A stretch of 64,000 nt of DNA from Klebsormidium nitens (taxonomy: Eukaryota > Plantae > Klebsormidiophyceae). Position numbers and translations under genes: made by a program. The notes beneath the pieces are model-generated. The model was not told where the DNA came from. It ran no database searches and saw only the letters and a program-made list of their open reading frames with translations. The stretch covers positions 72,563 to 136,562 of the forward strand of contig DF237177.1 of the NCBI GenBank assembly GCA_000708835.1. The letters run 5' to 3'. Below are positions 1 through 64,000 of the stretch, one piece after another (within the stretch, counting starts at the first letter, position 1; each line of letters opens with the position of its first letter).

Positions 1-1692
1 ATCAGAAAAGGCCGAATGTGCCCTCCAAAGAAAACAATACAGTCGCTAAGTTCATAAATCTGCTCACCACTGCAGGGCCACTGCATCACATTTCAGTCGT
101 TGCAATCTGCATGGAAAGAGCTTCTTGCTTAACATGTATTGAATTACCTTCGTTACTTTTCTTTTGAGTCGGCTAACTGTCAAGACAATCGGGACTTCCC
201 GTCACAAGCCTTCCCTGCTGAGGCCTGTTGGCGAGCGTTCGTTGCTTCTATCGCTTGTCAAAAGAGAGTGTTGAGAAAGGGTTCCTCGATTTCTCAACTA
301 AGTCTTAGGTTCTTGACATTGGATAGGCCCAGTTCGAAACTTCAATCTCTAAAGCATTTAGATCCGATCAGCAAAGGGAAGAGCTTTGCCGCCTGGCTTA
401 GGACGGGGGTGCATTTGCCTTCATTCTGAATACTCTGGATTGTCGAAAAAGGTCGAGTCAATGGAAGAGCTTATCCTTGGAGATCGACCTTTTCCAGTAA
501 GTCCCTGTGACTGATTCGCTACGGCTGCCATGAGTCAGGCATCGGTTCCGACGACCAATTGATATGAATCGAATCCAACTCGACGGTCATCTTCCTGTTT
601 GCTCCAATCTGTTCCTTTGACTGAAGAATGTATACTATCTTATCAGCATAGTGACTCCACTCTTATATTGCTAGTGCCCAACGTCAGGTATAAGTTCCAT
701 CGAAGCAAGCTCTTGTAACACAGCGTTAGCCGCATAGCTCATAAAGCTCGACGCTCTATCGTCGATCAAGGCGTCTAGTAAAATCTCGCTTCATCTTCAA
801 CCCTGTGGGCGACTGCAGCTACTTGGGAATTACAGTATCTCTTCCGAAGGATCTTACAAAAATCACAAAAGCAGTAAGCATATGTAGAATGATACACGGT
901 CAGAATTTCGTATGATGTGCATGGCAATACAGGTGGCACAGCAGCAATTCTCGCCGGCAAGGAAGTCTGCAACGTGGATCAGTCAGATCGGAATATCCGC
1001 CAAACTGTACTTTTAAGCTTTATAAGCTCTATAACTGCAGTGAAGCTGCTTCTCGTACGAGGTAATATCTGATCATCAGAGCTGGCGAAGTCCTTGCGAA
1101 CGAGTAAACGGCTTTTGAAGGATTCCAAGCAATCTCGGGATCAACGAACAAACGGAAACATGGAAACACCGTGACTGGTCACTGACAGTCACAGCACTAT
1201 ATCTGCGTGGTGAATACTAAGCGCTTGAGGTTGACCCTACTTATCAATAGACTTCATAAAATAATCCCTGCCTTGCCGGATGATGCATCAACACTGTCTC
1301 AAACAAAAGTTTCTGCATCGGAGGGGAGTGACTCCAACCACAAGGCAGGCAGACTGGTTTCGTTCCGTCTTCCTGCGCATACCAGGCCTTGATCCTCCTT
1401 GCAGGAGCGCCTAGGGAGCGCTTCAGGTGAAAGCATTCGCAATACAACTCGTTTGCCCTTGAAACGGCACGGACAAGCTCCTTAGCGGAGGGCGGGTCCC
1501 GTTGGATTTCCTGAGGTTCCCCCTCTCCGTGCTGTGGCTACCCTTTGGTTCTTCACGGGGGCTATTCCTCCTTGTAAGCCTTTTCACAAGCTGCTGTTCG
1601 GCAATCTGCTGAACTAATCTTGCTTCCGAACACGGGGTACTTCCCCAGGACTGCCCCAACCTTTGCAAACAACGGGAGATTCTCAAGGGACA

Positions 1693-4244
1693 ATGGTAAA
1701 CGAGAGGTTTCTCTACCTGTTGACATGGGTCGTTTTGGTGGGCTTAATGATCAGCGACCTCTCCTCGAGGCGACATCCTGCCCCAGCGAAGGCGGGCTTG
1801 GTCGCCCTTTCGGTGCCTCCTACCAGGGACTGCGAGCAGCGGCTCAAGATGATCACTGCGTGCCACGTGGCGGGGCAGGCGTGCTGCCACGTGTTCCAGG
1901 AGGCCAACGCGAGGGGCTGCTTCTGTTACCTGGCGAGTAAGTGTCAGCAGAGTCAAAATGCTGCTCAGTGAGATCGGGCTTGGATTGCTCATGATGTACT
2001 AAGTACGTCACTGCAGCAGATATAACACTCATTCTCTACTTCGTCAAGGGATGGAAGCAAAGGCAAGCTTCTCCGTGTGAGCCATATTCGTTCACCTTCT
2101 TGAGGACTTCTTGATCATATGAATTTAGGAGCAGAGACTGATTTCAATGGCGTATTTAAACACTTGAATCTGATGTTAGTTTTCAAAGGGCAGGTGCCAA
2201 AGCAACCAGTTGACCACGAGAGCGGGCTAGAAATTGTAAAATACATGTGACGTTTCCTTGAGAGTACTCTATCTGTCGAATTTCAAAAGCAGAAGATGCG
2301 AGAAGGACTTCAACTTCGGCAGTAGATATTAGCATTGAAAATCAGTCGACTCTCCTTTTCGAAGGCACCGTTCGCATCAGTCGTTGATGCCGCAAGGAGC
2401 CGAAAAGCGGCTAAACACGAGCACGATTTGATCTTCCTTCAGATAATAAAAGTCTGTGATGTATCCATCCGATCCTGATTCTTTAGATTCCAAAATTCGG
2501 TAGAGTGATGTCAAGACGAACGTCATTGTGCTGCATCACTTGGAGCTGCGAAGACAAAAAACATTGCGGACGCAATGACTTTGACAACATTTGTTGTGGC
2601 CTCATCCTTTTGTAGCCTTCGGATATCTAATGACGACTTTCACGTCTGTCGTGGATCTGAGCTGAAAGTTGTCTCTATTCTGTGAACTCAGACTTCTCCG
2701 TGGAGGGGGCGATGTCCCTGACGTCAGCCGACGTCGCGGCTCTCGCATCGACCTGCGCGGTCCCCTACGTCAGCGTACCAGGTGCTGACACGTGTCCCTC
2801 TGCCCCGCGCTCGCGCTTCCCGGCGGCCCACCTTGAGATCGTCATTCTGTTCGGTTACGTCCGCACCCCGGCTCTTGGCGCGCGTATTCACACCTTCCTG
2901 GCGCCGGTGACTTCGCGTTTCGCCCGAGGCGTCTGGTCGGAGGTGGGAATAGGCCCCGGACGCGGTTTGGGGGATCCCTCTGGCGGTCCGTTTGCTGGTC
3001 ACACAGCCCAACGAAGTGCCCGGGGGATGCTTCCGGGCCCAGAGGCTGAATTGAGAACGAGCCTTTTGGAAAGCGCGTTGTGGAGCTTGCCGCGGGGACC
3101 GTTTCTAAACGGGAAGAAGCAATTTGAGACGTCTGCGGAGCAGTCCATGGTTCTTTCTTCCGGTGCGGTTCGGCGCAAAGACGTCGGTGAGAAAGCGGTC
3201 CTTCCGATCCTCCCGGAGCAAGATTCCGTTGCCGGGGAGGGTTCTCGAGCAGATGAAGAGCGGAAGGAGCGGAAGCGGAGGCTGGCTACAGGGAGCTTCG
3301 TCGGAGGAGCGGACTTGCTGATCAGCGACGAGTCTGGCAGCTCCGGCGGAACGGTTTCATCGGAACGGAACGGGGTGTGGCACAAGGGCACGTTTCATGC
3401 CGCAGATAACCGTGACGTGAGGTTGCGAAAAAAGAGAAGCCCATCGAACGAGGCAGACTTTGATGTAGCAACCGTCGAGGCCTTGATCCGAAGCGAGTTT
3501 CTTGGGGACGTGCTTCCCGAACGTGACGTTTCGACCACGAAGTCGCCGGACTCCGCGAAGACAGAGCTTTGCACCGGAGGGGATTCCGCTCGTTTCGCTC
3601 GTTCCGCTCGTTCCGCTGAGCCCCTCGGCGGTGGCAAAATGGATACTCTTCCTGACCTGTCGTCCCCGTCAGCCAGAGACGGGGGCAATGAGCGGATTGA
3701 CCGAGAACCGAATGAGTTGCAGCACGGGCCGTTCACAGTAAAGGACAAAGGTCCTTCGGCAGACGAACTAGACTGGGCTTACTTTGCCAGTGTGCGACAG
3801 TTGCAGCAATACCGGCAGCATACGGACGCTTTTCTGGCACGCCAGGGGTCAGTTCCGGACGCGCAGGAGAGCGGAAGCGGAAGGCAGACGGACGGAAGCG
3901 GACGTCCGGAACCCGCGGAGGAGCCCACTGTAGGTAGGTTAGAATCAATTCTCTCATGTTTGCCGTTTCTGACTCTTCTCGAGGTATTGGCCTTGGTCCT
4001 TCACCTTGCTTTTCCGTCTCCTTTCACCGTTGTCCTGCTTCGGTCCCCTGGTCGGCAGCGGAAGGAACGTCCGACGCGCGTAACGCGAGCGCAACTGTTG
4101 AAAGCAACGTACGTGGGAGATCTCCTCTTCGTGTTTGCAAGGCGGGTTGCACCAAACGGTTCAATCATTTTGTCTTGCCACATCTTTTCAGAGTCAAGTA
4201 ACGAGGCAAGTTACCTCAGGCGTACATCCTCACTCGCTTGGTGA
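1693..4244 (+). CDS. nsLTP/prolamin-like eight-cysteine-motif protein with N-terminal signal peptide and long disordered C-terminal extension. Exon 1 is 1693-1936; exon 2 starts at 2692; the 3' structure is uncertain, with a possible donor at 3934.
   Basis: Hydrophobic N-terminus FLYLLTWVVLVGLMI. The donor GCGA|gtaagt at 1937 joins the acceptor ctcag| at 2691 in frame (phase 1). The spliced product reads C-x9-C-x6-CC-x10-CFC-x24-C-x12-C. Confidence 0.6.
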
Positions 4245-4389
4245 GGGTTGAAACCTGGCCATCAGGATTGCGAGCCTCATCGGGCTTTACTTAATCTTCT
4301 CGCATTTGATCAGAATGGTTTTTCCCAGTCACAGGCGTCGCTTGAGCTGTCGCGGTACTTCATTGCACTGTTGACGAGAAGATGATGTT

Positions 4390-5064
4390 TTGTTGCAAAC
4401 ATTCCATCGAACTCGTGACGAGAAGATAGTGTTCGCAAACAAACCTTACAGTCCCTTTGACGCTCTGCTCCAATCCCTCCACGCGCAGATGATGAGGATT
4501 CACAAATCGCCCGGGACCCTCGCCTGGAACGTCTCTCCAACGGGCCGGTTGCGGCCTTACGCGCCCAGTCATCCGCCCGGGCATCATCAACCGACTTACT
4601 TCCGAACTTACTCTCCGACAAAAAGCAGCCCGGTAGGAGCTCCCGGCTTCCCTGGATCGCCCAAGTCGACTCCAATTTTCCAAGCGACCTTCCGCTTCTC
4701 AAACCGACTTCCGCACAGAAGTCTCCGCTTCTCATCGCACTCAATGCTCCAGAGGACTCCCCCTCGCCCCCAGAAACCGCTCCCCCACCCCCCGAGTTCT
4801 TCCCCCCTCTCGTTCCGGAACCACCGCCGCCAGCCCCCGGAACGGAACCCCCTCCCTCCTCCTCCCCCGGAAACCAGTCCCCCCTCCCCCACCTGGAGCT
4901 TCACCCCCAACTCCTCCGCCCCTTTCGCCCCCCCCTCCGCGCGCGCAACCCCCTCCCCCGCGTGCGCATCCCCCTCCCCCGCGTGGGCACCCCCCTCCTC
5001 CAGCGGGAAAGCCTCCTCCCCCGGCCGCCCCTGCGCCTGCCCCGGCTCCGTCGTCTGCTTTTAG
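4390..5064 (+). CDS. Pro/Ser-rich low-complexity ORF, possibly a downstream exon of the preceding gene
   Basis: 224-aa ORF whose 3' half is a C-rich, PPSP-like tract. No recognisable domain and no splice junction established. Confidence 0.25.
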   Translation: MLQTFHRTRDEKIVFANKPYSPFDALLQSLHAQMMRIHKSPGTLAWNVSPTGRLRPYAPSHPPGHHQPTYFRTYSPTKSSPVGAPGFPGSPKSTPIFQATFRFSNRLPHRSLRFSSHSMLQRTPPRPQKPLPHPPSSSPLSFRNHRRQPPERNPLPPPPPETSPPSPTWSFTPNSSAPFAPPSARATPSPACASPSPAWAPPSSSGKASSPGRPCACPGSVVCF

Positions 5065-6449
5065 AATTGGTCGGGTTGATTCATTGTCCTTATGGCAAGT
5101 CCTAGTTGCGCTTATGGTGGGATACTATCTCGTGGCGTTGCTCTAATTGATGCGGGTGTCTACCGGAGTACACGGTTTGACGCCGTGTGGGTTGAAGGAA
5201 AGAGTGAGGGATTGCTTCTCAAGAGCGTAGGATTCGCACGATAGGAAAGTGTCGTTAGAGTCGGATCAAAGCGGTTGCAGGATAGTCTCCTGATACGTTT
5301 CACTCTTTTCCAAGGACCACCCGCCGTCAGTGTGATCATACGGAACGACAGTAGATTCACTGCTGTTCAGTATTGCAGAATCGTTCTTCCCAAATACCTT
5401 GCACTCGACGATTCAGAAAGATTCGAGTTAACCAAGTCGACAAATTAAAGGCATCAGGTGCTCATCAGGTGTTTGTCTTCATGGCGGTTGACCCTGGACA
5501 TTTAGGGGGCCCGAAACTCAAGATGGGCCCACACTTTTCAGATCCACTCAGAGTTTTGTGAGTACGTACTATGCCAGATGGGATCGACAGCGTCTGTATT
5601 TGCCTGCGCAATGCGCCTGGGGGAAAGCTTGACGGTGAAGCAGCTGGCATGACCTTGACAGCTAAGCTCAGCCATGGTTTGAGACGGCAACAATTATGTG
5701 ACAGGCCGGCGGGCTGCAATTATGAACCTGTGCCATTAAAATTGGCCATCATGTTGCTGCTGTCACCATGAGCTCTGATGTCAGCGTGTGTTTGCAGGTT
5801 GTATCAACGTCTAGGTCATCTTAATCAAGTACACGTGCGTGCATGCCGCGCTTCAATCAGGGTACATTTATACTGCTCATGCATCATGCTTGTGTACCTA
5901 TAGTATGCGCTTATGGTCAACTAATGCCTTAATCAGAACTGATAGCAAGACCGCGCGGCCTAGTCATCGCCCCAGTCAAGCGTACGCAGCTTAAGGAGCT
6001 GAGCCCAGTTGATCTGCACCGTGACAGTGCTTGACGAACAGCGACCCAAAGTCCTAAGGCGCCAGATTGCAATCTGTCATAAGAAGCTGTCTGTTGGTAC
6101 GTGACAAGCTCTGAAGTCATCGAAGTACTATCCTTCGAAAGACTGGTACTCAAAAAGTAACATAAGGATTGGAAATTGTAGCAGAAAGTCTTCTTTGGCA
6201 CAGTTATGAGAAGCGACTCGTCAAATCGACAGAATAGGTACTATGGAAACCTGCATTCAATCTGACGCCTTCATAAATGACTTCGGCAGCTTTCACTTCT
6301 AGACTGACAAGCTGTCTCATGTACATCGTATTTGATGTATGCAGATTGATTTTAACTTCTTTTTTACTCTGGGAAGCCGTTAACAGCCTCCATGTTAAGA
6401 TTGGTAAAACAGCGGTAACAACGTACGTTCGCAAGTAATGTATGGTCGA

Positions 6450-8305
6450 CTATGAGACAGCCGGCATTGCTTGTCTCAGCCGTGTCTTCAGCTGCTCCGC
6501 CTGGCCCCGAAGATCCTGCTGGAGGAACTTTGAGCGAGCCTGTACCACAGATTGACTCACAATCAGCTCAAAAAGACACCAGCAAGGCACAGGGCACAGT
6601 ATCCCGATTGCTGTAGGAGGTAAAACAGCGACCCGAAGTGTTCTTGAGCTGGCTGGGAACATGTTCCGGGATCATTTTCTAGGCAGGAACTCTGTCTCTT
6701 TCACCATCATTGAGATTTTTCAGTAGCCAGATAATAAGGCTATCTGCAAAGGAGCCGATCCTTGCGCAGTCGCTATCAAAACCAGAAGTAACATAATCCC
6801 AACTCATGAGCAGGGACTCAAGTGTGCGAGGCATGCGCTTGTGGTAGTGAATTGGTTCACCGAGGGCACAAAAAGATGCGCTGATGTACCACGATTGGCA
6901 CACGGGCTGATTGAGACTCTTTAATCTGCCTGGAAGAAAGCTTGCATATACAAAGAAAAATCGAAGGTCTGGATTCGGAGGCGAACTGCAAAAAGCGTAT
7001 CTAACACAGTCTCTTTTGGCGCTTTCACTGACCATCTCTCAACCAAACACTCCAAACGGGCACCGAAGCAAGTCGGCCAAAGACGTATGGCTTCTTCAAC
7101 CATAGGGCGTCAGTGCTTGCAGAAAGATTACCTGTATTCGCTGAACAAGCATGTTGCATTCAAACTCCAAGTACTGCTCCACCGTCATGTCGTGCGGGAC
7201 TGGAGGCCCAATGGTCACTTGCAGAAACGTGCGCGTCCCCAGCCGGATTAGATCACCAGCTTGCAACCGGATCCGGCCGTCTGGATAGGGGAGCAAAGTA
7301 ATTGTACATCATAAGCGTGGAAGTTTCCAGCTTCGATGCCATGGTGCAAGAGGTGCAACGCCTCATACTTGGACGGACAGGCGTGTTGTCTGGCAAAGTG
7401 TTGCTTGTGAGGAAATGCAGAAGCAGGCCCATTATGGAACACTCTGCCAATTGAAAAGCAGTCCTCAAAGTGAAGTAATGTTGCAGCCTGTTTCATTGCT
7501 CTTTAGAAGGTTTGCTTGCTTTTCATCCCCAACCGTTCTGCCGGCCCTTCTGCAGGCACTTTATGAAAGATATTGAGGGATGAACGGAGCATGGGAGTAT
7601 TCATCAAGAAGCTGGTAGTAATAAAACAAATGAAAGTGCCAGAATGCATTGACATACCTGCATCTTCTGCTGCCGGCTGTACATCTCTTCCATTGACTTG
7701 CGTGCCATTTGAGCTTCCGAGGTCTCGAATGGTCCAGGAGACGTTTACCCACTCCAGAATCGCGTGCCTTTCTGAGATCTGCGGGAGACTTTTCTTAGCA
7801 TATGCTTAGAAAAAAAATCCAATGCTAATGCTCAACAGGTATGTCACCTCCCTACTCGGCGCTGTCAATTTGAATGTAACAAGCACAGCTGCAGGAAGAA
7901 GTTTAAGACATTCCAGTGTTGGTTCCTTTGCTACTCCTGACCTGACATCGATCAAGCTGACCCCCCAATCCTGGACAAAGGCTTCGCTTACTGACAGACA
8001 CCTCATTCACAAGGCACAACTGCATGACACAAAACAGTTGCTGTCTGTTGATCGTCATTCATAAAGCAGTATGTGACTGGCAGGGTGCATCAATGCTTGC
8101 AACTTACGGAGCTGTCCTGGAGATGCAGAGTGCTCTTCTTTGTCCTCCCAACCGTAATGCTTGCTCCTTTGGCCATGAAGGCTTCTTTTGTCTTGCATGG
8201 TCCAGCAACTACCTCCAGTGCGAGATTGTCCCTTTCCCGTCTCTGCTCACCAGCAGCCGGAGCGCTTGCTCCCTGTCCGTTCATTGCGTCTCTGATTGCC
8301 GCCAA
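6450..8305 (-). CDS. FHA (SMAD/FHA) domain protein, 4 exons: 8305-8108, 7778-7658, 7280-7132, 6539-6450
   Basis: The spliced protein has the FHA hallmarks TVGR, SERH, DLGSSNGTQVNG and LQAGDLIRLG. All three introns are GT-AG and keep the frame. Confidence 0.9.
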
Positions 8306-9215
8306 TTACCCCACTATGGGCCGGCGTTGCATACAGTCAGTTGCAATAGGTGAGAGTCCGTGGAAGACAAGCCGGCTGGGTTACGTGAAGGCCTTTCAAT
8401 CTGCCCTTGCAATTTTCAAAGTCGCGAATGCTGTTTTATGAAGTCCTCCGCAGAGGGTTTTGCTTTTGGTGCTACACGATTGTTGCACTTCCGAGCGCTT
8501 CTCCAGCCTCTGCTCGCAAGTCACAAGTCATTCTCCACGCTCCAAGTTGGCACCAGACAAGCTTGCGCTAGGGGCATACGGTTCACCGTTCAATTCCGAA
8601 AGGCCTCAGCCAATTCCCTACCTAAGTGTTGATCCTAGAAATCATTCGCCCGGCTCCACCATCACCACGCCGTCCACTTCAATGTCAGCCTTGGCCCTTC
8701 AGTGCTTCAGCCTTCAGCTTGCTATCGATCAATACGGTAGAAAACAACGTTTTACCTTTTGCGCCCACTGGCAGAGCTCTCGTCGAAGAACCATCGTCAC
8801 GAAAGAGACTCGTGAGTTCGATGCAGCGCGTTCGACGATATCCAACTGGGCAATTTTTGAAAGTTTGAAAAGGTTCACGATTGCTCAAACCCTATGATCG
8901 ACGGTCTACACCACTTTGATCGACGGTTATCAAGCTTCCTTCTGTGACCAACTGGCATCTACGATGATGCCACGTGCTGACTTCTCAGCAAGCCAGCTGT
9001 CGACCACTGACTGGCCCTTTGCTCTCTTCGCCATGGTGCTGAAGGCTGAACATGTGAATGTGAATCCTAGCTCTGCATCGAAGCTGCATTGCGCATTGCT
9101 TGAACTTGCTTCACAGAAGCGTCGCACCAAGGCCGCAAGATACTTCTTTGTTGTGGATTTGCGCTGTGGATTTGCGCTGCCTATCAGAAGATATTGGGGC
9201 CATCTTCCCCGCGCA

Positions 9216-12200
9216 ATGTCCGTTTCTTCTCGCGCCTTTGCTACATCGAGTCCTACGCACATTGCAACCGCGGCTACATCCTTCATAACCGAACAGAACC
9301 AGGTGTCGGGCTTATCGTTGATCTCTAGAACTGCTTTTAATCCGAATCAGTGGGCCATCAGAAAACTACTTGATCCTGCTCCCAAGTTTCAACGTAGACC
9401 ACTTGGCAAACAAGTGTTCATACTCAAGGCAATGGCGACCGAAGGAAATGCTGCCAACGTAACTGGCAAAGTGTCTCCGCGCCTGATGGTTGTGTCGGAT
9501 CTGGACAACACGATGGTCAGTATTTCTCTGCTTCTATTGGTCCTACTTAAGTCATCTTGCATGCAGGATCTTTGTAGACAGTGTGAATCCATATCACGAA
9601 CGCGTTGCTTGAAATAGCAGTACGGCTACACTGATTAACGACAATTCTTTCAGTTGTTGCTTCAATAGAACATGTCCTGCATTTCAAATGTCCAGATCCC
9701 CGCACTGTAGTCTGTAGAGCTTGACCAGCTGGCTTTCAACTTTGAACGGTCTGGATGCCTCAGCTAAGAGCCCGAGCCCTCCTGGATCACGATGTTTCAA
9801 GTGGGGTCAGTGGCTCTTCCTGCTGCAAGAGTTCGGCTGTCAAAACATGAAAAGGTAGGCGACAATGCAGAAGATCGCTTCGAATGTGTTGCAACCTGGC
9901 TCGTTCGCCACATTATTGCGGAATGTTTCTTTGACCTCAATACTTCACCATTTTCAGGTAGACCACCATGATCCCCCGAACGAGCGGCTCCAATCTTTCA
10001 ACAAGCTCTGGGAGTCGGAGTTCAGCCACGATTCGCTCCTCGTCTTCAGCACAGGCCGGTCTCCAGTTCTGTATGAGCAGCTGCGGAAAGAGAAGCCGCT
10101 CCTAACGCCAGGCATTGCCATCACGAGTGTTGGAACAGAGATTGTCTATGGGGACACGTTGCAAGCAGACAAAGGTTGGGAGGAAATCTTAGATCAGGGC
10201 TGGGATCGCAACAAGGTTGTAGAGCTGACGAAGAAGTATCCAACCCTGAAATTGCAGGTGAGGCTGGCAGGAATTTGATTTGATTGTCCAGAGTCTTGCT
10301 GCTATCTTCTTTGTCCATAAGCATTCTCACCTTTTGCCAGTCCGTACAAGTCCACCTCTGGAGTGACTACTCTCAAGCATTGACAGTCTTCCTGCAATGC
10401 AAACCAGATTACCAGCAATTCGATGAATTCTGCTTCCAGATAGTTGATGGGGCTTTACTGGCTGTATCCTTCAGTGGTGGCTGAAAACGCAACAACTTAA
10501 TCCAGAGGTGCATTTTAGGAAGTCTTTTTCTTCGATGGAGTAGGACGCATTTCAAAAGAACGATCCACCATACACCATACTCTACACTGTACTAGAGGCA
10601 ATAGCAGCCTTCTCTGTAAGATCAACTCAGGCTCAATGCAAAATGTTCCCCCATCAGATGGGGGGGTCAGATGTTGTATCAGATGGTTTGCTTTGCTGAC
10701 TCTGCAGGCAGACACTGAACAGCGACCACATAAGATCAGCTTCCACATCGAGAAGTCTGAAGCTCAGAAGGTGGTTCCCGACTTGACGGCAGCATTTGAG
10801 CGGGAGAAGGTGAGTCGCTACAATTCAGGACGGTCTTGCTGTACAGGCCGAAACTTACCCTATCAGGAGGCTCAGAGGGTTTTTATGGCAAATGCATCTG
10901 ACAAATGCTCACGAAGTTCTTACTTCAGGCCTCCATTGTATCCAGAAAAAGTAATTTGTCTAAATTAGACATCTGGGGTGGCACAATGTCACACTTGTGA
11001 ATCTAAACTTTCATATTCCCATGAAAAGTGACCAAGAAACACCAGTTGGACATAAATGTACTGCACACTCGAGTTTACGTTCGAGTGAGTCGACCTGGCG
11101 CAGGAATCTGAATTCAATCAGTATTCAGACAATGCTTCTCGGACTCAAGTGCACTCGGTGTATCGTAAGCACCTTGTCTGCGCTCGCGGGCGAACAAATT
11201 GATGCGTCGAAACAGAGGTTTGCACTCTAGGACCGAGTATCTGCTTGCCACTGTAATCCTCACATTCAAGTGTCCTCGTACTTCTCCGGTCATTGTTAAT
11301 TCTATTAACCGACTTTTAGAGTCCTCCCAGGATCTCTTTGCTGTCAGACTGTATGGTTGGGACACACTGAAGCCATGTGCAGAGAGCCGCTTCTGGTTTT
11401 TTGATCTGCATTCGATTCTTATCTCAATCTTTCATCTCACAACTCTGCAGCTTGCGGCCAAGATCATCTACAGCGGTGGCTATGACCTCGACATCCTGTC
11501 TCAAGCCGCTGGCAAAGGGCGTGCTCTCGCATATCTGCTGAAGAAGTTCAAGTCTGAGGGCCGCGCCCCAAAGAACGTGCTGGTCTGCGGAGACTCCGGG
11601 AATGACATCGAGTTGTACGAGGTTGAGGGTGTCAACGGAGTCATCGTAAGTGTCGTTGGTTCTTGTCTCGTTTACCCTGTGGTATACCGCTCGTGAGGGG
11701 TGTGGGGGTTCGTGGCGCTGATTCAGCAGGCTGTTGATCTGTTACGAATCATTGAGTAGCACTTTAGGTGCACAGCTACACCATTGTCAAGTATGAAGGA
11801 CACCCACTTCGTTTGAGCATGTGCGGTAGCAGGATGGGGTGCAGTTGCCTCCAGTGTCCTACTGCTTCGAAATCGTTTCTCTTCTAGAAAGCGAATCGTA
11901 CATCAGTACTAAGAGGTTGAACTCTGGAGGTAGATGTTGGAAGCGTTGTTGGAGGACGCAGGAACGAGATTCTTGCACCAACCTTCTTCGGACCGGTGTT
12001 GATCAGGACGAAGTTATGGTGCTGCTGCAACTGAGTTCTTTGACACCATTTTACAGACAAATGTCCAACTGCTCTCGTATTCGTGAAGCAGACACGTCTT
12101 AGACTATTCAACACACTATTTTCATATCGTATCGAAAGCGTTTGCATTGCTTGCAGGTTGGAAACGCCATGGAGGAGCTGGTGTCCTGGTATGACTCCCA

Positions 12201-12294
12201 AGCAGACAAGGGCCACGTCTTCAGAGCCACGCAACGGTGTGCTGCGGGAATTGTGGAGGCCATTAAGCACTTCAAGTTTGATAGCTCGAGTTGA
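9216..12294 (+). CDS. SPP: Sucrose-phosphate phosphatase (HAD IIB, S6PP domain). Exons: 9216 (or 9432)-9515, 9958-10257, 10708-10809, 11451-11645, 12157-12294.
   Basis: HAD motifs [53 protein letters not shown] and [15 protein letters not shown] junctions are in frame. Confidence 0.93.
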
Positions 12295-13611
12295 TGACTT
12301 GAGTAGCCAGCTTTTGACAATGGTTTGCAGATCACAAGTCCGCTAAATGAAAGCCTCAGGTTGAATGACATGAGCGACTGTATATTATGCAGAGGTGAAT
12401 CTTCTTGAGAGGCCACCCGACCTCGGATTCTGAAGCGCGGATTGATGGAAATCAGATCCCAACACCACATGGCGGCATCCGTGCAATTTGTAAGCAATCA
12501 TTGTCGACAACTATTGGATATAGAAGAAAGACGCCGCGCGCTTTGCCTCTTGGGGTTTCAACAATGCATGTGTGCTGCCGGGACAATCACCAGTTCAAAT
12601 CAGTTTTGGACATCTTGCAGACTTATCTGATTGTCAGGATTCTCTCGCTTCGACATGCAAACCCAAGCTTTGACTGGCAATTCACCTGCATATAACCGTG
12701 CTCACCGGTATATGCATCACACATGCATTCCTTATGAAACCAACGCTCCTTATGTGGTCGGCATTAAGCCATGCGGCCGATCATAAAAGCGACATATCGC
12801 GTCCCTTCCGTCAGCTCTTTGGGCTCATTATGTGGTCGGAAGCCATGCGCAGAGCAAGGCGATGCAATAGTTGAAACATTCTTAATTGAGTCATTCCTTG
12901 CAGCGGCCAGCACTCAGATGAGCCTCGGACTCGTGGAGAGTCATGCGGGCAGAATGACAATTTGCGCGCGCGTGAGCTTGCAGCAAAAAGGAAGGCCGGC
13001 CGCGCCTGGGCCGCGGGCGCATTGCGCCCGCTGCGCCGTTCATGATCTTTGCGCGCCGCGGGCCCGTTCGATCGCGTTCAAGTTCTCACACAGGTCTCGC
13101 AGCATCGACGGTCGACGGGACCTCGTCTGTTGCAACATCGATCGAGCAATTTGAACGGCTCAGAAAATTTTCAAACTTTGAATGGCGACGCTCCTCAAAT
13201 CCGGTAGGTGCCGTCCTGCTAAACAGAAATTGGTGACTGGCCAAGGGCCTACCAAATGAAGTTCGGTGTTAAATAAACGGTCACGATCGCTCCTGACCGA
13301 TCGGACGGTGCACGCAGGGTGATGAACGTGACGGATTCTGCCGGTGCCGGTAAATATTGCTGCATGACCCGCAGAGGACGCCACGTCAGCACCCCCCGAC
13401 AGTGGAATCCGAGCCTTTTCGATCATGGTCCGTCGAACGCTCGGGACTTAGGGCTAAGCGACTGGGCATCACAGCCAAGGTCGGGGCTCAGGCACTTAGA
13501 GAGAGGCCGCGGAGTCCAAAAGGCAAGTTCGAGGGCCCGGTAAAAGCGGACCGGGTAGCAGCAGGCAGGTGGAGGCGCACGGGGGCTTAGGGAGGAAGAG
13601 GCGTGATAACC

Positions 13612-16600
13612 ATGGAGTCTCAGGCTAGTCTCCAGCATTTCAGCAATGAGTTGAGCAATATAGATCCGGACACTGTACAGAGCATTGCGTCAGGTGCGGT
13701 TAGGGTTGACATTGTGAGTTGCCAGGAGGGCGTCGCTGTCAAGTGCTTCACATGCGCTCACCGCATTTGGGTCAAGAGCAAAAAGTCCTCCAGCCTCATG
13801 ACGCTTGCATGGCGCAAGAGCGACCGCGGCACGCTGATGGGCTACCTGGTCAGTGCTGATGTTCCGAGGGCCAAGCAGTGCAAGCAGGTTNNNNNNNNNN
13901 NNNNNNNNNNNNNNNNNNNNNNNNNNNNNNNNNNNNNNNNNNNNNNNNNNNNNNNNNNNNNNNNNNNNNNNNNNNNNNNNNNNNNNNNNNNNNNNNNNNN
14001 NNNNNNNNNNNNNNNNNNNNNNNNNNNNNNNNNNNNNNNNNNNNNNNNNNNNNNNNNNNNNNNNNNNNNNNNNNNNNNNNNNNNNNNNNNNNNNNNNNNN
14101 NNNNNNNNNNNNNNNNNNNNNNNNNNNNNNNNNNNNNNNNNNNNNNNNNNNNNNNNNNNNNNNNNNNNNNNNNNNNNNNNNNNNNNNNNNNNNNNNNNNN
14201 NNNNNNNNNNNNNNNNNNNNNNNNNNNNNNNNNNNNNNNNNNNNNNNNNNNNNNNNNNNNNNNNNNNNNNNNNNNNNNNNNNNNNNNNNNNNNNNNNNNN
14301 NNNNNNNNNNNNNNNNNNNNNNNNNNNNNNNNNNNNNNNNNNNNNNNNNNNNNNNNNNNNNNNNNNNNNNNNNNNNNNNNNNNNNNNNNNNNNNNNNNNN
14401 NNNNNNNNNNNNNNNNNNNNNNNNNNNNNNNNNNNNNNNNNNNNNNNNNNNNNNNNNNNNNNNNNNNNNNNNNNNNNNNNNNNNNNNNNNNNNNNNNNNN
14501 NNNNNNNNNNNNNNNNNNNNNNNNNNNNNNNNNNNNNNNNNNNNNNNNNNNNTGTTAAAGTTGCTCTACGACAATTCTCAATTGTGCGGCCACAAGATAT
14601 CTCAATTGTTTGAATCAAGAAACACTGACTCAATGGGCTCCATACTTGTCACACTGCCTCACAATGGCAGGGAGGTTCTTTTAGAAGACCTACTCCCGCC
14701 TTGTGTTCAAGGAGGCAGCGATGGGCATCAAGGAGCAGGCGGTGCGCTACCTCGAAATGATGGCGGCTCCCGAGGGGTCGGTTCGCGTTTTCCTGCCGAC
14801 AGGGTCGGCGTCCCCTCCGCTTAGTCTGTACATGTCGGCATGGGATCACAACGGAAACGGCCGGCCAAAGAAACTGGGAAAGCCGGACAAGACGCATGCT
14901 TTGCCGGAGACAGTCTGGTGGGACACGCGCGGCAAGCTCTGCTGTACGTGCGACCGGGGCCGACTGACGGAGGGACGCGCCGTGCGTGCACAAGCTGGCT
15001 TTGGCGGCCATCAGCGAAAGCTGGGCCTCAACAGCGGAGCTGCCCACCCACGAGTTGCTTGGCAAAGGGGCGAGGGTAGAGCGGGTTGGAGCAGACGCGA
15101 CGGGGAGCTATTTTGCGGTAGCGGACAACGTTCAGGGGCCGCCGGGCCCTCGAAGGCGCATGGTATTCCGCAGCAGCAAGGGGGTGTGGTACTGCAAAGG
15201 GAAGCGCGACGGGTGCCCATCTCTTGTCGATTGCTCGAGTGCGGCAAAGACGGCTCTGAGAAATGAGGGGGACCTTCCGATCGCCGACCAAGTGGTCATG
15301 AGCCTTTCGGAGCCGATATCCAGGGCTGCGCTGGGCTGGCTCAAAGCGTGGAGCCGAGAGTTGCCGACAATCGGACGGGGGGTGGTGCCCAGCGTGGGGG
15401 CACCCTCGCCCCCAACTCTGGTCAATGAAGAGCAATACCTCATCGAGCTGCTAGAGCAGCGGCCCCACGAGCGGGCAGCGTGCGCCGGCGACACGTGCTT
15501 TTGTCGTCAGCATGATCGACTCTTTGAAGAGGCCGCTGCACACATCTCGGACGGCGATCAGGGCCCGGAGAAGGAGCCGGTTGCGGGAGAGGCACCCCCT
15601 CGCAAACGGGCAAGGCGGAACAAGGCTTTCTGGGAGGCGCACAAGCAAAGCCCGCATCCGGCAACGAGACGAGGGTGGGACGCGCGGCCACCAGCAGAAG
15701 CGAGGGGGAAGGAGGCAATCCGGGGTTGGGTTGACGCGTGCACGAGCTGCTCGTTGGCTGCAATAGCGGTCGCGGGAGGCCGATGCAAGCACGGACTGAG
15801 AGGCCTCGAGGGTTCGCGCCCCCGTCATGCTTTTGAGCACGGAGGCGGTCCAGGTCTCAAAGCCCAAGCTAGCTCGCCCAAGCGATGCGCATGCTGTTCA
15901 TGACCCCCTAGTAACCTCGCTCAGAAGCCCCGTCCCCGTGAGCGAGCTTTGCAAGTGCCACTTTCGAGAGCTTTCAGAGAAAGGGCTGCTTAGCGCGCTC
16001 TGCCCATTGGACTCTCCCGCATGCGGCGGCTCGTGGGTCGAGATGTGGGTCCAGGCAGACGTGACGGCCTCCCAGTGGAGCCAGCAAGTGCGGGTGCGGT
16101 TATTCCATTGCCAGTGCCTCGACGAGGCGCACACGATCCACTTTGACGGGGAGCACCTGGGGTTGTACGCGTGGAACCGGCGGACCCTCTTTGTGCAACA
16201 GAGCCTACAGCTGCTCCTGCGGGGGATGCAGCACGGGCACAGCTTCAAGGCAGAGCTTGCGACCCATCAAACGGCCTTCCATTGGTTGCCGGACGCTGTT
16301 GTTTTGAGCGAGGAGACGTGGCGAAGGGCGAGCCTCGACTTCTTCAAGCTGGTTGGGCTGGGGCTCCGGGATTGCTGCTCGTTGTGCGGTCCCCATCCAA
16401 AGGTAAGCTACATGACTTACTCATGCAAAACACAAGAGGACACGAGAATCTTCTGTCTATTGTGTTTCTCCTGTCTATCATTTTGTGACCGTGAGAAACA
16501 TGCCTTTAGTGTACATTCTTCCATAATTAGTGTACATTTGCTGATATTCTGTGTACATCCAGTGACATTCCGTGTACATCGAACGATGTCCAGTGCAATG

Positions 16601-18772
16601 AATTTCAATCCCCTGATTTAATGGTCGATTGGCATAACCTTGGCTCGACATACCCGTTGACCTACCGTCACAAGTTGGGCTCTTTTGCCAGGTGCTCATT
16701 TGCGACGGCATTGTCGGCCTCGCCAGCGCGGATGGCGCGCAAAAGCCAGGCGGGCTTGGGAGCTCCTCGCTTGACGCGCGGCGCACATTCTGCCACCCTA
16801 GCCGTTTCTCCACGGGGGCGCTCCTCGAGAAGCGGCCCATCTCCGGCCGCGACTATTGCGGGTCCGGTCTTCAGGGGGGCGGGTTGAAGCGCAAGCTCTT
16901 GCTGCTACCTGAGTTGCGAGAAGCGCTCGCGCGCCTGTCCCAACATCGGCCCAAGGACGAGAGGCTTGGGAGGAGGCTGTCAAAGGTGGAGTATGAAGCG
17001 CTCTTGAACGGGCTCGGCTCACGAGGACCCCCAGATCGTGAAGCGTTTCGGGCCGGATGAGGCGGGGGGGCCGCTTCCAGAGGACGGCAGACGGCGCATG
17101 CTCGCCAAGCAGCGCACGATGGTACGAGACCAAAATCTGGCCGTCTTTGAGTTGCTGACGGGGATCCAGGCCGACTTTGAGAGGCGAGGCTTGAGCTCAG
17201 ACCTGTGGCAGCGCTGGGTGGGCGAGTGGACGGAGCTTCTGTACTCTCTCGGCGCGCACGACAGCGACGAGGCTCTCATCGGACCTGGCGCATTGCATGT
17301 AATCCGGCGGCTTTGCCTTGGGGGCGAGGCAACTCGCGAGGACCGACGGGACTTGGCAAAGGACGCACCAATCCTGCGACGCATCCTAGATTCGTGCGGA
17401 GGGCTCACATTCCCGGCCTTCTTCATGCGTGTGCTCTACCACCTCTACCTGCTCGTACTCTTGGCTCAGGGGGGGACGGGATTCGAGAGCGAAGGGCGGC
17501 GGGGCTGGGTGCACGAGGCAATCGATTCATTCAAGCGAGCGGTTGACCTTCTTACGGAAGCTCGAGCGCGTCCCTTGAGCATCGATGAAAGGCGACACTT
17601 GGACGAGGCGCGAGGGCTGGCGAACGAGCTGCTCCCAGGGGTCGAAAGGTTGGTGCCAAGCCTTCAACAGTGGGAGAGAATGAGCGGTCATGAGCGCTCG
17701 CTCTGAAGAGAGAGGCTGGGGCGCGACGAGGAGGGACACGAGTTGCACCCGTTGCCGGCGGGGCACGCTTTTCGAGCCGAGCAGGACGTCTTGGCGTGCT
17801 ATCCATTCCCTGGTTGGGAGGAGAAGCGGGGGTTGCCGTGGTACAGCAGCTTCGAGCATCCGGACGGCCGCAGTAAGAGTTCGGAAGAGAACAAGTGCGC
17901 AACGGGGAAGTTGATGACCGAGTGGGATGCTGAGAACGTTCCTGGGCTGGTGAAGGGAGCCGGAAAGCCCTCGGGATTGAAAAAGGGAAGCAAGAGCAAG
18001 CGGCCAAAGAGGACTAGGGGGGGTTACGTTTTTGCGTGCCCGCATCGGGTCATCTACGGCTTTCACATCATGCTTCGAGGAGAGAGTCCAAGGGACGCCT
18101 TTGTCGTGCTCTACACTCGGCTAAGGCGGGAGGACTTGCCAGAGGTTCTGGTGCATGACAACAGTTGCGCCTTGCGCAACTACTGCTTCCGCAGGGAACC
18201 GGCGCATTTTGCCAAGGTTCGGTTTGTCGTCGACAGGTGCGTCACTTTCACGCCATAATTGCGTGGTTGGACAATCTGTATGAAGACTTGGTTGTAGTGG
18301 GCGTTGTTGCCAAGCATTGAGTAGGGATTGCAGTGTGCATCAACTGGGATTGCGTGTACATTGAGATTCATTTTGCAATTGGGCCGGTGCTGAGAGCTTT
18401 GATTCTCGATTCAAAACGTGTACATTGGGTATTATTCTAAAAATGTGAACTGATGTACATCTTCATGTTGACAGGTTCCACTTTTCAAAGGCCGGGTCGG
18501 AGGTACACAAGTGCGGCCCCTCAAATTGCCCGGACAGCTATCCGTCGCTCCACTGGGTAAACACCAGTGCAGTGGAGTCGGTGAACTCCTTTTTGAAGGG
18601 GTTCAGGAGTCTAGGATGGTACTCGGGGCTCGAGAGTTTCATGGTGATCCTGCCTCTGCTCTTGGGAGGCTACAATAGCGCTTTGAGGCGGGTCGACGAT
18701 GCCAAGCTTAGCATTGCAATTGCGGTAGCCGTGTGGACGGTGGGGGTGCGCGCTCAATTGTTGCAAGGATAA
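13612..18772 (+). pseudogene. Kyakuja-Dileera-Zisupton (KDZ) family transposase with N-terminal Cys motifs and SWIM-like fingers, disrupted
   Basis: SWIM-like CTCD..CVHK and WYC..C..C motifs. The core reads ACPHRVIYGFHIMLRGESPRD, VHDNSC, VDR|FH..HKC, NTSAVESVNSFL. Introns at 16403-16691 and 18237-18474. Apparent frameshifts near 14980, 15830 and 17030, an in-frame TGA at 17704, and an N gap at 13891-14551. Confidence 0.85.
16509..16581 (+). repeat. 21-bp-period intronic minisatellite with a GTGTACAT core
   Basis: GTGTACAT starts at 16509, 16530, 16551 and 16572. Confidence 0.7.
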
Positions 18773-18989
18773 TCGGGCGCTTTAGTGTAAGTTGAGCCCT
18801 ATTCAGTGGCGGTACACACATTGATACATCATTTCGAGTAGTGTATCACGCTCCTAAACGCTGAAAGGCTGGCTCTTGAAAGATGCCAGATCATCTGCAA
18901 CGCTTACGACGGCCGGATTAAGGCACGATGCGTTGCCCTTGCGCATAAAGCATATCGCAAAAGAAGCCTGAAAAGAAGCCTGATACAAT

Positions 18990-19107
18990 TGATACGCCTG
19001 ATACGCATATTCACAGCAAGTGGTCCTGTATGTAATGCTTCTCTTTTTTGTTCTTCTTTGAAAAACTTTTGTATACTTTATGTGTGTATCTTGTATCAGG
19101 CGTATCA
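18990..19107. repeat. Inverted repeat with TGATACGCCTGATAC arms around an AT-rich spacer, 3' of the D5 gene
   Basis: Arm 18990-19004 is the exact reverse complement of 19093-19107. An extra TGATAC unit lies at 18981. Confidence 0.85.
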
Positions 19108-19298
19108 GCTCCACCCGGCGCACATTGCAGACATCATTCGCTTCCCTGCATCATTGAGAGAATGATAAATACTTCACCGCCCAGAATTCCGCTCATTTGG
19201 CATTTCAAAAGAACAGTTGGCAACAAATTCCGAGATTCCAAGATTGATACACATCCGTTCAAAACAACCAAATTGTTGTATCCGCTGTATCAGTCTGC

Positions 19299-20077
19299 CT
19301 ATGGGAGGTTCCCTTGCGCATCCGTCCGCCCTAGCTCCTCCTTGGTCTTCAAACGAATCCCAAAGAAACCTCTAAGCCGCTTCTTACCGTCGATCGTTCG
19401 AATCAAGATGGCTTTTCCCCGCTCTTGTGGGAATCCTTTCAATCGCATCGCTCTTGTCAAACCGTCCCCCGCCAATGCCACATCATGCCCACTTGAGTAC
19501 AGAAAGTTTGTGAAGGCCTCGACAAACTCGATCCTGGTGACGCTTGCCGCCTCTCCCTCGGCCGTTTCCTTAGTAGTGCAAGCCTCGTCTATGAAAAATT
19601 GAAGCTTGTCGTTCTCTGAAGCGTACTCCCTTACAGCCGCGGAGAACTCCTCGGGGACTGGCGAGAGAACCTTTGAGGCGGGAGCTAGTGCCCTCTTTGC
19701 GTAGTACATGATCGCCCCCTGAACGCAAAAGTCTAGAGTGTCCGCTGCTCCTTCATCCGATTCGAAATATGGCTTCAGGGTTACATCGATGGGCCTGTGC
19801 ATCTTGTTCGTTGCATCGAGCTCGTGGGGATTCTTGAACGTGTAGTTGAACATGAGCAACACAAGCCGTCGAATGAGAGCGGTGTCATCGCTTGGAAAGT
19901 CCGGCCTGTAGTTCGTGAACAAACAAAGCTTGTATTGTGGCACGTAACTCTGCGGTTTGCAGAACAGCTCACGCGCATCAAGCTCGCCACCACCGCTGGC
20001 CTCTTTCACAAAAGATGCGTGAAGCACCTCTCTTCCTTCCGATTCGTCATTCGTGACAAACGTCTTTGTTCGAATCT
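19299..20077 (-). pseudogene. D5-like SF3 helicase, C-terminal part, cut by an N gap
   Basis: Motifs FVTNDESEG (Walker B), IKEASGG-like VKEASGGGEL, KLCLFTNYRP, TALIRRLVLLMF, and a C-terminal wHTH-like region ending RGFFGIRLK. Confidence 0.85.
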
Positions 20078-20269
20078 NNNNNNNNNNNNNNNNNNNNACC
20101 ATGCCGCTAGGGAGCCAAAACTATGAGTGCCGGAATTGGCCCTACCTGATCCTGCGAACGCCCAGATGCCGGATCATATGCAACGCTTACGACGGCCGGA
20201 TTACGGCACGATGCGTTGCCCCTTGCGCATGAAGCATATTGCAAAAAGCGAAACGAATCTTGATACAAT

Positions 20270-20385
20270 TGATACGCCTGATACGCATATTCACAGCAAG
20301 TGGTCATGTATGTAATGCTTCTTTCTTTTTCTTCTTTGAAAAACTTTTGTATACTTTATGTATGTATCTTGTATCAGGCGTATCA
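20270..20385. repeat. Second copy of the TGATACGCCTGATAC inverted repeat
   Basis: Arms at 20270-20284 and 20371-20385. The region 20164-21360 is a near-identical paralogue of 18881-20077. Confidence 0.85.
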
Positions 20386-20576
20386 GCTCCACCCGACGCA
20401 CATTGCAGACATCATTTGCTTCTCTGCATCATTGAGAGAATGATAAATACTTCGCCGCCCAGAATTTGGCTCATTTGGCATTCCAAAAGAACAGTTGGCA
20501 ACAAATTCCGAGATTCCAAGACTGATACACACCCGTTCAAAACAACCAAATTGTTGTATCCGCTGTATCAGTCTGC

Positions 20577-21868
20577 CTATGGGAGGTTCCCTTGCGCATC
20601 CGTCCGCCCTAGCCCCTCCTCGGTCTTCAAACGAATCCCAAAGAAACCTCTAAGCCGCTTCTTACTGTCGATCGTTCGAATCAAGATGGCTTTTCCCCGC
20701 TCTTGTGGGAACCCCTTCAATCGCTTCGCTCTTGTCAAACCGTCCCCCGCCAATGCCACATCATGCCCACTTGAGTACAGAAAGTTTGTGAAGGCCTCGA
20801 CAAACTCGATTCTGGTGACGCTTGCCGCCTCTCCCTCGGCCGTTTCCTTAATAGTGCAAGCCTCGTCTATGAAAACTTGAAGCTTGTCGTTCCGACTCCG
20901 AAGCGTACTCCCTTACAGCCGCGCTAAACTCCTCGGGGACTGGCGAGAGAACCTTTGAGGCGGGAGCTAGTGCCCTCTTCGCGTAGTACATGATCGCCCC
21001 CTGAACGCAAAAGTCTAAAGTGTCCGCTGCTCCTTCATCCGATTCGAAATATGGCTTCAAGGTTACATCGATGGGCCTGTGCATCTTGTTTGTTGCATCG
21101 AGCTCGTGGGGATTCTTGAACGTGTAGTTGAACATGAGCAACACAAGCCTTCGAATGAGAGCGGTGTCATTGCTTGGAAAGTCCGGCATGTAGTTCGTGA
21201 ACAAACAAAGCTTGTATTGTGGCACGTAACGAGTCTGCGGTTTGCAGAACAACATCACGCGCATCAAGCTCGCCACCACCGCTGGCCTCTTTCACAAAAG
21301 ATGCGTGAAGCACCTCTCTTCCTTCCGATTCGTCATTCGTGACAAATCTCTTTGTTCGAATCTGCATGAGATGGCTTGAGGCCGCAGAGGCATTAGCCTT
21401 GAACGTGGGTTTGATGAAGATGGCCTTGTTCCCCGCACAATTGTAACGTCCAAAGGCCTTTCGGAGTGCTTGCTTCAACACTCCTTTTCCATTCGAGCCG
21501 CTATGACCATTCATGATGACAAACAACTCTTCCAACGTCTCTCCAATAAGACAATAGCCAAGGAACATCTGGAGCCACTCGATTGTCTCCAGTGGAAGAA
21601 CATCCATCAGGAATGTTCGGAATCTGGCAGTGGGGCGTGTGGAAGCACCCGGCACGTATCTAGTTGTCTGATTGATGCACAAGTTCTGAGGATGATGGGG
21701 GAGCAAAGCACCGGTTCGAAGATCGATCAACCCGTTTGGAGCATTTGCAACTGTGGGATCTTGATCAAATCGGTCGAGCAGACCATTTACGTGCAGCTCT
21801 CTAACTGCAGAGTGCAAGCACTTACGTACGTCAGCAACATCTTGGACGTTGATCCTTCCAAAACTTGG
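20577..21868 (-). pseudogene. D5-like SF3 helicase, C-terminal half of a second copy, frameshifted and interrupted at 21868
   Basis: Motifs ANAPNGLIDLRTG (D5_N), GHSGSNGKG (Walker A variant) and VTNDESE. The frame changes near 21245 and 20890. Confidence 0.85.
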
Positions 21869-23467
21869 TGTAACGGCACGACTGCGCACCGACTTCTGGC
21901 TGCGCGCCAAACTCGCGGCCGCGCATCGTCCGTTATTATACGCTATCGACTTATTTGATGTATCGAATCACTACACGACACGTGTCTGGGTTACTGTTCC
22001 ACCGCGTGACCGTCCGATAAGACCCACGTGCACCGCGTGCGAAGGGAACCGTCCGATAGGCTTTCGAGACTAAGTGTGACGGTTGGACAGGGTCACACGC
22101 TGCCTGTCTACTTCACATGTGCGGAAACCATGCGAAGCTTCTCAGCACGCCTTGGGATCACCTCGTGCAAGAGCGCCTCTCAGAAAATTGCGTCTTCTTG
22201 NNNNNNNNNNNNNNNNNNNNGAACAGCTCGCGAGCCTCAAGCTCACCGCCACCACTGGCCTCTTTTAGAAAAGACGCGTGAAGAACCTCTCTTCCTTCCG
22301 ATTCGTCATTTGTGACAAACCTCTTCGTTCGAATCTGCATGAGATGGCTTGAGGCTGCAGAGGCATTGGCCTTGAACGTGGGTTTGATGAAGATGGCCTT
22401 GTTCCCCGCGCAATTGTAACGTCCGAAGGCCTTTCGGAGTGCTTGCTTTAATACACCCTTTCCATTCGAGCCACTGTTGCCGTTCATGATGACAAATAGC
22501 TCTTCCAGCGTCTCTCCGGTAAGACAATAGCCAAGAAACATCTGGAGCCACTCGATTGACTCCGGTGGAAGAACATCCATCAGGAATGTTCTAAATCTGG
22601 CAGTGGGGCGAGTGGAAGCACCCGGTACGTATCTAGTTGTCTGATTGATGCACAAGTTTTGAGGATGATGGGGGAGCAGAGCACCGGTTCGAAGATCGAT
22701 CAACCCGTTTGGAGCATTTGCAACCGTGGGATCTTGATCAAATCGGTCGAGCAGACCATTCACGTGCAGCTCTCTAACTGCAGAGTGCAAGCACTTGCGT
22801 ACGTCAGCAACATCTTGGACGTTTATCCTTCCAAAACTTGGCATGATATTGTCAAGCTCCTTTGCGCACGTCTCCATGGCCATTTTGATCTTCCTCATCT
22901 GCTTTGGATTGACTAGATTGGAATCGAGAGGCTTAGGGACACCGTCAACCACAAACCCCTCCAACTCGGGACGGCTGGCGTACAAAGTGCCTAAACACCT
23001 CTCTCTCTGCCTGTCATACCATGCCAAGAGACAACCCATCTGACATGTAAAGAGGCTCGAAACCAGGTTCGAGGTGTCTTGTACCCACGATGTCCCGTCC
23101 CAGACAAAAAAGAGCTGATCTCGACTCCTTTCTGCTTCGTTCGTGGTCACGAGAACTCGACCCTCGATCATGTAATGATATGCAAAGAGGCGTCCGAGAT
23201 TGGCATATGCCTGGGGGGCCGCGTGCTCTTTGACAATCTGGAGAAGCAAGTCCTGAGTCTCTTGACTCCCTCTCGTGTATCGCGTAATTNNNNNNNNNNN
23301 NNNNNNNNNNNNNNNNNNNNNNNNNNNNNNNNNNNNNNNNNNNNNNNNNNNNNNNNNNNNNNNNNNNNNNNNNNNNNNNNNNNNNNNNNNNNNNNNNNNN
23401 NNNNNNNNNNNNNNNNNNNNNNNNNNNNNNNNNNNNNNNNNNNNNNNNNNTGTTCAGCGCCGCTTCA
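21869..23467 (+). mobile_element. Termini of an LTR retrotransposon-like insertion in the D5 gene; the interior is lost or collapsed in gaps
   Basis: Foreign sequence begins TGTAAC at 21869 and ends GCTTCA at 23467. It is flanked by a 5-bp duplication CTTGG (21864-21868 and 23468-23472) that occurs once in the uninterrupted copy near 22837. Confidence 0.7.
22221..23289 (-). pseudogene. Uninterrupted middle segment of another D5 primase-helicase copy or allele, placed between N gaps
   Basis: A 363-aa ORF overlaps in sequence with both the upstream and downstream D5 pieces and shows scattered substitutions. Confidence 0.75.
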
Positions 23468-25081
23468 CTTGGCATGATCTTGTCAAGCTCCTTTGCGCAC
23501 GTCTCCATGGCCATCCTGATCTTCCTCATCTGCTTGGGATTGACTAGATTGGGATCGAGAGGCTTAGGGACACCGTCAACCACAAACCCCTCTAACTCGG
23601 AACGGCTGGCGTACAAAGTGCCCAAACACCTCTCTCTCTGCCTGTCAAACCATGCCAAGAGACAACCCATCTGACATGTAAAGACGCTCGAAACCAGGTT
23701 CGAGGTGTCCTGTACCCACGATGTCCCGTCCCAGACAAAAAAGAGCTGATCTCGACTCCTTTCTGCTTCGTTCGTGGTCACCAGAATTCGCCCTTCGATC
23801 AAATACATATATGCAAAGAGGCGCCCGAGATAGGCGTACGCTTGAGGAGCGGCGTGCTCAATCACAATCTTGAGCAGCAAATCCTGCACATCTCGCGTCC
23901 CCCTTGTGTACTGAGTGACAACTCGCATGTCGTCGTGAGGATCCACGGGATCTGCGGTAGCATCTTGCAAGGCGGCCTTCAAGTTCTCCAAGACCCCCAA
24001 CTTTTTGACGGGCTTGTGCGAGCACTCGTCTCCATGGCAGCGGTAGTATACATGCAGTTCCCTCTTGAGCAGATTGAAGTTGTTGCTCCCCGAGTGCATA
24101 TGGCCAAAGAAGCACCGTCGAGGCCCATGCGTCCGGTAGCAATAGTATGTCCCGTACAGGCCGTGTGGTAACGACCCTGCGTACGTGCTTGTTGAATCGC
24201 CGGCCTTCTCTGACAGCAATTTTGAGAGTTCTGCCATCAAGAGCTCCCTGCCGTGTGGCGGTTCCAAACTTGGGCTCGAGCGATCTTGCTTGAAGCTTGG
24301 ACTTTCCACACGTCCTGGCATGGTTGCATCAATTCTTGCTCCCGAAACCTCGCCACCCTCCTCCTCATCAATTGTTGCCGCACCGGTACTATGACCTGCA
24401 TGATTGTTGACCAATTCTGCGAGCCAAATGGGCATAACTTGGCACGCTTCATAGCTGGGAGGTCCATTTATCCACTCATAGTATGTTGCAAGCTTGCCAT
24501 GAGCATTCAAGTAGCTCGTTGGTGAAGCGAACACAACACCACCGATTCCTCTTCCATCAACGCCAAAAGTCTTGTCGTCGACCTTGAGACCTTGAAAATT
24601 TCGTCTCCACTTGAGACCTGGAGAGTCGAGCTTGAAGTACAAGTGCAACCCACCAGAGCCGGTCCTTGCGTTCAGTGTCTCCGGCTCTCCGTGGATCTCA
24701 ACAAGTTGCTGCCAGAGCTCTGTCCCTGGTCGCTTCCCCCCTTTTGCAGCCACATCAATGTCTAGCACATACACTCCACTGACTCCAGCAAGTATCGCAA
24801 GCCCGTTTGCATCCCGCTTCTCCTTCATTGCTTGATTGATGGACCGCTCCCACTGCCTCTGTATCTTTGATATGTGCATACTTGTCAGGGAAGTCAGCTT
24901 GCTTCGAGCCTCTATTCCGATCGCAAGAGACGGACACTGGGAGTGCGTATAAGCCGTTGTTACAGAGTCGTTGGATCTCGTTCCTGATGCTGACGGGTCC
25001 TAGGGCCTTGGGGTCTCTGGCTGTCTGAGCCTTCCCCTGGGATCGAAAGGCGTTTGCCCGTTCAACATCCGACGTAGCCAT
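23468..25081 (-). pseudogene. N-terminal Prim-Pol (bifunctional primase/polymerase, AEP) half of the D5 primase-helicase
   Basis: Motifs NGLAIL, VLDIDV (DxD), RTGSGGLHLYF and VDGRGIGGVVFASP, plus a Zn-like C..H.S.N..C..C region. Frameshift near 24880. Confidence 0.85.
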
Positions 25082-25189
25082 TCCTTTCTATACTCCAGTG
25101 AGGAAAGACTATGAGACGATTGAAACGCGCTCCCTTGACATCTGCGTTCTCGTACCCGGCTTTTTTTCGAAGCTTCATTGTAGGGCGTC

Positions 25190-25525
25190 ATGGTCCAAAG
25201 CACAAGTCCTTTAATCGACACCGACACTTATCCATGTCATTGCCGCGTTTGTGAGACGAGTCGTGCTTACCAGAAGGAGCACCATGTAGAGCACGCGCAG
25301 ACCGTTCGAAGATATTATGGGCGCAATCGTGAGAACATCCTCGCACAAAAAGCCTACAAGCGCTTGCTTAATGGGACCACAAGAAAGCTCCACAAGGCCA
25401 CAATTCAGCGCTTGATAGACGCCGGGTATGATGTGTCGCGGACGGCCGTCCCCTTGGACACGGAAGGCGAGTCCAAAGCCCCCACCGTGTTTTTGAGTGC
25501 GTTCACAAGCATCGAAGTCTCCTGA
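25190..25525 (+). CDS. Conserved small hypothetical protein with a CxCxxC motif, homologue of 61427-61756
   Basis: CHCRVC..YYGRNRENILAQKAY..LIDAGYDV aligns with CPCVTC..YYIRNRHDILLTKAF..LLAAGYPV. Confidence 0.75.
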   Translation: MVQSTSPLIDTDTYPCHCRVCETSRAYQKEHHVEHAQTVRRYYGRNRENILAQKAYKRLLNGTTRKLHKATIQRLIDAGYDVSRTAVPLDTEGESKAPTVFLSAFTSIEVS

Positions 25526-25565
25526 ATGAGGGGTAAGTGGCAAGGTGGTCAAAGAGCCTGAGCGT

Positions 25566-26618
25566 CTAGAACTGGATCTTATAACCGTCCGGTCGGTAAT
25601 GGAGCTCATAGTGGCGCATCGCGATTGGTGCCGTATGCAACATTGACCTGGCAAGCTGGTCTCGTTCAGAGAGGCTCGGCGCATCCTTCATAGCAGTGCT
25701 GACAGTGATTTTTCGAAGGAGGCACGATCCCAGATTTGAGTCGGGATAGATGGCCGCTAAAAACTTTGTCAGGTAACCGGACCCCATTGGAGCATCTGGT
25801 GTTCTCATTCGGCTCAACAGGTACTTTCGCGGAAAAATAGCAAGACTTTCCGCAATCACGTTGCAAAGCCGGACCGGTATGTCGAGAATCTGCGGCCCGT
25901 GCGTTTTGCCGGTTTTGTAGGACTTCAGGTGGAGCCTATAGCTGCCCTTTGCATACTCCAGGAGGTAGTTGCGGGATCCCGCCATGAGCTCACGCGCGGC
26001 AGTGCTCCCAACCTCTTCGAAGCGCACGATGGGAAGATTGCTCCAATCATTACGGATCGCCGGCATTTGTGTGTACAAACAGAGCACGAGGTAGCGACAA
26101 AGCGTCACTTTGTCTCCAACTGTGACCTCTTCTGGCTTCTTTGGCGCGATGGATCGATTGACTTTTCGTTGAAGCTCGATGCGGCGTTGATTGATTTCGT
26201 CCAAGGACTTCCAGTTTTTGGCCTCACGCTCTGACATATGCTGGGGTGGTCGAGCTTCTTCCATGGCCTTTCTAACAGTACAGTATCGTTTGAAAAGTGC
26301 CTCGTAGGTCTGTTGATCACTGGGCCACAGTTTTCGGGCGATCACCAAGAGTGGACTTATGCTCGTGGCTTGTGTAGGCAATTTGTCTGAATACACGTTA
26401 TCCAGATACTCTATGATCTTGGTCGTATCTTTGACCCAGTCGAGATTCTCGAAATCCTCCCTCGAAGCATGCATGCTCTTAAAGAGGCGCATCACTCGTG
26501 CACAGTACTGCTCGACCGTGTGCGGCTTTCGTGTCGAGTCATCAAAGATTTCGTGAAGCAGCCGTTCTGCTGACGACAAAGTTGCTATAACCTTTCTGTT
26601 TGCATCTGAAGCTGCCAT
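25566..26618 (-). CDS. Tyrosine recombinase/integrase (virus/PLV-type), intact 350 aa
   Basis: Catalytic series R (PAIRND), K (YKT), degenerate HxxR (CLLRK), H (SMLHT) and Y (MRHY). Confidence 0.85.
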   Translation of the reverse strand: MAASDANRKVIATLSSAERLLHEIFDDSTRKPHTVEQYCARVMRLFKSMHASREDFENLDWVKDTTKIIEYLDNVYSDKLPTQATSISPLLVIARKLWPSDQQTYEALFKRYCTVRKAMEEARPPQHMSEREAKNWKSLDEINQRRIELQRKVNRSIAPKKPEEVTVGDKVTLCRYLVLCLYTQMPAIRNDWSNLPIVRFEEVGSTAARELMAGSRNYLLEYAKGSYRLHLKSYKTGKTHGPQILDIPVRLCNVIAESLAIFPRKYLLSRMRTPDAPMGSGYLTKFLAAIYPDSNLGSCLLRKITVSTAMKDAPSLSERDQLARSMLHTAPIAMRHYELHYRPDGYKIQF

Positions 26619-26785
26619 GCCTTATGTATCTGGATACCGAGAAAAAAAAGATGAACGGCATCTGGCCGCAAAGTGCTCAGATACCGAATATCCGTGTTCA
26701 TCTTTGTTTTCACCGTTTTGGTGCGCCTAGGAGCTTTCATGGTTATCTCACACGCAAAAGCTTCTAAAACCCGACATAGGGGCTT

Positions 26786-27436
26786 TTACGCCACTCCACT
26801 ATCGGCCGATATCTGAATATTGCCAGATACCCGAATATGGGTGTACATAATTTCTAAAACGGGGGCCTTTTTAGCAATCCAGTATCTAGAAGTGGAGTCT
26901 CGTGAAGATTCGGTGGCATGGCGAACCTTGTTGGGATTTGCAAGCGCCTCTAATTCCAAGACGGGTGCCTCACTCCACACCATGCTAGGGGCATATTCGG
27001 CACTCGATGGAGAACGGGCTTGAATGTCTGTGCAACTGGTTGGAAAAACCAACTCTCGTTCATGCGACATGTTCTTTAGCCGTGATTCCCTCAGTCGTAG
27101 CTTCTTTGCTTGACGTTGAGCCCGAGACGCGTTTTTGAGAGCAATCCGCCAACTGACCTTCACAGCAAATGGGCCATGGATGCCGCTTCGATCCCAATAT
27201 GAAAAAAAACCTTCTGCATTCAGGGAGCGCACAAGCGCTCTGGTAATATGACGCAGGTTAAACGGTTCTGCAAGAGCGCGGATTCCCGCCAAGGCAGCTG
27301 GATCAAGGATCGTTTCAAGCAATCCAAATTCCTTGAACGATCTTACTATTGCGGTTCTAGCACTCTGAAGAACCGCTTGGTCCATCTGCTCGATCGCAAA
27401 CGTAGTCGGAGGACGAAAGCCTAAAATTGCATCCAT
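26786..27436 (-). CDS. Orphan hypothetical protein upstream of the recombinase
   Basis: 216-aa ATG ORF. Its 5' end is duplicated at 27751-27850 across an N gap. Confidence 0.45.
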   Translation of the reverse strand: MDAILGFRPPTTFAIEQMDQAVLQSARTAIVRSFKEFGLLETILDPAALAGIRALAEPFNLRHITRALVRSLNAEGFFSYWDRSGIHGPFAVKVSWRIALKNASRAQRQAKKLRLRESRLKNMSHERELVFPTSCTDIQARSPSSAEYAPSMVWSEAPVLELEALANPNKVRHATESSRDSTSRYWIAKKAPVLEIMYTHIRVSGNIQISADSGVA

Positions 27437-27509
27437 TCAAATCGTTGAATACGGCGCACAAAAGAATCACAAGATATCATTGCACACAGCCGCTAAGTGC
27501 TTGATGAGC

Positions 27510-28480
27510 TTGATGACGTCAGCAGCCATTCCACCAAATTATCCGAATAATGGGTAGAATGGCCGGACATCATGTGCATGTACCGACCAATACCACCAAT
27601 TATCTGTGATCACTGGCGCAAAGTTGTCTCAGCGTCCGTGTTTTTCACGTACTTTTTGAGAGCGGCCCCTCTGATGACGTCAGCAGCCATCCCCACCAAT
27701 AATGCTCTGTAATCAACGGTGCGAAGGTGTNNNNNNNNNNNNNNNNNNNNCGATCGTACTATTGCGGTTCTAGCGCTTTCAAGAACCGCTCGGTCCATCT
27801 GCTCGATCGCATACGTAGTCGGAGGACGAAAGCCTAAGATTGCATCCATTGTGAGGCTAGAGTACGGTCGACAAAAGAAAGCATAAACCAATTGCCAATC
27901 TGGTTGGTCCACACCATACATGCGGCTTTGAAGAGAAAAACGTGAAGCTCTTGTTAACCATTGGCAACGTGTGGACTAGCAAGCAAAAAATGCCTTGCTT
28001 TCCTAAATGTATGGTGGATGGCCGGCCCGATTTGGCTGGTCCACACCTTGCATGCATGGAGTCAAGCAAAGGGGGTCGGGCCGAGGGGGTCAGGCTAGAG
28101 GGGTCAGACAAAGGGGGTCAGGCTAGGGGGTTCAGATAAAGGGAGTCAGGCTAGGGGGGTCAGGCTAGGGGGGTCAAATAAAGGGAGTCAGGTTAAGGGG
28201 GTCAAGCTAGGGTGGTCAGACATTGAGGGGGTCAGGCTAAGGGGGTCAGACAAAGCGGGTCAAGCAAAGGGGATAAAGCGACTTGAAAAATCCATCAGAA
28301 TTCGGACACTTGGACACTTTCGCGCCATTGATCACACACAAAAAGCGCAGGGAATGGCTGCTGACGTCATCAACAATGGTTGACTTGAGAACTCTCATCA
28401 AAAACTCGGATACCGTACCTGGACGCTTTTCGCGCCATCGATCACAGGTGACAGCGCAGAGGAAGGCTGCTGACATCATC
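27510..28480. repeat. Inverted repeat family TGATGACGTCAGCAGCC: two direct and two inverted copies
   Basis: 27510-27532 is a perfect 23-bp reverse complement of 28351-28373. Further copies lie at 27672 and ~28461-28480. Confidence 0.75.
28071..28265 (+). repeat. G-rich short tandem repeat (GGGGTCAGGCTAG-like)
   Basis: More than ten degenerate GGG(G)TCA(G/A) units with G-runs of 3-6. Confidence 0.8.
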
Positions 28481-28519
28481 CAAGGGGGTCGATTTAATGA
28501 TTGCCATATGCATGCGACC

Positions 28520-29010
28520 GACGTCAATTTGCACCAGCTTGAAAACCTTGATGTATAGAACGGTGGTGCAAATTGTCAGCCGCCACGCCGCGCGCTTTTT
28601 GGGTATATTGTAGCTGATTGTGGCATTGCCTGCTCACAAGTGTTGACAATCTGCACTGGCTTGAAAGCCTTGATGTATAGAACGGTGGTGCAAATTGTCA
28701 GCCGCCACGCCGCGCGCTTTTCGAGTATATTGTAGCTGATTGTGGCACCGCCTGCTCACGAGTGTTGACAATCTGCACCGGCTTGAAAGCCTTGATGTAT
28801 AGAACGGTGGTGCAAATTGTCAGCCGCCACGCGGCGCGCTTTTCGGGTATATTGTAGCTTATGGACGAATGACTCGGTGTCAATTTGCACTGGCTTGAAA
28901 GCTCTGATGTATAGAACGGCGGTGCAAATTGTCAGCCGCCACGTCGGCGCGCACTTTTTGGGATGTTGTAGCTGATGGTGGGAATCCATCGTGATTGACA
29001 GATCGCACCG
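28520..29010 (-). repeat. Array of 112-122 bp units with a palindromic core (GACAATTTGCAC..GTGCAAATTGTC), left arm
   Basis: GGTGCAAATTGTCAGCCGCCAC starts at ~28565, 28687, 28809 and 28921, in reverse orientation relative to the 29540-30760 array. Confidence 0.9.
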
Positions 29011-29180
29011 GCAAGATGGGGCCTCGCACGGACCGGGTATCCGCCGTCTCTATGGATGCTCCGTAGCACGTCTACCGAGTACGACAGCCGGTGCATGTGA
29101 TACGCTGGCCTTTGTTGTGCCGCTTCACACACTTAAGGAGATCGTGAGTCTCCAAGAAGCACCAGATCCAGATCTTTGCA

Positions 29181-29531
29181 ATGATTTGCCTACCAGACGG
29201 AAGCCATTTGTGTCGTGCGGTGGGCGTAAGCTTTGAAGGCAGGCAAGCTGCGGTGCGCACCCTTCGACCAGGGCAAGAGCTGCTGCTCGTTAGGGATGCG
29301 ACGAACGAGCACGATCCGCATTCCATCGCGATCTTCAAGGCGGGAGATCTGGGCTCGCACCTTGGGTTCGTCGGGCGGGACAGCAACCATCACGAGGCGT
29401 TTGACGCGGCTCGTGCGGGACGGACACAGTCTGCACTTGTGCACAGCGTCGGCCCCTGCAGCAGCAGCGGACTCTGGGGGTACACCATGAGGGTCGGGGC
29501 ACCTCATGATAGCTCGAGTATTATTGCATGA
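29181..29531 (+). CDS. Stand-alone HIRAN domain protein
   Basis: AVGVSFEGRQAAV..L.PGQELLLVRDATNEHDPHSIAIF..LGFV matches the HIRAN pattern (R-E-P-x-N-x-x-D-x-N-A-I variant). Confidence 0.8.
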   Translation: MICLPDGSHLCRAVGVSFEGRQAAVRTLRPGQELLLVRDATNEHDPHSIAIFKAGDLGSHLGFVGRDSNHHEAFDAARAGRTQSALVHSVGPCSSSGLWGYTMRVGAPHDSSSIIA

Positions 29532-29539
29532 TTTCGTTG

Positions 29540-30760
29540 TGGCGCGGTTGACGATCTCTACCATGGTGCTATACACCAGAGCTTTCCGATCGGTGCAAAT
29601 CCACTCCGATCGACCATAGCCGAAAGCGCGCGGCGTGCCAGGTCGGCTGACAATTTGCACCACTGTTCCATACATCAAGGCTTGCAAAGCGGTGCAGATT
29701 GTCAACGCGGAGGCGTTCTCACCTCCAGCTACAACATCACTGCAAAGCGCACGGCATGGCCGGTTGACAATTTGCACCACCATTTTAGATATATCAGAGC
29801 TTTCAAACCAGTGGCGATTGACGTCGAGGTGTTTTCGAGATCCACTCCAACATGCCGGAATGCGCCCGGCGTGGCGACTAACAAGATGCACCACTGTGCT
29901 AAAGATTATAATCTCAAAGCAGTGCAGATTGTTGACAATGAGGTCTTTCTTCCATCAACTACAACATCGCTGAAAAGTGTGCAACATGGCGGCTGACAAT
30001 ATGCACCCCCGGTCTATACATCAGAGCTTTCAAGCCAGTGCAAATTGTCGTCGAGGTGATTCCACGATCACCTTCTACATGCCGAAATGCCGTCGGCATG
30101 GCGGGTGACAATATGCACCACCATGCTATACATCAGAGCTTTTCAACCGGTGCAGATTGACGTCAAGCTGTTTCCACGATCGACGGCTACTACATGCGAG
30201 AAAGCGTCCGGCGTGGCGGCTGACAATTTGCACCACCGTTCTATACATCAGAGCTTTCAAGCCAGTGCAAATTGTTGTCGAGGTGTTTCCACGATCACCT
30301 TCTACATGCCGGATTGCGCGCAGCATGGTGGGTGACAATATGCACCACCATGCTATACATCAAAACTTTCCAACCGGTGCAGATTGACGTCATGCTGTTT
30401 CCACGATCGGCTACTACAGGCGAGAAAGCGCGCGGCATGGCGGGTGACAATATGCACCACCGAGCTATACATCAGAGCTTTCAAACCAGTGCAAATTGTC
30501 AACGATGAGGTCTTTCTTCCATTAACTACAACATCGCTGAAAAGTGTGCAGCATGGCGACTGACAATATGCACCCCCGGTCTATACATCAGAGCTTTCAA
30601 GCCAGTGCAAATTGTCGTCGAGGTGTTTCCACAATCACCTTCTAAATGCCGGAATGCGCGCGGCATGGCGGGTGACAATATGCACCACCGTGCTATACAT
30701 CAGAGCTTTCAAACCAATGCAAATTGACATCGAGGTGTCTTCACGATCGGTCACAACAGC
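29540..30760 (+). repeat. Array of about 11 units of ~113 bp with the same palindromic core, right arm
   Basis: Repeated TGACAAT(T/A)TGCACC-ACCG.TCTATACATCAGAGCTTTCAA-CCAGTGCA(A/G)ATTG separated by more variable ~55-bp linkers. Confidence 0.9.
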
Positions 30761-30974
30761 TAAAAATGCGTGCAGCGTGATCGGCTACGGGCTCGTATCG
30801 ACGAAGAAGTCAAATACCTTACAATCGCGGTCAAAACGCGGCTTGATTAATCGCAATGGGCGACATCCTTAGATGTAAGATTCCTAAAATCAACCAAAGC
30901 CTACAATAATTAGTGATAGATACTTTCAAATGCAGCTTGACAACCTCAGATATCTCTTTTGAGACTCGCCCCCT

Positions 30975-33900
30975 TCACCGGCTGATCATGCACTCCACCT
31001 CTGCGACCCTCTGCGGGGTGAAAAAACCGTATCGCTCGTGCAAGCCTCGATAGATTGCGGGCGTCAACAGGTGGGGAGTTTTGAATTTGCCCCCGCTCTT
31101 TTTCGCCTTTCGTACCTCGATCCCGAGGCCCGCTCTGAGCACATTCGCCACCGCATTCCGCTTCTGGGCCCATTTCTCGTTCACTCTCCCATCAGCAGCT
31201 TTCGAGGGCCTGGAGATCTGTTGCTTGAAGCCGTAGAGATTGAAGATGGTTTTCAAGCGCTCCTTGCTAGGCCCAATGAGCTCCGTATAGGCAGCCTGCA
31301 CGCGCTCCTCCGACACCTCCCACCGCTCTGACTCGTGGTTCAGCGCCGTCTCCTCGCACTCGACAAGAAAGGCCAGGACGCGCACCGCAAACGGCACACG
31401 GTTGACAGGGTCGCGTAGTTCACGGACGTACTCCTGGACCATGTCCGCCTCATTGATCTGGCCGAGCGCTCTGTCCAGGTCTCCGACGAGGGTGTCGAAG
31501 CGGTGCTCGCGGAATCTGCAGATTGCAGGGAGCGTTTGAAGCAGCCTGACATTTGACCACGATCGACCCCACGACACAGCCGAACTGTGAAAACAGCCCC
31601 AAGATCGCGCCAGAGCCGTGGCAGATTCAAAACGAACCTGACTGCAGGTCTCTGAAATCAGCTTGCCCCGCATCCGAAACATCCTCTGTGACTCTGCGCC
31701 CGAACTAGCATGCCCATGGCACGGAACCCAAAGCCCACGCAAGAGCCAACCCAAAATCATAGCAAACCATGCCTCACATCAGCTCGACCACACCAAATCA
31801 GGCTCAAGGCGGATCCGAGACCAGCCTAATCGTGCCCCAAATGTAACTGACCGCTGCCCTTGGAACAACCCGAAAAGAAGGCCCACGGCACACCCACAGC
31901 AAGACAATAGCAGGCCCTAAACAGCTTGACTTTTGGCGGGATTCGACCTGATCGCACATCAAACAAATGTTTTGAAGTTGAACAGCCAGCAAGCGGGTCA
32001 ACGAGTGAAAGATACGTGAACTTTGGGTACGTTTGAGTTCCAACACAGTGGAACTCAATGACAGCAAAACTTCGAAGGCTTTCATTGTGGCTTGAGACGA
32101 CGCGCGATGGGAACAGTGCAGGTACCTCAGATAGTTGGCATGGGCCTCTTTGGTACCCTTCGCTTCGTCCGAGTCGGCGCAAAAGCGGATGTAGAAGGAG
32201 TGATCGACTCGGCCAGGGTCGACTCTGTACTCCTTCGTGACCATCTCGTACAAGTATTCTTGCAGCTGCTCCTTCGAAGTCAGGTCGTCGGGTCTCTCGC
32301 ACAGAATCTCGTACTGCTCCGCACTGATGATGTACTTGGCTCGCCAATCTTTGTCATTCAGAAGCTCTGGGCCCTCATCAAAGCCGAGGGGTACCTCTGG
32401 GGGCGGGCGTCCCGGAGTGCCCTGAGAAAGAAGGCAAGGACATGTGACTTAGTATTTGGCGGATGTGATAAGCGATCCTGCATCAATGGTAGAGAGCACG
32501 TGACTCTCGATCGTGAAACAATGATGCTATGGTTATCTCCCGCAACGCTGCCCCCTCGTAAAAGACACCTGTCATCCTCTGAACGTGAGCGACACACGCC
32601 AATGTGCCCACATACCTGGAGTACTTGTGGGGGAAAGCGCCCTGTTTGAATGCAGAGAAAGTCTGGTTCATGCAAAGAGCCTAGGCCTCGAGGCAGCTGG
32701 GCAACCTCACCCTCGGTTCGATGTGCTCAACAGTCACCACAAACCCTTGGTTCTCCAGGTCGGCTCTCAGCTTCGGCACGTACTCCAGGTAGCTTTCGAC
32801 CTTTGCGAGGATGTTGTTCGCGTACAAGACGCAGCTCGCTGACGAGCGGTCGCAGATGCCCTGCGAACCCCTCAGAAAGTGAAAGCCCGATGCGTCGCCG
32901 AGCATCTGCACGATCTGCCTGTCGTCTCGCTCGATCGCCCGAAAGACCGCCTCTGTCGAGCGCGGCAGATCCACTGCTGACGAGATCACCTGCTTGCAAT
33001 AGATGGTGGAGTCGGTGACCGTCCGAAATCGAGCATGCTGCTGAAGCAGCGTCTCGACTGTTGGACCCGTCAGGTTGTTGAGGGCAAAAGGGACCGTCTC
33101 CTCAGCGTGCGGCTTCTCTTTGGAGACACCCGGACCTAGCTTCGGAGAAAAGGCCACGAGATCCGCTTCCAGATAGGTGTCAGGCTCGGCCATCGCCCTC
33201 TGGAAGAAATCCTCGTCATCTCTCGACCTTTTGTCCGCGTGCAAAAAGATGCCGCGGCGATCGGACTCGGCGGGTGGGTTGTCGATGTTGAAATGGTGTT
33301 CCAGGTTCTTCACGAAGCGCTTGGATGTCGAAGGGCACTGCGCAAAAAGACTACGAGCAGACTTGTCAGCTTTATTGAGCAAGAAGCAGATAAGCGCCAA
33401 ATCACCGGACTAGAAGCCTTGTTATACCCCAGAAATTCCTGACCGTAGCCCCGTCGATCCCCACCTGACCGCGCCCCAGGAACACTTTGACCGCGGCTCA
33501 AAATCAACCCGAACCCAGGCCCACAGCAGACCACAGACGAACAACCGCGCGGGCCGGCCCGAAATCAGGCCCACAGCAGACCACAGACAAACGACCGCAC
33601 GCCCCCACTGTAACCATCATGATCACGGCCCTGAACTCTAAGCCTACGGACCCCAAATCCACCTTAACTGCAGCTCGAAACCACCCCCCGAAACCAGGCC
33701 CACAACAGAGCAACGACGAGCCTGACGGCGCGCACGCATCTTGAAGCAGCCTAGCATGGCTCTGGATTCTAGCACGGGCCCCATGGCCGCGCCCAAACCC
33801 GCTTTTTGAACCCTGCCCATGTTCGATTGAAGCCCAAAACGAACCTGGAACCAGTACGAAAGCAAGCCCCGCGGCCAGCTGGGCCAGCTTGTTCTGTTCT

Positions 33901-36900
33901 GGTGCTCGCTACCTTGCGGTTCAACCTTGGAGTCTCTCGAGCAGCCTGGAGCGAGAGCTTACCACGACCTTCGTGCCTCGAGCGACACGGTCCAGCACAT
34001 CCTGCACCACGGTGCCGATGCATTCGAGCGACCCATCCCTGCCGGAAAGACCCGGATGGTCGCCCGCCTCGTCGCCGGGTATAGGCCCCTGTTCCGGATC
34101 CTGTGGAGGGCCCCATCCGGCCGGACCATGAAGAGGTACTCCATCACCCGCTTGCAGTCGATGTTGGCGTCCATGCCGATGACGACTTTCGCTCCCGCCA
34201 CAAACGCCTCCAGGCAGGCCAGCACCCTGCCCCGTTGGCTCATGACCTCAGAGTTGAGGTTCGTGAGCACCATGTCCATCTCGTCCATCCCCACGACGTC
34301 CATCCTGGATTGCACGCGGTGAATTGAGTTGATGCAGCAGACAACGCGGGGGGCGTTGATAGGCCCTGGTGGCGCCTCCAGGTACAGCACGACGTCCTCC
34401 ACGCCCGCCTCGACCAAGTCCTGGTGATACTTGCGGGAGAGCGAGATGTTGGCTCCAATAAGGAGGAAGGAGAGCCCAGGGTTCCTCCCGACCATGGCCA
34501 CCTCCCACTCCACAAACGCCTTCGACTTCCCGACCCCCTTCTTGGCAGAACTCAGGATGGTTCGCTTGCGGACGTGCGTGAGCTCGAACACGGGGTAGGG
34601 GCGCATCCTCAGATTCTCTTCGTAATCCTCCGTCCAGCCGAGCGCTGTGAGGACGTCCAGGGGCAGCACCCGACACTCGCCCCTGCAGAAAAGAGGGCAA
34701 GAGACGCTCCTGAGCACTGGCATACTGAGCGCCTATGCCATGTGGCACTCAGTCTGTCAACCTTGCGTTAGTCTCAAGACAGACCTGACTGTGGGTCTGA
34801 GGTGCCCCCTCCCCCTCTTCGAGAATCAGCTTAACGGCCGGCAACCAACCAGCCCCGAAACCAGCCCAACAACAGCCAGAAGCGATCTTACAATTCGCTC
34901 AAAAAAAGCCTCCCCGCGACTCAAACCAGTCCCAAAACCAGGCCCTCTGCAAACAAGAAACGAGCTTGCCATACGCCCAACTTCAGCCTGACCGCGCTTT
35001 TGGGATCAGCCAGACTGCGGCTCCAGAACAATCTCGAAAGACCGAGAATGTTCGAGCTTAACTGTACGCCCAAATCAGCCTGATCGCGCTCCTTAATCAG
35101 CGAGACAACGGATGCAAAACAGTCTTCAACCAGATCAAGAGCAGCGCAAAAAACCCCTTACTGCGCGCCTCAGATTCAACCCGACAACACTCTCAAGACA
35201 ACCCAACCACAGCTTAAAGCAGTCCCCAACCAGGCCCACTGCAAACAAGAAACGAGCCTGACCATGCGCCCAGATTCACCCTGACCACACTCTCAAGACA
35301 ACCCAACCACAGCTTATCCGAAGCAGAGTGAGTTTTTGACTGACGCCAATGACGCCAATGGTGCTGTGCAAGGCAGACCAACAAGTACCATGCTCTTAAC
35401 TGATGCCAATGATGCTGTGCAACAGTAGACCAGGCTCTTGATTGACAATCAGTGATGAAAGCAATATGATAGAAGGCAGTTTTGCCATGAATGTCCCCAC
35501 CTTAGCGCCAGCCTGCCGTAACAGACTGTTTCCCACGCGAGGTATGCAGTTGATTTGAAATCAATCATCTGCACGGATTCGCTACCAAAATTTGATGTTA
35601 AGGATAGTGGTACGCTGAAGAAGCTTCGCGTTTTCCCTTTTGACCGAGAGTTTGTGGAAAAGCCAAAGCCAAATACTAACGAGCGGCTGATTGATTATCA
35701 GCTTTCTGAGAAGATTACAGCAAGTCCCAAACCAGGCCCACTGCAAACAAAAAACGAGCATGACCATGCGCCAAGATTCACCCTGACCACACTCTCTTCA
35801 CAAGCAACCTGACCGCGCTTTTGAAACCAGCCGGGCTGCGTCTCTGGAGCAGTACCAAAATCAGATCCTCGATCGAGCAAACAAGCCTGATTGTACGCCC
35901 AAAGCAGCTTGACCACACGCTCCCTAACTAGCAAGACAGCGGACGCAAACCAGTCTCTAGAACCAGACCCATAGGAGGAAGAAACGATCCTCACAATGCA
36001 CCCTACTTAACTAGGGTGCCCAAATGAAGCCTAAAACAGTCCCAAATCATGCCTATTGAGAACAGTCTGGAATCTGGATTCACAGCACACCCGAAACGAA
36101 CTAAGCCTATGTGCCCCTAAGTCTGCACTAACTCCTTTCGACGCCTGAAGCTTTTTTGCCAGTGCAGGTTGACAACCAAGCCATGCCAACGCTTCTCAAA
36201 ACTTTGCCAACCACTGGGTCGACTCACCTGCAGCTGTTCGCAAAGCATTGGTACCGTGCAATGCGCGGCTCATCCCGCTTGTAGATGAGGTACGGGTTCT
36301 GGTTGCCCAGAGACGTGTGGCGCCTGCCCGCGATGCAGCACGTGGGTTCGGGCGAACGGAAGTGGACGAAGAAAACCCCCGGCCGCTCCTGCACCACCCA
36401 GTCGAGGGCGGCCCCGGGATGGTCCTGCCTGCAGCGGGCGAGGAGGACAGCCCGCTCCTGCTCGGTGAGGTCCTCACCGGGCCTCTGTGAGGTGCTCGCA
36501 TCGTCGAGGGCGAGCGCTCTCTGCCGGAAGGCCCCCACGCGGGCCGGAGCAGGCGGAGCGGGCCTCGCGGACGTCCACTCCCCCAGGAGGTCAGCGCTGA
36601 TCTCGGTGGACACCCTCCGCTCCGCTTCCGAGTAAAGGCAGACTAGGTGGTCCGCGATCCCCTCGGAGCTGCCCTCCGAAGGGATGAGGGGGCGGAAACG
36701 GTCCCCGAATTTGGACGACCTTAGCAGTCGGAAGCAGCGCCGGCGGTCATAAACTGAATCGTCCCACACATATTCGGATCCACCGTCTTTCCTTAAGAGC
36801 TCAACACTGAGCTTCAGGTCGTCTGGGGGGCTCTCCAAAAAGCACTGGAAGGCCTTCCCGAATGCTCTCCTGGCTTCTAACCCCCCCAGGTAGAATCCCT

Positions 36901-38011
36901 GGAGCACCTCGTGCACGCTGTACTTGAACCCCTGCTTCGGTGGCCGCGCTTCACCATGCGCCTCGCACGCCTGGAAATGGAGCGCCGCCTCAGGGACGTT
37001 GAGCACCGAGGTCAGGAAACGATCCCGAACCGAGTGGAAAGCCTCCAGGCGCCGCTCCCAATCGCTGCGGTTCTCGACAGGGGCCGAATTGTCCAGGTCA
37101 AAGTAGATGCGCCAGCAGGCATCGTCTTGAATGATCTCGTACCAGTGAGCGTACGGGCCGATCAACCTCCGATGCGCTACCAAAGCTGCAATATCTTGGA
37201 AGCTGCCATACCGTTTTGCCCCGTTCCTGTTGAGGTCCTCGGCAACCAGGACTGTGTGCCCGGCTGCCCGCTGTTGCTGGAGCGCAATATCCAACTTTTT
37301 GCACCAGCCGGGCCCCCTATCTTCGACTGATGCAGCCTGGGGGGGCTCCCTGGGCAGCTGCGCAGGCGGCTCCATGGGCGGAAGTGGGGATGATGGCTCT
37401 GCAGACGGCTCAGGTGCAGCGGGCTGACTTGTGTCCGCTGCCGGGAGCTGGTTTGGCAGGACGACGGGCGCCTGCTCCTGGTGGGCGAGGGGAGGGGAAG
37501 GGGCGACTGCTGGGGGCTGACCCGGGACAACCTCGGCCCATGCATTGTCGGCGGGGCGCGGGGCTATGACCAGGGGCACCTGGGGCTGGTCAGCGAGGGG
37601 GTGAGAGGGTGGGTGCCCAGTGGGGAAGGGAGGCTCACGGGGCTGCGAGAGGGAGGGAGCCAAACCCTGAACCTCATCCATGGAAGGCTGGTTGGCCGGC
37701 GGCGACGGTGGGGCCTGATCATCTTCTACTGCGGATGAAGAGGGGGTCTTCCTCCCACTAGGAACAGGCGCACTCGAAGCGGGGTCTTCCGCCCGAGAAG
37801 AAAAAGACATGGACGGCAGAGGGGACGAAGGGCTCGCGTTGCGGATAGTGCGGGCCAAGGCATCCCCCGTCCCGCATGCACCCAGGGGGCGCACGCGCCC
37901 ATATGTTTTCAACCGCTCCTCTCGCGCAGCCGCCTCTTCAGCGCCTCGCTTGGCTTGCAGGCGGTCTACCAGAGCTCCAATGTCTGGAATGGGAGCGTCA
38001 GTCACCAAACC
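30975..38011 (-). CDS. Intron-split fusion of an AEP/PrimPol primase, a Zn finger and a UL9-like (replication origin-binding) SF2 helicase; one apparent frameshift
   Basis: Exon ~38011-36228 has WYEII..RIYFDLD, KYSVH, DDSVYDRRRCFRLLRSSK and CC..H..C..C. Exon 34682-33963 has SAKKGVGKS and MDEMD..MDANID. Exon 33337-32711 has VV|CPSTSK, AFSPKLGPGVS and QQHARFR. Further exons lie near 32421-32000 and 31600-30975. Frames join at CAG|gtgagt/ctgcag| and GTG|gtaagc/gcgcag|, but a 1-nt shift is needed near 34045. The 5' end is unresolved. Confidence 0.75.
33480..33720. repeat. Intronic degenerate tandem repeat (CAGGCCCACAGCAGACCACAGAC)
   Basis: Units at ~33516, ~33566 and ~33695. Confidence 0.6.
34850..35950. 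repeat. Intronic degenerate repeats (AAACCAGGCCC.CTGCAAACAA.AAACGAGC...)
   Basis: Units at ~34934, ~35228 and ~35728, each followed by similar downstream sequence. Confidence 0.65.
35546..35720 (+). pseudogene. Fragment of a third D5-like SF3 helicase inside an intron, antisense to the host gene
   Basis: LKSIICTDSLPKFDVKDSGTLKKLRVFPFDREFVEKPKPNTNERLIDYQL resembles D5 motif C plus the arginine-finger region. Confidence 0.6.
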
Positions 38012-40265
38012 CTGCAGCAGTTTGAAGAGGGTTTATGTAAGCACCCAAAACCACGCCTGAGAACCTTGGGTCCCTGATTATCAAGGTGCTAACATGCCAA
38101 TTAACGATCCGAGAACATATATTGGGCAATCTTCCCCAGCAAAGCGCGAGCGATGCATCCTGTTTGTCAGGGTTTGGGGGCCAGTTGCATACGCACAAGC
38201 CGATTGCTTGCGCCTTGACCTTTGCCTTAACCTGGATGTTGATCCTAACCTTAACCTCACGCATCAAATAGGTAGGGCCAACCGCATCGCGGTTCAGTGA
38301 GCTGCAACAGAGGGAGGTGTTCTACCAGGCATCTTACGACGGGTGGCGCATGGCGCGGGCCTCCAAAGTCACCAAGCTCGGTTTATGTACAGCTTGCTCT
38401 TCACGTTGCATTCCGGAGGCCTTCAATGCCCCTAGAGTTCGGCGGTGAGCTTCAACGGCCGCTCGACTGGCCGCCCGAGCTGCCTCATCCACTAAGACAG
38501 GGTTTGGTTTTACCCTTTTGCTGTGGAAGCAAAAGGAGAGGTCGGGTCAGGACTGGGAATGTCTGCAGCACTAGTGGTTGACGGCAGGCCTGCTCCAGAA
38601 GCAATCTACCCAAGCTCTGGGACAATGCGATGAACCCCGCCTCAATTGAAAGGGGTGCCCTTGCCATTCGCAATCCTCAAAGAGCGCCACTTGCATCTGA
38701 GGGCAAACGAATGAGACGTACGCCAAAATGAGGAGACAAAGCAATCAGCTGAGCCAACGAGCTCACCGGGGCTTCTTCGGAACCGGCCGGCCATCCTTGG
38801 CGCCACCGGTGTTGATGGCGTCGCTTCGCCGTCCTGGTCCTGTACCTGAAGGCCAACGGGTCGGCAAACGTGTGAGCTAAAAATGAGCGCAATCGCAGCA
38901 ATCAAAGTACCGCTGATGTGTGTGATGGGGCTGGAATCTGCAGAAGCGAAGCCAGGTTCTAGCCAGTTTAGGATGGCCTTTGTGGGAGAGGCAAATGGCA
39001 AGGAGCAGCCAATGAAGCATTGGGCACGAGATGAGGGCATGCAAGTGGCACTGTCCTGGCGAGCTTGGCAACGCGTGCCACGTAGAGGACGGTGCTACAA
39101 AGATGCAACATGGCCAGAGGCTCACCATCACCCCAATCTCTCCAGCTGATGGCACCGCCGTCGATTCCATAGCAGCCCCACTCGGGGGCACGTCATGCAG
39201 CAGGAGGTCTGTCTCCGCCCAAGGATCCTCTCCAGGAGGCGCCTGATCACAAGCAGCAAGCGGAGAAAGACATCTGTCAAGTTCAGGCGCGAGACCTGCG
39301 CTATCTGGGTGGAAATAAGCGCCTGATCAACGAGATCAAGATCATCGGGGAAGACCAGGAGCGGCTGCCGGACGACCATCCCCCCAGGGTCTTTGGCCAG
39401 ATACGCCCAGCAGTGACAACCCTCAGAATTGATCAGAGAACTAGAGGATGCTCACTTCGGAAAGATGCGCCGCGGCGCCATCAAGCACTAGTGTGTCCCC
39501 TCCCGATGCTAGGGAACACTCCCCTTCCGCCCGGATTCCCACTGAAGATGGCCCCGGATTGCTCTCGATTCCGCCCATCATCAGAAGCTTCGCTGCAAAC
39601 GATCGACCAAACTAGATTGATCGTTGACGTAGATAGGCAGGCGACCGTGGAAATGACCAAGAATCTCAGCAGAGCGAGTGGGCGATCTTATGAGGGCAGA
39701 ACACTGAAGCGTCAAGGCTCTTGAGCTTCAATGTATCTTTTGCGCACACAGCTGAGGCCTGTTCTGAACCTTTTTCCAACGTCCGGGGTTTCACTGATGG
39801 TACGGTTAGGGGCCAAATGTGAAGCCGGATCTCACTTCCCATTATGATCATCTAAGCAACTTACCGATCAGATGTCTGCTTTTCGGTGTCGCGTCCCTCC
39901 AATATCCGTCTTGCTGCCAGACGTTGCCACCTGTCAAGGAGAGGGAAGGCAATCAATCTTTTGGTATGCTTCGGGGCAATGGGAAAAGGCTCGAAAGAAG
40001 CCTCCAAGCTTTGCGTGGAGAGGTCCGCAGGTAACATACAGACAGATTGCAATTTGAGACCAGCTCTGCAAAGTGAGGGGTTTGCGCTCGTGATCAAGTG
40101 AAGAGTGCACCAGGCGAGCCCTCACCCCTCTGATGTGACTCCTCGTCAAGGGCTCGTGCCAGTTCCGCCTTCACTTTGTACACTTCACAGCTCCGTGCCC
40201 ACTCTGCAGGATGCCGCGAAGCACATGTCTGTGCAACGAGCGCTCACATACAAGGCATAGCATGC

Positions 40266-40540
40266 CTACACAATCTGCATACTTGCATGGTTGGGTGGGC
40301 ACAACTCTTGATCAAGCAACTGATGTAGAGGTCTAGCAGCCCTCAGGAACCGTGATCTTACCCCCGACGGTGCAGCAGCAGCTGCATAGGGCTCACCTGC
40401 GCGGGTCCTCTCCAACATGAAGAATCGCTTGAAGTCGCGATGCACACAGCAGGAGTACTTTAGGTTGCCCCCTTCCTTGCTTCCGCGCAGCCCATGGGTT
40501 GCAGGGGCACCACATTCTTCGCAGTAAGCAGCGTGCGAAA
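40266..40540 (-). CDS. Small protein with a single EsV-1-7-like cysteine motif
   Basis: CEECGAPATHGLRG..KYSCCVHR..FM resembles the C..C..a.yg..g...yC..H...M repeat of giant-virus proteins. One copy only; start not defined. Confidence 0.4.
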
Positions 40541-40704
40541 CTGGTGAGGAAAGACAGAGAACAGGGATCAGGAACACACTTCAAGAAGTGTCAGACTTCA
40601 GCAAGTGTTGCAGAAGATGCTCGCCCTTAGAGGATTTCTGGCAGATGCGATAAACACACGACACTTGAAAACAACAAGCTGGGTAGGTCCAGGAAAGTGT
40701 CCGG

Positions 40705-41065
40705 CATGGGGCTGACAATTTGCACCACCAGTCTATGCATGCAAGCTTCTCAGCCGGTGCAAATTGTCAACCCTCGAACCATCGATCACCACAGAAAGTA
40801 GCCGGGAAAAGGCCCAGCATGGGGCTGACAATATGCACCACCAGTCTATGCATGCAAGCTTCTCAGCCGGCGCAAATCATTCAGGCCTCGAACCATTAAT
40901 CACCACAGAAAGTAGCCAGAAAAACGCCCGGCATGGGGCTGACAATATGCACCACTGGACTAAGCATTTGAGATTCTCACCCGATGCAGATTGTCAGACC
41001 CTCGTATTTATCCGAGAACCAAGGACAGCGCCCGGTATGGGGCTGGAGCTGACAATCTCTACCAG
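40705..41065 (+). repeat. Third array of the ~113-bp palindromic-core repeat (3-4 units)
   Basis: CTGACAAT at 40712, 40825, 40939 and 41049. The first unit reads TGACAATTTGCACC..GGTGCAAATTGTCA. Confidence 0.85.
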
Positions 41066-41659
41066 CCGTTCTTTGACATCTTGGGTGGAGGAGCAGTGAG
41101 ACTTGACCAGCCATTCTTGGCATGAGAGCTTCAGAGCTCCCCTGGACATTCATAGCGTTGCAAAACCCGTTGCACCCCTGTACTGTTGCAGAATCGAACC
41201 TATTGCACCCCTGTACTGAAAGTGGACAACTGATTGAACATCACAGAGGCCCGATCAAGGTACAGGTCTGCAGGTGCATGCTGCTAAGTTCTCACCGTTG
41301 TCCCCGACAAAGAAGCTAGTGAGTCGCTCCCTTGCTTTCGGTCCAGCTCGGGGCAGGTCCTGATTCGTGGCAGCTGGGCTCGTGGGCGCTGGGTTTGTGG
41401 AAGCCCTGTGCGCTCTGCGGGAGGTTGTCGGTGGTCGCTGCAGCCCCTCCAGGTGGGCCTGCATGATCGACTTCAAGACATCCTCAAAGCCCTTTTGCAG
41501 GCCCGCATCTGCAGTGCTCGCCAGCGCCTCGAGCCCTGCCATCGCGGCATGCAGGCTCCCATCCCAGGCNNNNNNNNNNNNNNNNNNNNGGAAGAGAGCG
41601 AGCAAGATCACACCAGGGCTGAAACCATTCAACCCACGAGCTGAAGGATTTTGGGGCCG

Positions 41660-42050
41660 GTGGAGTTGACCAGTCAAAACTTCCCTTGCTAGTATAAGCA
41701 TTCCAATCTTTCAAGGCAGAACTTTTGACTTCCAGATGTCCCCAGGCCAATCCAACAGTGATCCTGCAGGCGCTTGGAGCGGCAGCGCCCACCAGTCAAA
41801 ACTTCCCTTGAACATGTAAGCATTCCAACCTTTCAAGGAAGAACTTTTGACTTCCAAAGCTCCCCGGCCAACCCAACAGTGCTCCTGTAGGCGCTTGGAG
41901 CGGCAGCGCCCATCAGTCAAAACTTCCCTTCAAAGTATAAGCATTCCCGCCTCAGCCCTGATCCTAACAGTGTTGTACGGATCAGCGCTGGGGGGCAGTC
42001 AAAACTTGCTCCATGAATATAAGCATTCCAAACTTCCAAGGCTGACATTC
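41660..42050. repeat. Tandem ~122-bp repeat (CAGTCAAAACTTCCCTT..AAGCATTCC)
   Basis: Unit starts at 41671, 41793 and 41914, with a partial unit at 41996. Confidence 0.8.
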
Positions 42051-43330
42051 TGACTTGCAGTCAACCTGGCCGTTCTACTCATGATCCTGAAGAGCCTCGT
42101 AAGCTGCAACCAAGATGCTGGCCTTACCCCAGCTTTTGACTCCGCGCCACTCATTGCGCCATGAACCACCTCATGCATGGGTTGAACCAAGGGGCTGCTC
42201 AAATTGGGTGCAGCACCAGATGAGCGCGGGGTGGCTTCCTTTGTTGCTTGATTCCCCCCCTGCAGAGAGAGAGCCTACGATGACATCACCGAAGGCACAT
42301 GTTGTCTGGCTCTGTGTCTGGCACGCAAAGCACTGGTCTATGTGTCTGAGCTTTCACACTAGAGCAAATTGACCAGCAGATTGCGCCATGAATCTCACAA
42401 GAAACCTCAGGAAAGTGCGCGGCAGGAGCTGACAGTTTGCACCAGCCTCCAAGCCCAAAGCAAATTGTCAGCCCTTCAGACCTTTGCTCTACAATCATAG
42501 AAGGGCCCGTGAAGTGCCTGGCAAGGCCCAACGGTTTGCACCAGCTGCATAATGCATTTGAGCCTCCAAGCCAATGCAACTTGTCAGACCTTTCATTTGT
42601 TGACTGCAGAAGGACCAAGGAATGTGCCTGGCAGGAGTTCACAAATTGCAATGGCGGGNNNNNNNNNNNNNNNNNNNNAATATAAGCATTCCAGACTTCC
42701 AAGGCTGACCTTCTGACTTGCAGTCAACCTGGCCATTCTACTCATGATCCTGAAGAGCCTCGTAAGCTGCAACCAAGATGCTGGCCTTACCCCAGCTTTT
42801 GACTCCGCGCCACTCATTGCGCCATGAACCACCTCATGCATGGGTTGAACCAAGGGGCTGCTCAAATTGGGTGCAGCACCAGATGAGCGCGGGGTGGCTT
42901 CCTTTGTTGCTTGATTCCCCCCCTGCAGAGAGAGAGCCTACGATGACATCACCGAAGGCACATGTGTCTCTGCTGCTGTCTGGCTGTGTGTCTGGCACGC
43001 AAAGCACTGGTCTATGTGTCTGAGCTTTCACACTAGAGCAAATTGACCAGCAGATTGCGCCATGAATCTCACAAGAAACCTCAGGAAAGTGCGCGGCAGG
43101 AGCTGACAGTTTGCACCAGCCTCCAAGCCTAAAGCAAATTGTCAGCCCTTCAGACCTTTGCTCTACAATCATAGACGGGCCCGTGAAGTGCCTGGCAAGG
43201 CCCAACGGTTTGCACCAGCTGCATAATGCATTTGAGCCTCTAAGCCAATGCAACTTGTCAGACCTTTCATTTGTTGACTGCAGAAGAATCAAGGAATGTG
43301 CCTGGCAGGAGTTCACAAATTGCAATGGCT
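42015..43330. repeat. ~650-bp direct duplication across a 20-N gap, containing degenerate palindromic-core units
   Basis: 42015-42658 matches 42679-43330 with small indels and substitutions. CTGACAGTTTGCACC..GCAAATTGTCAG occurs at ~42429 and ~43101. Confidence 0.7.
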
Positions 43331-45466
43331 GGTCTGTGTGTTTAAGCTCCAATTGGTCTGTTCAATCTGAGCTTTGATTGATCTGTTCCATATGGCCTGA
43401 CTGCGTGGACCTCGCACGCACAGAACAGCGTTGATGAGCTCACCCCAATGGAAGGCGGTAATCCAACAGAAGGGGTGCCTTCCTTGGCGTCAAAGAGGGT
43501 GGCTGCCAGCTCCTGCGACAGCGCTGACGTCTTCTCTGCCATCTGCTGCAAGAATTGAACAGATAATGCTCAGAGGATCCCTCAGATTCCGAAGATGCAT
43601 TGACGAGCAATTGACTTCTGGTGAGAATCAATGCAATCCATCAGCTGTGATTAGTCCTGCTTTGCAAGCACAGCCCTCAGCCTGCAATGTGCAGGCCGGC
43701 CAGCTGCGGAAGCACATAAGCCTGGGCACAAGAGCTTACCTTTTGATTTGGTGCGCAGTGCGACTGCCCACGTACTCTGTTTTCACTGAATATTCAACCT
43801 GCACCAAGGCCATGAAAGAGTATGTGCATGCATGCATGCGTGCAAGATGTCATATTGGATCAGCAAGACATGTGCATGTTGCTGACTGCCCGCTCAATTG
43901 CATACTAATGTTGATGGAAAAACGCACGCCTGGTCAGGTTCCAACATGCCTAGCAGCCCCTCTCTTCCAAGAGCACAGAGACCCAGAAACATCCATCTGA
44001 CAGCACACAGCACAGGCCTTCAGGATTGTTTTAAAAGATAGAAGGCAAGCTGCTCCCACCTGACCGTCATCAGACGCCTGCGCGCAAGACGTGTTGACCG
44101 CAGACTCCCGGCTCCTAAGCTCGCTCCAGAGCTCTTTCCAGAAATGGAGCCTTTGCTGTTTTGAGAAATGAAGTTCGGGACCATGGCAGCCCACGAAAAC
44201 AAGCTCAAAGAGCTGCCAAAGGATGCCAGAGTGCGCCATCGGGTGCCGCCGGCAAGTGTGCCTGATGACCTGTCCAGAATCTGAGTCACATTCAAGGAAT
44301 CTGAGTCAGCTGTGGAAACATCTGAAAGCAAGCTTGATAGCGGCAATGCGGTGAGCAATCTTCAACAACACCCGGGGAAGCCACCATCGTAAGTCACAAG
44401 GAAATTTTGCATCGACCATTGCCTTGCTGCTTCGCGCTACCCGTGGCCTGTCTACTGTATACCTTAAGCTGCTTGCTGCGAACATTGCCAGTGAAGTGGG
44501 TGGGAACGGTCTGCAACAGCCTGGTAATCACACACACACGAGCTGGTAATGGTGAGCCGGCCAGGTGCCAGGTCCTTCTGGGCAGATAGCTTATCCGCTC
44601 CGTGGCGGCGTTGGGGAAATGCAAGGTCGCGCCGACTGGTGTATGGGCAGTACTACATCTCTAGTGCTAAGGCATCTACAGCTGGACATGCATTGAAGCT
44701 AGAGATGATCATTGGCTTTTATACTACCTTGGCCGCGTTGAGCCATCGGGCGGCGCGCCGACGTTACCAGGATACACATGAGAGATTGTCTCTTTTCTTT
44801 TCAAGCGCCATAGTCACATGGGCTTGACATCAGAAGTTTCACTGTGCGAATGTGCATATCAACGCAAGCCATGCGTATGCACAGGCATATGGTTAATATG
44901 GTTTTTCCAGTACGATAGAGCCAGGTTGGGCAGAATATGCAATAATCGCTACAAGACATGAAATCGAGCTTGATAAAGAACCCAAGTGCATCGATCGTTG
45001 TGGTCAATGCATATGACACTAGCGCCATAGCCTGCCAGTGTGCAAACCTCGGTTCTGCATGTCAATTTATCACCTGTCAGTGTTGCATCAAGTGCACCAG
45101 CATGCATCCAATACGTGGATAATCCCTGCGAACAGTCAGAGTGTACCCAAAGTAGCAATCACTCATTCTGATTTTCAGCTGGATTACAGCACAGACTGGA
45201 TCAAGACCACCGGCTTCCATTCCCAATTTCTCCGCGTCGCAATCTCTTGCAGCATGTCTCCTAGCAGCACACGGTCGGTCACGCAACCAAACTCCAATCT
45301 TGTCTTCGTTTCTCTGCCCACCTCTAGCTGCGTCATAGGAATAACAACGCCATGAACCAAGAAACTGAATTAATCGAATCAGCTGGAAGCCCATCCAGAA
45401 AATGAGTTTCTGAAACTTCGTTCAAACCAAAGCGTGCAAAACCTTTGCCCCATTTCCGACAGGCTT

Positions 45467-48400
45467 TCAAAGAGGAATGTTGGATCCTGACCTCACAAAC
45501 CCAACACAGCTTACCTCCATGCGCTCTCCAAGGTTCGCCACAGCAAACGGATGATGGTGCGGGACGGCGCTGAAGGCCACGAACGTAACCTTGGTCGTTA
45601 TCTTCAGAAGTTCTCTTGCCTCGACCGGCCCCGCAACATAGAACTTGCTGAGGTGGTCCGTAAAGGACTCCTTGAATCTCTGCAAGGCCGTGTTTTCCTA
45701 TCTCAGTCTCAGTCTCACTCTCCTTCTGCGGCAGGCCAGTGACTCAAACGCACCCTCGATCACGTTTGAGGAAGAAGCATGCGAACATTCATCTGCGCAT
45801 GCCATTAGAATGTGGAAAGAGGTATTGTGCCTTCCGAAACGGAGCCAATTCCAAACGCGAATGCACATTCTGGTACTTACCTGTCTTTCCTCTAGGCGCT
45901 TGGCGGAGAAAAAGTACGCTGAGGTAAGTCCATCCAGGGTCTCGAACAGTAGCAGATCGATTTCGCAGGTAAATTCCTTCTTGCTGTAGGCAAAATCCCC
46001 CGAAAACGCCACTACTTCTCCCTGTGAAGCGAAAAGAGTACGAAGAGTAAAAACTATATGAAAAGCCGCCCAGCCTCTAAGTCCACCAAACCCCAACCGA
46101 CGGAGAAGTGAACAGAAAAGGGTGCGACATCCATCTGATCGATCCTTAAAAAGGAGGAAGGGAAGCATGGAACCTTGAAAAAGAGCCGCTCCACTCTGCG
46201 AGGGCGACGGGATAAGTGCTCGTAATGAGATAACGGACCGCCCTAACATGCTGCTTCTCAGTTGCTAACCAAGGTATCCAGCACGGGCTGCTCAGAGCTT
46301 CTCTGCCCTGACTGTCCTGAAGCACAGTAAGGTTTGGTCTTTTGACAGGGGGGCTGCGATTGAGAAGCGGAGCTTCTTCACAGAGAGGAACAACTGCTAG
46401 GGACAAGTGCTGTACAGACTCGATGAATGACGATGTTATGCAAATGACAAAACATGTTTACCTGAATGTTGTACCGGTGCTTCCAGAAGGCAATCGCCTC
46501 TCCACTCCGCAAAATCAGCTCCAGCACCTTCCCTTCCGCTCGGTTGATGGACCCGTCCTTTTGTCCCAGCACCTGCGTGAAAGAACGAAGAAGGTCGGCT
46601 TTCTAAAATGCAGGGGCACCAGACGACAAGCCATGCATACTAATGGCTAAAGCGAAGGCTTGTTCTTTTCAACGTTAAGGTCAACGTTAGGCAACTCCAA
46701 ATCCGACTCCTTCGATAGTGCAATAACAGATGCCCCTTGGGAGCAACCAAAGCAAGGATGAAAAGGTGCAAAGTGGCGGGTGGCAGCCGCCCACTCCAGA
46801 ATGTCGTCCGAGGAGGTAGATCCCACTCAGAGCCAAAGGGGTCATGGAACACGTAATCGGTGTTGCAAAGAGGTGCGAGGGAGCTGCTGGCGCCTCAGTG
46901 CAGTGTACCACAAACCAACCGATTTTATTGAACACTGCTCGAACCGACGTGCAACTTGCCACTGACGTCTACAGTCAGGCCTTAATAAAGACCAACAACT
47001 CGGCCTGTACTAGGACTCCGAGGGCGCAATCGCAAATGGTGACAAGTCCGTGACACCCAATAAAAAGGTCAAAGCGAAAGGGAGCATTGATTGATATCTG
47101 AGCTCCGTCTGTCCTTTGCAAAGGCTACCAGAAGCTTGGCGATGTCCCCTCATTGCCAGACAGTTGGCAACAATTGCACCGCTCTGAGGTTTGCTCCTAG
47201 GAGAAGCTGATCTGACCTGGATCGCCAGGATTCGCGCGTCGAGGGGCTCGTACAGAGAGTGCTTGCTGAGAGGCTTGGGGGCAATGAAGCCGTGCTCCAC
47301 CAGACGCTGGACATGAGACTGATCCTGCTCGGAGAGGGTTCCGCTCCCGAAGTCCNNNNNNNNNNNNNNNNNNNNNNNNNNNNNNNNNNNNNNNNNNNNN
47401 NNNNNNNNNNNNNNNNNNNNNNNNNNNNNNNNNNNNNNNNNNNNNNNNNNNNNNNNNNNNNNNNNNNNNNNNNNNNNNNNNNNNNNNNNNNNNNNNNNNN
47501 NNNNNNNNNNNNNNNNNNNNNNNNNNNNNNNNNNNNNNNNNNNNNNNNNNNNNNNNNNNNNNNNNNNNNNNNNNNNNNNNNNNNNNNNNNNNNNNNNNNN
47601 NNNNNNNNNNNNNNNNNNNNNNNNNNNNNNNNNNNNNNNNNNNNNNNNNNNNNNNNNNNNNNNNNNNNNNNNNNNNNNNNNNNNNNNNNNNNNNNNNNNN
47701 AGCGGGAAAAGATGGCAGTCGGTTCGCATGATTGAACGATGAGTCTTCAAGGTGTTAGGTTTTTAATCAGGGCGCATCTGAGTAGGAAGATCTGCTTCAA
47801 AAAGAAAGCAGGCTGGCCAACACAAAGGCGCTAAAGAGGACAATTGCGCGTCAGATCACAAGCCCACAAGCAGTCTCGATCTCAATCGTCTATCTGAACC
47901 ATAAGCTTTTCAGTTCCGAGTCTCTTCCCTCTTGTGACTGACGCTATCTTGATTCGTGTACCAGAAATCCCTGGCTTCACGGAAGCAGGAAGTGGACAAC
48001 AGACATCCCTGACAAGAAACTAACAACCCAGAATTTCGCACTTGATGGCCTTGTAATGATGAAAGCAGGAAGTGTAGCACCTTCAGTGTCAACCTACACT
48101 CCCATCCCAGAATCTGTAGACCAAAAGGCTCTGACTCAGTCAACTGACGAGAAACCTTACCTCATCGGGTAAGAGAATAGCGCTCTTCAATCCGCGTGCC
48201 AACAACTCCTCCGGGGTTGGGCTCGTACCCTCAACATGATCGGCCAAATTAAAGCCGGAACACGTGACGCGCCTCAGAAACACTGCGGGGTCGAAAACTG
48301 CCGCCTCCATCTGATCCATCACAAGCACAGATCTTATAAGCTTATGACTCCTCTTCCCACTGGAGAATATGCACCAATCATTGATCTGACCCAACTCAAG

Positions 48401-50268
48401 CCACCCGTGCAGTCTTCTGACAAGCCAATAGCTCACGAGCTCAAGAATGATTCTCCAGGGCCAAGATAGACTTGTGAACAGAGTCAGAAGCAGCAACCCC
48501 AGTGGTTGTGCATGTTCCATCGCCATCCTGCAAGGCTGACCTGCTGGCGGCGGGCATAGATCGACCAGAGCTGCGAGTAGGTTGGCATGGGAAGTGCAAC
48601 CGGCGACGGAGCTGCTCCTCGGTGCGACATGCCGTTGAGGGACTGCTGGCATGCCCGGACAATGGGGCCGTGCTCACTTCCCATGAGGATGAGGCCAAGA
48701 GGCCCGATGGGAATGTTGCCGAATACCGCATCGTCCAGGTAAGCCTGTCACAATTTGGAATGACGGGTCTGAATTGAGGAGATCAATCAGCGGGAAGAAA
48801 GGCAAGTCAAGCACGTTTTTGGCCAAGAGCCATCACAAAAGAACCGTACCATATGTGACGTGTCGCATGCCTGATGCAGGATATAAGTACCATATCTGGA
48901 CACCAATCTAGGACAGTTTTTGAGCTGAGCTTGGAAACTACCTTTATGGAAAGGGCCAGTTGCTCCCCCCCCGGGGACCCGGCGCACACGTATTCGTCAC
49001 AGACGATTGGAATGTCGAGAAATGCCAGGATGGCGATCAGAGTCTTGATCTGTGAATGGCGCAGGTCCAGGACCGCCTCGTGGTAGAAGATCGCTGCATC
49101 ACGCCCCCGGCCTTCTGCCTCGGCCTGCAATGAATGTTGAGTGTCGGTTTTCATGGCACACTTTAAGGCTAAGGTCGATGCCAGAAAGCTGCATGATCGA
49201 GTTGATGTGTTGAAGCTTGAAAAACCAGAAGTCACCACAGACAATGACAACCACCCGGAGAGGCAACAGACACTCAATTCAACAGACCATTGCAATCACC
49301 AGTATCCCTGCTACATTGCCGCAAAGATCTGCGTAGGTTAGGTCGGCCTCACCAGATCGGCCCGAACGTCAAGGAGAGCGTTAACCACGCCCATGCTCTT
49401 GCCCGTGCGCCTTGGCCCAACCAGGGTGACAACGCGGTACTTCTGGCGGGCCATCTCGTAGAAGGCTTCCTTGTAGTCGCTGCGGTCCAGGGCATGATAG
49501 CCTGCAAATCAGCTCATTAAGAACATGTGAGCGGAAAATATGCAGGTTGACCCTACTTTTACAACTGATTTCAGCCTAAGCACTCATGTGGACTGAGTTG
49601 ACGCCATGGGAATGGATGGGGTAGGTTTGGGTTTAGATGTGTTTGGGTGCTCCTTGACTTTAGGGCTTTATTGATAGTCACTTAACCCAGCTGAAATTGG
49701 TTGTAGATCTTGCAGACTCGTCTCAGAAATCCACATTTGAATGACAGGAAGCTTTGGCTGCGAACCACTCTGATTGCATGGCTTGAAACTCTCCTGTCGA
49801 ACAGGCAACCAGGCTTCGAACTCTTACCAAGGCTCATAAATGTCCAGATTCGGTTTCAGGACAAGCAACCAATCTCTAACCAGCACACCATCCATCCACG
49901 GTTGAGGGCCCAGTCCAGGTATTATTTCTTCAATTGGTTTGACATACTTAACGTCTTCAATCCAACAGTAAGACTGACGTAACCTCAAGGCCTGGTAAAC
50001 CGGTTTATTGCTCACCAATGCCCTCGTAATGGAGGACGATGTACACGACCCCACCATCCTCCTCCTGAGCATTCTGGACTGGCAAAAGGTTCTTGAGAAT
50101 CGCCTCCTTGGTTTCGAAGGACACGGGGGCCCTCCTGATGAAATCCACCGTTTCGTCGAAGCTGTTGGGCAGAGGCTGTTGGCGCAGCCACTTCACGAAG
50201 TCCGCCTTCGGGGGCGTCGTTTCCATCGGGCCTGAAGCAAAGCAAACGACACCTTTTGCCACGTGCAT
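45467..50268 (-). CDS. Multi-exon P-loop ATPase (archaeal-ATPase/STAND-like) + winged helix + PD-(D/E)xK nuclease-like domain (DUF234-like architecture); partial, spans an N gap
   Basis: Exon 49501-49353 has LDRSDY..VVTLVGPRRTGKS (Walker A). Exon from 49124 has IPIVCDEY (Walker B). 47354-47215 has VQRLVEHGFI..Y (wHTH-like). 46572-46460 has AEGKVLELIL. 46021-45881 has EIDLLL..FFSAKR. 45679-45470 has HLSKFY..VTFVAFS. GT-AG borders were confirmed for several exons. Confidence 0.6.
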
Positions 50269-52331
50269 GAATTTGTCGAGGCGGAAGCATCACCAACAGT
50301 AGCTAACTCAAAATTCCTGCAACGAAGATTGATATTTTGCTGCTGTTGATCTGTCTGTACTGAAAGAGCAGCGCAAGAACAAAGCCAGGAGTTGCAAGAG
50401 AGTCCAGCAGGCAGGAACACTTTCAGGAATTTGCCAGAGCGACGTCCCGTTTAAGACTAGCGATGAAAAATGCGGGCAAGCATGTTACTTACGACGTCCT
50501 GCAGAGCTGGGGCCTGCAGCTGCTGGACAAGATAAGATGCAACTTGTCAGCAGCGAAGAAATTGAGTCTGCCGGTAAGAAGGTCGCGATGGCTTTGATTC
50601 TCAGCAGCAACGACCTGCTAGAGCAATGCACTGCCTTTCTTTGAAAGCTCAGCACCCCTACTGAGGTGACACAGTCTCATGATCATATGCTTACTTACCA
50701 AAACAAAAGCACACGATCAAGCACGCATGAACATAACATTGCAAAATGCTAATGGACATCAAGATTAATTAGGAAACTGCTGTGACTACCTGAAACTGAA
50801 AGACTGACGTATGCACCATACCTAGCATACACTCAGCTCAGAGAAACTGTTGACTCAACCTCATCCCACCTAACACTCCAAAAGAACCCGGAAGCAGAGG
50901 GACAGTCTCCAAACAGGCCCCAACACACTGGAGGGTTGGTGTCGATCACTACTTGTCCCTTAAACCAGAGAGCTCCAGCACTCTGCCAGATTGCGGCATG
51001 CACGAATGCTTTTGCATAGGTTTACTGTCAGATGAATGTTCTTCTGAAGCATAAAGACCCTCTGACTGGGGTGGTGCAAACCAGGGCGTCTACCCCGACC
51101 TAGAAAGCTCCAGCCCTGTGCTCAATTGCAGGCATGCGCGANNNNNNNNNNNNNNNNNNNNNNNNNNNNNNNNNNNNNNNNNNNNNNNNNNNNNNNNNNN
51201 NNNNNNNNNNNNNNNNNNNNNNNNNNNNNNNNNNNNNNNNNNNNNNNNNNNNNNNNNNNNNNNNNNNNNNNNNNNNNNNNNNNNNNNNNNNNNNNNNNNN
51301 NNNNNNNNNNNNNNNNNNNNNNNNNNNNNNNNNNNNNNNNNNNNNNNNNNNNNNNNNNNNNNNNNNNNNNNNNNNNNNNNNNNNNNNNNNNNNNNNNNNN
51401 NNNNNNNNNNNNNNNNNNNNNNNNNNNNNNNNNNNNNNNNNNNNNNNNNNNNNNNNNNNNNNNNNNNNNNNNNNNNNNNNNNNNNNNNNNNNNNNNNNNN
51501 NNNNNNNNNNNNNNNNNNNNNNNNNNNNNNNNNNNNNNNNNNNNNNNNNNNNNNNNNNNNNNNNNNNNNNNNNNNNNNNNNNNNNNNNNNNNNNNNNNNN
51601 NNNNNNNNNNNNNNNNNNNNNNNNNNNNNNNNNNNNNNNNNNNNNNNNNNNNNNNNNNNNNNNNNNNNNNNNNNNNNNNNNNNNNNNNNNNNNNNNNNNN
51701 NNNNNNNNNNNNNNNNNNNNNNNNNNNNNCGACCCCTGGTACGACCCTCCCGACATTATCACACCTTTAGGCTCTGGGGGTATGACGGGGCGCGCTGTGA
51801 TTCGCCCAAATTTAACACCGAACTTCATTTGGCTTGCTGCGGGTCAATGGCTGCGGACCGCACGACCCTCGCACCGGGGGGGACACGTGGCTCCAATCGG
51901 GCGGCTAAAATTAAGGCCGAAGTCCGCTTGGTTTGCTTACCAAGCGGACTTCGGCCTTATTGAACAGCCAGGATGCGTCCTACCGATCCCTAAGTTCGCG
52001 CGATCGATCGGACGGCCGTGAAAATTCGAAATTTAGCATAGCGTCAGGTGCCGGTAAACAATACCGGAGAGGATTTTGCCAGCTGGCCCCCCGCTGCGAA
52101 CTCGGCGGACCGCCGGGGCGGTTCGAAGCGGTTACTATCGAATCTCGAGCCTTCCGGCGGGCCGCCGTCCCGGGCAGCAGTCCAGTCTAGACGCGAGACA
52201 TACTTAGGGAGAGAGAGAGGCCGGAAGGATGAGCAAAGATGGTCGGATATAGGCAGTGTCAGTCGAGCTCCCAGTTGGTTCACGAGGGGCAGCCTTCGTG
52301 CATGCGGATGCATGCTGGGGGGGTTTCGACC

Positions 52332-55300
52332 ATGGCAGCCCCTACTGAGCAGTACCAGGCTTCGGATCTAGCTCACATTGGACACGGTTTGTACTATATA
52401 GGCGAGGACAGCGTCCGACCTTCCGAGATAAGCCGGATTTCGGGCAGGTGCATCACCTGCAGGCAACAGATTTGGAAGGGCACAGGCAGTATAGACGGGG
52501 TGTTGAGGCTGAGCTTCCGCAAGAGTGCAATGAAGGGCTACCTAGTGAGCTGCGGTGTGCCCAAAAACAAACAGAGGAAGCAGATCATTTGCCTCGCGTG
52601 CGTGGGCAAGCTGATGGGGGAGCTGAGGGTCGGCGCTGATGCAAGCAGCTTGAGTTTGTGCGAGCGCGGGCATGACCAGCAGGATGGGGTGCTGTTCGAG
52701 AGGCTGCCCTCAGGCAGCTGGAAGCAGCAGCTGGCATTGACGGACGAGTTGCTGGAGGGGGCTGTGGCTGCGAACGAGAGCTCCGTCTCAAGAAAGAAGC
52801 CCAGAAAAGCTGCAGCAAATACGCTGAGGGGATTGCAAGCTGGAAAAAGACCGCGTGCAGAGCCGGTGAGTGCGCATGCCGTGCTTATTTTCTTCTTAGG
52901 TTCTATGTGCAAAACGACCAGATNNNNNNNNNNNNNNNNNNNNNNNNNNNNNNNNNNNNNNNNNNNNNNNNNNNNNNNNNNNNNNNNNNNNNNNNNNNNN
53001 NNNNNNNNNNNNNNNNNNNNNNNNNNNNNNNNNNNNNNNNNNNNNNNNNNNNNNNNNNNNNNNNNNNNNNNNNNNNNNNNNNNNNNNNNNNNNNNNNNNN
53101 NNNNNNNNNNNNNNNNNNNNNNNNNNNNNNNNNNNNNNNNNNNNNNNNNNNNNNNNNNNNNNNNNNNNNNNNNNNNNNNNNNNNNNNNNNNNNNNNNNNN
53201 NNNNNNNNNNNNNNNNNNNNNNNNNNNNNNNNNNNNNNNNNNNNNNNNNNNNNNNNNNNNNNNNNNNNNNNNNNNNNNNNNNNNNNNNNNNNNNNNNNNN
53301 NNNNNNNNNNNNNNNNNNNNNNNNNNNNNNNNNNNNNNNNNNNNNNNNNNNNNNNNNNNNNNNNNNNNNNNNNNNNNNNNNNNNNNNNNNNNNNNNNNNN
53401 NNNNNNNNNNNNNNNNNNNNNNNNNNNNNNNNNNNNNNNNNNNNNNNNNNNNNNNNNNNNNNNNNNNNNNNNNNNNNNNNNNNNNNNNNNNNNNNNNNNN
53501 NNNNNNNNNNNNNNNNNNNNNNNNNNNNNNNNNNNNNNNNNNNNNNNNNNNNNNNNNNNNNNNNNNNNNNNNNNNNNNNNNNNNNNNNNNNNNNNNNNNN
53601 NNNNNNNNNNNNNNCCCAGAAAAGCTGCAGCAAATACGCTGAGGGGATTGCAAGCTGGAAAAAGACCGCGTGCAGAGCCGGTGAGTGCGCATGCCGTGCT
53701 TATTTTCTTCTTAGGTTCTATGTGCAAAACGACCAGATGCCGGAAGCCAACCACAGAATATGCTGCCGCTGCAGCAAAAGGAGGGAGGACATGCGAGCTA
53801 TCTCTGATGCAGTCGATGCAGAGCTCTTCGGCAGTGCAGAGTTCGCTATGCACATCCTTGAATTGATCGAGATGTTCAGGTCTATGCCTCCAGCTTTGAG
53901 GGTCCAGATCAGAAGGATATTCGATAGCAGTGACGAGACATCATAGCACCGCCCGCATGCCGCGTGCTGCCTTAAGAGTTTCCGCAAAACCCTGAACAGA
54001 TAAACATCCGGCATCACACTTGCAGGTGCTCGAAGAGGGAGAAGAGAGCGCAGACCATCGCGGCGACGTTGCGACGCAGGCCGCGCGCTTCCTGAAGCGC
54101 ATCCCGGATGGCACTTGCGTCGTGGTGTTGCCGGTGGGGCAAGGCCTCCGAGGGGGCTTCCTGGGGCGGCTCTATCTCACCGCATGGGATCACAATCGCG
54201 CGAAGCCGAAGCCGCTGGGGAAACCTTGCAAAGGGAAGGGGTTGCTGGAGGAAGCATGTGGGACCAGCAGGGGCGCATCAATTGCACGTGCGATCGTAAG
54301 AGGCTGGCCCTAGATGCGCCGTGTGTCCACAAGATGGTGCTCGCGTCCCTCTGCGCGGGCTCCATCGCCACCAGCGTGCTACCGACCGCAAAGGAGATGA
54401 GCAGGGAGGCGCTCACGGTCGAGCAGCTGGGAGCCGACTCCAGCGGGGCCTTCTACGCCGTCAGAAACAGCCCGAAGGGGGTGAGCCCCGAGCACAGGAT
54501 GCTACACCGGTCCACGGCGGGGTTGTGGTATTGCGAGGGAAAGCGGAATGGATGCCCGGCTCAGTACGACTGCTCCCATATCGCGGCTGCCAAGGTCGCG
54601 CTGACGCATGGGCAGGTGCAGCGCGCGGAGGGCTTGCTTCTGGACTCTGTTGCCTTGAGCAGGGCGACTCAGTGGATCGAGCACTGGGAGGGCAGACTGC
54701 CGCTGCTCGGTGAGGCCAGCGGTGGCCGGGGAGCTGGGATGTTTGAAGAGGAGCGACGTCCGCCTGCGGCGATTGCAACAGGAGAGCATGGGGGCGTGGA
54801 GTGTGCAGGGGGTGAGTGTTGGTGCCGAAAGCACCGGCTGATCTTTGGGGAGGCGCAGCCCCCCTCGGACGCCATGGACTCGGAAGGACAGGTGGAACTC
54901 GGAGCGAGCACCCCTCAGAGGCAGGTGCGTAGGGGAGCCAGGTATTGGGCAGAGCACGCCAGCGAGATGCCGAGGGGCGCACCTCGCAGGGCCGAAGAGC
55001 CGCCGGGGGATGCGCGGGGCAAGGAGGCCGTACATGGCTGGGTGGCTGCATGCCATAGCTGCAGCCTGACTGAGGTGCAGCAGCAGGGGTGCTCCCATGC
55101 GGAGGCGGAGCGCGTACGGGCGCCCATCATGCTATTGGGGACGGAGGCCGCGCAGATCACCCAACCCAAGCTGAGCAAGCTGGGCGACGCCCTCGATCAT
55201 CATGATCCATTGATCGGCTGCCTCAAGGCAGGGCCGGTCCGAGTGAGCAAGCTCTGGGACTGTCACTTCCGAGAGCTGAGCGAGCTGGGCATGCTGAAGG

Positions 55301-58260
55301 CGCCGTGCCCGCTTCAGCCTCCCCCCTGCGGCGGCGAGTGGGTACTGCACAAGAAGCCGGCCCTCATCTCAGCCTCCACCTGGTCGCAGCAGGTGGAGAC
55401 GAAGATATACTGCTGCCAGTGCCTTCATACGGCGCACACGGTGCACTTCTGCGGAGAGCATCTGGGCCTCTACAGCTGGACTCAGGGGACGATCCTGGTG
55501 CAGGAGAGTTTGCAGCTCATCCTGAAGGGAATGCAGCGCTCGGGCACGGCCTTCTCCGCCGAGCTCGGGAGGGATCAGGAGGCTTTCGCCCGATCCCCAG
55601 GGTCTATAGTCTTATCCGACGAGAGCTGGAGGCGGGCGAGCCTGGACTTCTTCAAGCTGGTCGGGCGGGAGATCTCAGAGTGCTGTACTATCTGTGGGCC
55701 CTTTCCAGAGGTGAGCATATCTTGCAGCGAGGTCTCCTTTGTGGGAAGCTCAGCCACGTCGATTGGAGAAAGGTCCGAGGAAGCGCGGTGCCTCCAACGA
55801 GGTCCCGGAGCGAGTTCATATTCAAATCACCGCTTATCTCATCGGCAGACACGTTTCGGGTTGAGGAAGTGGAGTGCCACGCTGTCATGTCCATGCTGTG
55901 TTATCAGTCGAAGGTTTGAAACACTCGAGTATTCCCGCGCTGTCTTCTGGACGCCGGCGTCATCCAATCTTAGGGTGAACACTCTGATCCTTTGCCAGCT
56001 AGTTTCCTTAAGCTCTTGCTCGTCTCATCCAGGTGCTTCTGGTTGACGGGATAGTGGGCGTGGCGAACTCGGATGGTGGGAAACGTCCTGGAGGCTTGGG
56101 CAGCTCCTCTCTGGATTGCAGACGGACGTTCGTCCACCCTAGCCGGCAAGCGGGGGGCGAGCTGCTCGAGAGGCAGCCCGTCTCCGGGCGGGACTATTGC
56201 AGCGCCGGGTTGGAGGGGGCTGGAATGAAACGAAGGCTGGTCCTGCAGCCGGAGCTACGAGAGCTCATCGCGCGCCTCTCTCAGCATCGCCCCACGTCAG
56301 AGAAGCTGGGGCAACGGCTTTGCGAGGTGGAGTACACGGAGCTGAAAGCCGGGCTGGGGCGGAAGGACGTGCAGGTGGTCCGGCGGTTCATTCCGGGCGA
56401 GGGAGAGCAGCAGCCGGTGGCCGCGGAGACCAGGAGGCGACTGCTCGCGCAGCAGTGCTCACGCAATGGTGCGTGAGAAGAACCGCGCGATGCTGCGGCT
56501 CCTGGAGGGCATTGAGGCGGACCTGCAGGCGCGCGGCATGAGCCCGCGGGTCTGAGAGTACTGGCCCTGAGAGTGGGGCGAGCTCCTTTACGATCTCGGG
56601 GCTCACGACGCCGATTGCGGAATCATCGGGCACTCGGGAGGCCTCGCAGTCATCCGCCGGTTGCTGCTTGGGGACGAGGCCACCCCGGAGAACCGCAGGC
56701 TGCTGGGGGCGCACAGCCCAATCCTCCGTCGTGTCTTGGATGCCCACGGCGGGACCCAGTTCCCCCGGTTCTTCCTGCCGGCTCTGCATAAGCTCTACGA
56801 GCTGACCTTGCTTGCGCGAGGGGGGACAGGTTTCGAGGATGCGGAGCGCGACGGCTGGGTGGTGGCGGCCCTCCGCCCGCTCGGGCATGCCGTCGAGTTG
56901 CAGCGGGTTGCTGCAGATAGGCCGTTGAACGAGCAAGAGGCGGCGTTACTAACGTATGCGGCCGCGACCGCTCGCTCTTGGCTGCACGGCGTCGAGACGC
57001 TCGAGCCGTCCCCAGCGCAGTGGACGGACATGAGCCAGCGGGAGCGGGACCTTCTCTGGCAGCGGCTCGGCCTCGACGAGGAGGGGGCCAGGTTGCATCC
57101 GCTTCCGCCGGGACACAGTTTCCGAGCCGAGCAGGATGCGCTGACGCACTACGCGTTGCCGCCGGGGTGACAGCAGAAGCGCGGGCTCCCGAGGTATTCC
57201 ACCTTCGAGCACCCCGACGGCAGGAGCAAGACGTCGGAGGAGACCAAGTGCAACTCGGGGAAGACGGAGACCGAGTGGGATGCAGCGAATACCCCAGGGC
57301 TCACGCGAGGTGGCGGCAAGGCGAGCAAGCCCGGAGGTAAACGCCCGAACAAGAGCAGGGGGGCAGTCGTGTTTTGCTGCACCCATCGCGTGATCTACGG
57401 CTTCCACGTGATGCTGCGGGGGGAGAGCCCGAGGGACGTCTTCGCGGTCCTCTACACGCGGCTGAACCGGGGGCACCTCCCGAAGTTTCTGGTCTATGAC
57501 AACGCCTGCGCGCTGCGAAACTACTCCATGCGCCGGGAGCCCGCCTTCTTTGCCGAGGTCACCTTCACGGTCGACCGGTGAGTACTTGCGACCCATTGCA
57601 ATCGTGCCGGTATGGATGCAAGGCGATGGGGGAAGGGCCGTTAGGGCGATGCTATTAGAATGATAGCAAGTGGAAGAAAGAGAGGGCGTCAAACCAAAAA
57701 ACCAAAACACCAATTATTTTAGAGGTTGTGTATATAGTATAGGCTGTATTAGATTCATAGAAATCTGATAGAGATCTCTAAAAATTTTGGTGTTTTTGGT
57801 TTTTGGTTTTCGGCCTTTCTCCTCTTGCTTTCTACTCACCCCGGCTGTTGCATGCCGCCAATGTTCTGCCAGCAGATCAATGTACCGATTCGTCCATTAT
57901 CCTCTAGAGGCTTGCCCTGAGCTTGATCGTACATCATCCAACGCCCCCTGCAAATGTCGGTGCAGGTTCCATTACGCAAAAGCTGGTGCGGAAGTCCACA
58001 AGTGCGGGCCCAGCAACGCGACGGAGTTCTATGACGAGCTTCGGTGGGTCAACACGAGCGCGGTCGAGAGCGTCAACAGCTTCTTGAAGCGGTTTAGGAC
58101 GCTGGGGTGGTACTCGGGGCTGGAGAGCTTCATGGTATTCCTCCCGATCCTTCTGAGCGGCTACAACGTTGACATGAAGAGGGTGGATGATGCCAAGCTG
58201 GCGGTAGCTATGCAGGCGAGGCAGTGGAGCGATGCCATCAGGGCAATGTTTTTAGAATGA
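52332..58260 (+). pseudogene. KDZ/Zisupton-family transposase copy 2, disrupted
   Basis: SWIM motifs CTCD..CVHK and WYC..C..CSH. The core reads CTHRVIYGFHVMLRGESPRD, VYDNAC, VDR|FHY..HKC, NTSAVESVNSFL. Introns 55711-56032 and 57578-57965 sit at the same positions as in copy 1. Frameshifts near 54255 and 56465; in-frame TGA at 56553, 56568 and 57168. Confidence 0.87.
57691..57809. repeat. Intronic copy of the AAACC-armed inverted repeat
   Basis: AAACCAAAAAACCAAAACACCA .. TGGTGTTTTTGGTTTTTGGTTT, near-identical to 58288-58403. Confidence 0.85.
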
Positions 58261-58287
58261 GAGCAAGTGGGGGTTTAGAAGGGCGTC

Positions 58288-58403
58288 AAACCAAAAAACC
58301 AAAACACCATTTATTTTAGAGGTTGTGAATAGTATAGGCTTCACTATATTCTATAAATCTGATAGAGATCTCTAAAAAATTTGGTGTTTTTGGTTTTTGG
58401 TTT
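58288..58403. repeat. Inverted repeat with AAACC-iterated arms, inner TTTTAGAG/CTCTAAAA arms and an AT-rich spacer, abutting the D5 stop codon
   Basis: Arms at 58288-58309 and 58382-58403. The D5 stop codon is at 58404-58406. Confidence 0.85.
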
Positions 58404-61344
58404 TCAGCCTCCCCCCTTTTGCCATTCACGCACCTCAACCTTGGCCGTTGCATGCCGCTTCTCTAACTCCTCTTGCCTGAGCAATCTGACTCCAATGTAC
58501 GGCCTTCCGGAGCCGTATCCGTTAAGCTTAGGCACTTGTGGATGCTTACGGTCGGTGGTGATGTTGTGTGCCTTCAGGGCCTTCGTAAACGCCTGTGAAG
58601 TCATGCGCTGGTCCTCGCATTCCCTCGCCTTGTAGGCCGTGGACAACTCGCTCATCACAACCACTTCGTTGGGTCCAAGCAAGCACTCTTGCTCCAGAAA
58701 CGTAGACAACGTATCATTTTCCTTCAGATATTCATTGCATGCTTCCGTAAAGACTCTGGGTCTAGGCCAGAGCACCTTTTGAATCTTGTCGTTGGCCGTC
58801 CGTAGCTTGTACCATTCATGTGCGCCCTCAAAGACGACCCTAGTAACGTCTTCGATACCCTCCTTCGACTCGAGATACATCTTCAGACCAACATCTGCCC
58901 TTCGATGGGTTGCAATCTCGGGATTGAATTCGGAATCCTCTACGTACTGATTTGGGTATACTTCCAGGACAATCCTACGCAGAAGGCCTTGATTGACCTC
59001 CTCCACTGGAATACGGGGTTTGTTGTTCGTCAGCAGAGCCAGCTTGTGAGTTGGAATGAAGTTCTTCATCTTCTCGAATAGCTCTCGGGCGGAGATCGAG
59101 CCTCCTCCCGTCTGCTCTTTGATCGTGGCGGCATTTATGATCTTGCCATCATCCAATTCGTCGGCGATGCCCATACGGACGCCTTGCAATTGGGCTAGAT
59201 GACTCGTTGCAGCGCTCGCAGTATCGTCTTTGGTCTTCATGAAGATGTGCTTGGAGCAGATGATCCCGTAATCCCCCCAAGCAGCTAGTATTGCCTGCTT
59301 CAATGCCCCCTTCCCGTTCCCTCCTTCCCCCCACCAAAATACTACCAGCTCCTCGTCCGTATATCCGGACAGGCAGTATCCCAACCACAGGATTTTCCAC
59401 CGTACGACCTCCTCGTCGCCATTTGCAACATCCAGCAGAAACTCCTTGAATCTAGACCGTGTCCCGATGGGTCTTGGATGATATTCACCACCCGCCATCA
59501 GGCTGCAAAGGTGGGAGGGGTGCGGTTTCATGAGCTTGCCCGTGGGGATGTACCCAACGCCATTTTGGAAGTTTACCAGCAAAGGATCCTTGTTCATGTG
59601 AGACGACAGGTCTGCGACGTACAAGTCCGTCACGACGTACTGAAGGCATTTCCTGACGACGGTCGGATCCTGCACATTGAAAATAATCGCTGGGAGATCC
59701 ACTTTCACTTGACGCTCTGACTCATCTCTGATTTGCTTCCACTTGGGATCGCTCAGATATCTCTGCACCGCTGCTTTATCGATGGTCTTTAGAGCTGGAT
59801 CCAATTCGCTCAGCTTGTCAAGGAAAATTCTCAGAAAGAGGCCAAGGCGTTCTTGTTCATACCAATTCAGAAGCGCGCCCATCTGAGCAGCAAACACACC
59901 GAGGACTTTGTTGCACGTATCCTCGATCCACCCACGCCCGTCCCAAAAGAAAAAGATCTTCTTCTCGCCCGTGTTCAAGATGCGGCCTTCAGTCTGGTAG
60001 ATGAGGCTGAAGATTTTTGCAAGCCCTTCAAAAGGCTGCCCCCCCCCAGTGCGAGCAACCTCCGCAACAAAATTCAAGAATGCACTCCTGCCTTATTCAA
60101 GGTACTTCTTGAATATGTCGATCTGTTCTTTGGAAGACACTGGGTCGATCGTTGCGTCCTTCAGTGCAGCATCGAGTGTCAGCTGCCCGAGCTTTCTTAC
60201 GGGCTCATGCGAACATTGATCACCATGGCAGCGATAGTACACGTTGCGCCCACGCTTCAAAATGTTAAAATTGTTACTTCCGGAATGCTCACGTCCGAAG
60301 AAACACGTCCTGGGCCCTTGAGTCCGAAAGCAGTAGTAGGTCCCATGAATGCCATGCGGCAAGGCGCTCGCATACACGCTCGTCGAATCATTTGCCTTCT
60401 CTCTCAGCATTGTCTTGAGCTCACGCACGAGCAATTCGAGGTGCGCGGGAACCGAAGCCTCTCCGACCCACTCGGGGGCTGCATCTCCCGACGCCAAGGA
60501 GGAACTCGGAGCGCCCGCATCGGCGCTTGCAAAAGATGGGGGCGTCGAGAGGCCATCGCTCAGCTCTGCAGCGACCGGCGAGCTAGCACCAGAAGACCCT
60601 GCATTGATAACAGCTACAAGCCATGCGGGCATTGGTTTGGGTATCCCATCGCCCTCGGGGGCCCAGGTGTAAGTCTTCTTGTCTCGTCTCTTTCCCGTAT
60701 AACAAGACGGCGGAGCAAAGCAAAGGCCACCCGTGCCACGACCGTCCAGTCCATAGGCGGGCCACATTGTCCACCACCAGCCCCGCAAAATTGTTCGTCC
60801 TATTCAGACCGATCGTTTCACTCCGACAGAAGTAATAATGGAACCCCCCTGACCCGGTCACCGCCTTCAGAGTTGCAGGCTCTCCGTGCGCGGCCACTAG
60901 CTCGCCCCAAAGCTCCGTACCGGCTTGTTTCTCAGCGCCCGACCTTTTGACTCTGGTGCTTGCAACGTCGATATCGATGCAGTATAGGTCACTCGGCTCC
61001 GTCAAGATTGCGAGGCCGTTTGCCTCGGACCATTGGAGGCAATCGTGGATGTGCGCCTTCCAATACTCGATTGATTGAAACGACTTCCAACCCCCGCTTG
61101 GAAATGCGGTCCTCTTCTTGCCGGCAGCGTCTGTGAGGATGCGCACGGGGACTGCATACACTCCGAGCCTACCTAGGCGCAAGATTTCCTCGTTGATGTC
61201 TATGATGTCGGATGCCGCAGGCCTGACGTCTTGGGCGCCATGGGTTGCGGCATCCTCGTCCCCCGGGGTCGGAGCCTCAGGGGTCTCGATTGCAGGGGCG
61301 TCGAGGGTGGGTTCGAGAGCGCAAGAGTTGTTGTTGGCATCCAT
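58404..61344 (-). pseudogene. Full-length Prim-Pol/D5 SF3 primase-helicase, copy 2, with one frameshift (~60760) and one in-frame TAA (60093)
   Basis: Motifs NGLAIL, CIDIDV, TGSGGFHYYF, LDGRGTGG, VNFQNG, WGEGGNGKG, GIADELD, IKEQTGG, LLTNNKP and GLLRRI. Confidence 0.9.
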
Positions 61345-61426
61345 GTCTTAGGTTCTCCCGAGATAAAAATCTTTGCATGAACGCGGACGGACTGGGATTT
61401 TTTTCGTTCGTAACTCCAACGGACTA

Positions 61427-61756
61427 ATGGCCGACCATACCATCGACAATTTAAGCTACACCGACCAGCTGCGCACGTGCCCCTGCGTAACTTGCAAAAC
61501 AATGAGGCGCTACGTTGAGAAAAACCCCGGCAGGCACAGCGAACATGTCAAAGATTACTACATTCGGAACCGACACGACATCCTGTTGACCAAGGCTTTT
61601 GAAAGGTACAAAAGCGGCATAAGAACTCAACAAAGGACCCTCGACAAGTTGCTTGCGGCTGGTTACCCTGTGACGGGTTCTGGAATCCCTGAAAGTCCTG
61701 AGGAAGGGGACGACATGATGAGGGTCGTAACAGACAGGTCGATCGAGGCCACGTAA
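61427..61756 (+). CDS. Conserved small CxCxxC protein, copy 2
   Basis: Homologous to 25190-25525 and in the same position between D5 and the recombinase. Confidence 0.75.
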   Translation: MADHTIDNLSYTDQLRTCPCVTCKTMRRYVEKNPGRHSEHVKDYYIRNRHDILLTKAFERYKSGIRTQQRTLDKLLAAGYPVTGSGIPESPEEGDDMMRVVTDRSIEAT

Positions 61757-61784
61757 GTCCGCTAAGTCGTATCTTCTGCTCTGA

Positions 61785-62816
61785 TTACTGCCAAGCAATG
61801 GGAGTCCCGTCGGGCTTGTACTTTTTCTCGTAATGGGTCTGCTGAACGGCCACCAAATGCAAGCAAGATGACGCCTTTTCTGCCCGATCTCTCAAGGATG
61901 GTGCATCTTTGTACTCGTTCGATATCAGTATCTTTCGCATCAGGCCCGAACCGACATTTGCATCCGGCCAAATGGCCGCCATAAATTTCGAATAGTAATT
62001 TCGACCCATGGGAATCTCTGGCTTTTTCATACAGCTGAGCAGGTACCTCCTGGGGAAAACTGTCAGACTCTCTACGACCACATTGTTCATCCTGGTCGGA
62101 AATGTATACGTCTTTTCTCCGTATGTGCGGTCAGTTTTAAAGTATCTGAGATGGAATGTAAACTGTCCTTTTGCCGTTTCCATGATGTGATTTCCTTGCA
62201 TCAGCTTTCGTATCGCTGATGAGCGGTGGTCTCTCATGAAAATTATTGGGGCATCTGAGTAGTCATTCCGCAATGTTGGTAGGTACGCGTACAAACACAA
62301 GATAAGATGGCGGATGAGGTCGATGCGATCCTCCATCGTAAGATCTGCAGCTTGCTTAGGGAGTATGACTCCCCGATTTACCCGACGCTGTAGCTCCTCG
62401 CGCCTCTTCGTGATCTCCTCGAGAGTCTTCCAGTTTGCCCCCTCATGCTCTGTCATTTGCTGCAGGGGCGGCCTTACGGCGTCCCTCGCCTTTTTGATTT
62501 CTTCATGTCTGTCGAAGTAAACCTTCCAGAGAGCCATATCCCGGAAGTGATCCTTTGCAATTATCATTAGAGTGAATATGTAACCATGCTGGGCTGGCAG
62601 CTTATGGAAATACGCACTCTTTAGAAACTCGATAAGTTCGGTGCAATCCGTCTTGACCCACCGCAGATCCTTCAGCTCCTCAGACCCTTGGAAGAAGTGT
62701 GCGTGTAACCGCAGGGTCTGTGCAACGTATTGGCGCAGGGTGTTCTCTTTTCTGAGGTTATTATGCGGCCTTGACAATTTCCTCTGGCGTTGCCTCAACC
62801 TCGATGTGCTTGACAC
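61785..62816 (-). CDS. Tyrosine recombinase/integrase, copy 2, intact 343 aa
   Basis: Motifs PTLRND, YFKT, GLMRKILIS, CLHL and THY. Aligns along its length with 25566-26618. Confidence 0.85.
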   Translation of the reverse strand: MSSTSRLRQRQRKLSRPHNNLRKENTLRQYVAQTLRLHAHFFQGSEELKDLRWVKTDCTELIEFLKSAYFHKLPAQHGYIFTLMIIAKDHFRDMALWKVYFDRHEEIKKARDAVRPPLQQMTEHEGANWKTLEEITKRREELQRRVNRGVILPKQAADLTMEDRIDLIRHLILCLYAYLPTLRNDYSDAPIIFMRDHRSSAIRKLMQGNHIMETAKGQFTFHLRYFKTDRTYGEKTYTFPTRMNNVVVESLTVFPRRYLLSCMKKPEIPMGRNYYSKFMAAIWPDANVGSGLMRKILISNEYKDAPSLRDRAEKASSCLHLVAVQQTHYEKKYKPDGTPIAWQ

Positions 62817-63010
62817 TAGCCATCAATCACTACTATGCACATAGCTACGAAAATTTTGACCGTGACTCTGCCCCGCCTCGGCCACATACATGACTGGGGC
62901 TTGTCATAATCTTTTCACAGGCGAGTCGAGATTCCACTCATAAATGCAATAACCCAACGATTGTTTTGATGCACAATGGGAACTTATGGCAAACAGCCCT
63001 AAAAGGAGCC

Positions 63011-63032
63011 TCAGCTATTCGCGAATAGCTGA
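63011..63032. other. Perfect 22-bp palindrome TCAGCTATTCGCGAATAGCTGA upstream of the recombinase
   Basis: The sequence equals its own reverse complement. Confidence 0.8.
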
Positions 63033-63389
63033 ATGGAGCTACATAGGTGAATGGATCATGTCAAAATCTCGGACTGTGGGTCGGAACAGTTGTTCAACTA
63101 AGTGTTCACAATCCAGGTGGCTCAACAAACCGGTTATTTCATTGTGACGCCGCCAGAATCCTTGGATATCGACCCATCCGAGCCATTGTGCAAGTCTTCG
63201 GTTATATACTCTGTTCCAAACTCAAGCTTCGAGTCAGACATCGAATCGTAATTGGACTACTCTCTGTGTTTTGCCGTCCGAATCAATTTAGTTGGCCATG
63301 TCCAAAAATCTCACATAGTTCGAGGGTAAGTGGACTAGATGGCATATACGTGCAAAGGCGAGGATAGTGCAAGCCAAGCGACCCGAGCT

Positions 63390-63977
63390 TCAGACTTCGA
63401 CATCGCCTGCATTATCAAAGTGCATTCTGGCCAGGTCGTCGACGTCGCGCTGAGTGCCAATAATCAGCACTGAGAAACTCCCATCAACCGAGACCTCGAC
63501 CGGAACCTCCAGCACGTCCTTTAAGATTATGCACCGTCCATAGCCCAAAACGTCGATTCCCGCCATCCATGCTTGCGCATCCTCGTTGAGATACCAGAAA
63601 TATTCAGGCAACTCAATCTGACCCCTGCAATCGTGGGTGGTGACCTTGAAGCGATGCAGGTTGTCACCCCTGGTCGGAGCTTCAACAAAGCAGTGTTTCG
63701 ACCGAGGGATTGCAAACGACTTTTCTTCATCGGGATGCAAGTTGTTCTCGAAATTCGAGTCTTCAAGGCGCATCTCCAGGTCCTTCTCTGACTGTGACTG
63801 CAGTACAAAACCCAAGGCGTAAGAGCGAGGTTCACAAGTTAGGCGTTGTGTGATGTCACCCATAATGGTATATCTATGACAAGTCTGAGATTTTAAAAGA
63901 CTCTTAAAATCCACGCGATCATGCCAGACGCCTCGAGGAGCCCGGGCCCAAACTCCAAATATGCTGTCGATTGCCAA
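63390..63977 (-). CDS. Orphan hypothetical protein upstream of recombinase copy 2
   Basis: 195-aa ATG ORF with normal composition and no recognised domain. Confidence 0.5.
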   Translation of the reverse strand: MAIDSIFGVWARAPRGVWHDRVDFKSLLKSQTCHRYTIMGDITQRLTCEPRSYALGFVLQSQSEKDLEMRLEDSNFENNLHPDEEKSFAIPRSKHCFVEAPTRGDNLHRFKVTTHDCRGQIELPEYFWYLNEDAQAWMAGIDVLGYGRCIILKDVLEVPVEVSVDGSFSVLIIGTQRDVDDLARMHFDNAGDVEV

Positions 63978-64000
63978 TGGGCTTTGGAATCGATGAGGTA

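Follow-up and report, generated by a model that had tools for sequence, protein, structure and literature searches.

Two groups of genes in one region of the Klebsormidium nitens genome share a layout, which raises the question of whether they are copies of a single composite mobile element. The window (the whole stretch of 64,000 nucleotides analysed) contains locus 1 (13.25-27.4 kb) and locus 2 (51.9-64 kb), which lie 39 kb apart in a region rich in repeats and gaps. The order common to both is a KDZ-type transposase gene (+), an inverted repeat, a PrimPol-D5 helicase gene (-), a small ORF (+) and a tyrosine recombinase gene (-). Both loci are decayed copies and probably belong to a single family of large composite DNA transposons whose KDZ gene stands tail to tail with a virus-type module of predicted replication origin, primase-helicase, small zinc-motif ORF and tyrosine recombinase. 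Features are listed in Table 1.

Table 1. Features of the two loci and of the sequence between them, in window coordinates.
Feature	Coordinates	Strand	Remarks
Candidate left end, locus 1: terminal arm	13250..13274	+	Homologous to right arm of palindrome before locus 2 KDZ
KDZ-type DDE transposase gene, divergent, locus 1	13612..18772	+	Introns 16403-16691, 18237-18474; N gap 13891-14552; CxC4 E 0.0012
Candidate replication origin, locus 1	18981..19107	.	3 TGATAC-type iterons per side, opposed; 88-bp core, 68% A+T; 191 bp behind D5 stop
PrimPol-D5 (SF3) primase-helicase gene, locus 1	19299..25081	-	Prim-Pol E 3e-13, D5_N E 2e-11; spread by probable assembly duplicates at N gaps
Small CxCxxC ORF, 111 aa, locus 1	25190..25525	+	Nearest look-alikes are unnamed clusters, one viral
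Tyrosine recombinase gene, open, 350 aa, locus 1	25566..26618	-	R189 K235 R302 H328 Y337 conserved
Orphan ORF, 216 aa, locus 1	26786..27436	-	No family found; no homology to locus 2 orphan
Inverted copy (23/23 bases) of locus 1 left arm with short conserved tail	51810..51838	.	End of much-repeated sequence
Perfect palindrome, 21-bp arms, 6-bp spacer	51912..51959	.	Precedes locus 2; candidate junction of a right end with a left end, head to tail
KDZ-type transposase gene, divergent, locus 2	52332..58260	+	Introns 55711-56032, 57578-57965; gap 52924-53614 is an assembly artefact
Junction copy (82%) of KDZ end, origin and D5 end, locus 2	57637..57858	.	Inside second KDZ intron
Candidate replication origin, locus 2	58288..58403	.	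3 ACCAA-type iterons per side; core 75% A+T; directly behind D5 stop, 28 bp behind KDZ stop
PrimPol-D5 primase-helicase gene, locus 2	58404..61344	-	One frameshift, one stop
Small CxCxxC ORF, 109 aa, locus 2	61427..61756	+	CxCxxC at both loci
Tyrosine recombinase gene, locus 2	61785..62823	-	Frameshift near start
Small ORF (orphan), locus 2	63390..63863	-	Adjoins recombinase in another copy too; resembles unnamed viral protein clusters

The preliminary description had placed two diverged modules of one layout here, with four shared proteins that are homologous and far from identical, and this holds. All four align between the loci, with identities of 56% (KDZ core), 32-46% (D5 pieces), 44% (recombinase) and 36% over 73 aa (small ORF, E 1e-15). 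Named relatives of the locus proteins are Klebsormidium nitens proteins. Both loci are decayed; open reading frames are kept only in the locus 1 recombinase and both small ORFs. The flanks and the KDZ introns do not align when the window is compared with itself. Locus 2 runs past the window end, with multi-contig cover. Its KDZ-origin-D5 junction is found with 0 differences in sequencing contigs (57227-61058 and 56931-59364), which come from runs X1 and X2 of one sample, possibly the window's own source. CpG depletion within the elements is slight (0.9-1.0). No RNA data set was listed as containing locus 2, which carries no information about expression. Searches for the DNA of other copies gave no confirmed locus; these compared the recombinase alignment with metagenome, viral and prokaryote contigs, the KDZ alignment with metagenome and viral contigs, and D5, the other primase-helicase and the locus 2 orphan with viral contigs.

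The KDZ genes carry frameshifts in both loci, and in-frame TGA stops (one in locus 1, three in locus 2). Both introns have GT..AG ends and lie at the same codon positions, one after the last CxxC of the cysteine cluster and one inside the VDRFH motif (between VDR and FH), so the intron positions are conserved, as had been described. With E up to 0.1 allowed, PF18758 (KDZ) matches 20 of 21 relatives; the best value is 4.3e-5, no match reaches the gathering score, and PF18717 (CxC4) matches the KDZ protein at E 0.0012. On these profiles the protein qualifies weakly as a KDZ transposase domain with cysteine clusters, and would be a divergent member of the family. The motifs DG, DNxC, FH and ESxN are present at both loci; we take them to be the catalytic triad of a KDZ transposase. 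The structure model has low confidence (pLDDT 53.9) and Foldseek finds no match for it; VIA rows across the KDZ core are RNase H-like domains and integrases, the best of them (Z 7.0, rmsd 3.3, 91 aligned) in the range of chance. A contig joins 52799 to 53615 across the locus 2 gap, so the repeat at that point is an assembly duplicate.

In the primase-helicase, Prim-Pol and D5_N score above the Pfam cut-off and Walker A is present. The D5 repeats of locus 1 (18.9-23.9 kb) are 90-95% alike and every one abuts an N gap; they are probably assembly duplicates, like the case in the locus 2 gap. A reading as real tandem genes is rejected, as all the repeats lie at gaps. There is also a duplicate of the locus 1 origin at about 20260-20390.

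An inverted repeat had been noted at both loci. It is present at both, but the two sequences differ and prove to be iteron arrays, with a second copy at locus 2 in a KDZ intron; that copy is absent from a run X6 contig, in which 57593 is joined to 57882. The cores contain 68-75% A+T, against 46% for the window. The score for the iteron layout is reached by 0 or 1 of 100 shuffles at each candidate origin, and a scan of 120 tiles of 470 nt gives scores only in the tiles that contain the origins. Between the two origins the iterons differ, and the helicase tail differs with them. Phage C4.1 has this layout too, behind its homologous gene; of four phage homologues checked, only two have an iteron array behind the gene, one of them weakly. 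The described SaPI origin consists of opposed iterons round an AT-rich core (PMC9371898). Judged by sequence, this type of layout (at least two opposed iterons per side and an AT-rich core directly behind the helicase gene) is present at both candidate origins, each with three iterons on either side. On its spacing and iteron layout, the inverted repeat in the middle of the loci is rejected as a terminal repeat or a recombinase core site. The distance between KDZ stop and origin is 208 bp at locus 1 and 28 bp at locus 2.

The recombinase residues R189, K235, R302, H328 and Y337 are at least 90% conserved among 102 sequences; the first histidine of the catalytic set is not conserved. The profile matches integrase 3nkh (E 1.4e-5), and the model (pLDDT 95.7) has a Cre-like fold that matches Cre at E 6e-5. 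By catalytic set and Cre/lambda-Int fold the protein is a tyrosine recombinase. Its family comprises 2,128 clusters, and its nearest viral models are those of giant viruses and a virophage. For the recombinases, small ORFs and orphans, the only family that Pfam suggests is Phage_int_SAM_1, by a weak match (E 0.03). An environmental relative of the recombinase leads to two viral loci at 24%; in the one of the two that was inspected by eye (L002), no D5-like ORF lies beside the recombinase. All non-KDZ genes of the loci have viral look-alikes. The locus 2 orphan is 71% like a named gene model over 128 aa. Homology of the two orphans is rejected, as they do not align; the orphan drops out of the shared layout in which it had been included.

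Candidate ends are found on the far side of the KDZ genes. Similarity between the upstream regions of the two loci starts at the locus 1 arm, with a local alignment score of 275 (best of 200 shuffles, 257). Arms of 21-23 bp lie upstream of both KDZ genes, and that of locus 1 has an inverted 23/23 candidate partner 38.6 kb away. The arm consensus has only four matches in the window (13252, 51813, 51912 and 51940), and none between KDZ stop and D5 stop. Right-type arms have a conserved short tail beyond the arm and left arms lack it; 8 bp separate the two arm cores. On sequence, 51810..51838 is a candidate right end of a locus-1-type element. Fourteen contigs of run X1 cover 51788; matching stops behind 51839 in five contigs of X1 and four of X5, and four contigs of run X2 stop matching behind 51937, all of this coming from the one contig comparison by which ends were mapped to the left of locus 2. 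KDZ transposons have terminal inverted repeats (Zisupton, Dileera) or CA..TG ends (Kyakuja), and target site duplications of 7-8 bp. No direct repeat is formed by the 8 bases that adjoin the identical arms (13252, 51832) on their outer side; the arms are a candidate pair only, with a second element next to them. No full copy was seen that has both ends together with a target duplication. Just past the locus 1 orphan a right end is rejected, there being no arm match with up to 6 mismatches. Long terminal inverted repeats (hundreds of bases), such as polinton-like viruses and virophages have, were not found round either locus in the self-comparison of the window; the right end of locus 2 lies beyond it.

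The main evidence for a single composite is the recurrence of the KDZ-D5 link. At least 12 of 19 other contigs with a D5 gene of this type pair with a KDZ-bearing contig of exactly equal length (about 0.03 expected by chance), an indirect measure which says nothing of order or distance. The window's own scaffold is left out of this count, and about 27 members of the KDZ clusters are unlisted, so that KDZ pairings are a lower bound. Among D5-type contigs of at least 10 kb, the pairing is found in at least 11 of 17, and six of the 17 are without KDZ among the matches listed. On one paired contig of only 6,316 nt, a D5 of 970 aa is accompanied by a KDZ piece of 418 aa, and on a named scaffold KDZ and D5 have consecutive gene numbers (KFL_008790030, KFL_008790040). 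For KDZ genes at least 80% like that of locus 2, 12 of 18 contigs of at least 10 kb pair with a D5 or recombinase contig of equal length; the other six lack D5 and recombinase among the matches listed. More distant KDZ classes pair in 3/20, 0/11 and 0/14 contigs of that size, figures biased because the locus 2 D5 search missed even the locus 1 D5. Many KDZ copies may stand alone.

KDZ and D5 have also diverged together. Across 13 paired loci their identities correlate with rho 0.74 (permutation p 0.0012), for 77 of the 78 pairs and with contig 61438, which has a 66-aa D5 piece, left out. Inside the young locus 2 family (10 loci) they are uncorrelated (rho -0.15, p 0.71), so the signal comes from three levels only. 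At these three levels the trees agree (61438 and 20786 left out): locus 1 is outermost, the 75568 and 29080 contigs form the middle group, and the locus 2 family is innermost. Support is 98-100 for KDZ; for D5 it is 98 for the locus 2 family and only 80/58 for the middle group. From the equal-length contigs and the trees we infer that KDZ and D5 have been together since before loci 1 and 2 split, and that the locus 2 family amplified in a burst.

The recombinase side is less constant. Of eight contigs with another primase-helicase, five carry recombinases 78-92% like that of locus 2, and none has KDZ among the matches listed; on two contigs, the recombinase that accompanies this D5 type is a very different one. 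The recombinase side may thus move without KDZ. This suggests a stable core of KDZ, origin and helicase, with the recombinase and what lies beyond it being exchangeable. The preliminary description had proposed a composite self-replicating element; one composite is supported by the recurrent link and the co-divergence, but the module is not fixed.

It had also offered the alternative that a recombinase element is a hyperparasite of the 3' end of Zisupton-type transposons. An autonomous origin-D5-recombinase element, polinton-like, either intact or without a capsid, and ending at the inverted repeat, would insert site-specifically just behind the KDZ stop, each subfamily into its own KDZ subfamily. 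Given the congruent trees and the origin-like repeat, this is less likely than the composite, and we consider it unlikely in itself. It would account for the close recombinases with another primase-helicase and no KDZ, and for the long locus-2-type KDZ contigs that lack D5 and recombinase, both among the matches listed. The inverted repeat by the primase-helicase of polinton-like viruses is proposed as element end and recombination site in the account cited (PMC11296320), and in a survey of 8,300 elements, as far as that source is drawn on here, an integrase was combined with a recombinase only where one element was nested in another (PMC12220804). However, for the trees to be congruent, the choice of target would have to follow the divergence of KDZ across 56% identity. 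The repeat, with 48-88 bp between multi-iteron arms, has the layout of an origin, unlike a recombinase core site, and its distance from the KDZ stop differs between the loci. The only lox-like palindrome is upstream of KDZ, which places KDZ inside the unit.

A quite improbable reading has one unit moved by the recombinase alone: the arms would be core sites, the unit would excise and integrate in the manner of a Crypton, or of a polinton-like virus that carries a recombinase; KDZ would be a long-kept passenger or helper. The perfect 21-6-21 palindrome, the tail found on right-type arms only and the lack of a visible target duplication are consistent with it, as are the relatives without retrieved KDZ, which are multi-copy. 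Small eukaryotic DNA viruses are described as combining DDE integrases with protein-primed polymerases, and tyrosine recombinases, not DDE enzymes, with primase-type replicases (bioRxiv 2026.10.13.758929). Yet deep divergence has cost KDZ neither its introns nor any of the catalytic motifs; it adjoins the arms, and it tracks D5 better than the recombinase does. Zisupton and Dileera have terminal inverted repeats and 8-bp duplications by the account available (PMC12730594), and the arm cores here are 8 bp apart.

It is most improbable that the loci are remnants of full endogenous polinton-like viruses or virophages with KDZ as integrase, in which intact copies would have capsid genes further right. 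Viral core genes are reported in Klebsormidium (PMC5294986, in the part relied on); the viral look-alikes and the continuation of locus 2 beyond the window also fit. No capsid, packaging ATPase or protease gene was found in the window (Pfam, 52 ORFs; PHROGs, 14 ORFs for capsid and ATPase), which argues weakly against it, such libraries missing many of these capsids; what follows to the right of the locus 1 recombinase is an orphan, with repeat arrays and a further replicase gene. That the loci stem from a single old segmental duplication, or are nested by chance, is barely conceivable despite their proximity amid repeats and gaps: flanks, introns and orphans do not align, the identities form a nested series and not two copies, and the link on at least 12 other contigs refutes it unless the equal-length matches are false.

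The composite family is judged to be real, and Teratorn-like in concept; it has likely spread through the genome as a unit, with many more copies elsewhere. It had been stated that no described element is known to join KDZ with a recombinase and primase-helicase. Literature searches did not find an origin-primase/helicase-recombinase module joined to a KDZ transposase, but the D5-recombinase side is already described. Inverted repeat, primase-helicase and tyrosine recombinase, in this order, form the end module of polinton-like viruses, with the repeat proposed as origin and with partner swapping (PMC11296320). The loci have this trait of a primase-SF3 helicase and tyrosine recombinase beside an inverted repeat, and in family and fold the recombinase is nearest to giant-virus and virophage proteins. 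Here, however, the repeat occupies an internal position, and on its far side lie a KDZ gene with introns and the candidate ends. The protein-primed PolB and retroviral-type integrase of Polintons/Mavericks were not matched among 52 ORFs (Pfam); the replicase here is PrimPol-D5 and the transposase KDZ-type. KDZ transposons, as far as described in PMC12730594, share with the loci the CxC4-like cysteine cluster, KDZ domain matches, D..D..H..E motif order, short (here candidate) terminal arms upstream and the habit of extra genes. Their described cargo is a TET/JBP dioxygenase, whereas here it is primase-helicase, origin and recombinase; the Pfam scores under cut-off and the lack of a target duplication round the candidate ends also differ.

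Teratorn, a piggyBac fused to a herpesvirus, likewise joins a DDE transposon to viral replication genes, with congruent trees and long travel as one unit, but involves another transposase superfamily and virus realm and keeps a whole 180 kb virus (PMC10175614, as excerpted). The element here is of 12-39 kb, with a second mobilising enzyme and no capsid seen. The large Plavaka repeats of Amoebidium are flanked by a DDE transposase and encode tyrosine recombinases, but are EnSpm-like, not KDZ, and the part of the account used mentions no primase-helicase or origin (PMC11244446). SaPI and P4-like satellites have a fused primase-SF3 helicase, opposed iterons round an AT-rich core behind the gene and a tyrosine recombinase; as described, they are bacterial, helper-phage dependent, site-specific and without a DDE transposase, so that the comparison concerns only how they work (PMC9371898).

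By analogy with the joining of piggyBac and herpesvirus in Teratorn, a KDZ transposon likely took over, from a polinton-like virus or virophage, the end module that serves replication and integration. The anatomy of the composite suggests self-replication. The transposase would act on the 21-23-bp arms and release and insert the element, and the released ends would join into a circle, the palindrome at 51912-51959 being the expected junction. The primase-helicase would load on its own iterons, melt the AT-rich core and, either with host polymerases or through its PrimPol domain, amplify the circle. Multimers of the circle would be resolved by the recombinase, which may in addition insert circles, in tandem, where ends already exist. 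In Tn3-family transposons with a tyrosine resolvase (Tn4430), a DDE transposase inserts and a tyrosine recombinase resolves. The composite resembles these in having both enzymes in one element; they are bacterial, without a replicase or origin of their own.

It is possible, if doubtful, that there is a whole new class of self-replicating KDZ transposons that excise as circles and have an iteron origin, a captured viral primase-helicase, a recombinase acting at a lox-like end junction, tandem stacking at one another's ends and tens of kb of cargo. If so, locus 1 would extend from 13250 to 51838 (38.6 kb) and include a second PrimPol/UL9-type replicase gene, and the class would exemplify a more general tendency of KDZ transposons to own a replicase. 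The two candidate origins with differing iterons, the open recombinase gene and the candidate recombination site are testable parts. The integrase/replicase pairing rule reported for small eukaryotic DNA viruses is broken by an element in which a DDE transposase stays joined to a primase-helicase and a recombinase. Such an element would be a second route, after Teratorn, of fusion between transposon and virus replicon; the host here is a streptophyte alga, close to land plants. It would also suggest how a cut-and-paste element raises its copy number.

The two loci share a gene-by-gene layout, as the preliminary description had proposed; a six-frame self-comparison of the window bears this out. 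Between the loci, identity is 37-68% over pieces of the Kyakuja-Dileera-Zisupton-type transposase (KDZ), 32-46% over pieces of the PrimPol-D5 primase-helicase (D5), 44% for the tyrosine recombinase and 36% (E 1e-15) for the small CxCxxC ORF. Similarity at the DNA level is confined to exons (65-70%). The claim that KDZ intron positions are conserved also holds: laid out on P0153, a full-length relative of 1,377 aa, both introns fall at the same positions in both genes. An orphan had been listed as common to both loci, but the two orphans are unrelated. Prim-Pol and D5_N matches are above Pfam cut-offs. KDZ and CxC4 matches are below cut-off; all but one of 21 relatives match KDZ, at E 4.3e-5 in the best case. 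Both loci are decayed.

The loci probably represent a KDZ transposon which captured a polinton-like end module and moved as one unit. We infer all enzymatic steps of this mechanism: the transposase would act at the arms (21-23-bp sequences upstream of KDZ), the element would form a circle, the circle would be amplified from a candidate origin, and the recombinase would serve as resolvase and tandem integrase. The recombinase is the loose part of the composite, whose stable core is taken to be KDZ-origin-helicase. Eight contigs carry another PrimPol-helicase, of DUF5906 type and 35% like the first D5; on five of them lie recombinases 78-92% like that of locus 2. Recombinases from such contigs intermix with KDZ-linked ones in a tree built by a fast method. 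On two contigs the partner of a locus-2-type D5 is a distant recombinase, 26-29% like that of either locus. The recombinase thus occurs with another replicase, and D5 with another recombinase; modules have therefore been exchanged, much as described for polinton-like viruses in the available portions of PMC11296320 and bioRxiv 2026.10.13.758929. KDZ was retrieved on none of the eight contigs with the DUF5906-type replicase; among long contigs the count is 0 of 6, against 11 of 17 for those with a locus-2-type D5 (Fisher p 0.014). The nearest rival to the captured module, and an unlikely one, is a recombinase element with KDZ 3' ends as its target.

The recombinase has no clear Pfam match. Its catalytic R, K, R, H and Y are kept across 102 aligned sequences, its profile matches an integrase structure (E 1.4e-5), and its predicted model (pLDDT 95.7) superposes on Cre. 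Mobilisation of the same composite unit by this enzyme alone is less likely still. Among viral models, those of giant viruses and a virophage are closest to it. That the loci are remnants of whole viruses is very improbable. In L002, an 18-kb viral contig which is virophage-like by eye, an 884-aa ORF (8799-11453) has a recombinase relative as its first third.

Searches found 14 recombinase, 11 D5 and 61 KDZ clusters, and 28 clusters were expanded to members. Proteins were paired, indirectly, when recorded on contigs of identical nucleotide size. KDZ is present on 12 of the 19 other contig sizes with a locus-2-type D5 (11 of 17 when only sizes from 10 kb up are counted), against a chance expectation of 0.03 matches on average with jittered sizes. 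D5 (970 aa) and a piece of KDZ (418 aa) share one contig of 6,316 nt, and on one named scaffold the two are consecutive genes. D5 or recombinase is paired on 12 of 18 long contigs whose KDZ is at least 80% like that of locus 2. More distant KDZ classes pair in 3/20, 0/11 and 0/14 cases; these counts lend no support, and since the D5 search missed even the locus 1 D5 they do not indicate absence either. KDZ and D5 identities correlate over 13 paired loci (rho 0.74, p 0.0012) and are uncorrelated within ten young loci (rho -0.15). Tree congruence, a check suggested in the preliminary description, was found: the same three levels appear in both trees, with the middle group weakly supported in D5. 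The further paired copies and matching tree levels exclude a single old segmental duplication as the source of the two loci.

In the composite, an inverted repeat sits directly behind the helicase stop at both loci. Its AT-rich core (68-75% versus 46% for the window) is flanked by three short repeats on one side and three opposed ones on the other. An inverted repeat at each locus had been reported; the layout is common to the two, but the repeat unit differs, and so does the helicase tail (32%). The iteron score is reached by at most 1 of 100 shuffles; only four of 120 tiles of 470 nt score, all array-bearing, and 6 of 296 tiles of 200 nt do so, two of them outside arrays. Phage C4.1 shows this layout behind its homologue and phi105 a weak form of it; two other phages checked have no such array behind the homologue. 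SaPI origins are described with this layout (PMC9371898). The inverted repeat is read as a predicted replication origin. A 220-bp copy of the KDZ-repeat-D5 junction lies inside the second KDZ intron of locus 2 and is missing from one contig of sequencing run X6; as a guess, local over-replication from the candidate origin would explain it.

The arm consensus has only four matches: the two arms of a palindrome, its locus 1 homologue and an inverted copy of the latter (see table). Fourteen contigs of run X1 lie over 51788, with a summed depth, which is not copy number, of 503 versus 9-13 for window-identical contigs. Matching stops behind 51839 or 51937 in several contigs, and one repeats 51852-51937 in tandem. 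In the simplest reading, one arm direction marks left ends, and the opposite direction with a short tail marks right ends; the palindrome would join a right end to a left one, the arrangement seen in circles and tandem copies. On this reading locus 1 might extend as far as 51838 and span 38.6 kb. Alternatively, the left end may carry a subterminal array of ~95-bp units. Target duplications were not seen at the candidate ends.

Coordinates of candidate ends, candidate neighbouring elements and sister replicon proteins
Feature	Position or contig	Strand	Remarks
Perfect palindrome	51912-51959		21-bp arms, 6-bp spacer; upstream of locus 2 KDZ
Homologue of palindrome right arm	13250-13274		locus 1; upstream similarity clearest from here on
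Exact inverted copy of locus 1 arm	51810-51832		23/23
Short inverted repeats	27510-28487		23/23 at 27510/28351, further copies; around 14-bp tandem array 28058-28272
Array of 112-122-bp units	28519-28990	-	
Array of 112-122-bp units	29544-30750	+	
Array of 112-122-bp units	40690-41005	+	
Unrelated second replicase gene	31000-38030	-	apparently spliced
Sister replicon PrimPol + DUF5906-type SF3 helicase fusion (P0037, P0039, P0014, P0041)	contigs of 80580, 24578, 6222, 68235 nt, which also hold recombinases 78-92% like that of locus 2 (no KDZ retrieved)		

Other candidate elements lie within the window. The second replicase gene includes a PrimPol-like primase ORF (36227-38032; human PrimPol E 4e-4), followed downstream by an origin-binding helicase of UL9 type (PF02399 E 4e-15, with PHROG matches); it is an element in its own right or else cargo carried by a 38.6-kb locus 1. 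Each 112-122-bp unit holds an internal 13-bp inverted repeat, ~30 bp apart. Two of these arrays face one another and the third lies beyond the PrimPol/UL9 gene; they look like candidate subterminal binding-site arrays of another element. The short inverted repeats may belong to a small element that is non-autonomous. At ~49300-50250 (-), inspection by eye showed spliced exons that contain a P-loop motif.

The window, which is eukaryotic DNA, is interrupted by ten N gaps. A spliced host gene for sucrose-phosphate phosphatase (~8900-12400 (+), PF05116) lies less than 1 kb from the candidate left end of locus 1. The locus 2 D5 is 100% identical to a named Klebsormidium nitens protein, and the remaining named KDZ and recombinase relatives are from the same species. 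By named gene numbers, at most five gene models fit between the locus 1 KDZ (…170) and the locus 2 D5 (…230). Near-identical repeats (86-100%) flank N gaps on both sides at 18881-23910, 27338-27879, 42016-43332 and 52800-53738. These are probably assembly duplicates; this is demonstrated at 52800-53738, where contigs join across the gap. Contigs of X1 and X2, runs of a single sample that may be the source of the window, span the locus 2 KDZ-repeat-D5 junction with zero differences. In X6, which has another organism label and study, KDZ, repeat and D5 are matched as separate pieces (~83-92%), and no listed piece bridges KDZ to D5 at locus 2. Run X5 has C>T and G>A at 510 of ~640 places differing from 51730-64000, as expected of methylation-driven decay of these copies.

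The component parts of the composite are known. In the portions of the papers available, origin, primase-helicase and recombinase form an already described virus module (PMC11296320), and cargo-bearing KDZ elements with 7-8-bp duplications are known from fungi (PMC12730594). Teratorn unites a DDE transposon with a virus (PMC10175614), and the giant repeats of Amoebidium carry a Plavaka transposase together with recombinases (PMC11244446). Integrase and recombinase co-occur in 12 of 8,300 surveyed elements, all via nested retrotransposons (PMC12220804). The portions of PMC10120064, PMC10288648, PMC6431247, PMC12344493 and PMC5294986 consulted contain no such element. Searches of the open full-text literature found no element in which KDZ is combined with both a primase-helicase and a recombinase. 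The composite itself is real, multi-copy and decayed.

Follow-up and report, generated by a model that had tools for sequence, protein, structure and literature searches.

Inverted repeats lie behind the D5-type primase-helicase genes on a Klebsormidium nitens scaffold, and the question they raise is whether they start replication, recombine DNA or end transcripts. The window (the whole stretch analysed, 64,000 nucleotides) contains two diverged elements, family 1 and family 2, each with the order KDZ transposase, repeat, PrimPol-D5 (SF3) helicase and tyrosine recombinase, in which the transposase gene converges on the other two genes at the repeat. The original prediction had left the choice between origin and recombination site. 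The repeats are likely replication origins of the pRN1/SaPI type, belonging to the adjoining PrimPol-D5 (SF3) proteins, and the terminator and recombination-site readings fit worse.

Two elements and their genes

The transposase gene of family 1 (13603..18772, plus strand) has CxC4 and KDZ-like exons and a GT-AG last intron. Its 5' end is uncertain, and the gene is broken by one gap and by frame changes. Its counterpart in family 2 (54004..58260, plus strand) has exons 66-68% identical to those of the first, and its 5' part likely extends over a gap towards about 52240. The Pfam matches to CxC4 in gene 1 (E 4e-4) and to KDZ in gene 2 (E 0.006) were both under the cutoff, and gene 2 also matched Atlas clusters in which every member (100%) carries KDZ (score 0.96). 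On these weak sub-cutoff matches and the Atlas clusters, a KDZ transposase with a CxC cysteine cluster is present. Contigs revealed many diverged copies of the KDZ element in the genome.

The primase-helicase genes lie on the minus strand, at 19299..24999 in family 1, assembled as overlapping pieces over four N gaps, and at 58404..61344 in family 2, in three stop-bounded reading frames. Prim-Pol and D5_N exceeded the Pfam cutoff, and Pox_D5 matched at E 0.05. D5 copies occupy at least seven annotated K. nitens loci. The family-2 gene is split by stops and is continuous in relatives; judged from its sequence, this copy looks broken. Further along the same strand are the tyrosine-recombinase-like genes (25566..26618 and 61785..62816), which are 44% identical to each other. 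Gene 1 matched Phage_int_SAM_1 at Pfam E 0.03 only, and its type was assigned from Preplasmiviricota/Nucleocytoviricota clusters; the recombinase is of the type found in Polinton-like viruses (PLVs) and NCLDVs and retains the R, K, R, H and Y positions. The window thus holds a module of primase-helicase and tyrosine recombinase, as in Polinton-like viruses. A capsid or packaging ATPase was found neither among 40 ORFs searched with Pfam nor among 12 searched with PHROGs; divergent capsids can escape such libraries, and family 2 continues beyond the window edge. Four candidate regions yielded no terminal repeats, and neither element ends nor target duplications turned up in the window, with gaps lying near the expected ends. 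The element copies in the window look defective, so the origins here may be relics.

Architecture and conservation of the repeats

The window contains four inverted repeats. Three had been predicted and were confirmed, whereas a fourth, inside the final intron of the transposase gene of family 2, had been missed. In every copy, 3+3 inward-facing hexamers flank a core of 72-81 bp. The repeats are real features of the sequence: in 30 locally shuffled versions of the window, scores of at least 15 arose 0.03 times per window and scores of at least 16 never, as against observed scores of 15, 15, 19 and 19. No other 50-mers in the window are as AT-rich as their four cores (76-78% AT), which also account for four of its five least stable ones. 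An Rfam search gave no matches.

The first family-1 candidate origin (18981..19107) consists of three TGATAC hexamers with a 9-bp period, an 81-bp AT-rich core and three inverted hexamers, one of them imperfect. It includes perfect 15-bp arms (18990-19004 and 19093-19107) around an 88-bp spacer that is 68% AT. An inward-facing hexamer pair lies at 18822..18848, 49 bp past the KDZ stop (18770-72); three such pairs were found in the window as opposed to 0.02 expected from 100 shuffles. A satellite cluster of one forward and two reverse hexamers (19245..19292) adjoins the D5 stop (19299-301) and is still present in a contig that has diverged (joints 19109->19244 and 19294->19578). The family-1 arms are indeed built from TGATAC, as predicted, but the motif extends beyond them: the 527-bp intergenic region holds 11 GATAC-type hexamers, all in inward-facing groups. 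The second family-1 origin (20261..20385) lies in a 1.2-kb, 95%-identical duplicate (20164-21363) that begins directly after an N gap, and its repeat (20270-20385) has an 86-bp spacer with 71% AT. This origin probably belongs to another family member scaffolded here.

The family-2 candidate origin (58288..58403) carries three A(A/C)ACCA hexamers per side, with periods of 8+8 and 9+7, and the inner hexamers stand 72 bp apart across an AT-rich core. Its 34-bp arms (58288-58321 and 58370-58403) differ at five positions and enclose a 48-bp spacer with 71% AT. The transposase stop lies at 58258-60, and the right arm directly abuts the D5 stop (58404-06). The distance from repeat to D5 stop is therefore 0 bp in family 2 and 191 bp in family 1, where the satellite cluster comes within 6 bp. 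The position predicted for the repeats, between the KDZ and D5 stops, applies to the copies at 18990 and 58288 but not to that at 20270, which as assembled has no preceding KDZ stop. Across the four copies the spacers measure 48, 51, 86 and 88 bp; the predicted length of about 70-90 bp fits family 1, and in family 2 it is true only of the distance between iterons.

The intronic copy is the exception in location, being away from a D5 gene. Here a 229-bp sequence (57637..57858) is 82% identical to the junction of KDZ end, repeat and D5 end, and 75 bp separates the inner hexamers of its repeat (57691-57809). One contig from run X8 also covers this duplicate. Imperfect 8-mers (6/8) border it. Such a copy would suit repeats that were MITE-like non-autonomous elements, or chance local duplications, inserted behind D5 genes, and a contig from run X8 lacks the insertion (joint 57593->57882) flanked by those 8-mers. 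However, the intronic piece carries KDZ-end and D5-end sequence outside the arms, which makes it a copied junction and not an arm-bounded unit. Within the window, moreover, each arm pattern occurs solely at KDZ-D5 junctions, and two unrelated sequences hold the same position in the two families. We regard insertion of this kind as very improbable.

The location between two convergent stop codons could also suit an RNA hairpin that ends both transcripts, as a bidirectional terminator or polyadenylation hairpin. Folding of either strand is much stronger than in shuffles (z -3.9 to -9.3), and the D5 strand has an AATAAA at 58310-58315; any inverted repeat, however, gives a strong fold. None of the five mismatches is G-U on either strand in either family-2 copy, and both copies preserve a shift of one base in the register of the arms, a pattern more in keeping with sites for a protein than with base pairing. 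The GT-AG intron before the last KDZ exon holds an intact copy, in which AATAAA is replaced by AATAAT, and the extra hexamers that remain unpaired are left unexplained. A role in ending transcripts is accordingly quite improbable.

Comparison between copies showed where conservation is concentrated. The two family-2 copies match at 66/68 columns in the arms, 42/51 in the spacer and 81/110 in the flanks (Fisher p 5e-5). The contrast is weaker in the family-1 duplicate, with the iterons matching at 45/45 positions and the rest at 346/374 (p 0.058), a point against the origin reading. Diverged family-1 contigs from run X1 align at the KDZ exon, then at an arm and then at D5, with joints at 18675->19079 and 19111->19585, at 18723->18981 and 19004->19585, at 18725->19084, and at 19009->19084. 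Their summed depth is 345 and 430 over the arms, 133 over the spacer and about 50 over the right flank.

Arms conserved in this way might instead be bound by the tyrosine recombinase or the KDZ transposase, the repeat being a recombination site or a fused left and right element end. Tyrosine-recombinase core sites of the loxP/att/dif type have two inverted arms and a 6-8 bp spacer, as against 48-88 bp here. Both sides of the repeat are flanked by element genes, not host DNA, in both families and in the diverged contigs, and a better-shaped candidate for such a site, with 21-bp perfect arms and a 6-bp spacer, lies at 51912-51959. On the other side, the recombinase has its R, K, R, H and Y positions, the stray intronic junction indicates that DNA around the site has moved, and the gene order equals the PLV 'end module', whose repeats are proposed for both roles in the account consulted (PMC11296320). 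A dual role as origin and element end is possible, whereas a site for recombination or element ends in place of an origin is improbable, and this half of the original prediction is not supported.

The layout behind other primase and helicase genes

We searched viral contigs (IMG/VR) with the family-1 pattern and found 21 loci, 15 of them distinct. Fourteen of the 15 lay beside or within a primase or SF3-type helicase gene, and in 11 of the 15 the pattern stood 24-111 bp 3' of the helicase or primase stop. Two of the neighbouring genes encode D5 proteins related to the algal one (E 2e-44 and 3e-48). Nine of the 14 neighbours were of the VapE type and partly interrelated, so that the 14 are not independent cases. 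The recombinase profile, which is narrow, matched at none of the 21 loci, so the structure occurs behind primase-helicase genes without a match to this profile, a further point against a recombination site. The family-2 patterns gave 0 loci and 1 locus in viral contigs, the single one inside an ORF with D5 absent nearby. A permuted hexamer, intended as a negative control, matched 10 loci that marked similar structures, five beside D5/VapE/DUF5906 genes and five in one related group beside terminase genes. The inverted-hexamer layout is therefore general and not exclusive to helicase genes.

The layout was also sought from the protein side. Close D5 relatives with available DNA were not found, and the viral-contig protein scans gave 0, 1 (distant) and 0 loci. 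The scans of metagenomes and of GTDB gave 28 (22-34% identity) and 20 distant loci, respectively, which were reused as blind tests. From 29 protein-anchored loci we dropped L028, which lacked a D5 ORF at E<=1e-10, and L003, L006, L007 and L022, which had <400 bp downstream; from the 20 GTDB loci, L067 and L070 were dropped as too short. Counts use one member per 60%-identity cluster. In the first test, inverted hexamer doublets near the stop were found in 9 of 16 clusters, each positive cluster with its own hexamer, but behind none of 128 other genes and in none of 11 upstream regions. Applied again to the GTDB loci, this strict rule performed weakly, being positive at 2 of 18 loci (2 of 9 clusters) and at none of 86 controls. 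A long-loop stem rule, devised after that GTDB result, detected 10 of 25 as against 1 of 89 controls at a score of at least 13, with the window repeats scoring 15 and 16. Control genes were thus nearly devoid of such structures (0/214 for the strict rule, 1/89 for the stem rule), which speaks against the transcript-end hairpin. The D5-anchored test suggests a rule for finding origins, namely an inverted iteron block about 300 bp or less 3' of the gene.

The protein probably has the parts that an origin of this type would use. A model of the family-2 protein (pLDDT 87.7) aligned over residues 1-394 with the SaPI5 protein PriRep (7OM0; Z 25.8, rmsd 4.7, 336 aligned), and the whole-model alignment reaches into the C-terminal domain of PriRep5. 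The D5 fold also matched ASFV C962R and poxvirus D5. The tail model of family 1 matched RFX5 (Z 6.9, rmsd 3.4, 78 aligned) and the P4 origin-binding domain (Z 5.0, rmsd 3.8, 80 aligned); its topology fits a winged helix and most of the best-scoring structures are winged helices, all at Z < 8. Foldseek with the tail domain alone found nothing at E<=0.001. From these models, a C-terminal winged helix is probable. The proposed co-divergence of site and protein is compatible with a C-terminal domain only 24% identical between families whose origins are unalignable, but it concerns two families, and no simple code linking hexamer to recognition helix emerged across 23 proteins. Indeed, two viral D5 proteins beside the family-1 hexamer have a recognition-helix sequence that differs from that of family 1.

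A probable plasmid-type origin and its relatives

Taken together, the iteron layout, AT-rich core, position, arm conservation and protein domain order argue for a replication origin. The repeats lie 3' of a primase-helicase gene, and have at least two opposed 5-6 bp iterons per side around an AT-rich centre; their cognate protein carries both a primase and an SF3 helicase domain. The origin half of the original prediction is thereby well supported, also by the same layout behind unrelated D5/VapE genes and by the probable winged helix. By analogy with pRN1 and SaPI, the winged helix would bind the inward-facing hexamers, two hexameric helicases would load, one on each side, and the AT-rich core would melt; the PrimPol domain would then prime and host polymerases extend. 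The iterons would differ between families because the winged helices have diverged. A PLV-type module of recombinase, primase-helicase and origin may have been joined tail-to-tail to a spliced KDZ gene, and the element could amplify outside the chromosome as a recombinase-excised circle, or in place.

The origin type itself is already known. Whether the elements form an undescribed class of self-replicating DNA transposon in Klebsormidium, with a KDZ transposase, a capsid-less replicon, incompatibility-like families and a plasmid-type nuclear origin free of host licensing, is a more tentative matter, which we consider possible but somewhat doubtful. The replicon would in that case comprise tyrosine recombinase, PrimPol-D5 and iteron origin, each family having its own iteron and winged helix. 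In the literature searched, mostly open-access main texts, we found no account of such an origin in a nuclear KDZ-recombinase-primase element and no paper joining Klebsormidium, transposable element and Zisupton; such an element may nevertheless be listed in Repbase or in a supplementary table. D5-type origins in eukaryotic viruses and mobile elements are proposed, not mapped, in the literature consulted here. Because the 120-bp candidate origin exists naturally in two forms, each with its own cognate protein, a clean specificity swap is possible. If the origin reading is true, one protein and a short site would suffice as a minimal replicon, independent of the host, for streptophyte algae (the relatives of land plants), and one branch of the KDZ transposons would be self-replicating.

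Several known systems resemble the algal elements. KDZ (Kyakuja-Dileera-Zisupton) elements are described with 7-8 bp target duplications, terminal repeats present or absent, and TET/JBP cargo (PMC12730594). The algal elements share with them a CxC4 and KDZ-like transposase with introns and many diverged genomic copies; the word 'primase' is absent from the main text of that paper. The PLV 'end module' consists of repeat, primase-helicase and tyrosine recombinase, and its repeats are proposed as origin and integration substrate (PMC11296320). The same three parts occur in the same order here, also in a eukaryote and with a recombinase of the same type. However, the PLV repeats are about 300 bp and are equated with terminal repeats (PMC11296320), whereas the algal repeat is about 120 bp, internal and iteron-built, and searches of the window detected neither capsid nor packaging genes.

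In the Sulfolobus plasmid pRN1, a ~100-bp inverted repeat with a 21-nt stem and a 58-nt loop starts 54 bp 3' of the gene, and relatives keep the origin structure with a different sequence (PMC4234260). The domain order of its ORF904 (PrimPol, SF3, winged helix) is that of the algal protein, in which the winged helix is probable. The pRN1 stem-loop, however, is described as lacking iterons and as less conserved than its flanks (PMC4234260), while the algal arms are built of iterated hexamers and, within a family, have changed less than the flanks, a reversed pattern that counts against the origin reading. The SaPI origin lies directly 3' of an SF3 primase-helicase gene and has six or more opposed 5-6 bp iterons around a central AT-rich region (PMC9371898). 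SaPI/PICI elements, with PriRep5 or Rep1 plus ori, differ from the algal ones, which have a eukaryotic host, a spliced KDZ transposase gene as neighbour, a primase of the Prim-Pol type (PF09250), no packaging-interference genes seen in the window and an origin that is a candidate. The two are alike in origin position, iteron layout, the structural match to PriRep5 and the presence of a tyrosine recombinase in the element.

Inverted repeats 3' of the D5 genes

Scanning the window for inverted repeats with loops of up to 200 bp returned six, of which four are treated here: the family-1 repeat at 18990-19107 and a second one at 20270-20385 (score 15 each), and the family-2 repeat at 58288-58403 and an intronic one at 57691-57809 (score 19 each). 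Thirty shuffles gave 0.03 repeats per window at a score of at least 15, which confirms the inverted repeats originally predicted 3' of each D5 (primase-helicase) gene; the prediction gave the other copies but overlooked the one at 57691-57809. This copy sits in the last intron of the KDZ transposase gene KDZ2, with the donor and acceptor intact, and is part of a 229-bp duplicate of the junction between KDZ end, repeat and D5 end. If the repeats were a MITE, the gene ends inside the intronic piece would be left unexplained. The 20270 copy lies within a 1.2-kb duplicate starting just past an assembly gap.

The repeats are best read, from their sequences, as iteron clusters. In family 1, TGATAC hexamers at 18981, 18990 and 18999 are followed by an 81-bp core and by reverse hexamers at 19086 (imperfect), 19093 and 19102; with two inward-facing satellite groups (18822-18848 and 19245-19292), the 527-bp region holds 11 motifs, the hexamer background being near 0.06 per kb. 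The family-2 repeat carries three A(A/C)ACCA hexamers on each side of 72 bp, with periods of 8+8 and 9+7, and terminates on the D5 stop codon. The four repeat cores are the four AT-richest 50-mers in the window and make up four of its five least stable. A terminator of convergent transcripts would account for the placement between convergent stops and for the strong RNA fold. However, it explains neither the absence of G-U pairs nor the retained register shift, the unpaired hexamers and the intact intronic copy.

When the two family-2 copies were compared, 66 of 68 aligned arm positions were identical, against 42 of 51 in the spacer and 81 of 110 in the flanks (p 5e-5). The family-1 duplicate showed the same direction without significance (45/45 vs 346/374, p 0.058). 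In sequencing run X1, from which the window itself may derive, diverged family-1 copies align at the last KDZ exon, next at an arm alone and next at D5, in contigs that we infer by pairing joints of equal depth; the summed depth, which is not a copy number, is highest on the family-1 arms. In run X8, labelled as another organism, contigs span the family-2 repeat (58280-58458), the repeat-D5 junction (58375-58791) and a stretch in which the intronic copy's right half is joined to the last KDZ2 exon (57733-58215), and one further contig is without the intronic insertion. In run X5, C>T and G>A differences dominate over 57000-59500 (59 and 66 places; other kinds at most 10 each), a pattern resembling a base-converted library, and the many C's retained would fit methylation of the element.

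Gene blocks and the D5 protein

Both blocks have the same gene order: a KDZ-family transposase (+), a converging PrimPol-D5 gene (-) and a tyrosine-recombinase-like gene (-). This order equals that of the PLV end module, for whose repeats PMC11296320 proposes a double role as origin and as integration substrate, and it would favor a recombinase site. Such a site, however, should have a short spacer and lie where the element ends, and neither is the case here, so that the recombination-site half of the original prediction is not sustained. Between the families, identity is 66-68% in the KDZ exons, 44% in the recombinases, 36% in the D5 helicase region and 24% in the D5 C-terminal domain, and the two repeats show no alignment (195 of 500 shuffles score equally well). 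Protein searches found the family-2 D5 ORF to be identical to KFL_002280230 of Klebsormidium nitens, which identifies the window as part of a scaffold from this alga, along with more K. nitens copies and relatives at 39-97% identity. Because the KDZ, D5 and recombinase genes are linked in both families and also in several diverged contigs, we infer that they move as one unit; no ends of the element were found. The family-2 D5 is split over three stop-bounded frames, whereas the same region is continuous in relatives, and this copy is therefore probably dead. In family 1, the D5 region is a patchwork of overlapping segments that are 89-95% alike, as might be expected from scaffolding of a repeat family. 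The D5 relative P0010 reads on in frame into sequence matching the family-2 KDZ intron region, which suggests that a copy elsewhere was rearranged by inversion or deletion.

The family-2 helicase half gave a confident fold model (pLDDT 87.7) that matched ASFV C962R (Z 28.8), poxvirus D5 and SaPI5 PriRep (Z 25.8, rmsd 4.7, residues 1-394). The family-1 tail model (pLDDT 69.9) matched RFX domains and the P4 origin-binding domain at Z 5-7, individually weak; its top matches are mostly what we take to be winged helices, and the model is consistent with a winged helix. The likely recognition helix does not vary within family 1, and family 2 has a different one. The predicted co-divergence of site and cognate protein is compatible with this difference, but two viral D5 proteins adjoining TGATAC arrays are without the family-1 helix sequence; covariation of iteron and winged helix is plausible.

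Other repeats were observed in the window. Upstream of KDZ2, two perfectly matching 21-bp inverted arms 6 bp apart (51912-51959, RNA fold z -10.9) resemble in shape a recombinase core site or a subterminal site for a transposase. These arms contain a 15-bp motif that recurs at 51818 (-) and at 13252 (+), the latter upstream of KDZ1, and 13252-13274 matches 51810-51832 exactly over 23 bp. The family-1 element may have its right end at a 14-bp G-rich unit repeated 15 times in tandem (28058-28272) and flanked by an imperfect inverted repeat (27672-27730/28314-28372). On either side of a separate gene block lie arrays of 112-122 bp units (28520-30750 and 40700-41000), which may serve another replicon as binding arrays; each unit has an imperfect inverted 14-bp motif ~30 bp apart, and block 28520-28980 is inverted relative to 29640-30750. 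A third replication module (30978-38032, - strand) is apparently broken into several frames; its ORF at 33962-34723 matches the herpes origin-binding helicase family (E 4e-15), and an upstream 600-aa ORF has primase-like motifs by eye, with no match in Pfam and PHROG searches. A tandem array of 121-bp units (41669-41947, 2.3 copies) adjoins an assembly gap.

The arrangement at viral and other D5 loci

The family-1 pattern, two hexamers at a 9-bp period, then 70-100 bp, then the mirror image, was found at 21 IMG/VR loci, or 15 once near-identical ones were removed. Fourteen of the 15 lie beside or in a gene for a primase or an SF3-type helicase (2 D5, both relatives of the algal protein, 9 VapE-like, partly related to each other, 2 DUF5906 and 1 Prim-Pol), and the pattern lies 24-111 bp 3' of the stop at 11, on the 5' side at two and inside the ORF at one. 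A permuted hexamer gave 10 loci: 5 adjoin helicases of these kinds, and the other 5, which form one related group (2 of them scanned in Pfam), adjoin terminase genes.

A strict rule modelled on the window's repeats (a hexamer of any sequence, present twice at 7-12 bp and mirrored 30-120 bp away) returned the four repeats and nothing else there. Among D5 genes fetched by protein alone, it was satisfied at 14/24 loci and in 9/16 clusters, each cluster with its own hexamer, compared with 0/128 other genes; a second D5 set (GTDB) gave 2/18 loci and 2/9 clusters, with 0/86 controls. A stem rule devised after the GTDB result gave 16, 15, 11 and 10 of 25 D5 genes at scores of 10, 11, 12 and 13, against 17, 4, 3 and 1 of 89 controls; on this scale the repeats of the window reach 15 and 16. 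From these tests, the predicted conservation of architecture with divergence of sequence therefore holds broadly for D5 3' regions, although not for all of them.

In nine viral contigs, a TGATAC iteron block, a candidate origin of that phage group, lies 24-39 bp beyond a VapE-like primase-helicase gene, and an SNF2-type helicase comes next in 8/9. In five related viral contigs, terminase genes are preceded by a block of inverted TAGTAC iterons whose core is very AT-rich; the contig DNA examined contains no helicase.

Comparison with known origins

By analogy with the SaPI, pRN1 and PICI origins, the algal repeats are likely replication origins of the pRN1/SaPI type. PMC9371898 describes 6-12 short SaPI iterons immediately 3' of rep, split in opposite directions around an AT-rich center and bound by the winged helix, with self-loading of the helicase. 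In pRN1, according to PMC4234260, a 100-bp inverted repeat, variable in sequence with its structure kept, lies 54 bp 3' of the PrimPol-SF3-winged-helix gene; it is needed for replication, which is restored by a moved repeat. A primase-dependent PICI origin is a functional conditional origin in E. coli (PMC11338833). In the algal element, the D5 protein would bind at the iterons, a double-hexamer helicase would be loaded and the AT-rich core melted; priming would follow, and the host would carry out elongation.

In the literature searched (mostly listings), we found no description of a nuclear multi-copy algal element combining a spliced KDZ transposase with a recombinase-primase-origin module. 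The main text of a paper on KDZ elements (PMC12730594) does not mention a primase. PMC5294986 lists NCLDV-like core genes in Klebsormidium. AEP replicases are reported to accompany tyrosine recombinases, a functional link called elusive, in the part of bioRxiv 10.64898/2026.10.13.758929 available, which mentions neither iterons nor KDZ. What appears new is thus the setting, a nuclear multi-copy algal KDZ element, and not the origin type, already known from archaea (pRN1, PMC4234260) and bacteria (SaPI, PMC9371898). As in SaPIs, the algal repeats have short iterons 3' of a primase-helicase gene, opposed around an AT-rich core.

Follow-up and report, generated by a model that had tools for sequence, protein, structure and literature searches.

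The locus examined here raises the question of what function, if any, is served by two arrays of palindromic repeats that face each other across a HIRAN open reading frame in the genome of Klebsormidium nitens. The window analysed is a stretch of 64,000 nucleotides (contig DF237177.1). A sequence-only reading of this DNA had suggested an hr-like origin for a UL9-like protein, an invertible or excisable tyrosine recombinase (YR) cassette, or a foldback element that captured HIRAN.

The two arrays flanking HIRAN are far above chance expectation (TRF scores of 631 and 985). About four to five reverse units had been counted on the left and about 11 forward units on the right, and four units with a further half unit, and 11 units, respectively, were found. 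The left array (28,517-28,958, minus strand) is composed of four full units of the repeat, designated family A, with periods of 122, 122 and 112. Next to it on the same strand (28,963-29,012) is a half unit with one arm only (nhmmer E 0.24), which breaks off within the palindrome centre, immediately ahead of 29,016, where a contig has a loose end; an arm-like motif is also present at the position of the half unit in a HIRAN paralog. The right array (29,540-30,759, plus strand) comprises 11 units with periods of 112-117 after a degenerate first unit. Each unit is a 57-bp spaced palindrome with 14-bp arms (TGACAATWTGCACC / RGTGCARATTGWCN) and a 29-bp centre, as had been described earlier (palindromic arms around a conserved centre of about 30 bp), and the arm variants read TTTGCAC, ATGCAC or TCTGCAC. 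In nhmmer searches with a profile built from 17 units, including the units that it scored, 14 of the 15 full units around HIRAN gave E values of 1e-24 to 1e-34, and the first right unit gave 4e-8. The linkers had been called variable; they do vary, but in the right array they are mutually homologous (61-72% identity) and are not unique spacers. The units share ancestry through tandem duplication, and they include a 567-bp higher-order repeat. Only two of nine periods are divisible by three, so the arrays encode no repeat protein, and no Pfam family reached the cut-off for ORFs overlapping them. Rfam returned no matches for the repeat.

The ORF between the arrays (29,181-29,531, plus strand, 116 aa) was recognised by Pfam as HIRAN (PF08797; E 6.4e-6, 26.4 bits versus a cut-off of 24.7). 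It has two homologs, of 115 and 122 aa, and a weak match to PDB 3k2y (E 0.09). HIRAN is a domain that binds 3' DNA ends. Both the HIRAN assignment and its position between the arrays were upheld, but the term "stand-alone" is unproven since a conserved block at 29,016-29,134 (plus strand) may be an exon. This block shows 22 differences in 119 nt from the high-depth HIRAN paralog described below; five of the nine listed differences fall, as a weak signal, at third positions of one frame, and Pfam gave no match within the block. It could possibly be an upstream exon or a promoter. HIRAN has almost no cover in sequencing run X7, whose RNA nature is a program's guess, and no RNA data set was listed as covering 28.4-31.0 kb; neither observation was counted as silence.

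The repeat is not restricted to the surroundings of HIRAN. Across the window, 24 family A units were detected by nhmmer at E<1e-5, all at 28.5-43.3 kb; the few weak partial matches besides these fell likewise inside this interval, and none was found with the profile in the other 49 kb. Twenty of the 24 units are on the plus strand, the left array being the exception. It is thus the inversion of one array block that makes HIRAN look enclosed, and this block appears to be an old, fixed arrangement, common to paralogs that are about 18% diverged. The nine units at 40.7-43.3 kb lie in the probable intronic 5' part of the neighbouring PrimPol-UL9 gene. They comprise a third array at 40,691-41,073 (plus strand; three units and one partial) and two sets of three degenerate units at 42,331-43,269 (plus strand), where a 20-N gap separates two copies of one block (97%). 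One RNA-type contig jumps over 40,207-41,435, the stretch in which the third array is located; the ends of this jump were classed as non-canonical, although an AG is present at a distance of 4 nt, and the third array is therefore likely within an intron. Four family A array sites are thus found within 15 kb, and there are more in other contigs. A further palindromic array, of family B, occupies 41,669-42,060 (strand not assigned) with a period of about 121 and AGTCAAAA-type arms, and its homology to family A is weak (z 3.3 and 1.8).

The gene on the right of the arrays is a spliced PrimPol(AEP)-UL9-type SF2 helicase gene (30,975-39,578, minus strand) with six GT-AG introns. The origin-binding helicase reported beside HIRAN was accordingly found as a UL9-type helicase, but as the 3' part of a PrimPol-UL9 fusion. 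Six CT..AC joints between 31,515 and 38,767, in GT-AG contexts, were present in the X7 contigs, in which AEP exons are joined to UL9 exons. The NCBI model KFL_002280190 covers 30,978-37,810 (100% identity over 88% of the query), and the start at 39,578 was deduced from a paralog. The AEP exon matches PDB 5l2x (PrimPol-like, E 5e-4), and the helicase part matches PDB 9hgi/9hgj (UL9-type SF2, E 3e-8). Homology to UL9 is confined to the helicase domain (profile positions 567-720; Pfam 47-213 of 820). The RVKNL motif, given as the origin-recognition motif of UL9 (PMC12543377), was absent from the six PrimPol-UL9 family proteins examined. For the C-terminal domain, AlphaFold models reached pLDDT values of only 31.9 and 35.8, and the best score of the C-terminal exon in an atlas search was 0.80, below the useful level. 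At least five PrimPol-UL9 paralogs with 77-87% identity are present at NCBI. The right array begins about 215 nt past the stop codon of the gene, and 30,832 is the end of an X7 contig.

Contigs assembled from sequencing runs were used to follow the repeat beyond the window. In the DNA run X1, two of the four contigs with a diverged UL9 3' end carry a family A piece close by (24 nt long in one, 27 nt in the other, no more than 450 nt away). The linking joints (30,132 to 31,111 and 30,247 to 31,049 in window orientation, the second also in X7) have sides below 30 nt and were flagged as short, and their chance probabilities are about 0.01 and 0.004. No such joint was seen for the other two contigs among those listed, the main listing holding 15 of 22 joints and 33 of 213 pieces and a second one 15 of 96 joints. 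A reverse arm is located upstream of HIRAN in both of the HIRAN-paralog contigs; one of them, 4,969 nt long, with a depth of 206 and about 82% identity over its aligned parts, carries in addition a forward unit on the downstream side of HIRAN. To the right of HIRAN, however, no bin of the window attains this depth, so that at >=80% identity this contig does not run on into a UL9 gene. Further family A arrays elsewhere appear as contig joints. A linkage of the repeat to UL9-like and HIRAN genes is therefore supported. The depths in X1 also argue against a common genome-wide minisatellite: they were 18-60 for the arrays and 17-30 for the contigs of the locus itself, versus 662 for a different repeat, family C, in a comparison made at >=80% identity, which more diverged copies would escape, and with contig depth not equating to copy number, so that all readings from depth are indirect. 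As the repeat lies beside UL9 and HIRAN paralogs, it is likely linked to an element, and is neither a common satellite nor a coding repeat. Scans of metagenome contigs and genome contigs with the repeat pattern gave no matches. The sole match in viral contigs was a lone palindrome in AT-rich DNA, not an array, and was rejected as chance. No relatives of the locus were obtained in a YR-based scan of viral and metagenome contigs or in a scan of viral contigs with a PrimPol-UL9 alignment.

Because the repeat occurs at both ends of the PrimPol-UL9 gene as well as beside its paralogs, the arrays are likely cis parts of a large virus-derived mobile element. Our tentative preference, held at somewhat less than an even chance, is that they form, within this element, a putative iterated replication origin bound by its primase-helicase. 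An iterated, hr-like origin is favoured since an oriS-like geometry is found beside a UL9-type helicase with its own primase, a likeness that was noticed post hoc. HSV-1 oriS contains two inverted boxes, GTTCGCAC/GCTCGCAC, separated by an 18-bp run of AT (PMC13458718; PMC12543377), and 33 nt were counted between GCAC and GTGC in the oligo table of PMC13458718. In family A the inverted boxes likewise end in GCAC and have the same facing, with 31 nt between them, so that the boxes are about three turns apart in both, and a UL9-type SF2 helicase gene adjoins. However, the spacer of oriS is AT-only whereas the family A centre is 48-68% AT, and the exact oriS box has no copy in the window. The palindrome is moreover iterated 24 times here, and the helicase is fused to PrimPol, spliced and multi-copy, with no sequence match to UL9 beyond the helicase domain. 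In the mechanism envisaged, a PrimPol-UL9 dimer would bind the two inward-facing arms, would open the moderately AT-rich centre and would prime synthesis with its own AEP domain, and HIRAN could be an accessory that binds 3' ends.

The baculovirus hrs, which were named in the sequence-only reading, are described as scattered arrays of imperfectly palindromic repeats with origin and enhancer activity; in SpltNPVII an hr has 3-8 units, each 64 bp long and containing a 24-bp palindrome (PMC4535591). The arrays studied here are similar to them in being several and dispersed, in the imperfect palindrome of each unit and in the variable unit number, but they are located in host-integrated algal DNA and have units of 113-122 bp with a 57-bp spaced palindrome. 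No baculovirus family was found among the 147 window ORFs scanned with Pfam. The repeat thus belongs neither to the hrs nor to the herpes origins. In the literature searched, no DNA target is described for UL9-type helicases outside herpesviruses. If PrimPol-UL9 does bind the arms, a substrate-protein pair would be ready at hand for testing whether herpes-style origin recognition predates herpesviruses.

The conservation pattern of the units agrees better with paired protein-binding sites than with selection for a hairpin. The first arm shows 94-100% identity, both inside an array and from one array to another, compared with 60-91% for the centre and 22-61% for the downstream linker; between distant arrays the values are 95%, 60% and 22-27%, respectively, partly biased by the fact that distant arrays were recognised by their arms. 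Among ten right-array units, with the degenerate first unit left out, the first arm was the best-conserved 14-nt window (permutation p 0.0016), and after removal of the CG/CHG columns 17 of 20 arm columns were invariant versus 10 of 38 in centre and linker (p 2e-5; 10 right-array units), both p values overstating the significance because the units, tandemly duplicated and sharing the 567-bp repeat, are not independent. Departures from pairing in the 17 family A units were uncompensated in 47 and compensated in 5 of 238 cells. As the arms are over-conserved and compensation is scarce, putative protein sites are preferred to a hairpin, and we infer that the arms are such sites. Selection on the hairpin had been considered on the basis of 10 both-side changes; these had included doubtfully aligned family B rows, and it was rejected with the 5 versus 47 of family A alone. 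The folding z-scores of single units (-1.6 to -4.1) are as expected of any such palindrome.

A close rival of the origin reading, possible although on the unlikely side, is that the arrays are neutral tandem-repeat cargo, which would have spread by slippage and unequal exchange in introns and flanks of element genes, with one block inverted once by chance. Introns of the same PrimPol-UL9 gene carry other repeat families (33.4-33.9, 34.7-36.2 and 41.7-42.1 kb), the unit number and order of the right array are rearranged in contigs of runs X5 and X8, and the left and right arrays have variants in common but without mirror order, all of which is consistent with neutral turnover. So is the finding that much of the asymmetry between the arms vanishes once the CG/CHG columns are dropped. 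The same removal, however, leaves the arms more invariant than centre and linker, and the near-identity of the first arm between distant arrays, in part a matter of how these were recognised, also speaks against neutrality. Conversion between arms and arrays, together with faster decay of CG-rich linkers, would be a neutral account of the arm conservation. If the neutral explanation holds, the arrays serve just as an annotation marker for the element family.

A YR had been placed on one side of the HIRAN arrays. It is indeed present (25,566-26,618, minus strand) but lies 1.9 kb from the arrays, beyond a 216-aa ORF, family C repeats, a minisatellite and a 20-N gap (27,731-27,750), to the right of which the window is gap-free from 27,751 to 41,569. 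The YR is an open frame of 350 aa with residues R189, K235, R302, H328 and Y337 at the catalytic positions and with 2,611 relatives at E<=0.001. Its assignment as virophage/PLV-like was reached in two steps, via the relative P0036 (33% to the YR), which matches a Sputnik-type virophage contig at 24%. The 216-aa ORF (26,786-27,436, minus strand) belongs to no known family and is multi-copy, and a second copy of its 5' end is found past the gap, at 27,751-27,879. On the other side of the YR are a small CxC ORF (25,190-25,525, plus strand), a PrimPol-D5 helicase gene that is partially duplicated in tandem and interrupted by gaps (19,299-24,999, minus strand) and a KDZ-type transposase gene (14,685-18,780, plus strand), for which the Pfam matches, CxC4 in this copy and KDZ in a second, are both below cut-off. 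The module of KDZ, PrimPol-D5, small ORF and YR occurs twice in the window (YR 44% identical; small ORF 36%, counterpart at 61,430-61,756), with the second KDZ-type gene at 54-58 kb and with KDZ joined tail-to-tail to YR/PrimPol-D5 in both copies. In X1 the YR module has a depth of 300-690; in X7 it has next to no cover, which again was not counted as silence.

Adjacent YR and PrimPol-D5 genes are a likeness to PLVs and virophages that have an OLV11-like YR and an AEP/PrimPol-SF3 replicase, the YR being placed via its relatives. PLV-type YRs, including an OLV11-like YR, have been proposed to be integrases whose att sites adjoin the gene (PMC4642659), and the pairing of YRs with AEP/PolA replicases is reported as common (bioRxiv 10.64898/2026.10.13.758929). 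The present locus differs in its tail-to-tail KDZ gene, in the lack of detectable terminal repeats and in that neither a capsid nor a packaging ATPase was detected among the window ORFs by Pfam or PHROGs, libraries that miss PLV capsids, with 2,547 bases of the window being N. As regards KDZ (Kyakuja-Dileera-Zisupton) transposons, KDZ-type genes lie 10 kb left of the arrays and again at 54-58 kb; Zisupton elements, however, are described with TIRs and an 8-bp TSD (PMC12730594), whereas no element ends, terminal repeats, TIR or 8-bp TSD were located at this locus, and nothing marks the arrays as subterminal repeats of a KDZ element. We infer that a single element family unites HIRAN and the arrays with the UL9 gene and with the YR/PrimPol-D5/KDZ module. 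The copy in the window is probably decaying, in view of a one-letter frame break in the helicase (near 34,035), the degenerate units and the YR module without RNA cover in one RNA-type run, and the intron-rich, transcribed PrimPol-UL9 gene may have been domesticated and have no origin role.

A bolder version of the origin reading, which we regard as fairly unlikely, would be a capsid-less, self-replicating composite element that combines KDZ, a virophage-type YR, PrimPol-D5, HIRAN, a transcribed PrimPol-UL9 initiator with introns and iterated oriS-like origins and has a young, high-copy or episomal member. The young member would be represented by the 4,969-nt contig, which has about 10 times single depth and could stand for near-identical copies or an episome. 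If this were true, a herpes-like pair of origin and initiator would exist in a nuclear element of a streptophyte. That the KDZ/PrimPol-D5/YR module recurs suggests that this alga, a near relative of land plants, harbours large composite elements of a class not described before, and the surrounding composite element may merit more attention than the HIRAN cassette. Neither this repeat nor the module was found described in the literature searched, which excludes subscription journals and Repbase as well as supplements, the last of which may list these loci among viral insertions. Retrotransposons of K. nitens and NCLDV core genes in Klebsormidium have been treated elsewhere (PMC5890265; PMC5294986).

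The other function of hrs would be that of enhancers (PMC4535591), and the arrays might accordingly be enhancers or host transcription-factor sites that drive the spliced PrimPol-UL9 family. In favour of this, the arrays are located in 5' introns or upstream, and also at the 3' end, of genes whose family has good cover in X7; the RNA nature of X7 is the guess of a program, and we consider the enhancer reading unlikely.

A foldback-type non-autonomous transposon, whose repeat-built arms would have captured HIRAN and been moved by KDZ or another DDE transposase, is in our view quite unlikely. Inverted tandem-repeat blocks around a middle segment are indeed the outline of foldback elements such as Tetris, Galileo and FB (for Tetris, see PMC4079207), and the array-HIRAN-array layout recurs in the paralog at about 10 times depth. 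However, the two arrays can be aligned colinearly at no more than 77% identity, and they are not mirror-ordered; the outer flanks do not match each other and thus contain no shared flanking domain; a search reaching 60 and 78 nt from the outer ends found no 8-9-nt TSD, and the one 7-mer that it gave is at chance level; and the repeat occurs also in direct orientation 10 kb away, at 40-43 kb. Moreover, the high-depth contig continues unbroken for about 4.4 kb past HIRAN, without a match to the UL9 gene at >=80% identity, which suggests that the cassette is only part of the repeated unit.

Recombination sites of YRs are built of inverted binding arms around a 6-8-bp spacer, and in integrons the attC boxes (RYYYAAC / GTTRRRY) are separated by unique cassettes, unlike the homologous linkers seen here. 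That the arrays are sites of the neighbouring YR, delimiting an invertible or excisable cassette, is very unlikely: the YR frame is open with its R, K, R, H and Y positions, an 8+7+8 small inverted repeat is present in the linker of two units and PLV-type YRs are proposed integrases with adjoining att sites (PMC4642659), but the centre of the conserved palindrome is 29 nt instead of 6-8, no conserved core with 9- to 11-bp arms exists, attC boxes number zero on the plus strand of 28,450-30,800, the orientation is the same in X1, X5 and X8 contigs (which drop rare variants), no strand-change joint appears among those listed, the YR lies across the N gap, and its module, but not the arrays, stands at 15-30 times single depth.

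Two further repeats occur between the YR and the left array. Family C, with a unit of about 105 bp, is at 28,280-28,490 (plus strand) with inverted copies at 27,500-27,730. It has only a 30-nt linker motif in common with family A (E 0.044), and the idea that it is family A minus the hairpin was rejected, the whole-unit comparison being not significant (z 1.3). Repeat finding also revealed a 14-bp minisatellite at 28,058-28,272 (plus strand).

The KDZ-type transposase genes of the window belong to a four-gene module that is present in two copies (14,685-26,618 and 54,004-62,822), each with a spliced KDZ transposase gene on the plus strand, a PrimPol-D5 helicase gene (D5) on the minus strand, a small CxC ORF on the plus strand and a virophage-like tyrosine recombinase (YR) gene on the minus strand. 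The two copies are deeply divergent (YR 44%, D5 37%, KDZ up to 58% and the small ORF 36%). As predicted from its genes, this conserved unit combines two integration enzymes with a primase-helicase. In the DNA sequencing run X1, whose contigs were aligned to the window at 80% identity or above, depth over the aligned part of the module was 300-690.

An identical 23-nt motif was found upstream of both KDZ genes in opposite orientations (13,252-13,274 and 51,810-51,832), and the second motif is followed by a near-perfect 48-nt hairpin (51,912-51,959). The last intron of the KDZ gene adjoining the second D5 gene contains an 82% repeat of the D5 3' end region (57,637-57,858 and 58,234-58,458). The other D5 gene includes overlapping partial duplications of 90-95% (18,881-23,910) with N gaps between them, which may be copies merged by the assembly.

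One unbroken X1 contig of 4,969 nt, aligned at 29,016-29,662, bears a HIRAN paralog together with arms of family A, the 113-122-bp palindromic repeat arrayed around the HIRAN ORF, and has a depth of 206, about ten times that of the HIRAN locus, although depth is not equal to copy number. We infer that this contig could represent a young multi-copy element or an episome.

Besides family A, the repeat families B and C were recognized. The array of family B (41,669-42,060) agrees with family A in its period and in the length of its palindrome (59 bp) but differs in its arms, and the homology between these two families is weak. Family C, with a repeat of about 105 bp, lies at 27,500-27,730 and 28,280-28,490 in diverging orientation with a short middle between; its depth was high in both the DNA and the RNA-type run, and in one X1 contig a C unit was joined to an A unit.

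Within a repeat-built intron of the PrimPol-UL9 gene there is a weak D5/primase-like fragment on the plus strand (35,522-35,725; PHROG E 0.001-0.08), which gave no match when compared with the window's own D5. A spliced minus-strand gene at 48,100-50,300 has a P-loop-like motif near 49,400, spotted by eye; no Pfam match was obtained for the pieces of this gene that were scanned. The spliced sucrose-phosphate phosphatase gene at 9,859-12,300 (Pfam S6PP) is an ordinary host gene and forms the left boundary of the mobile region.
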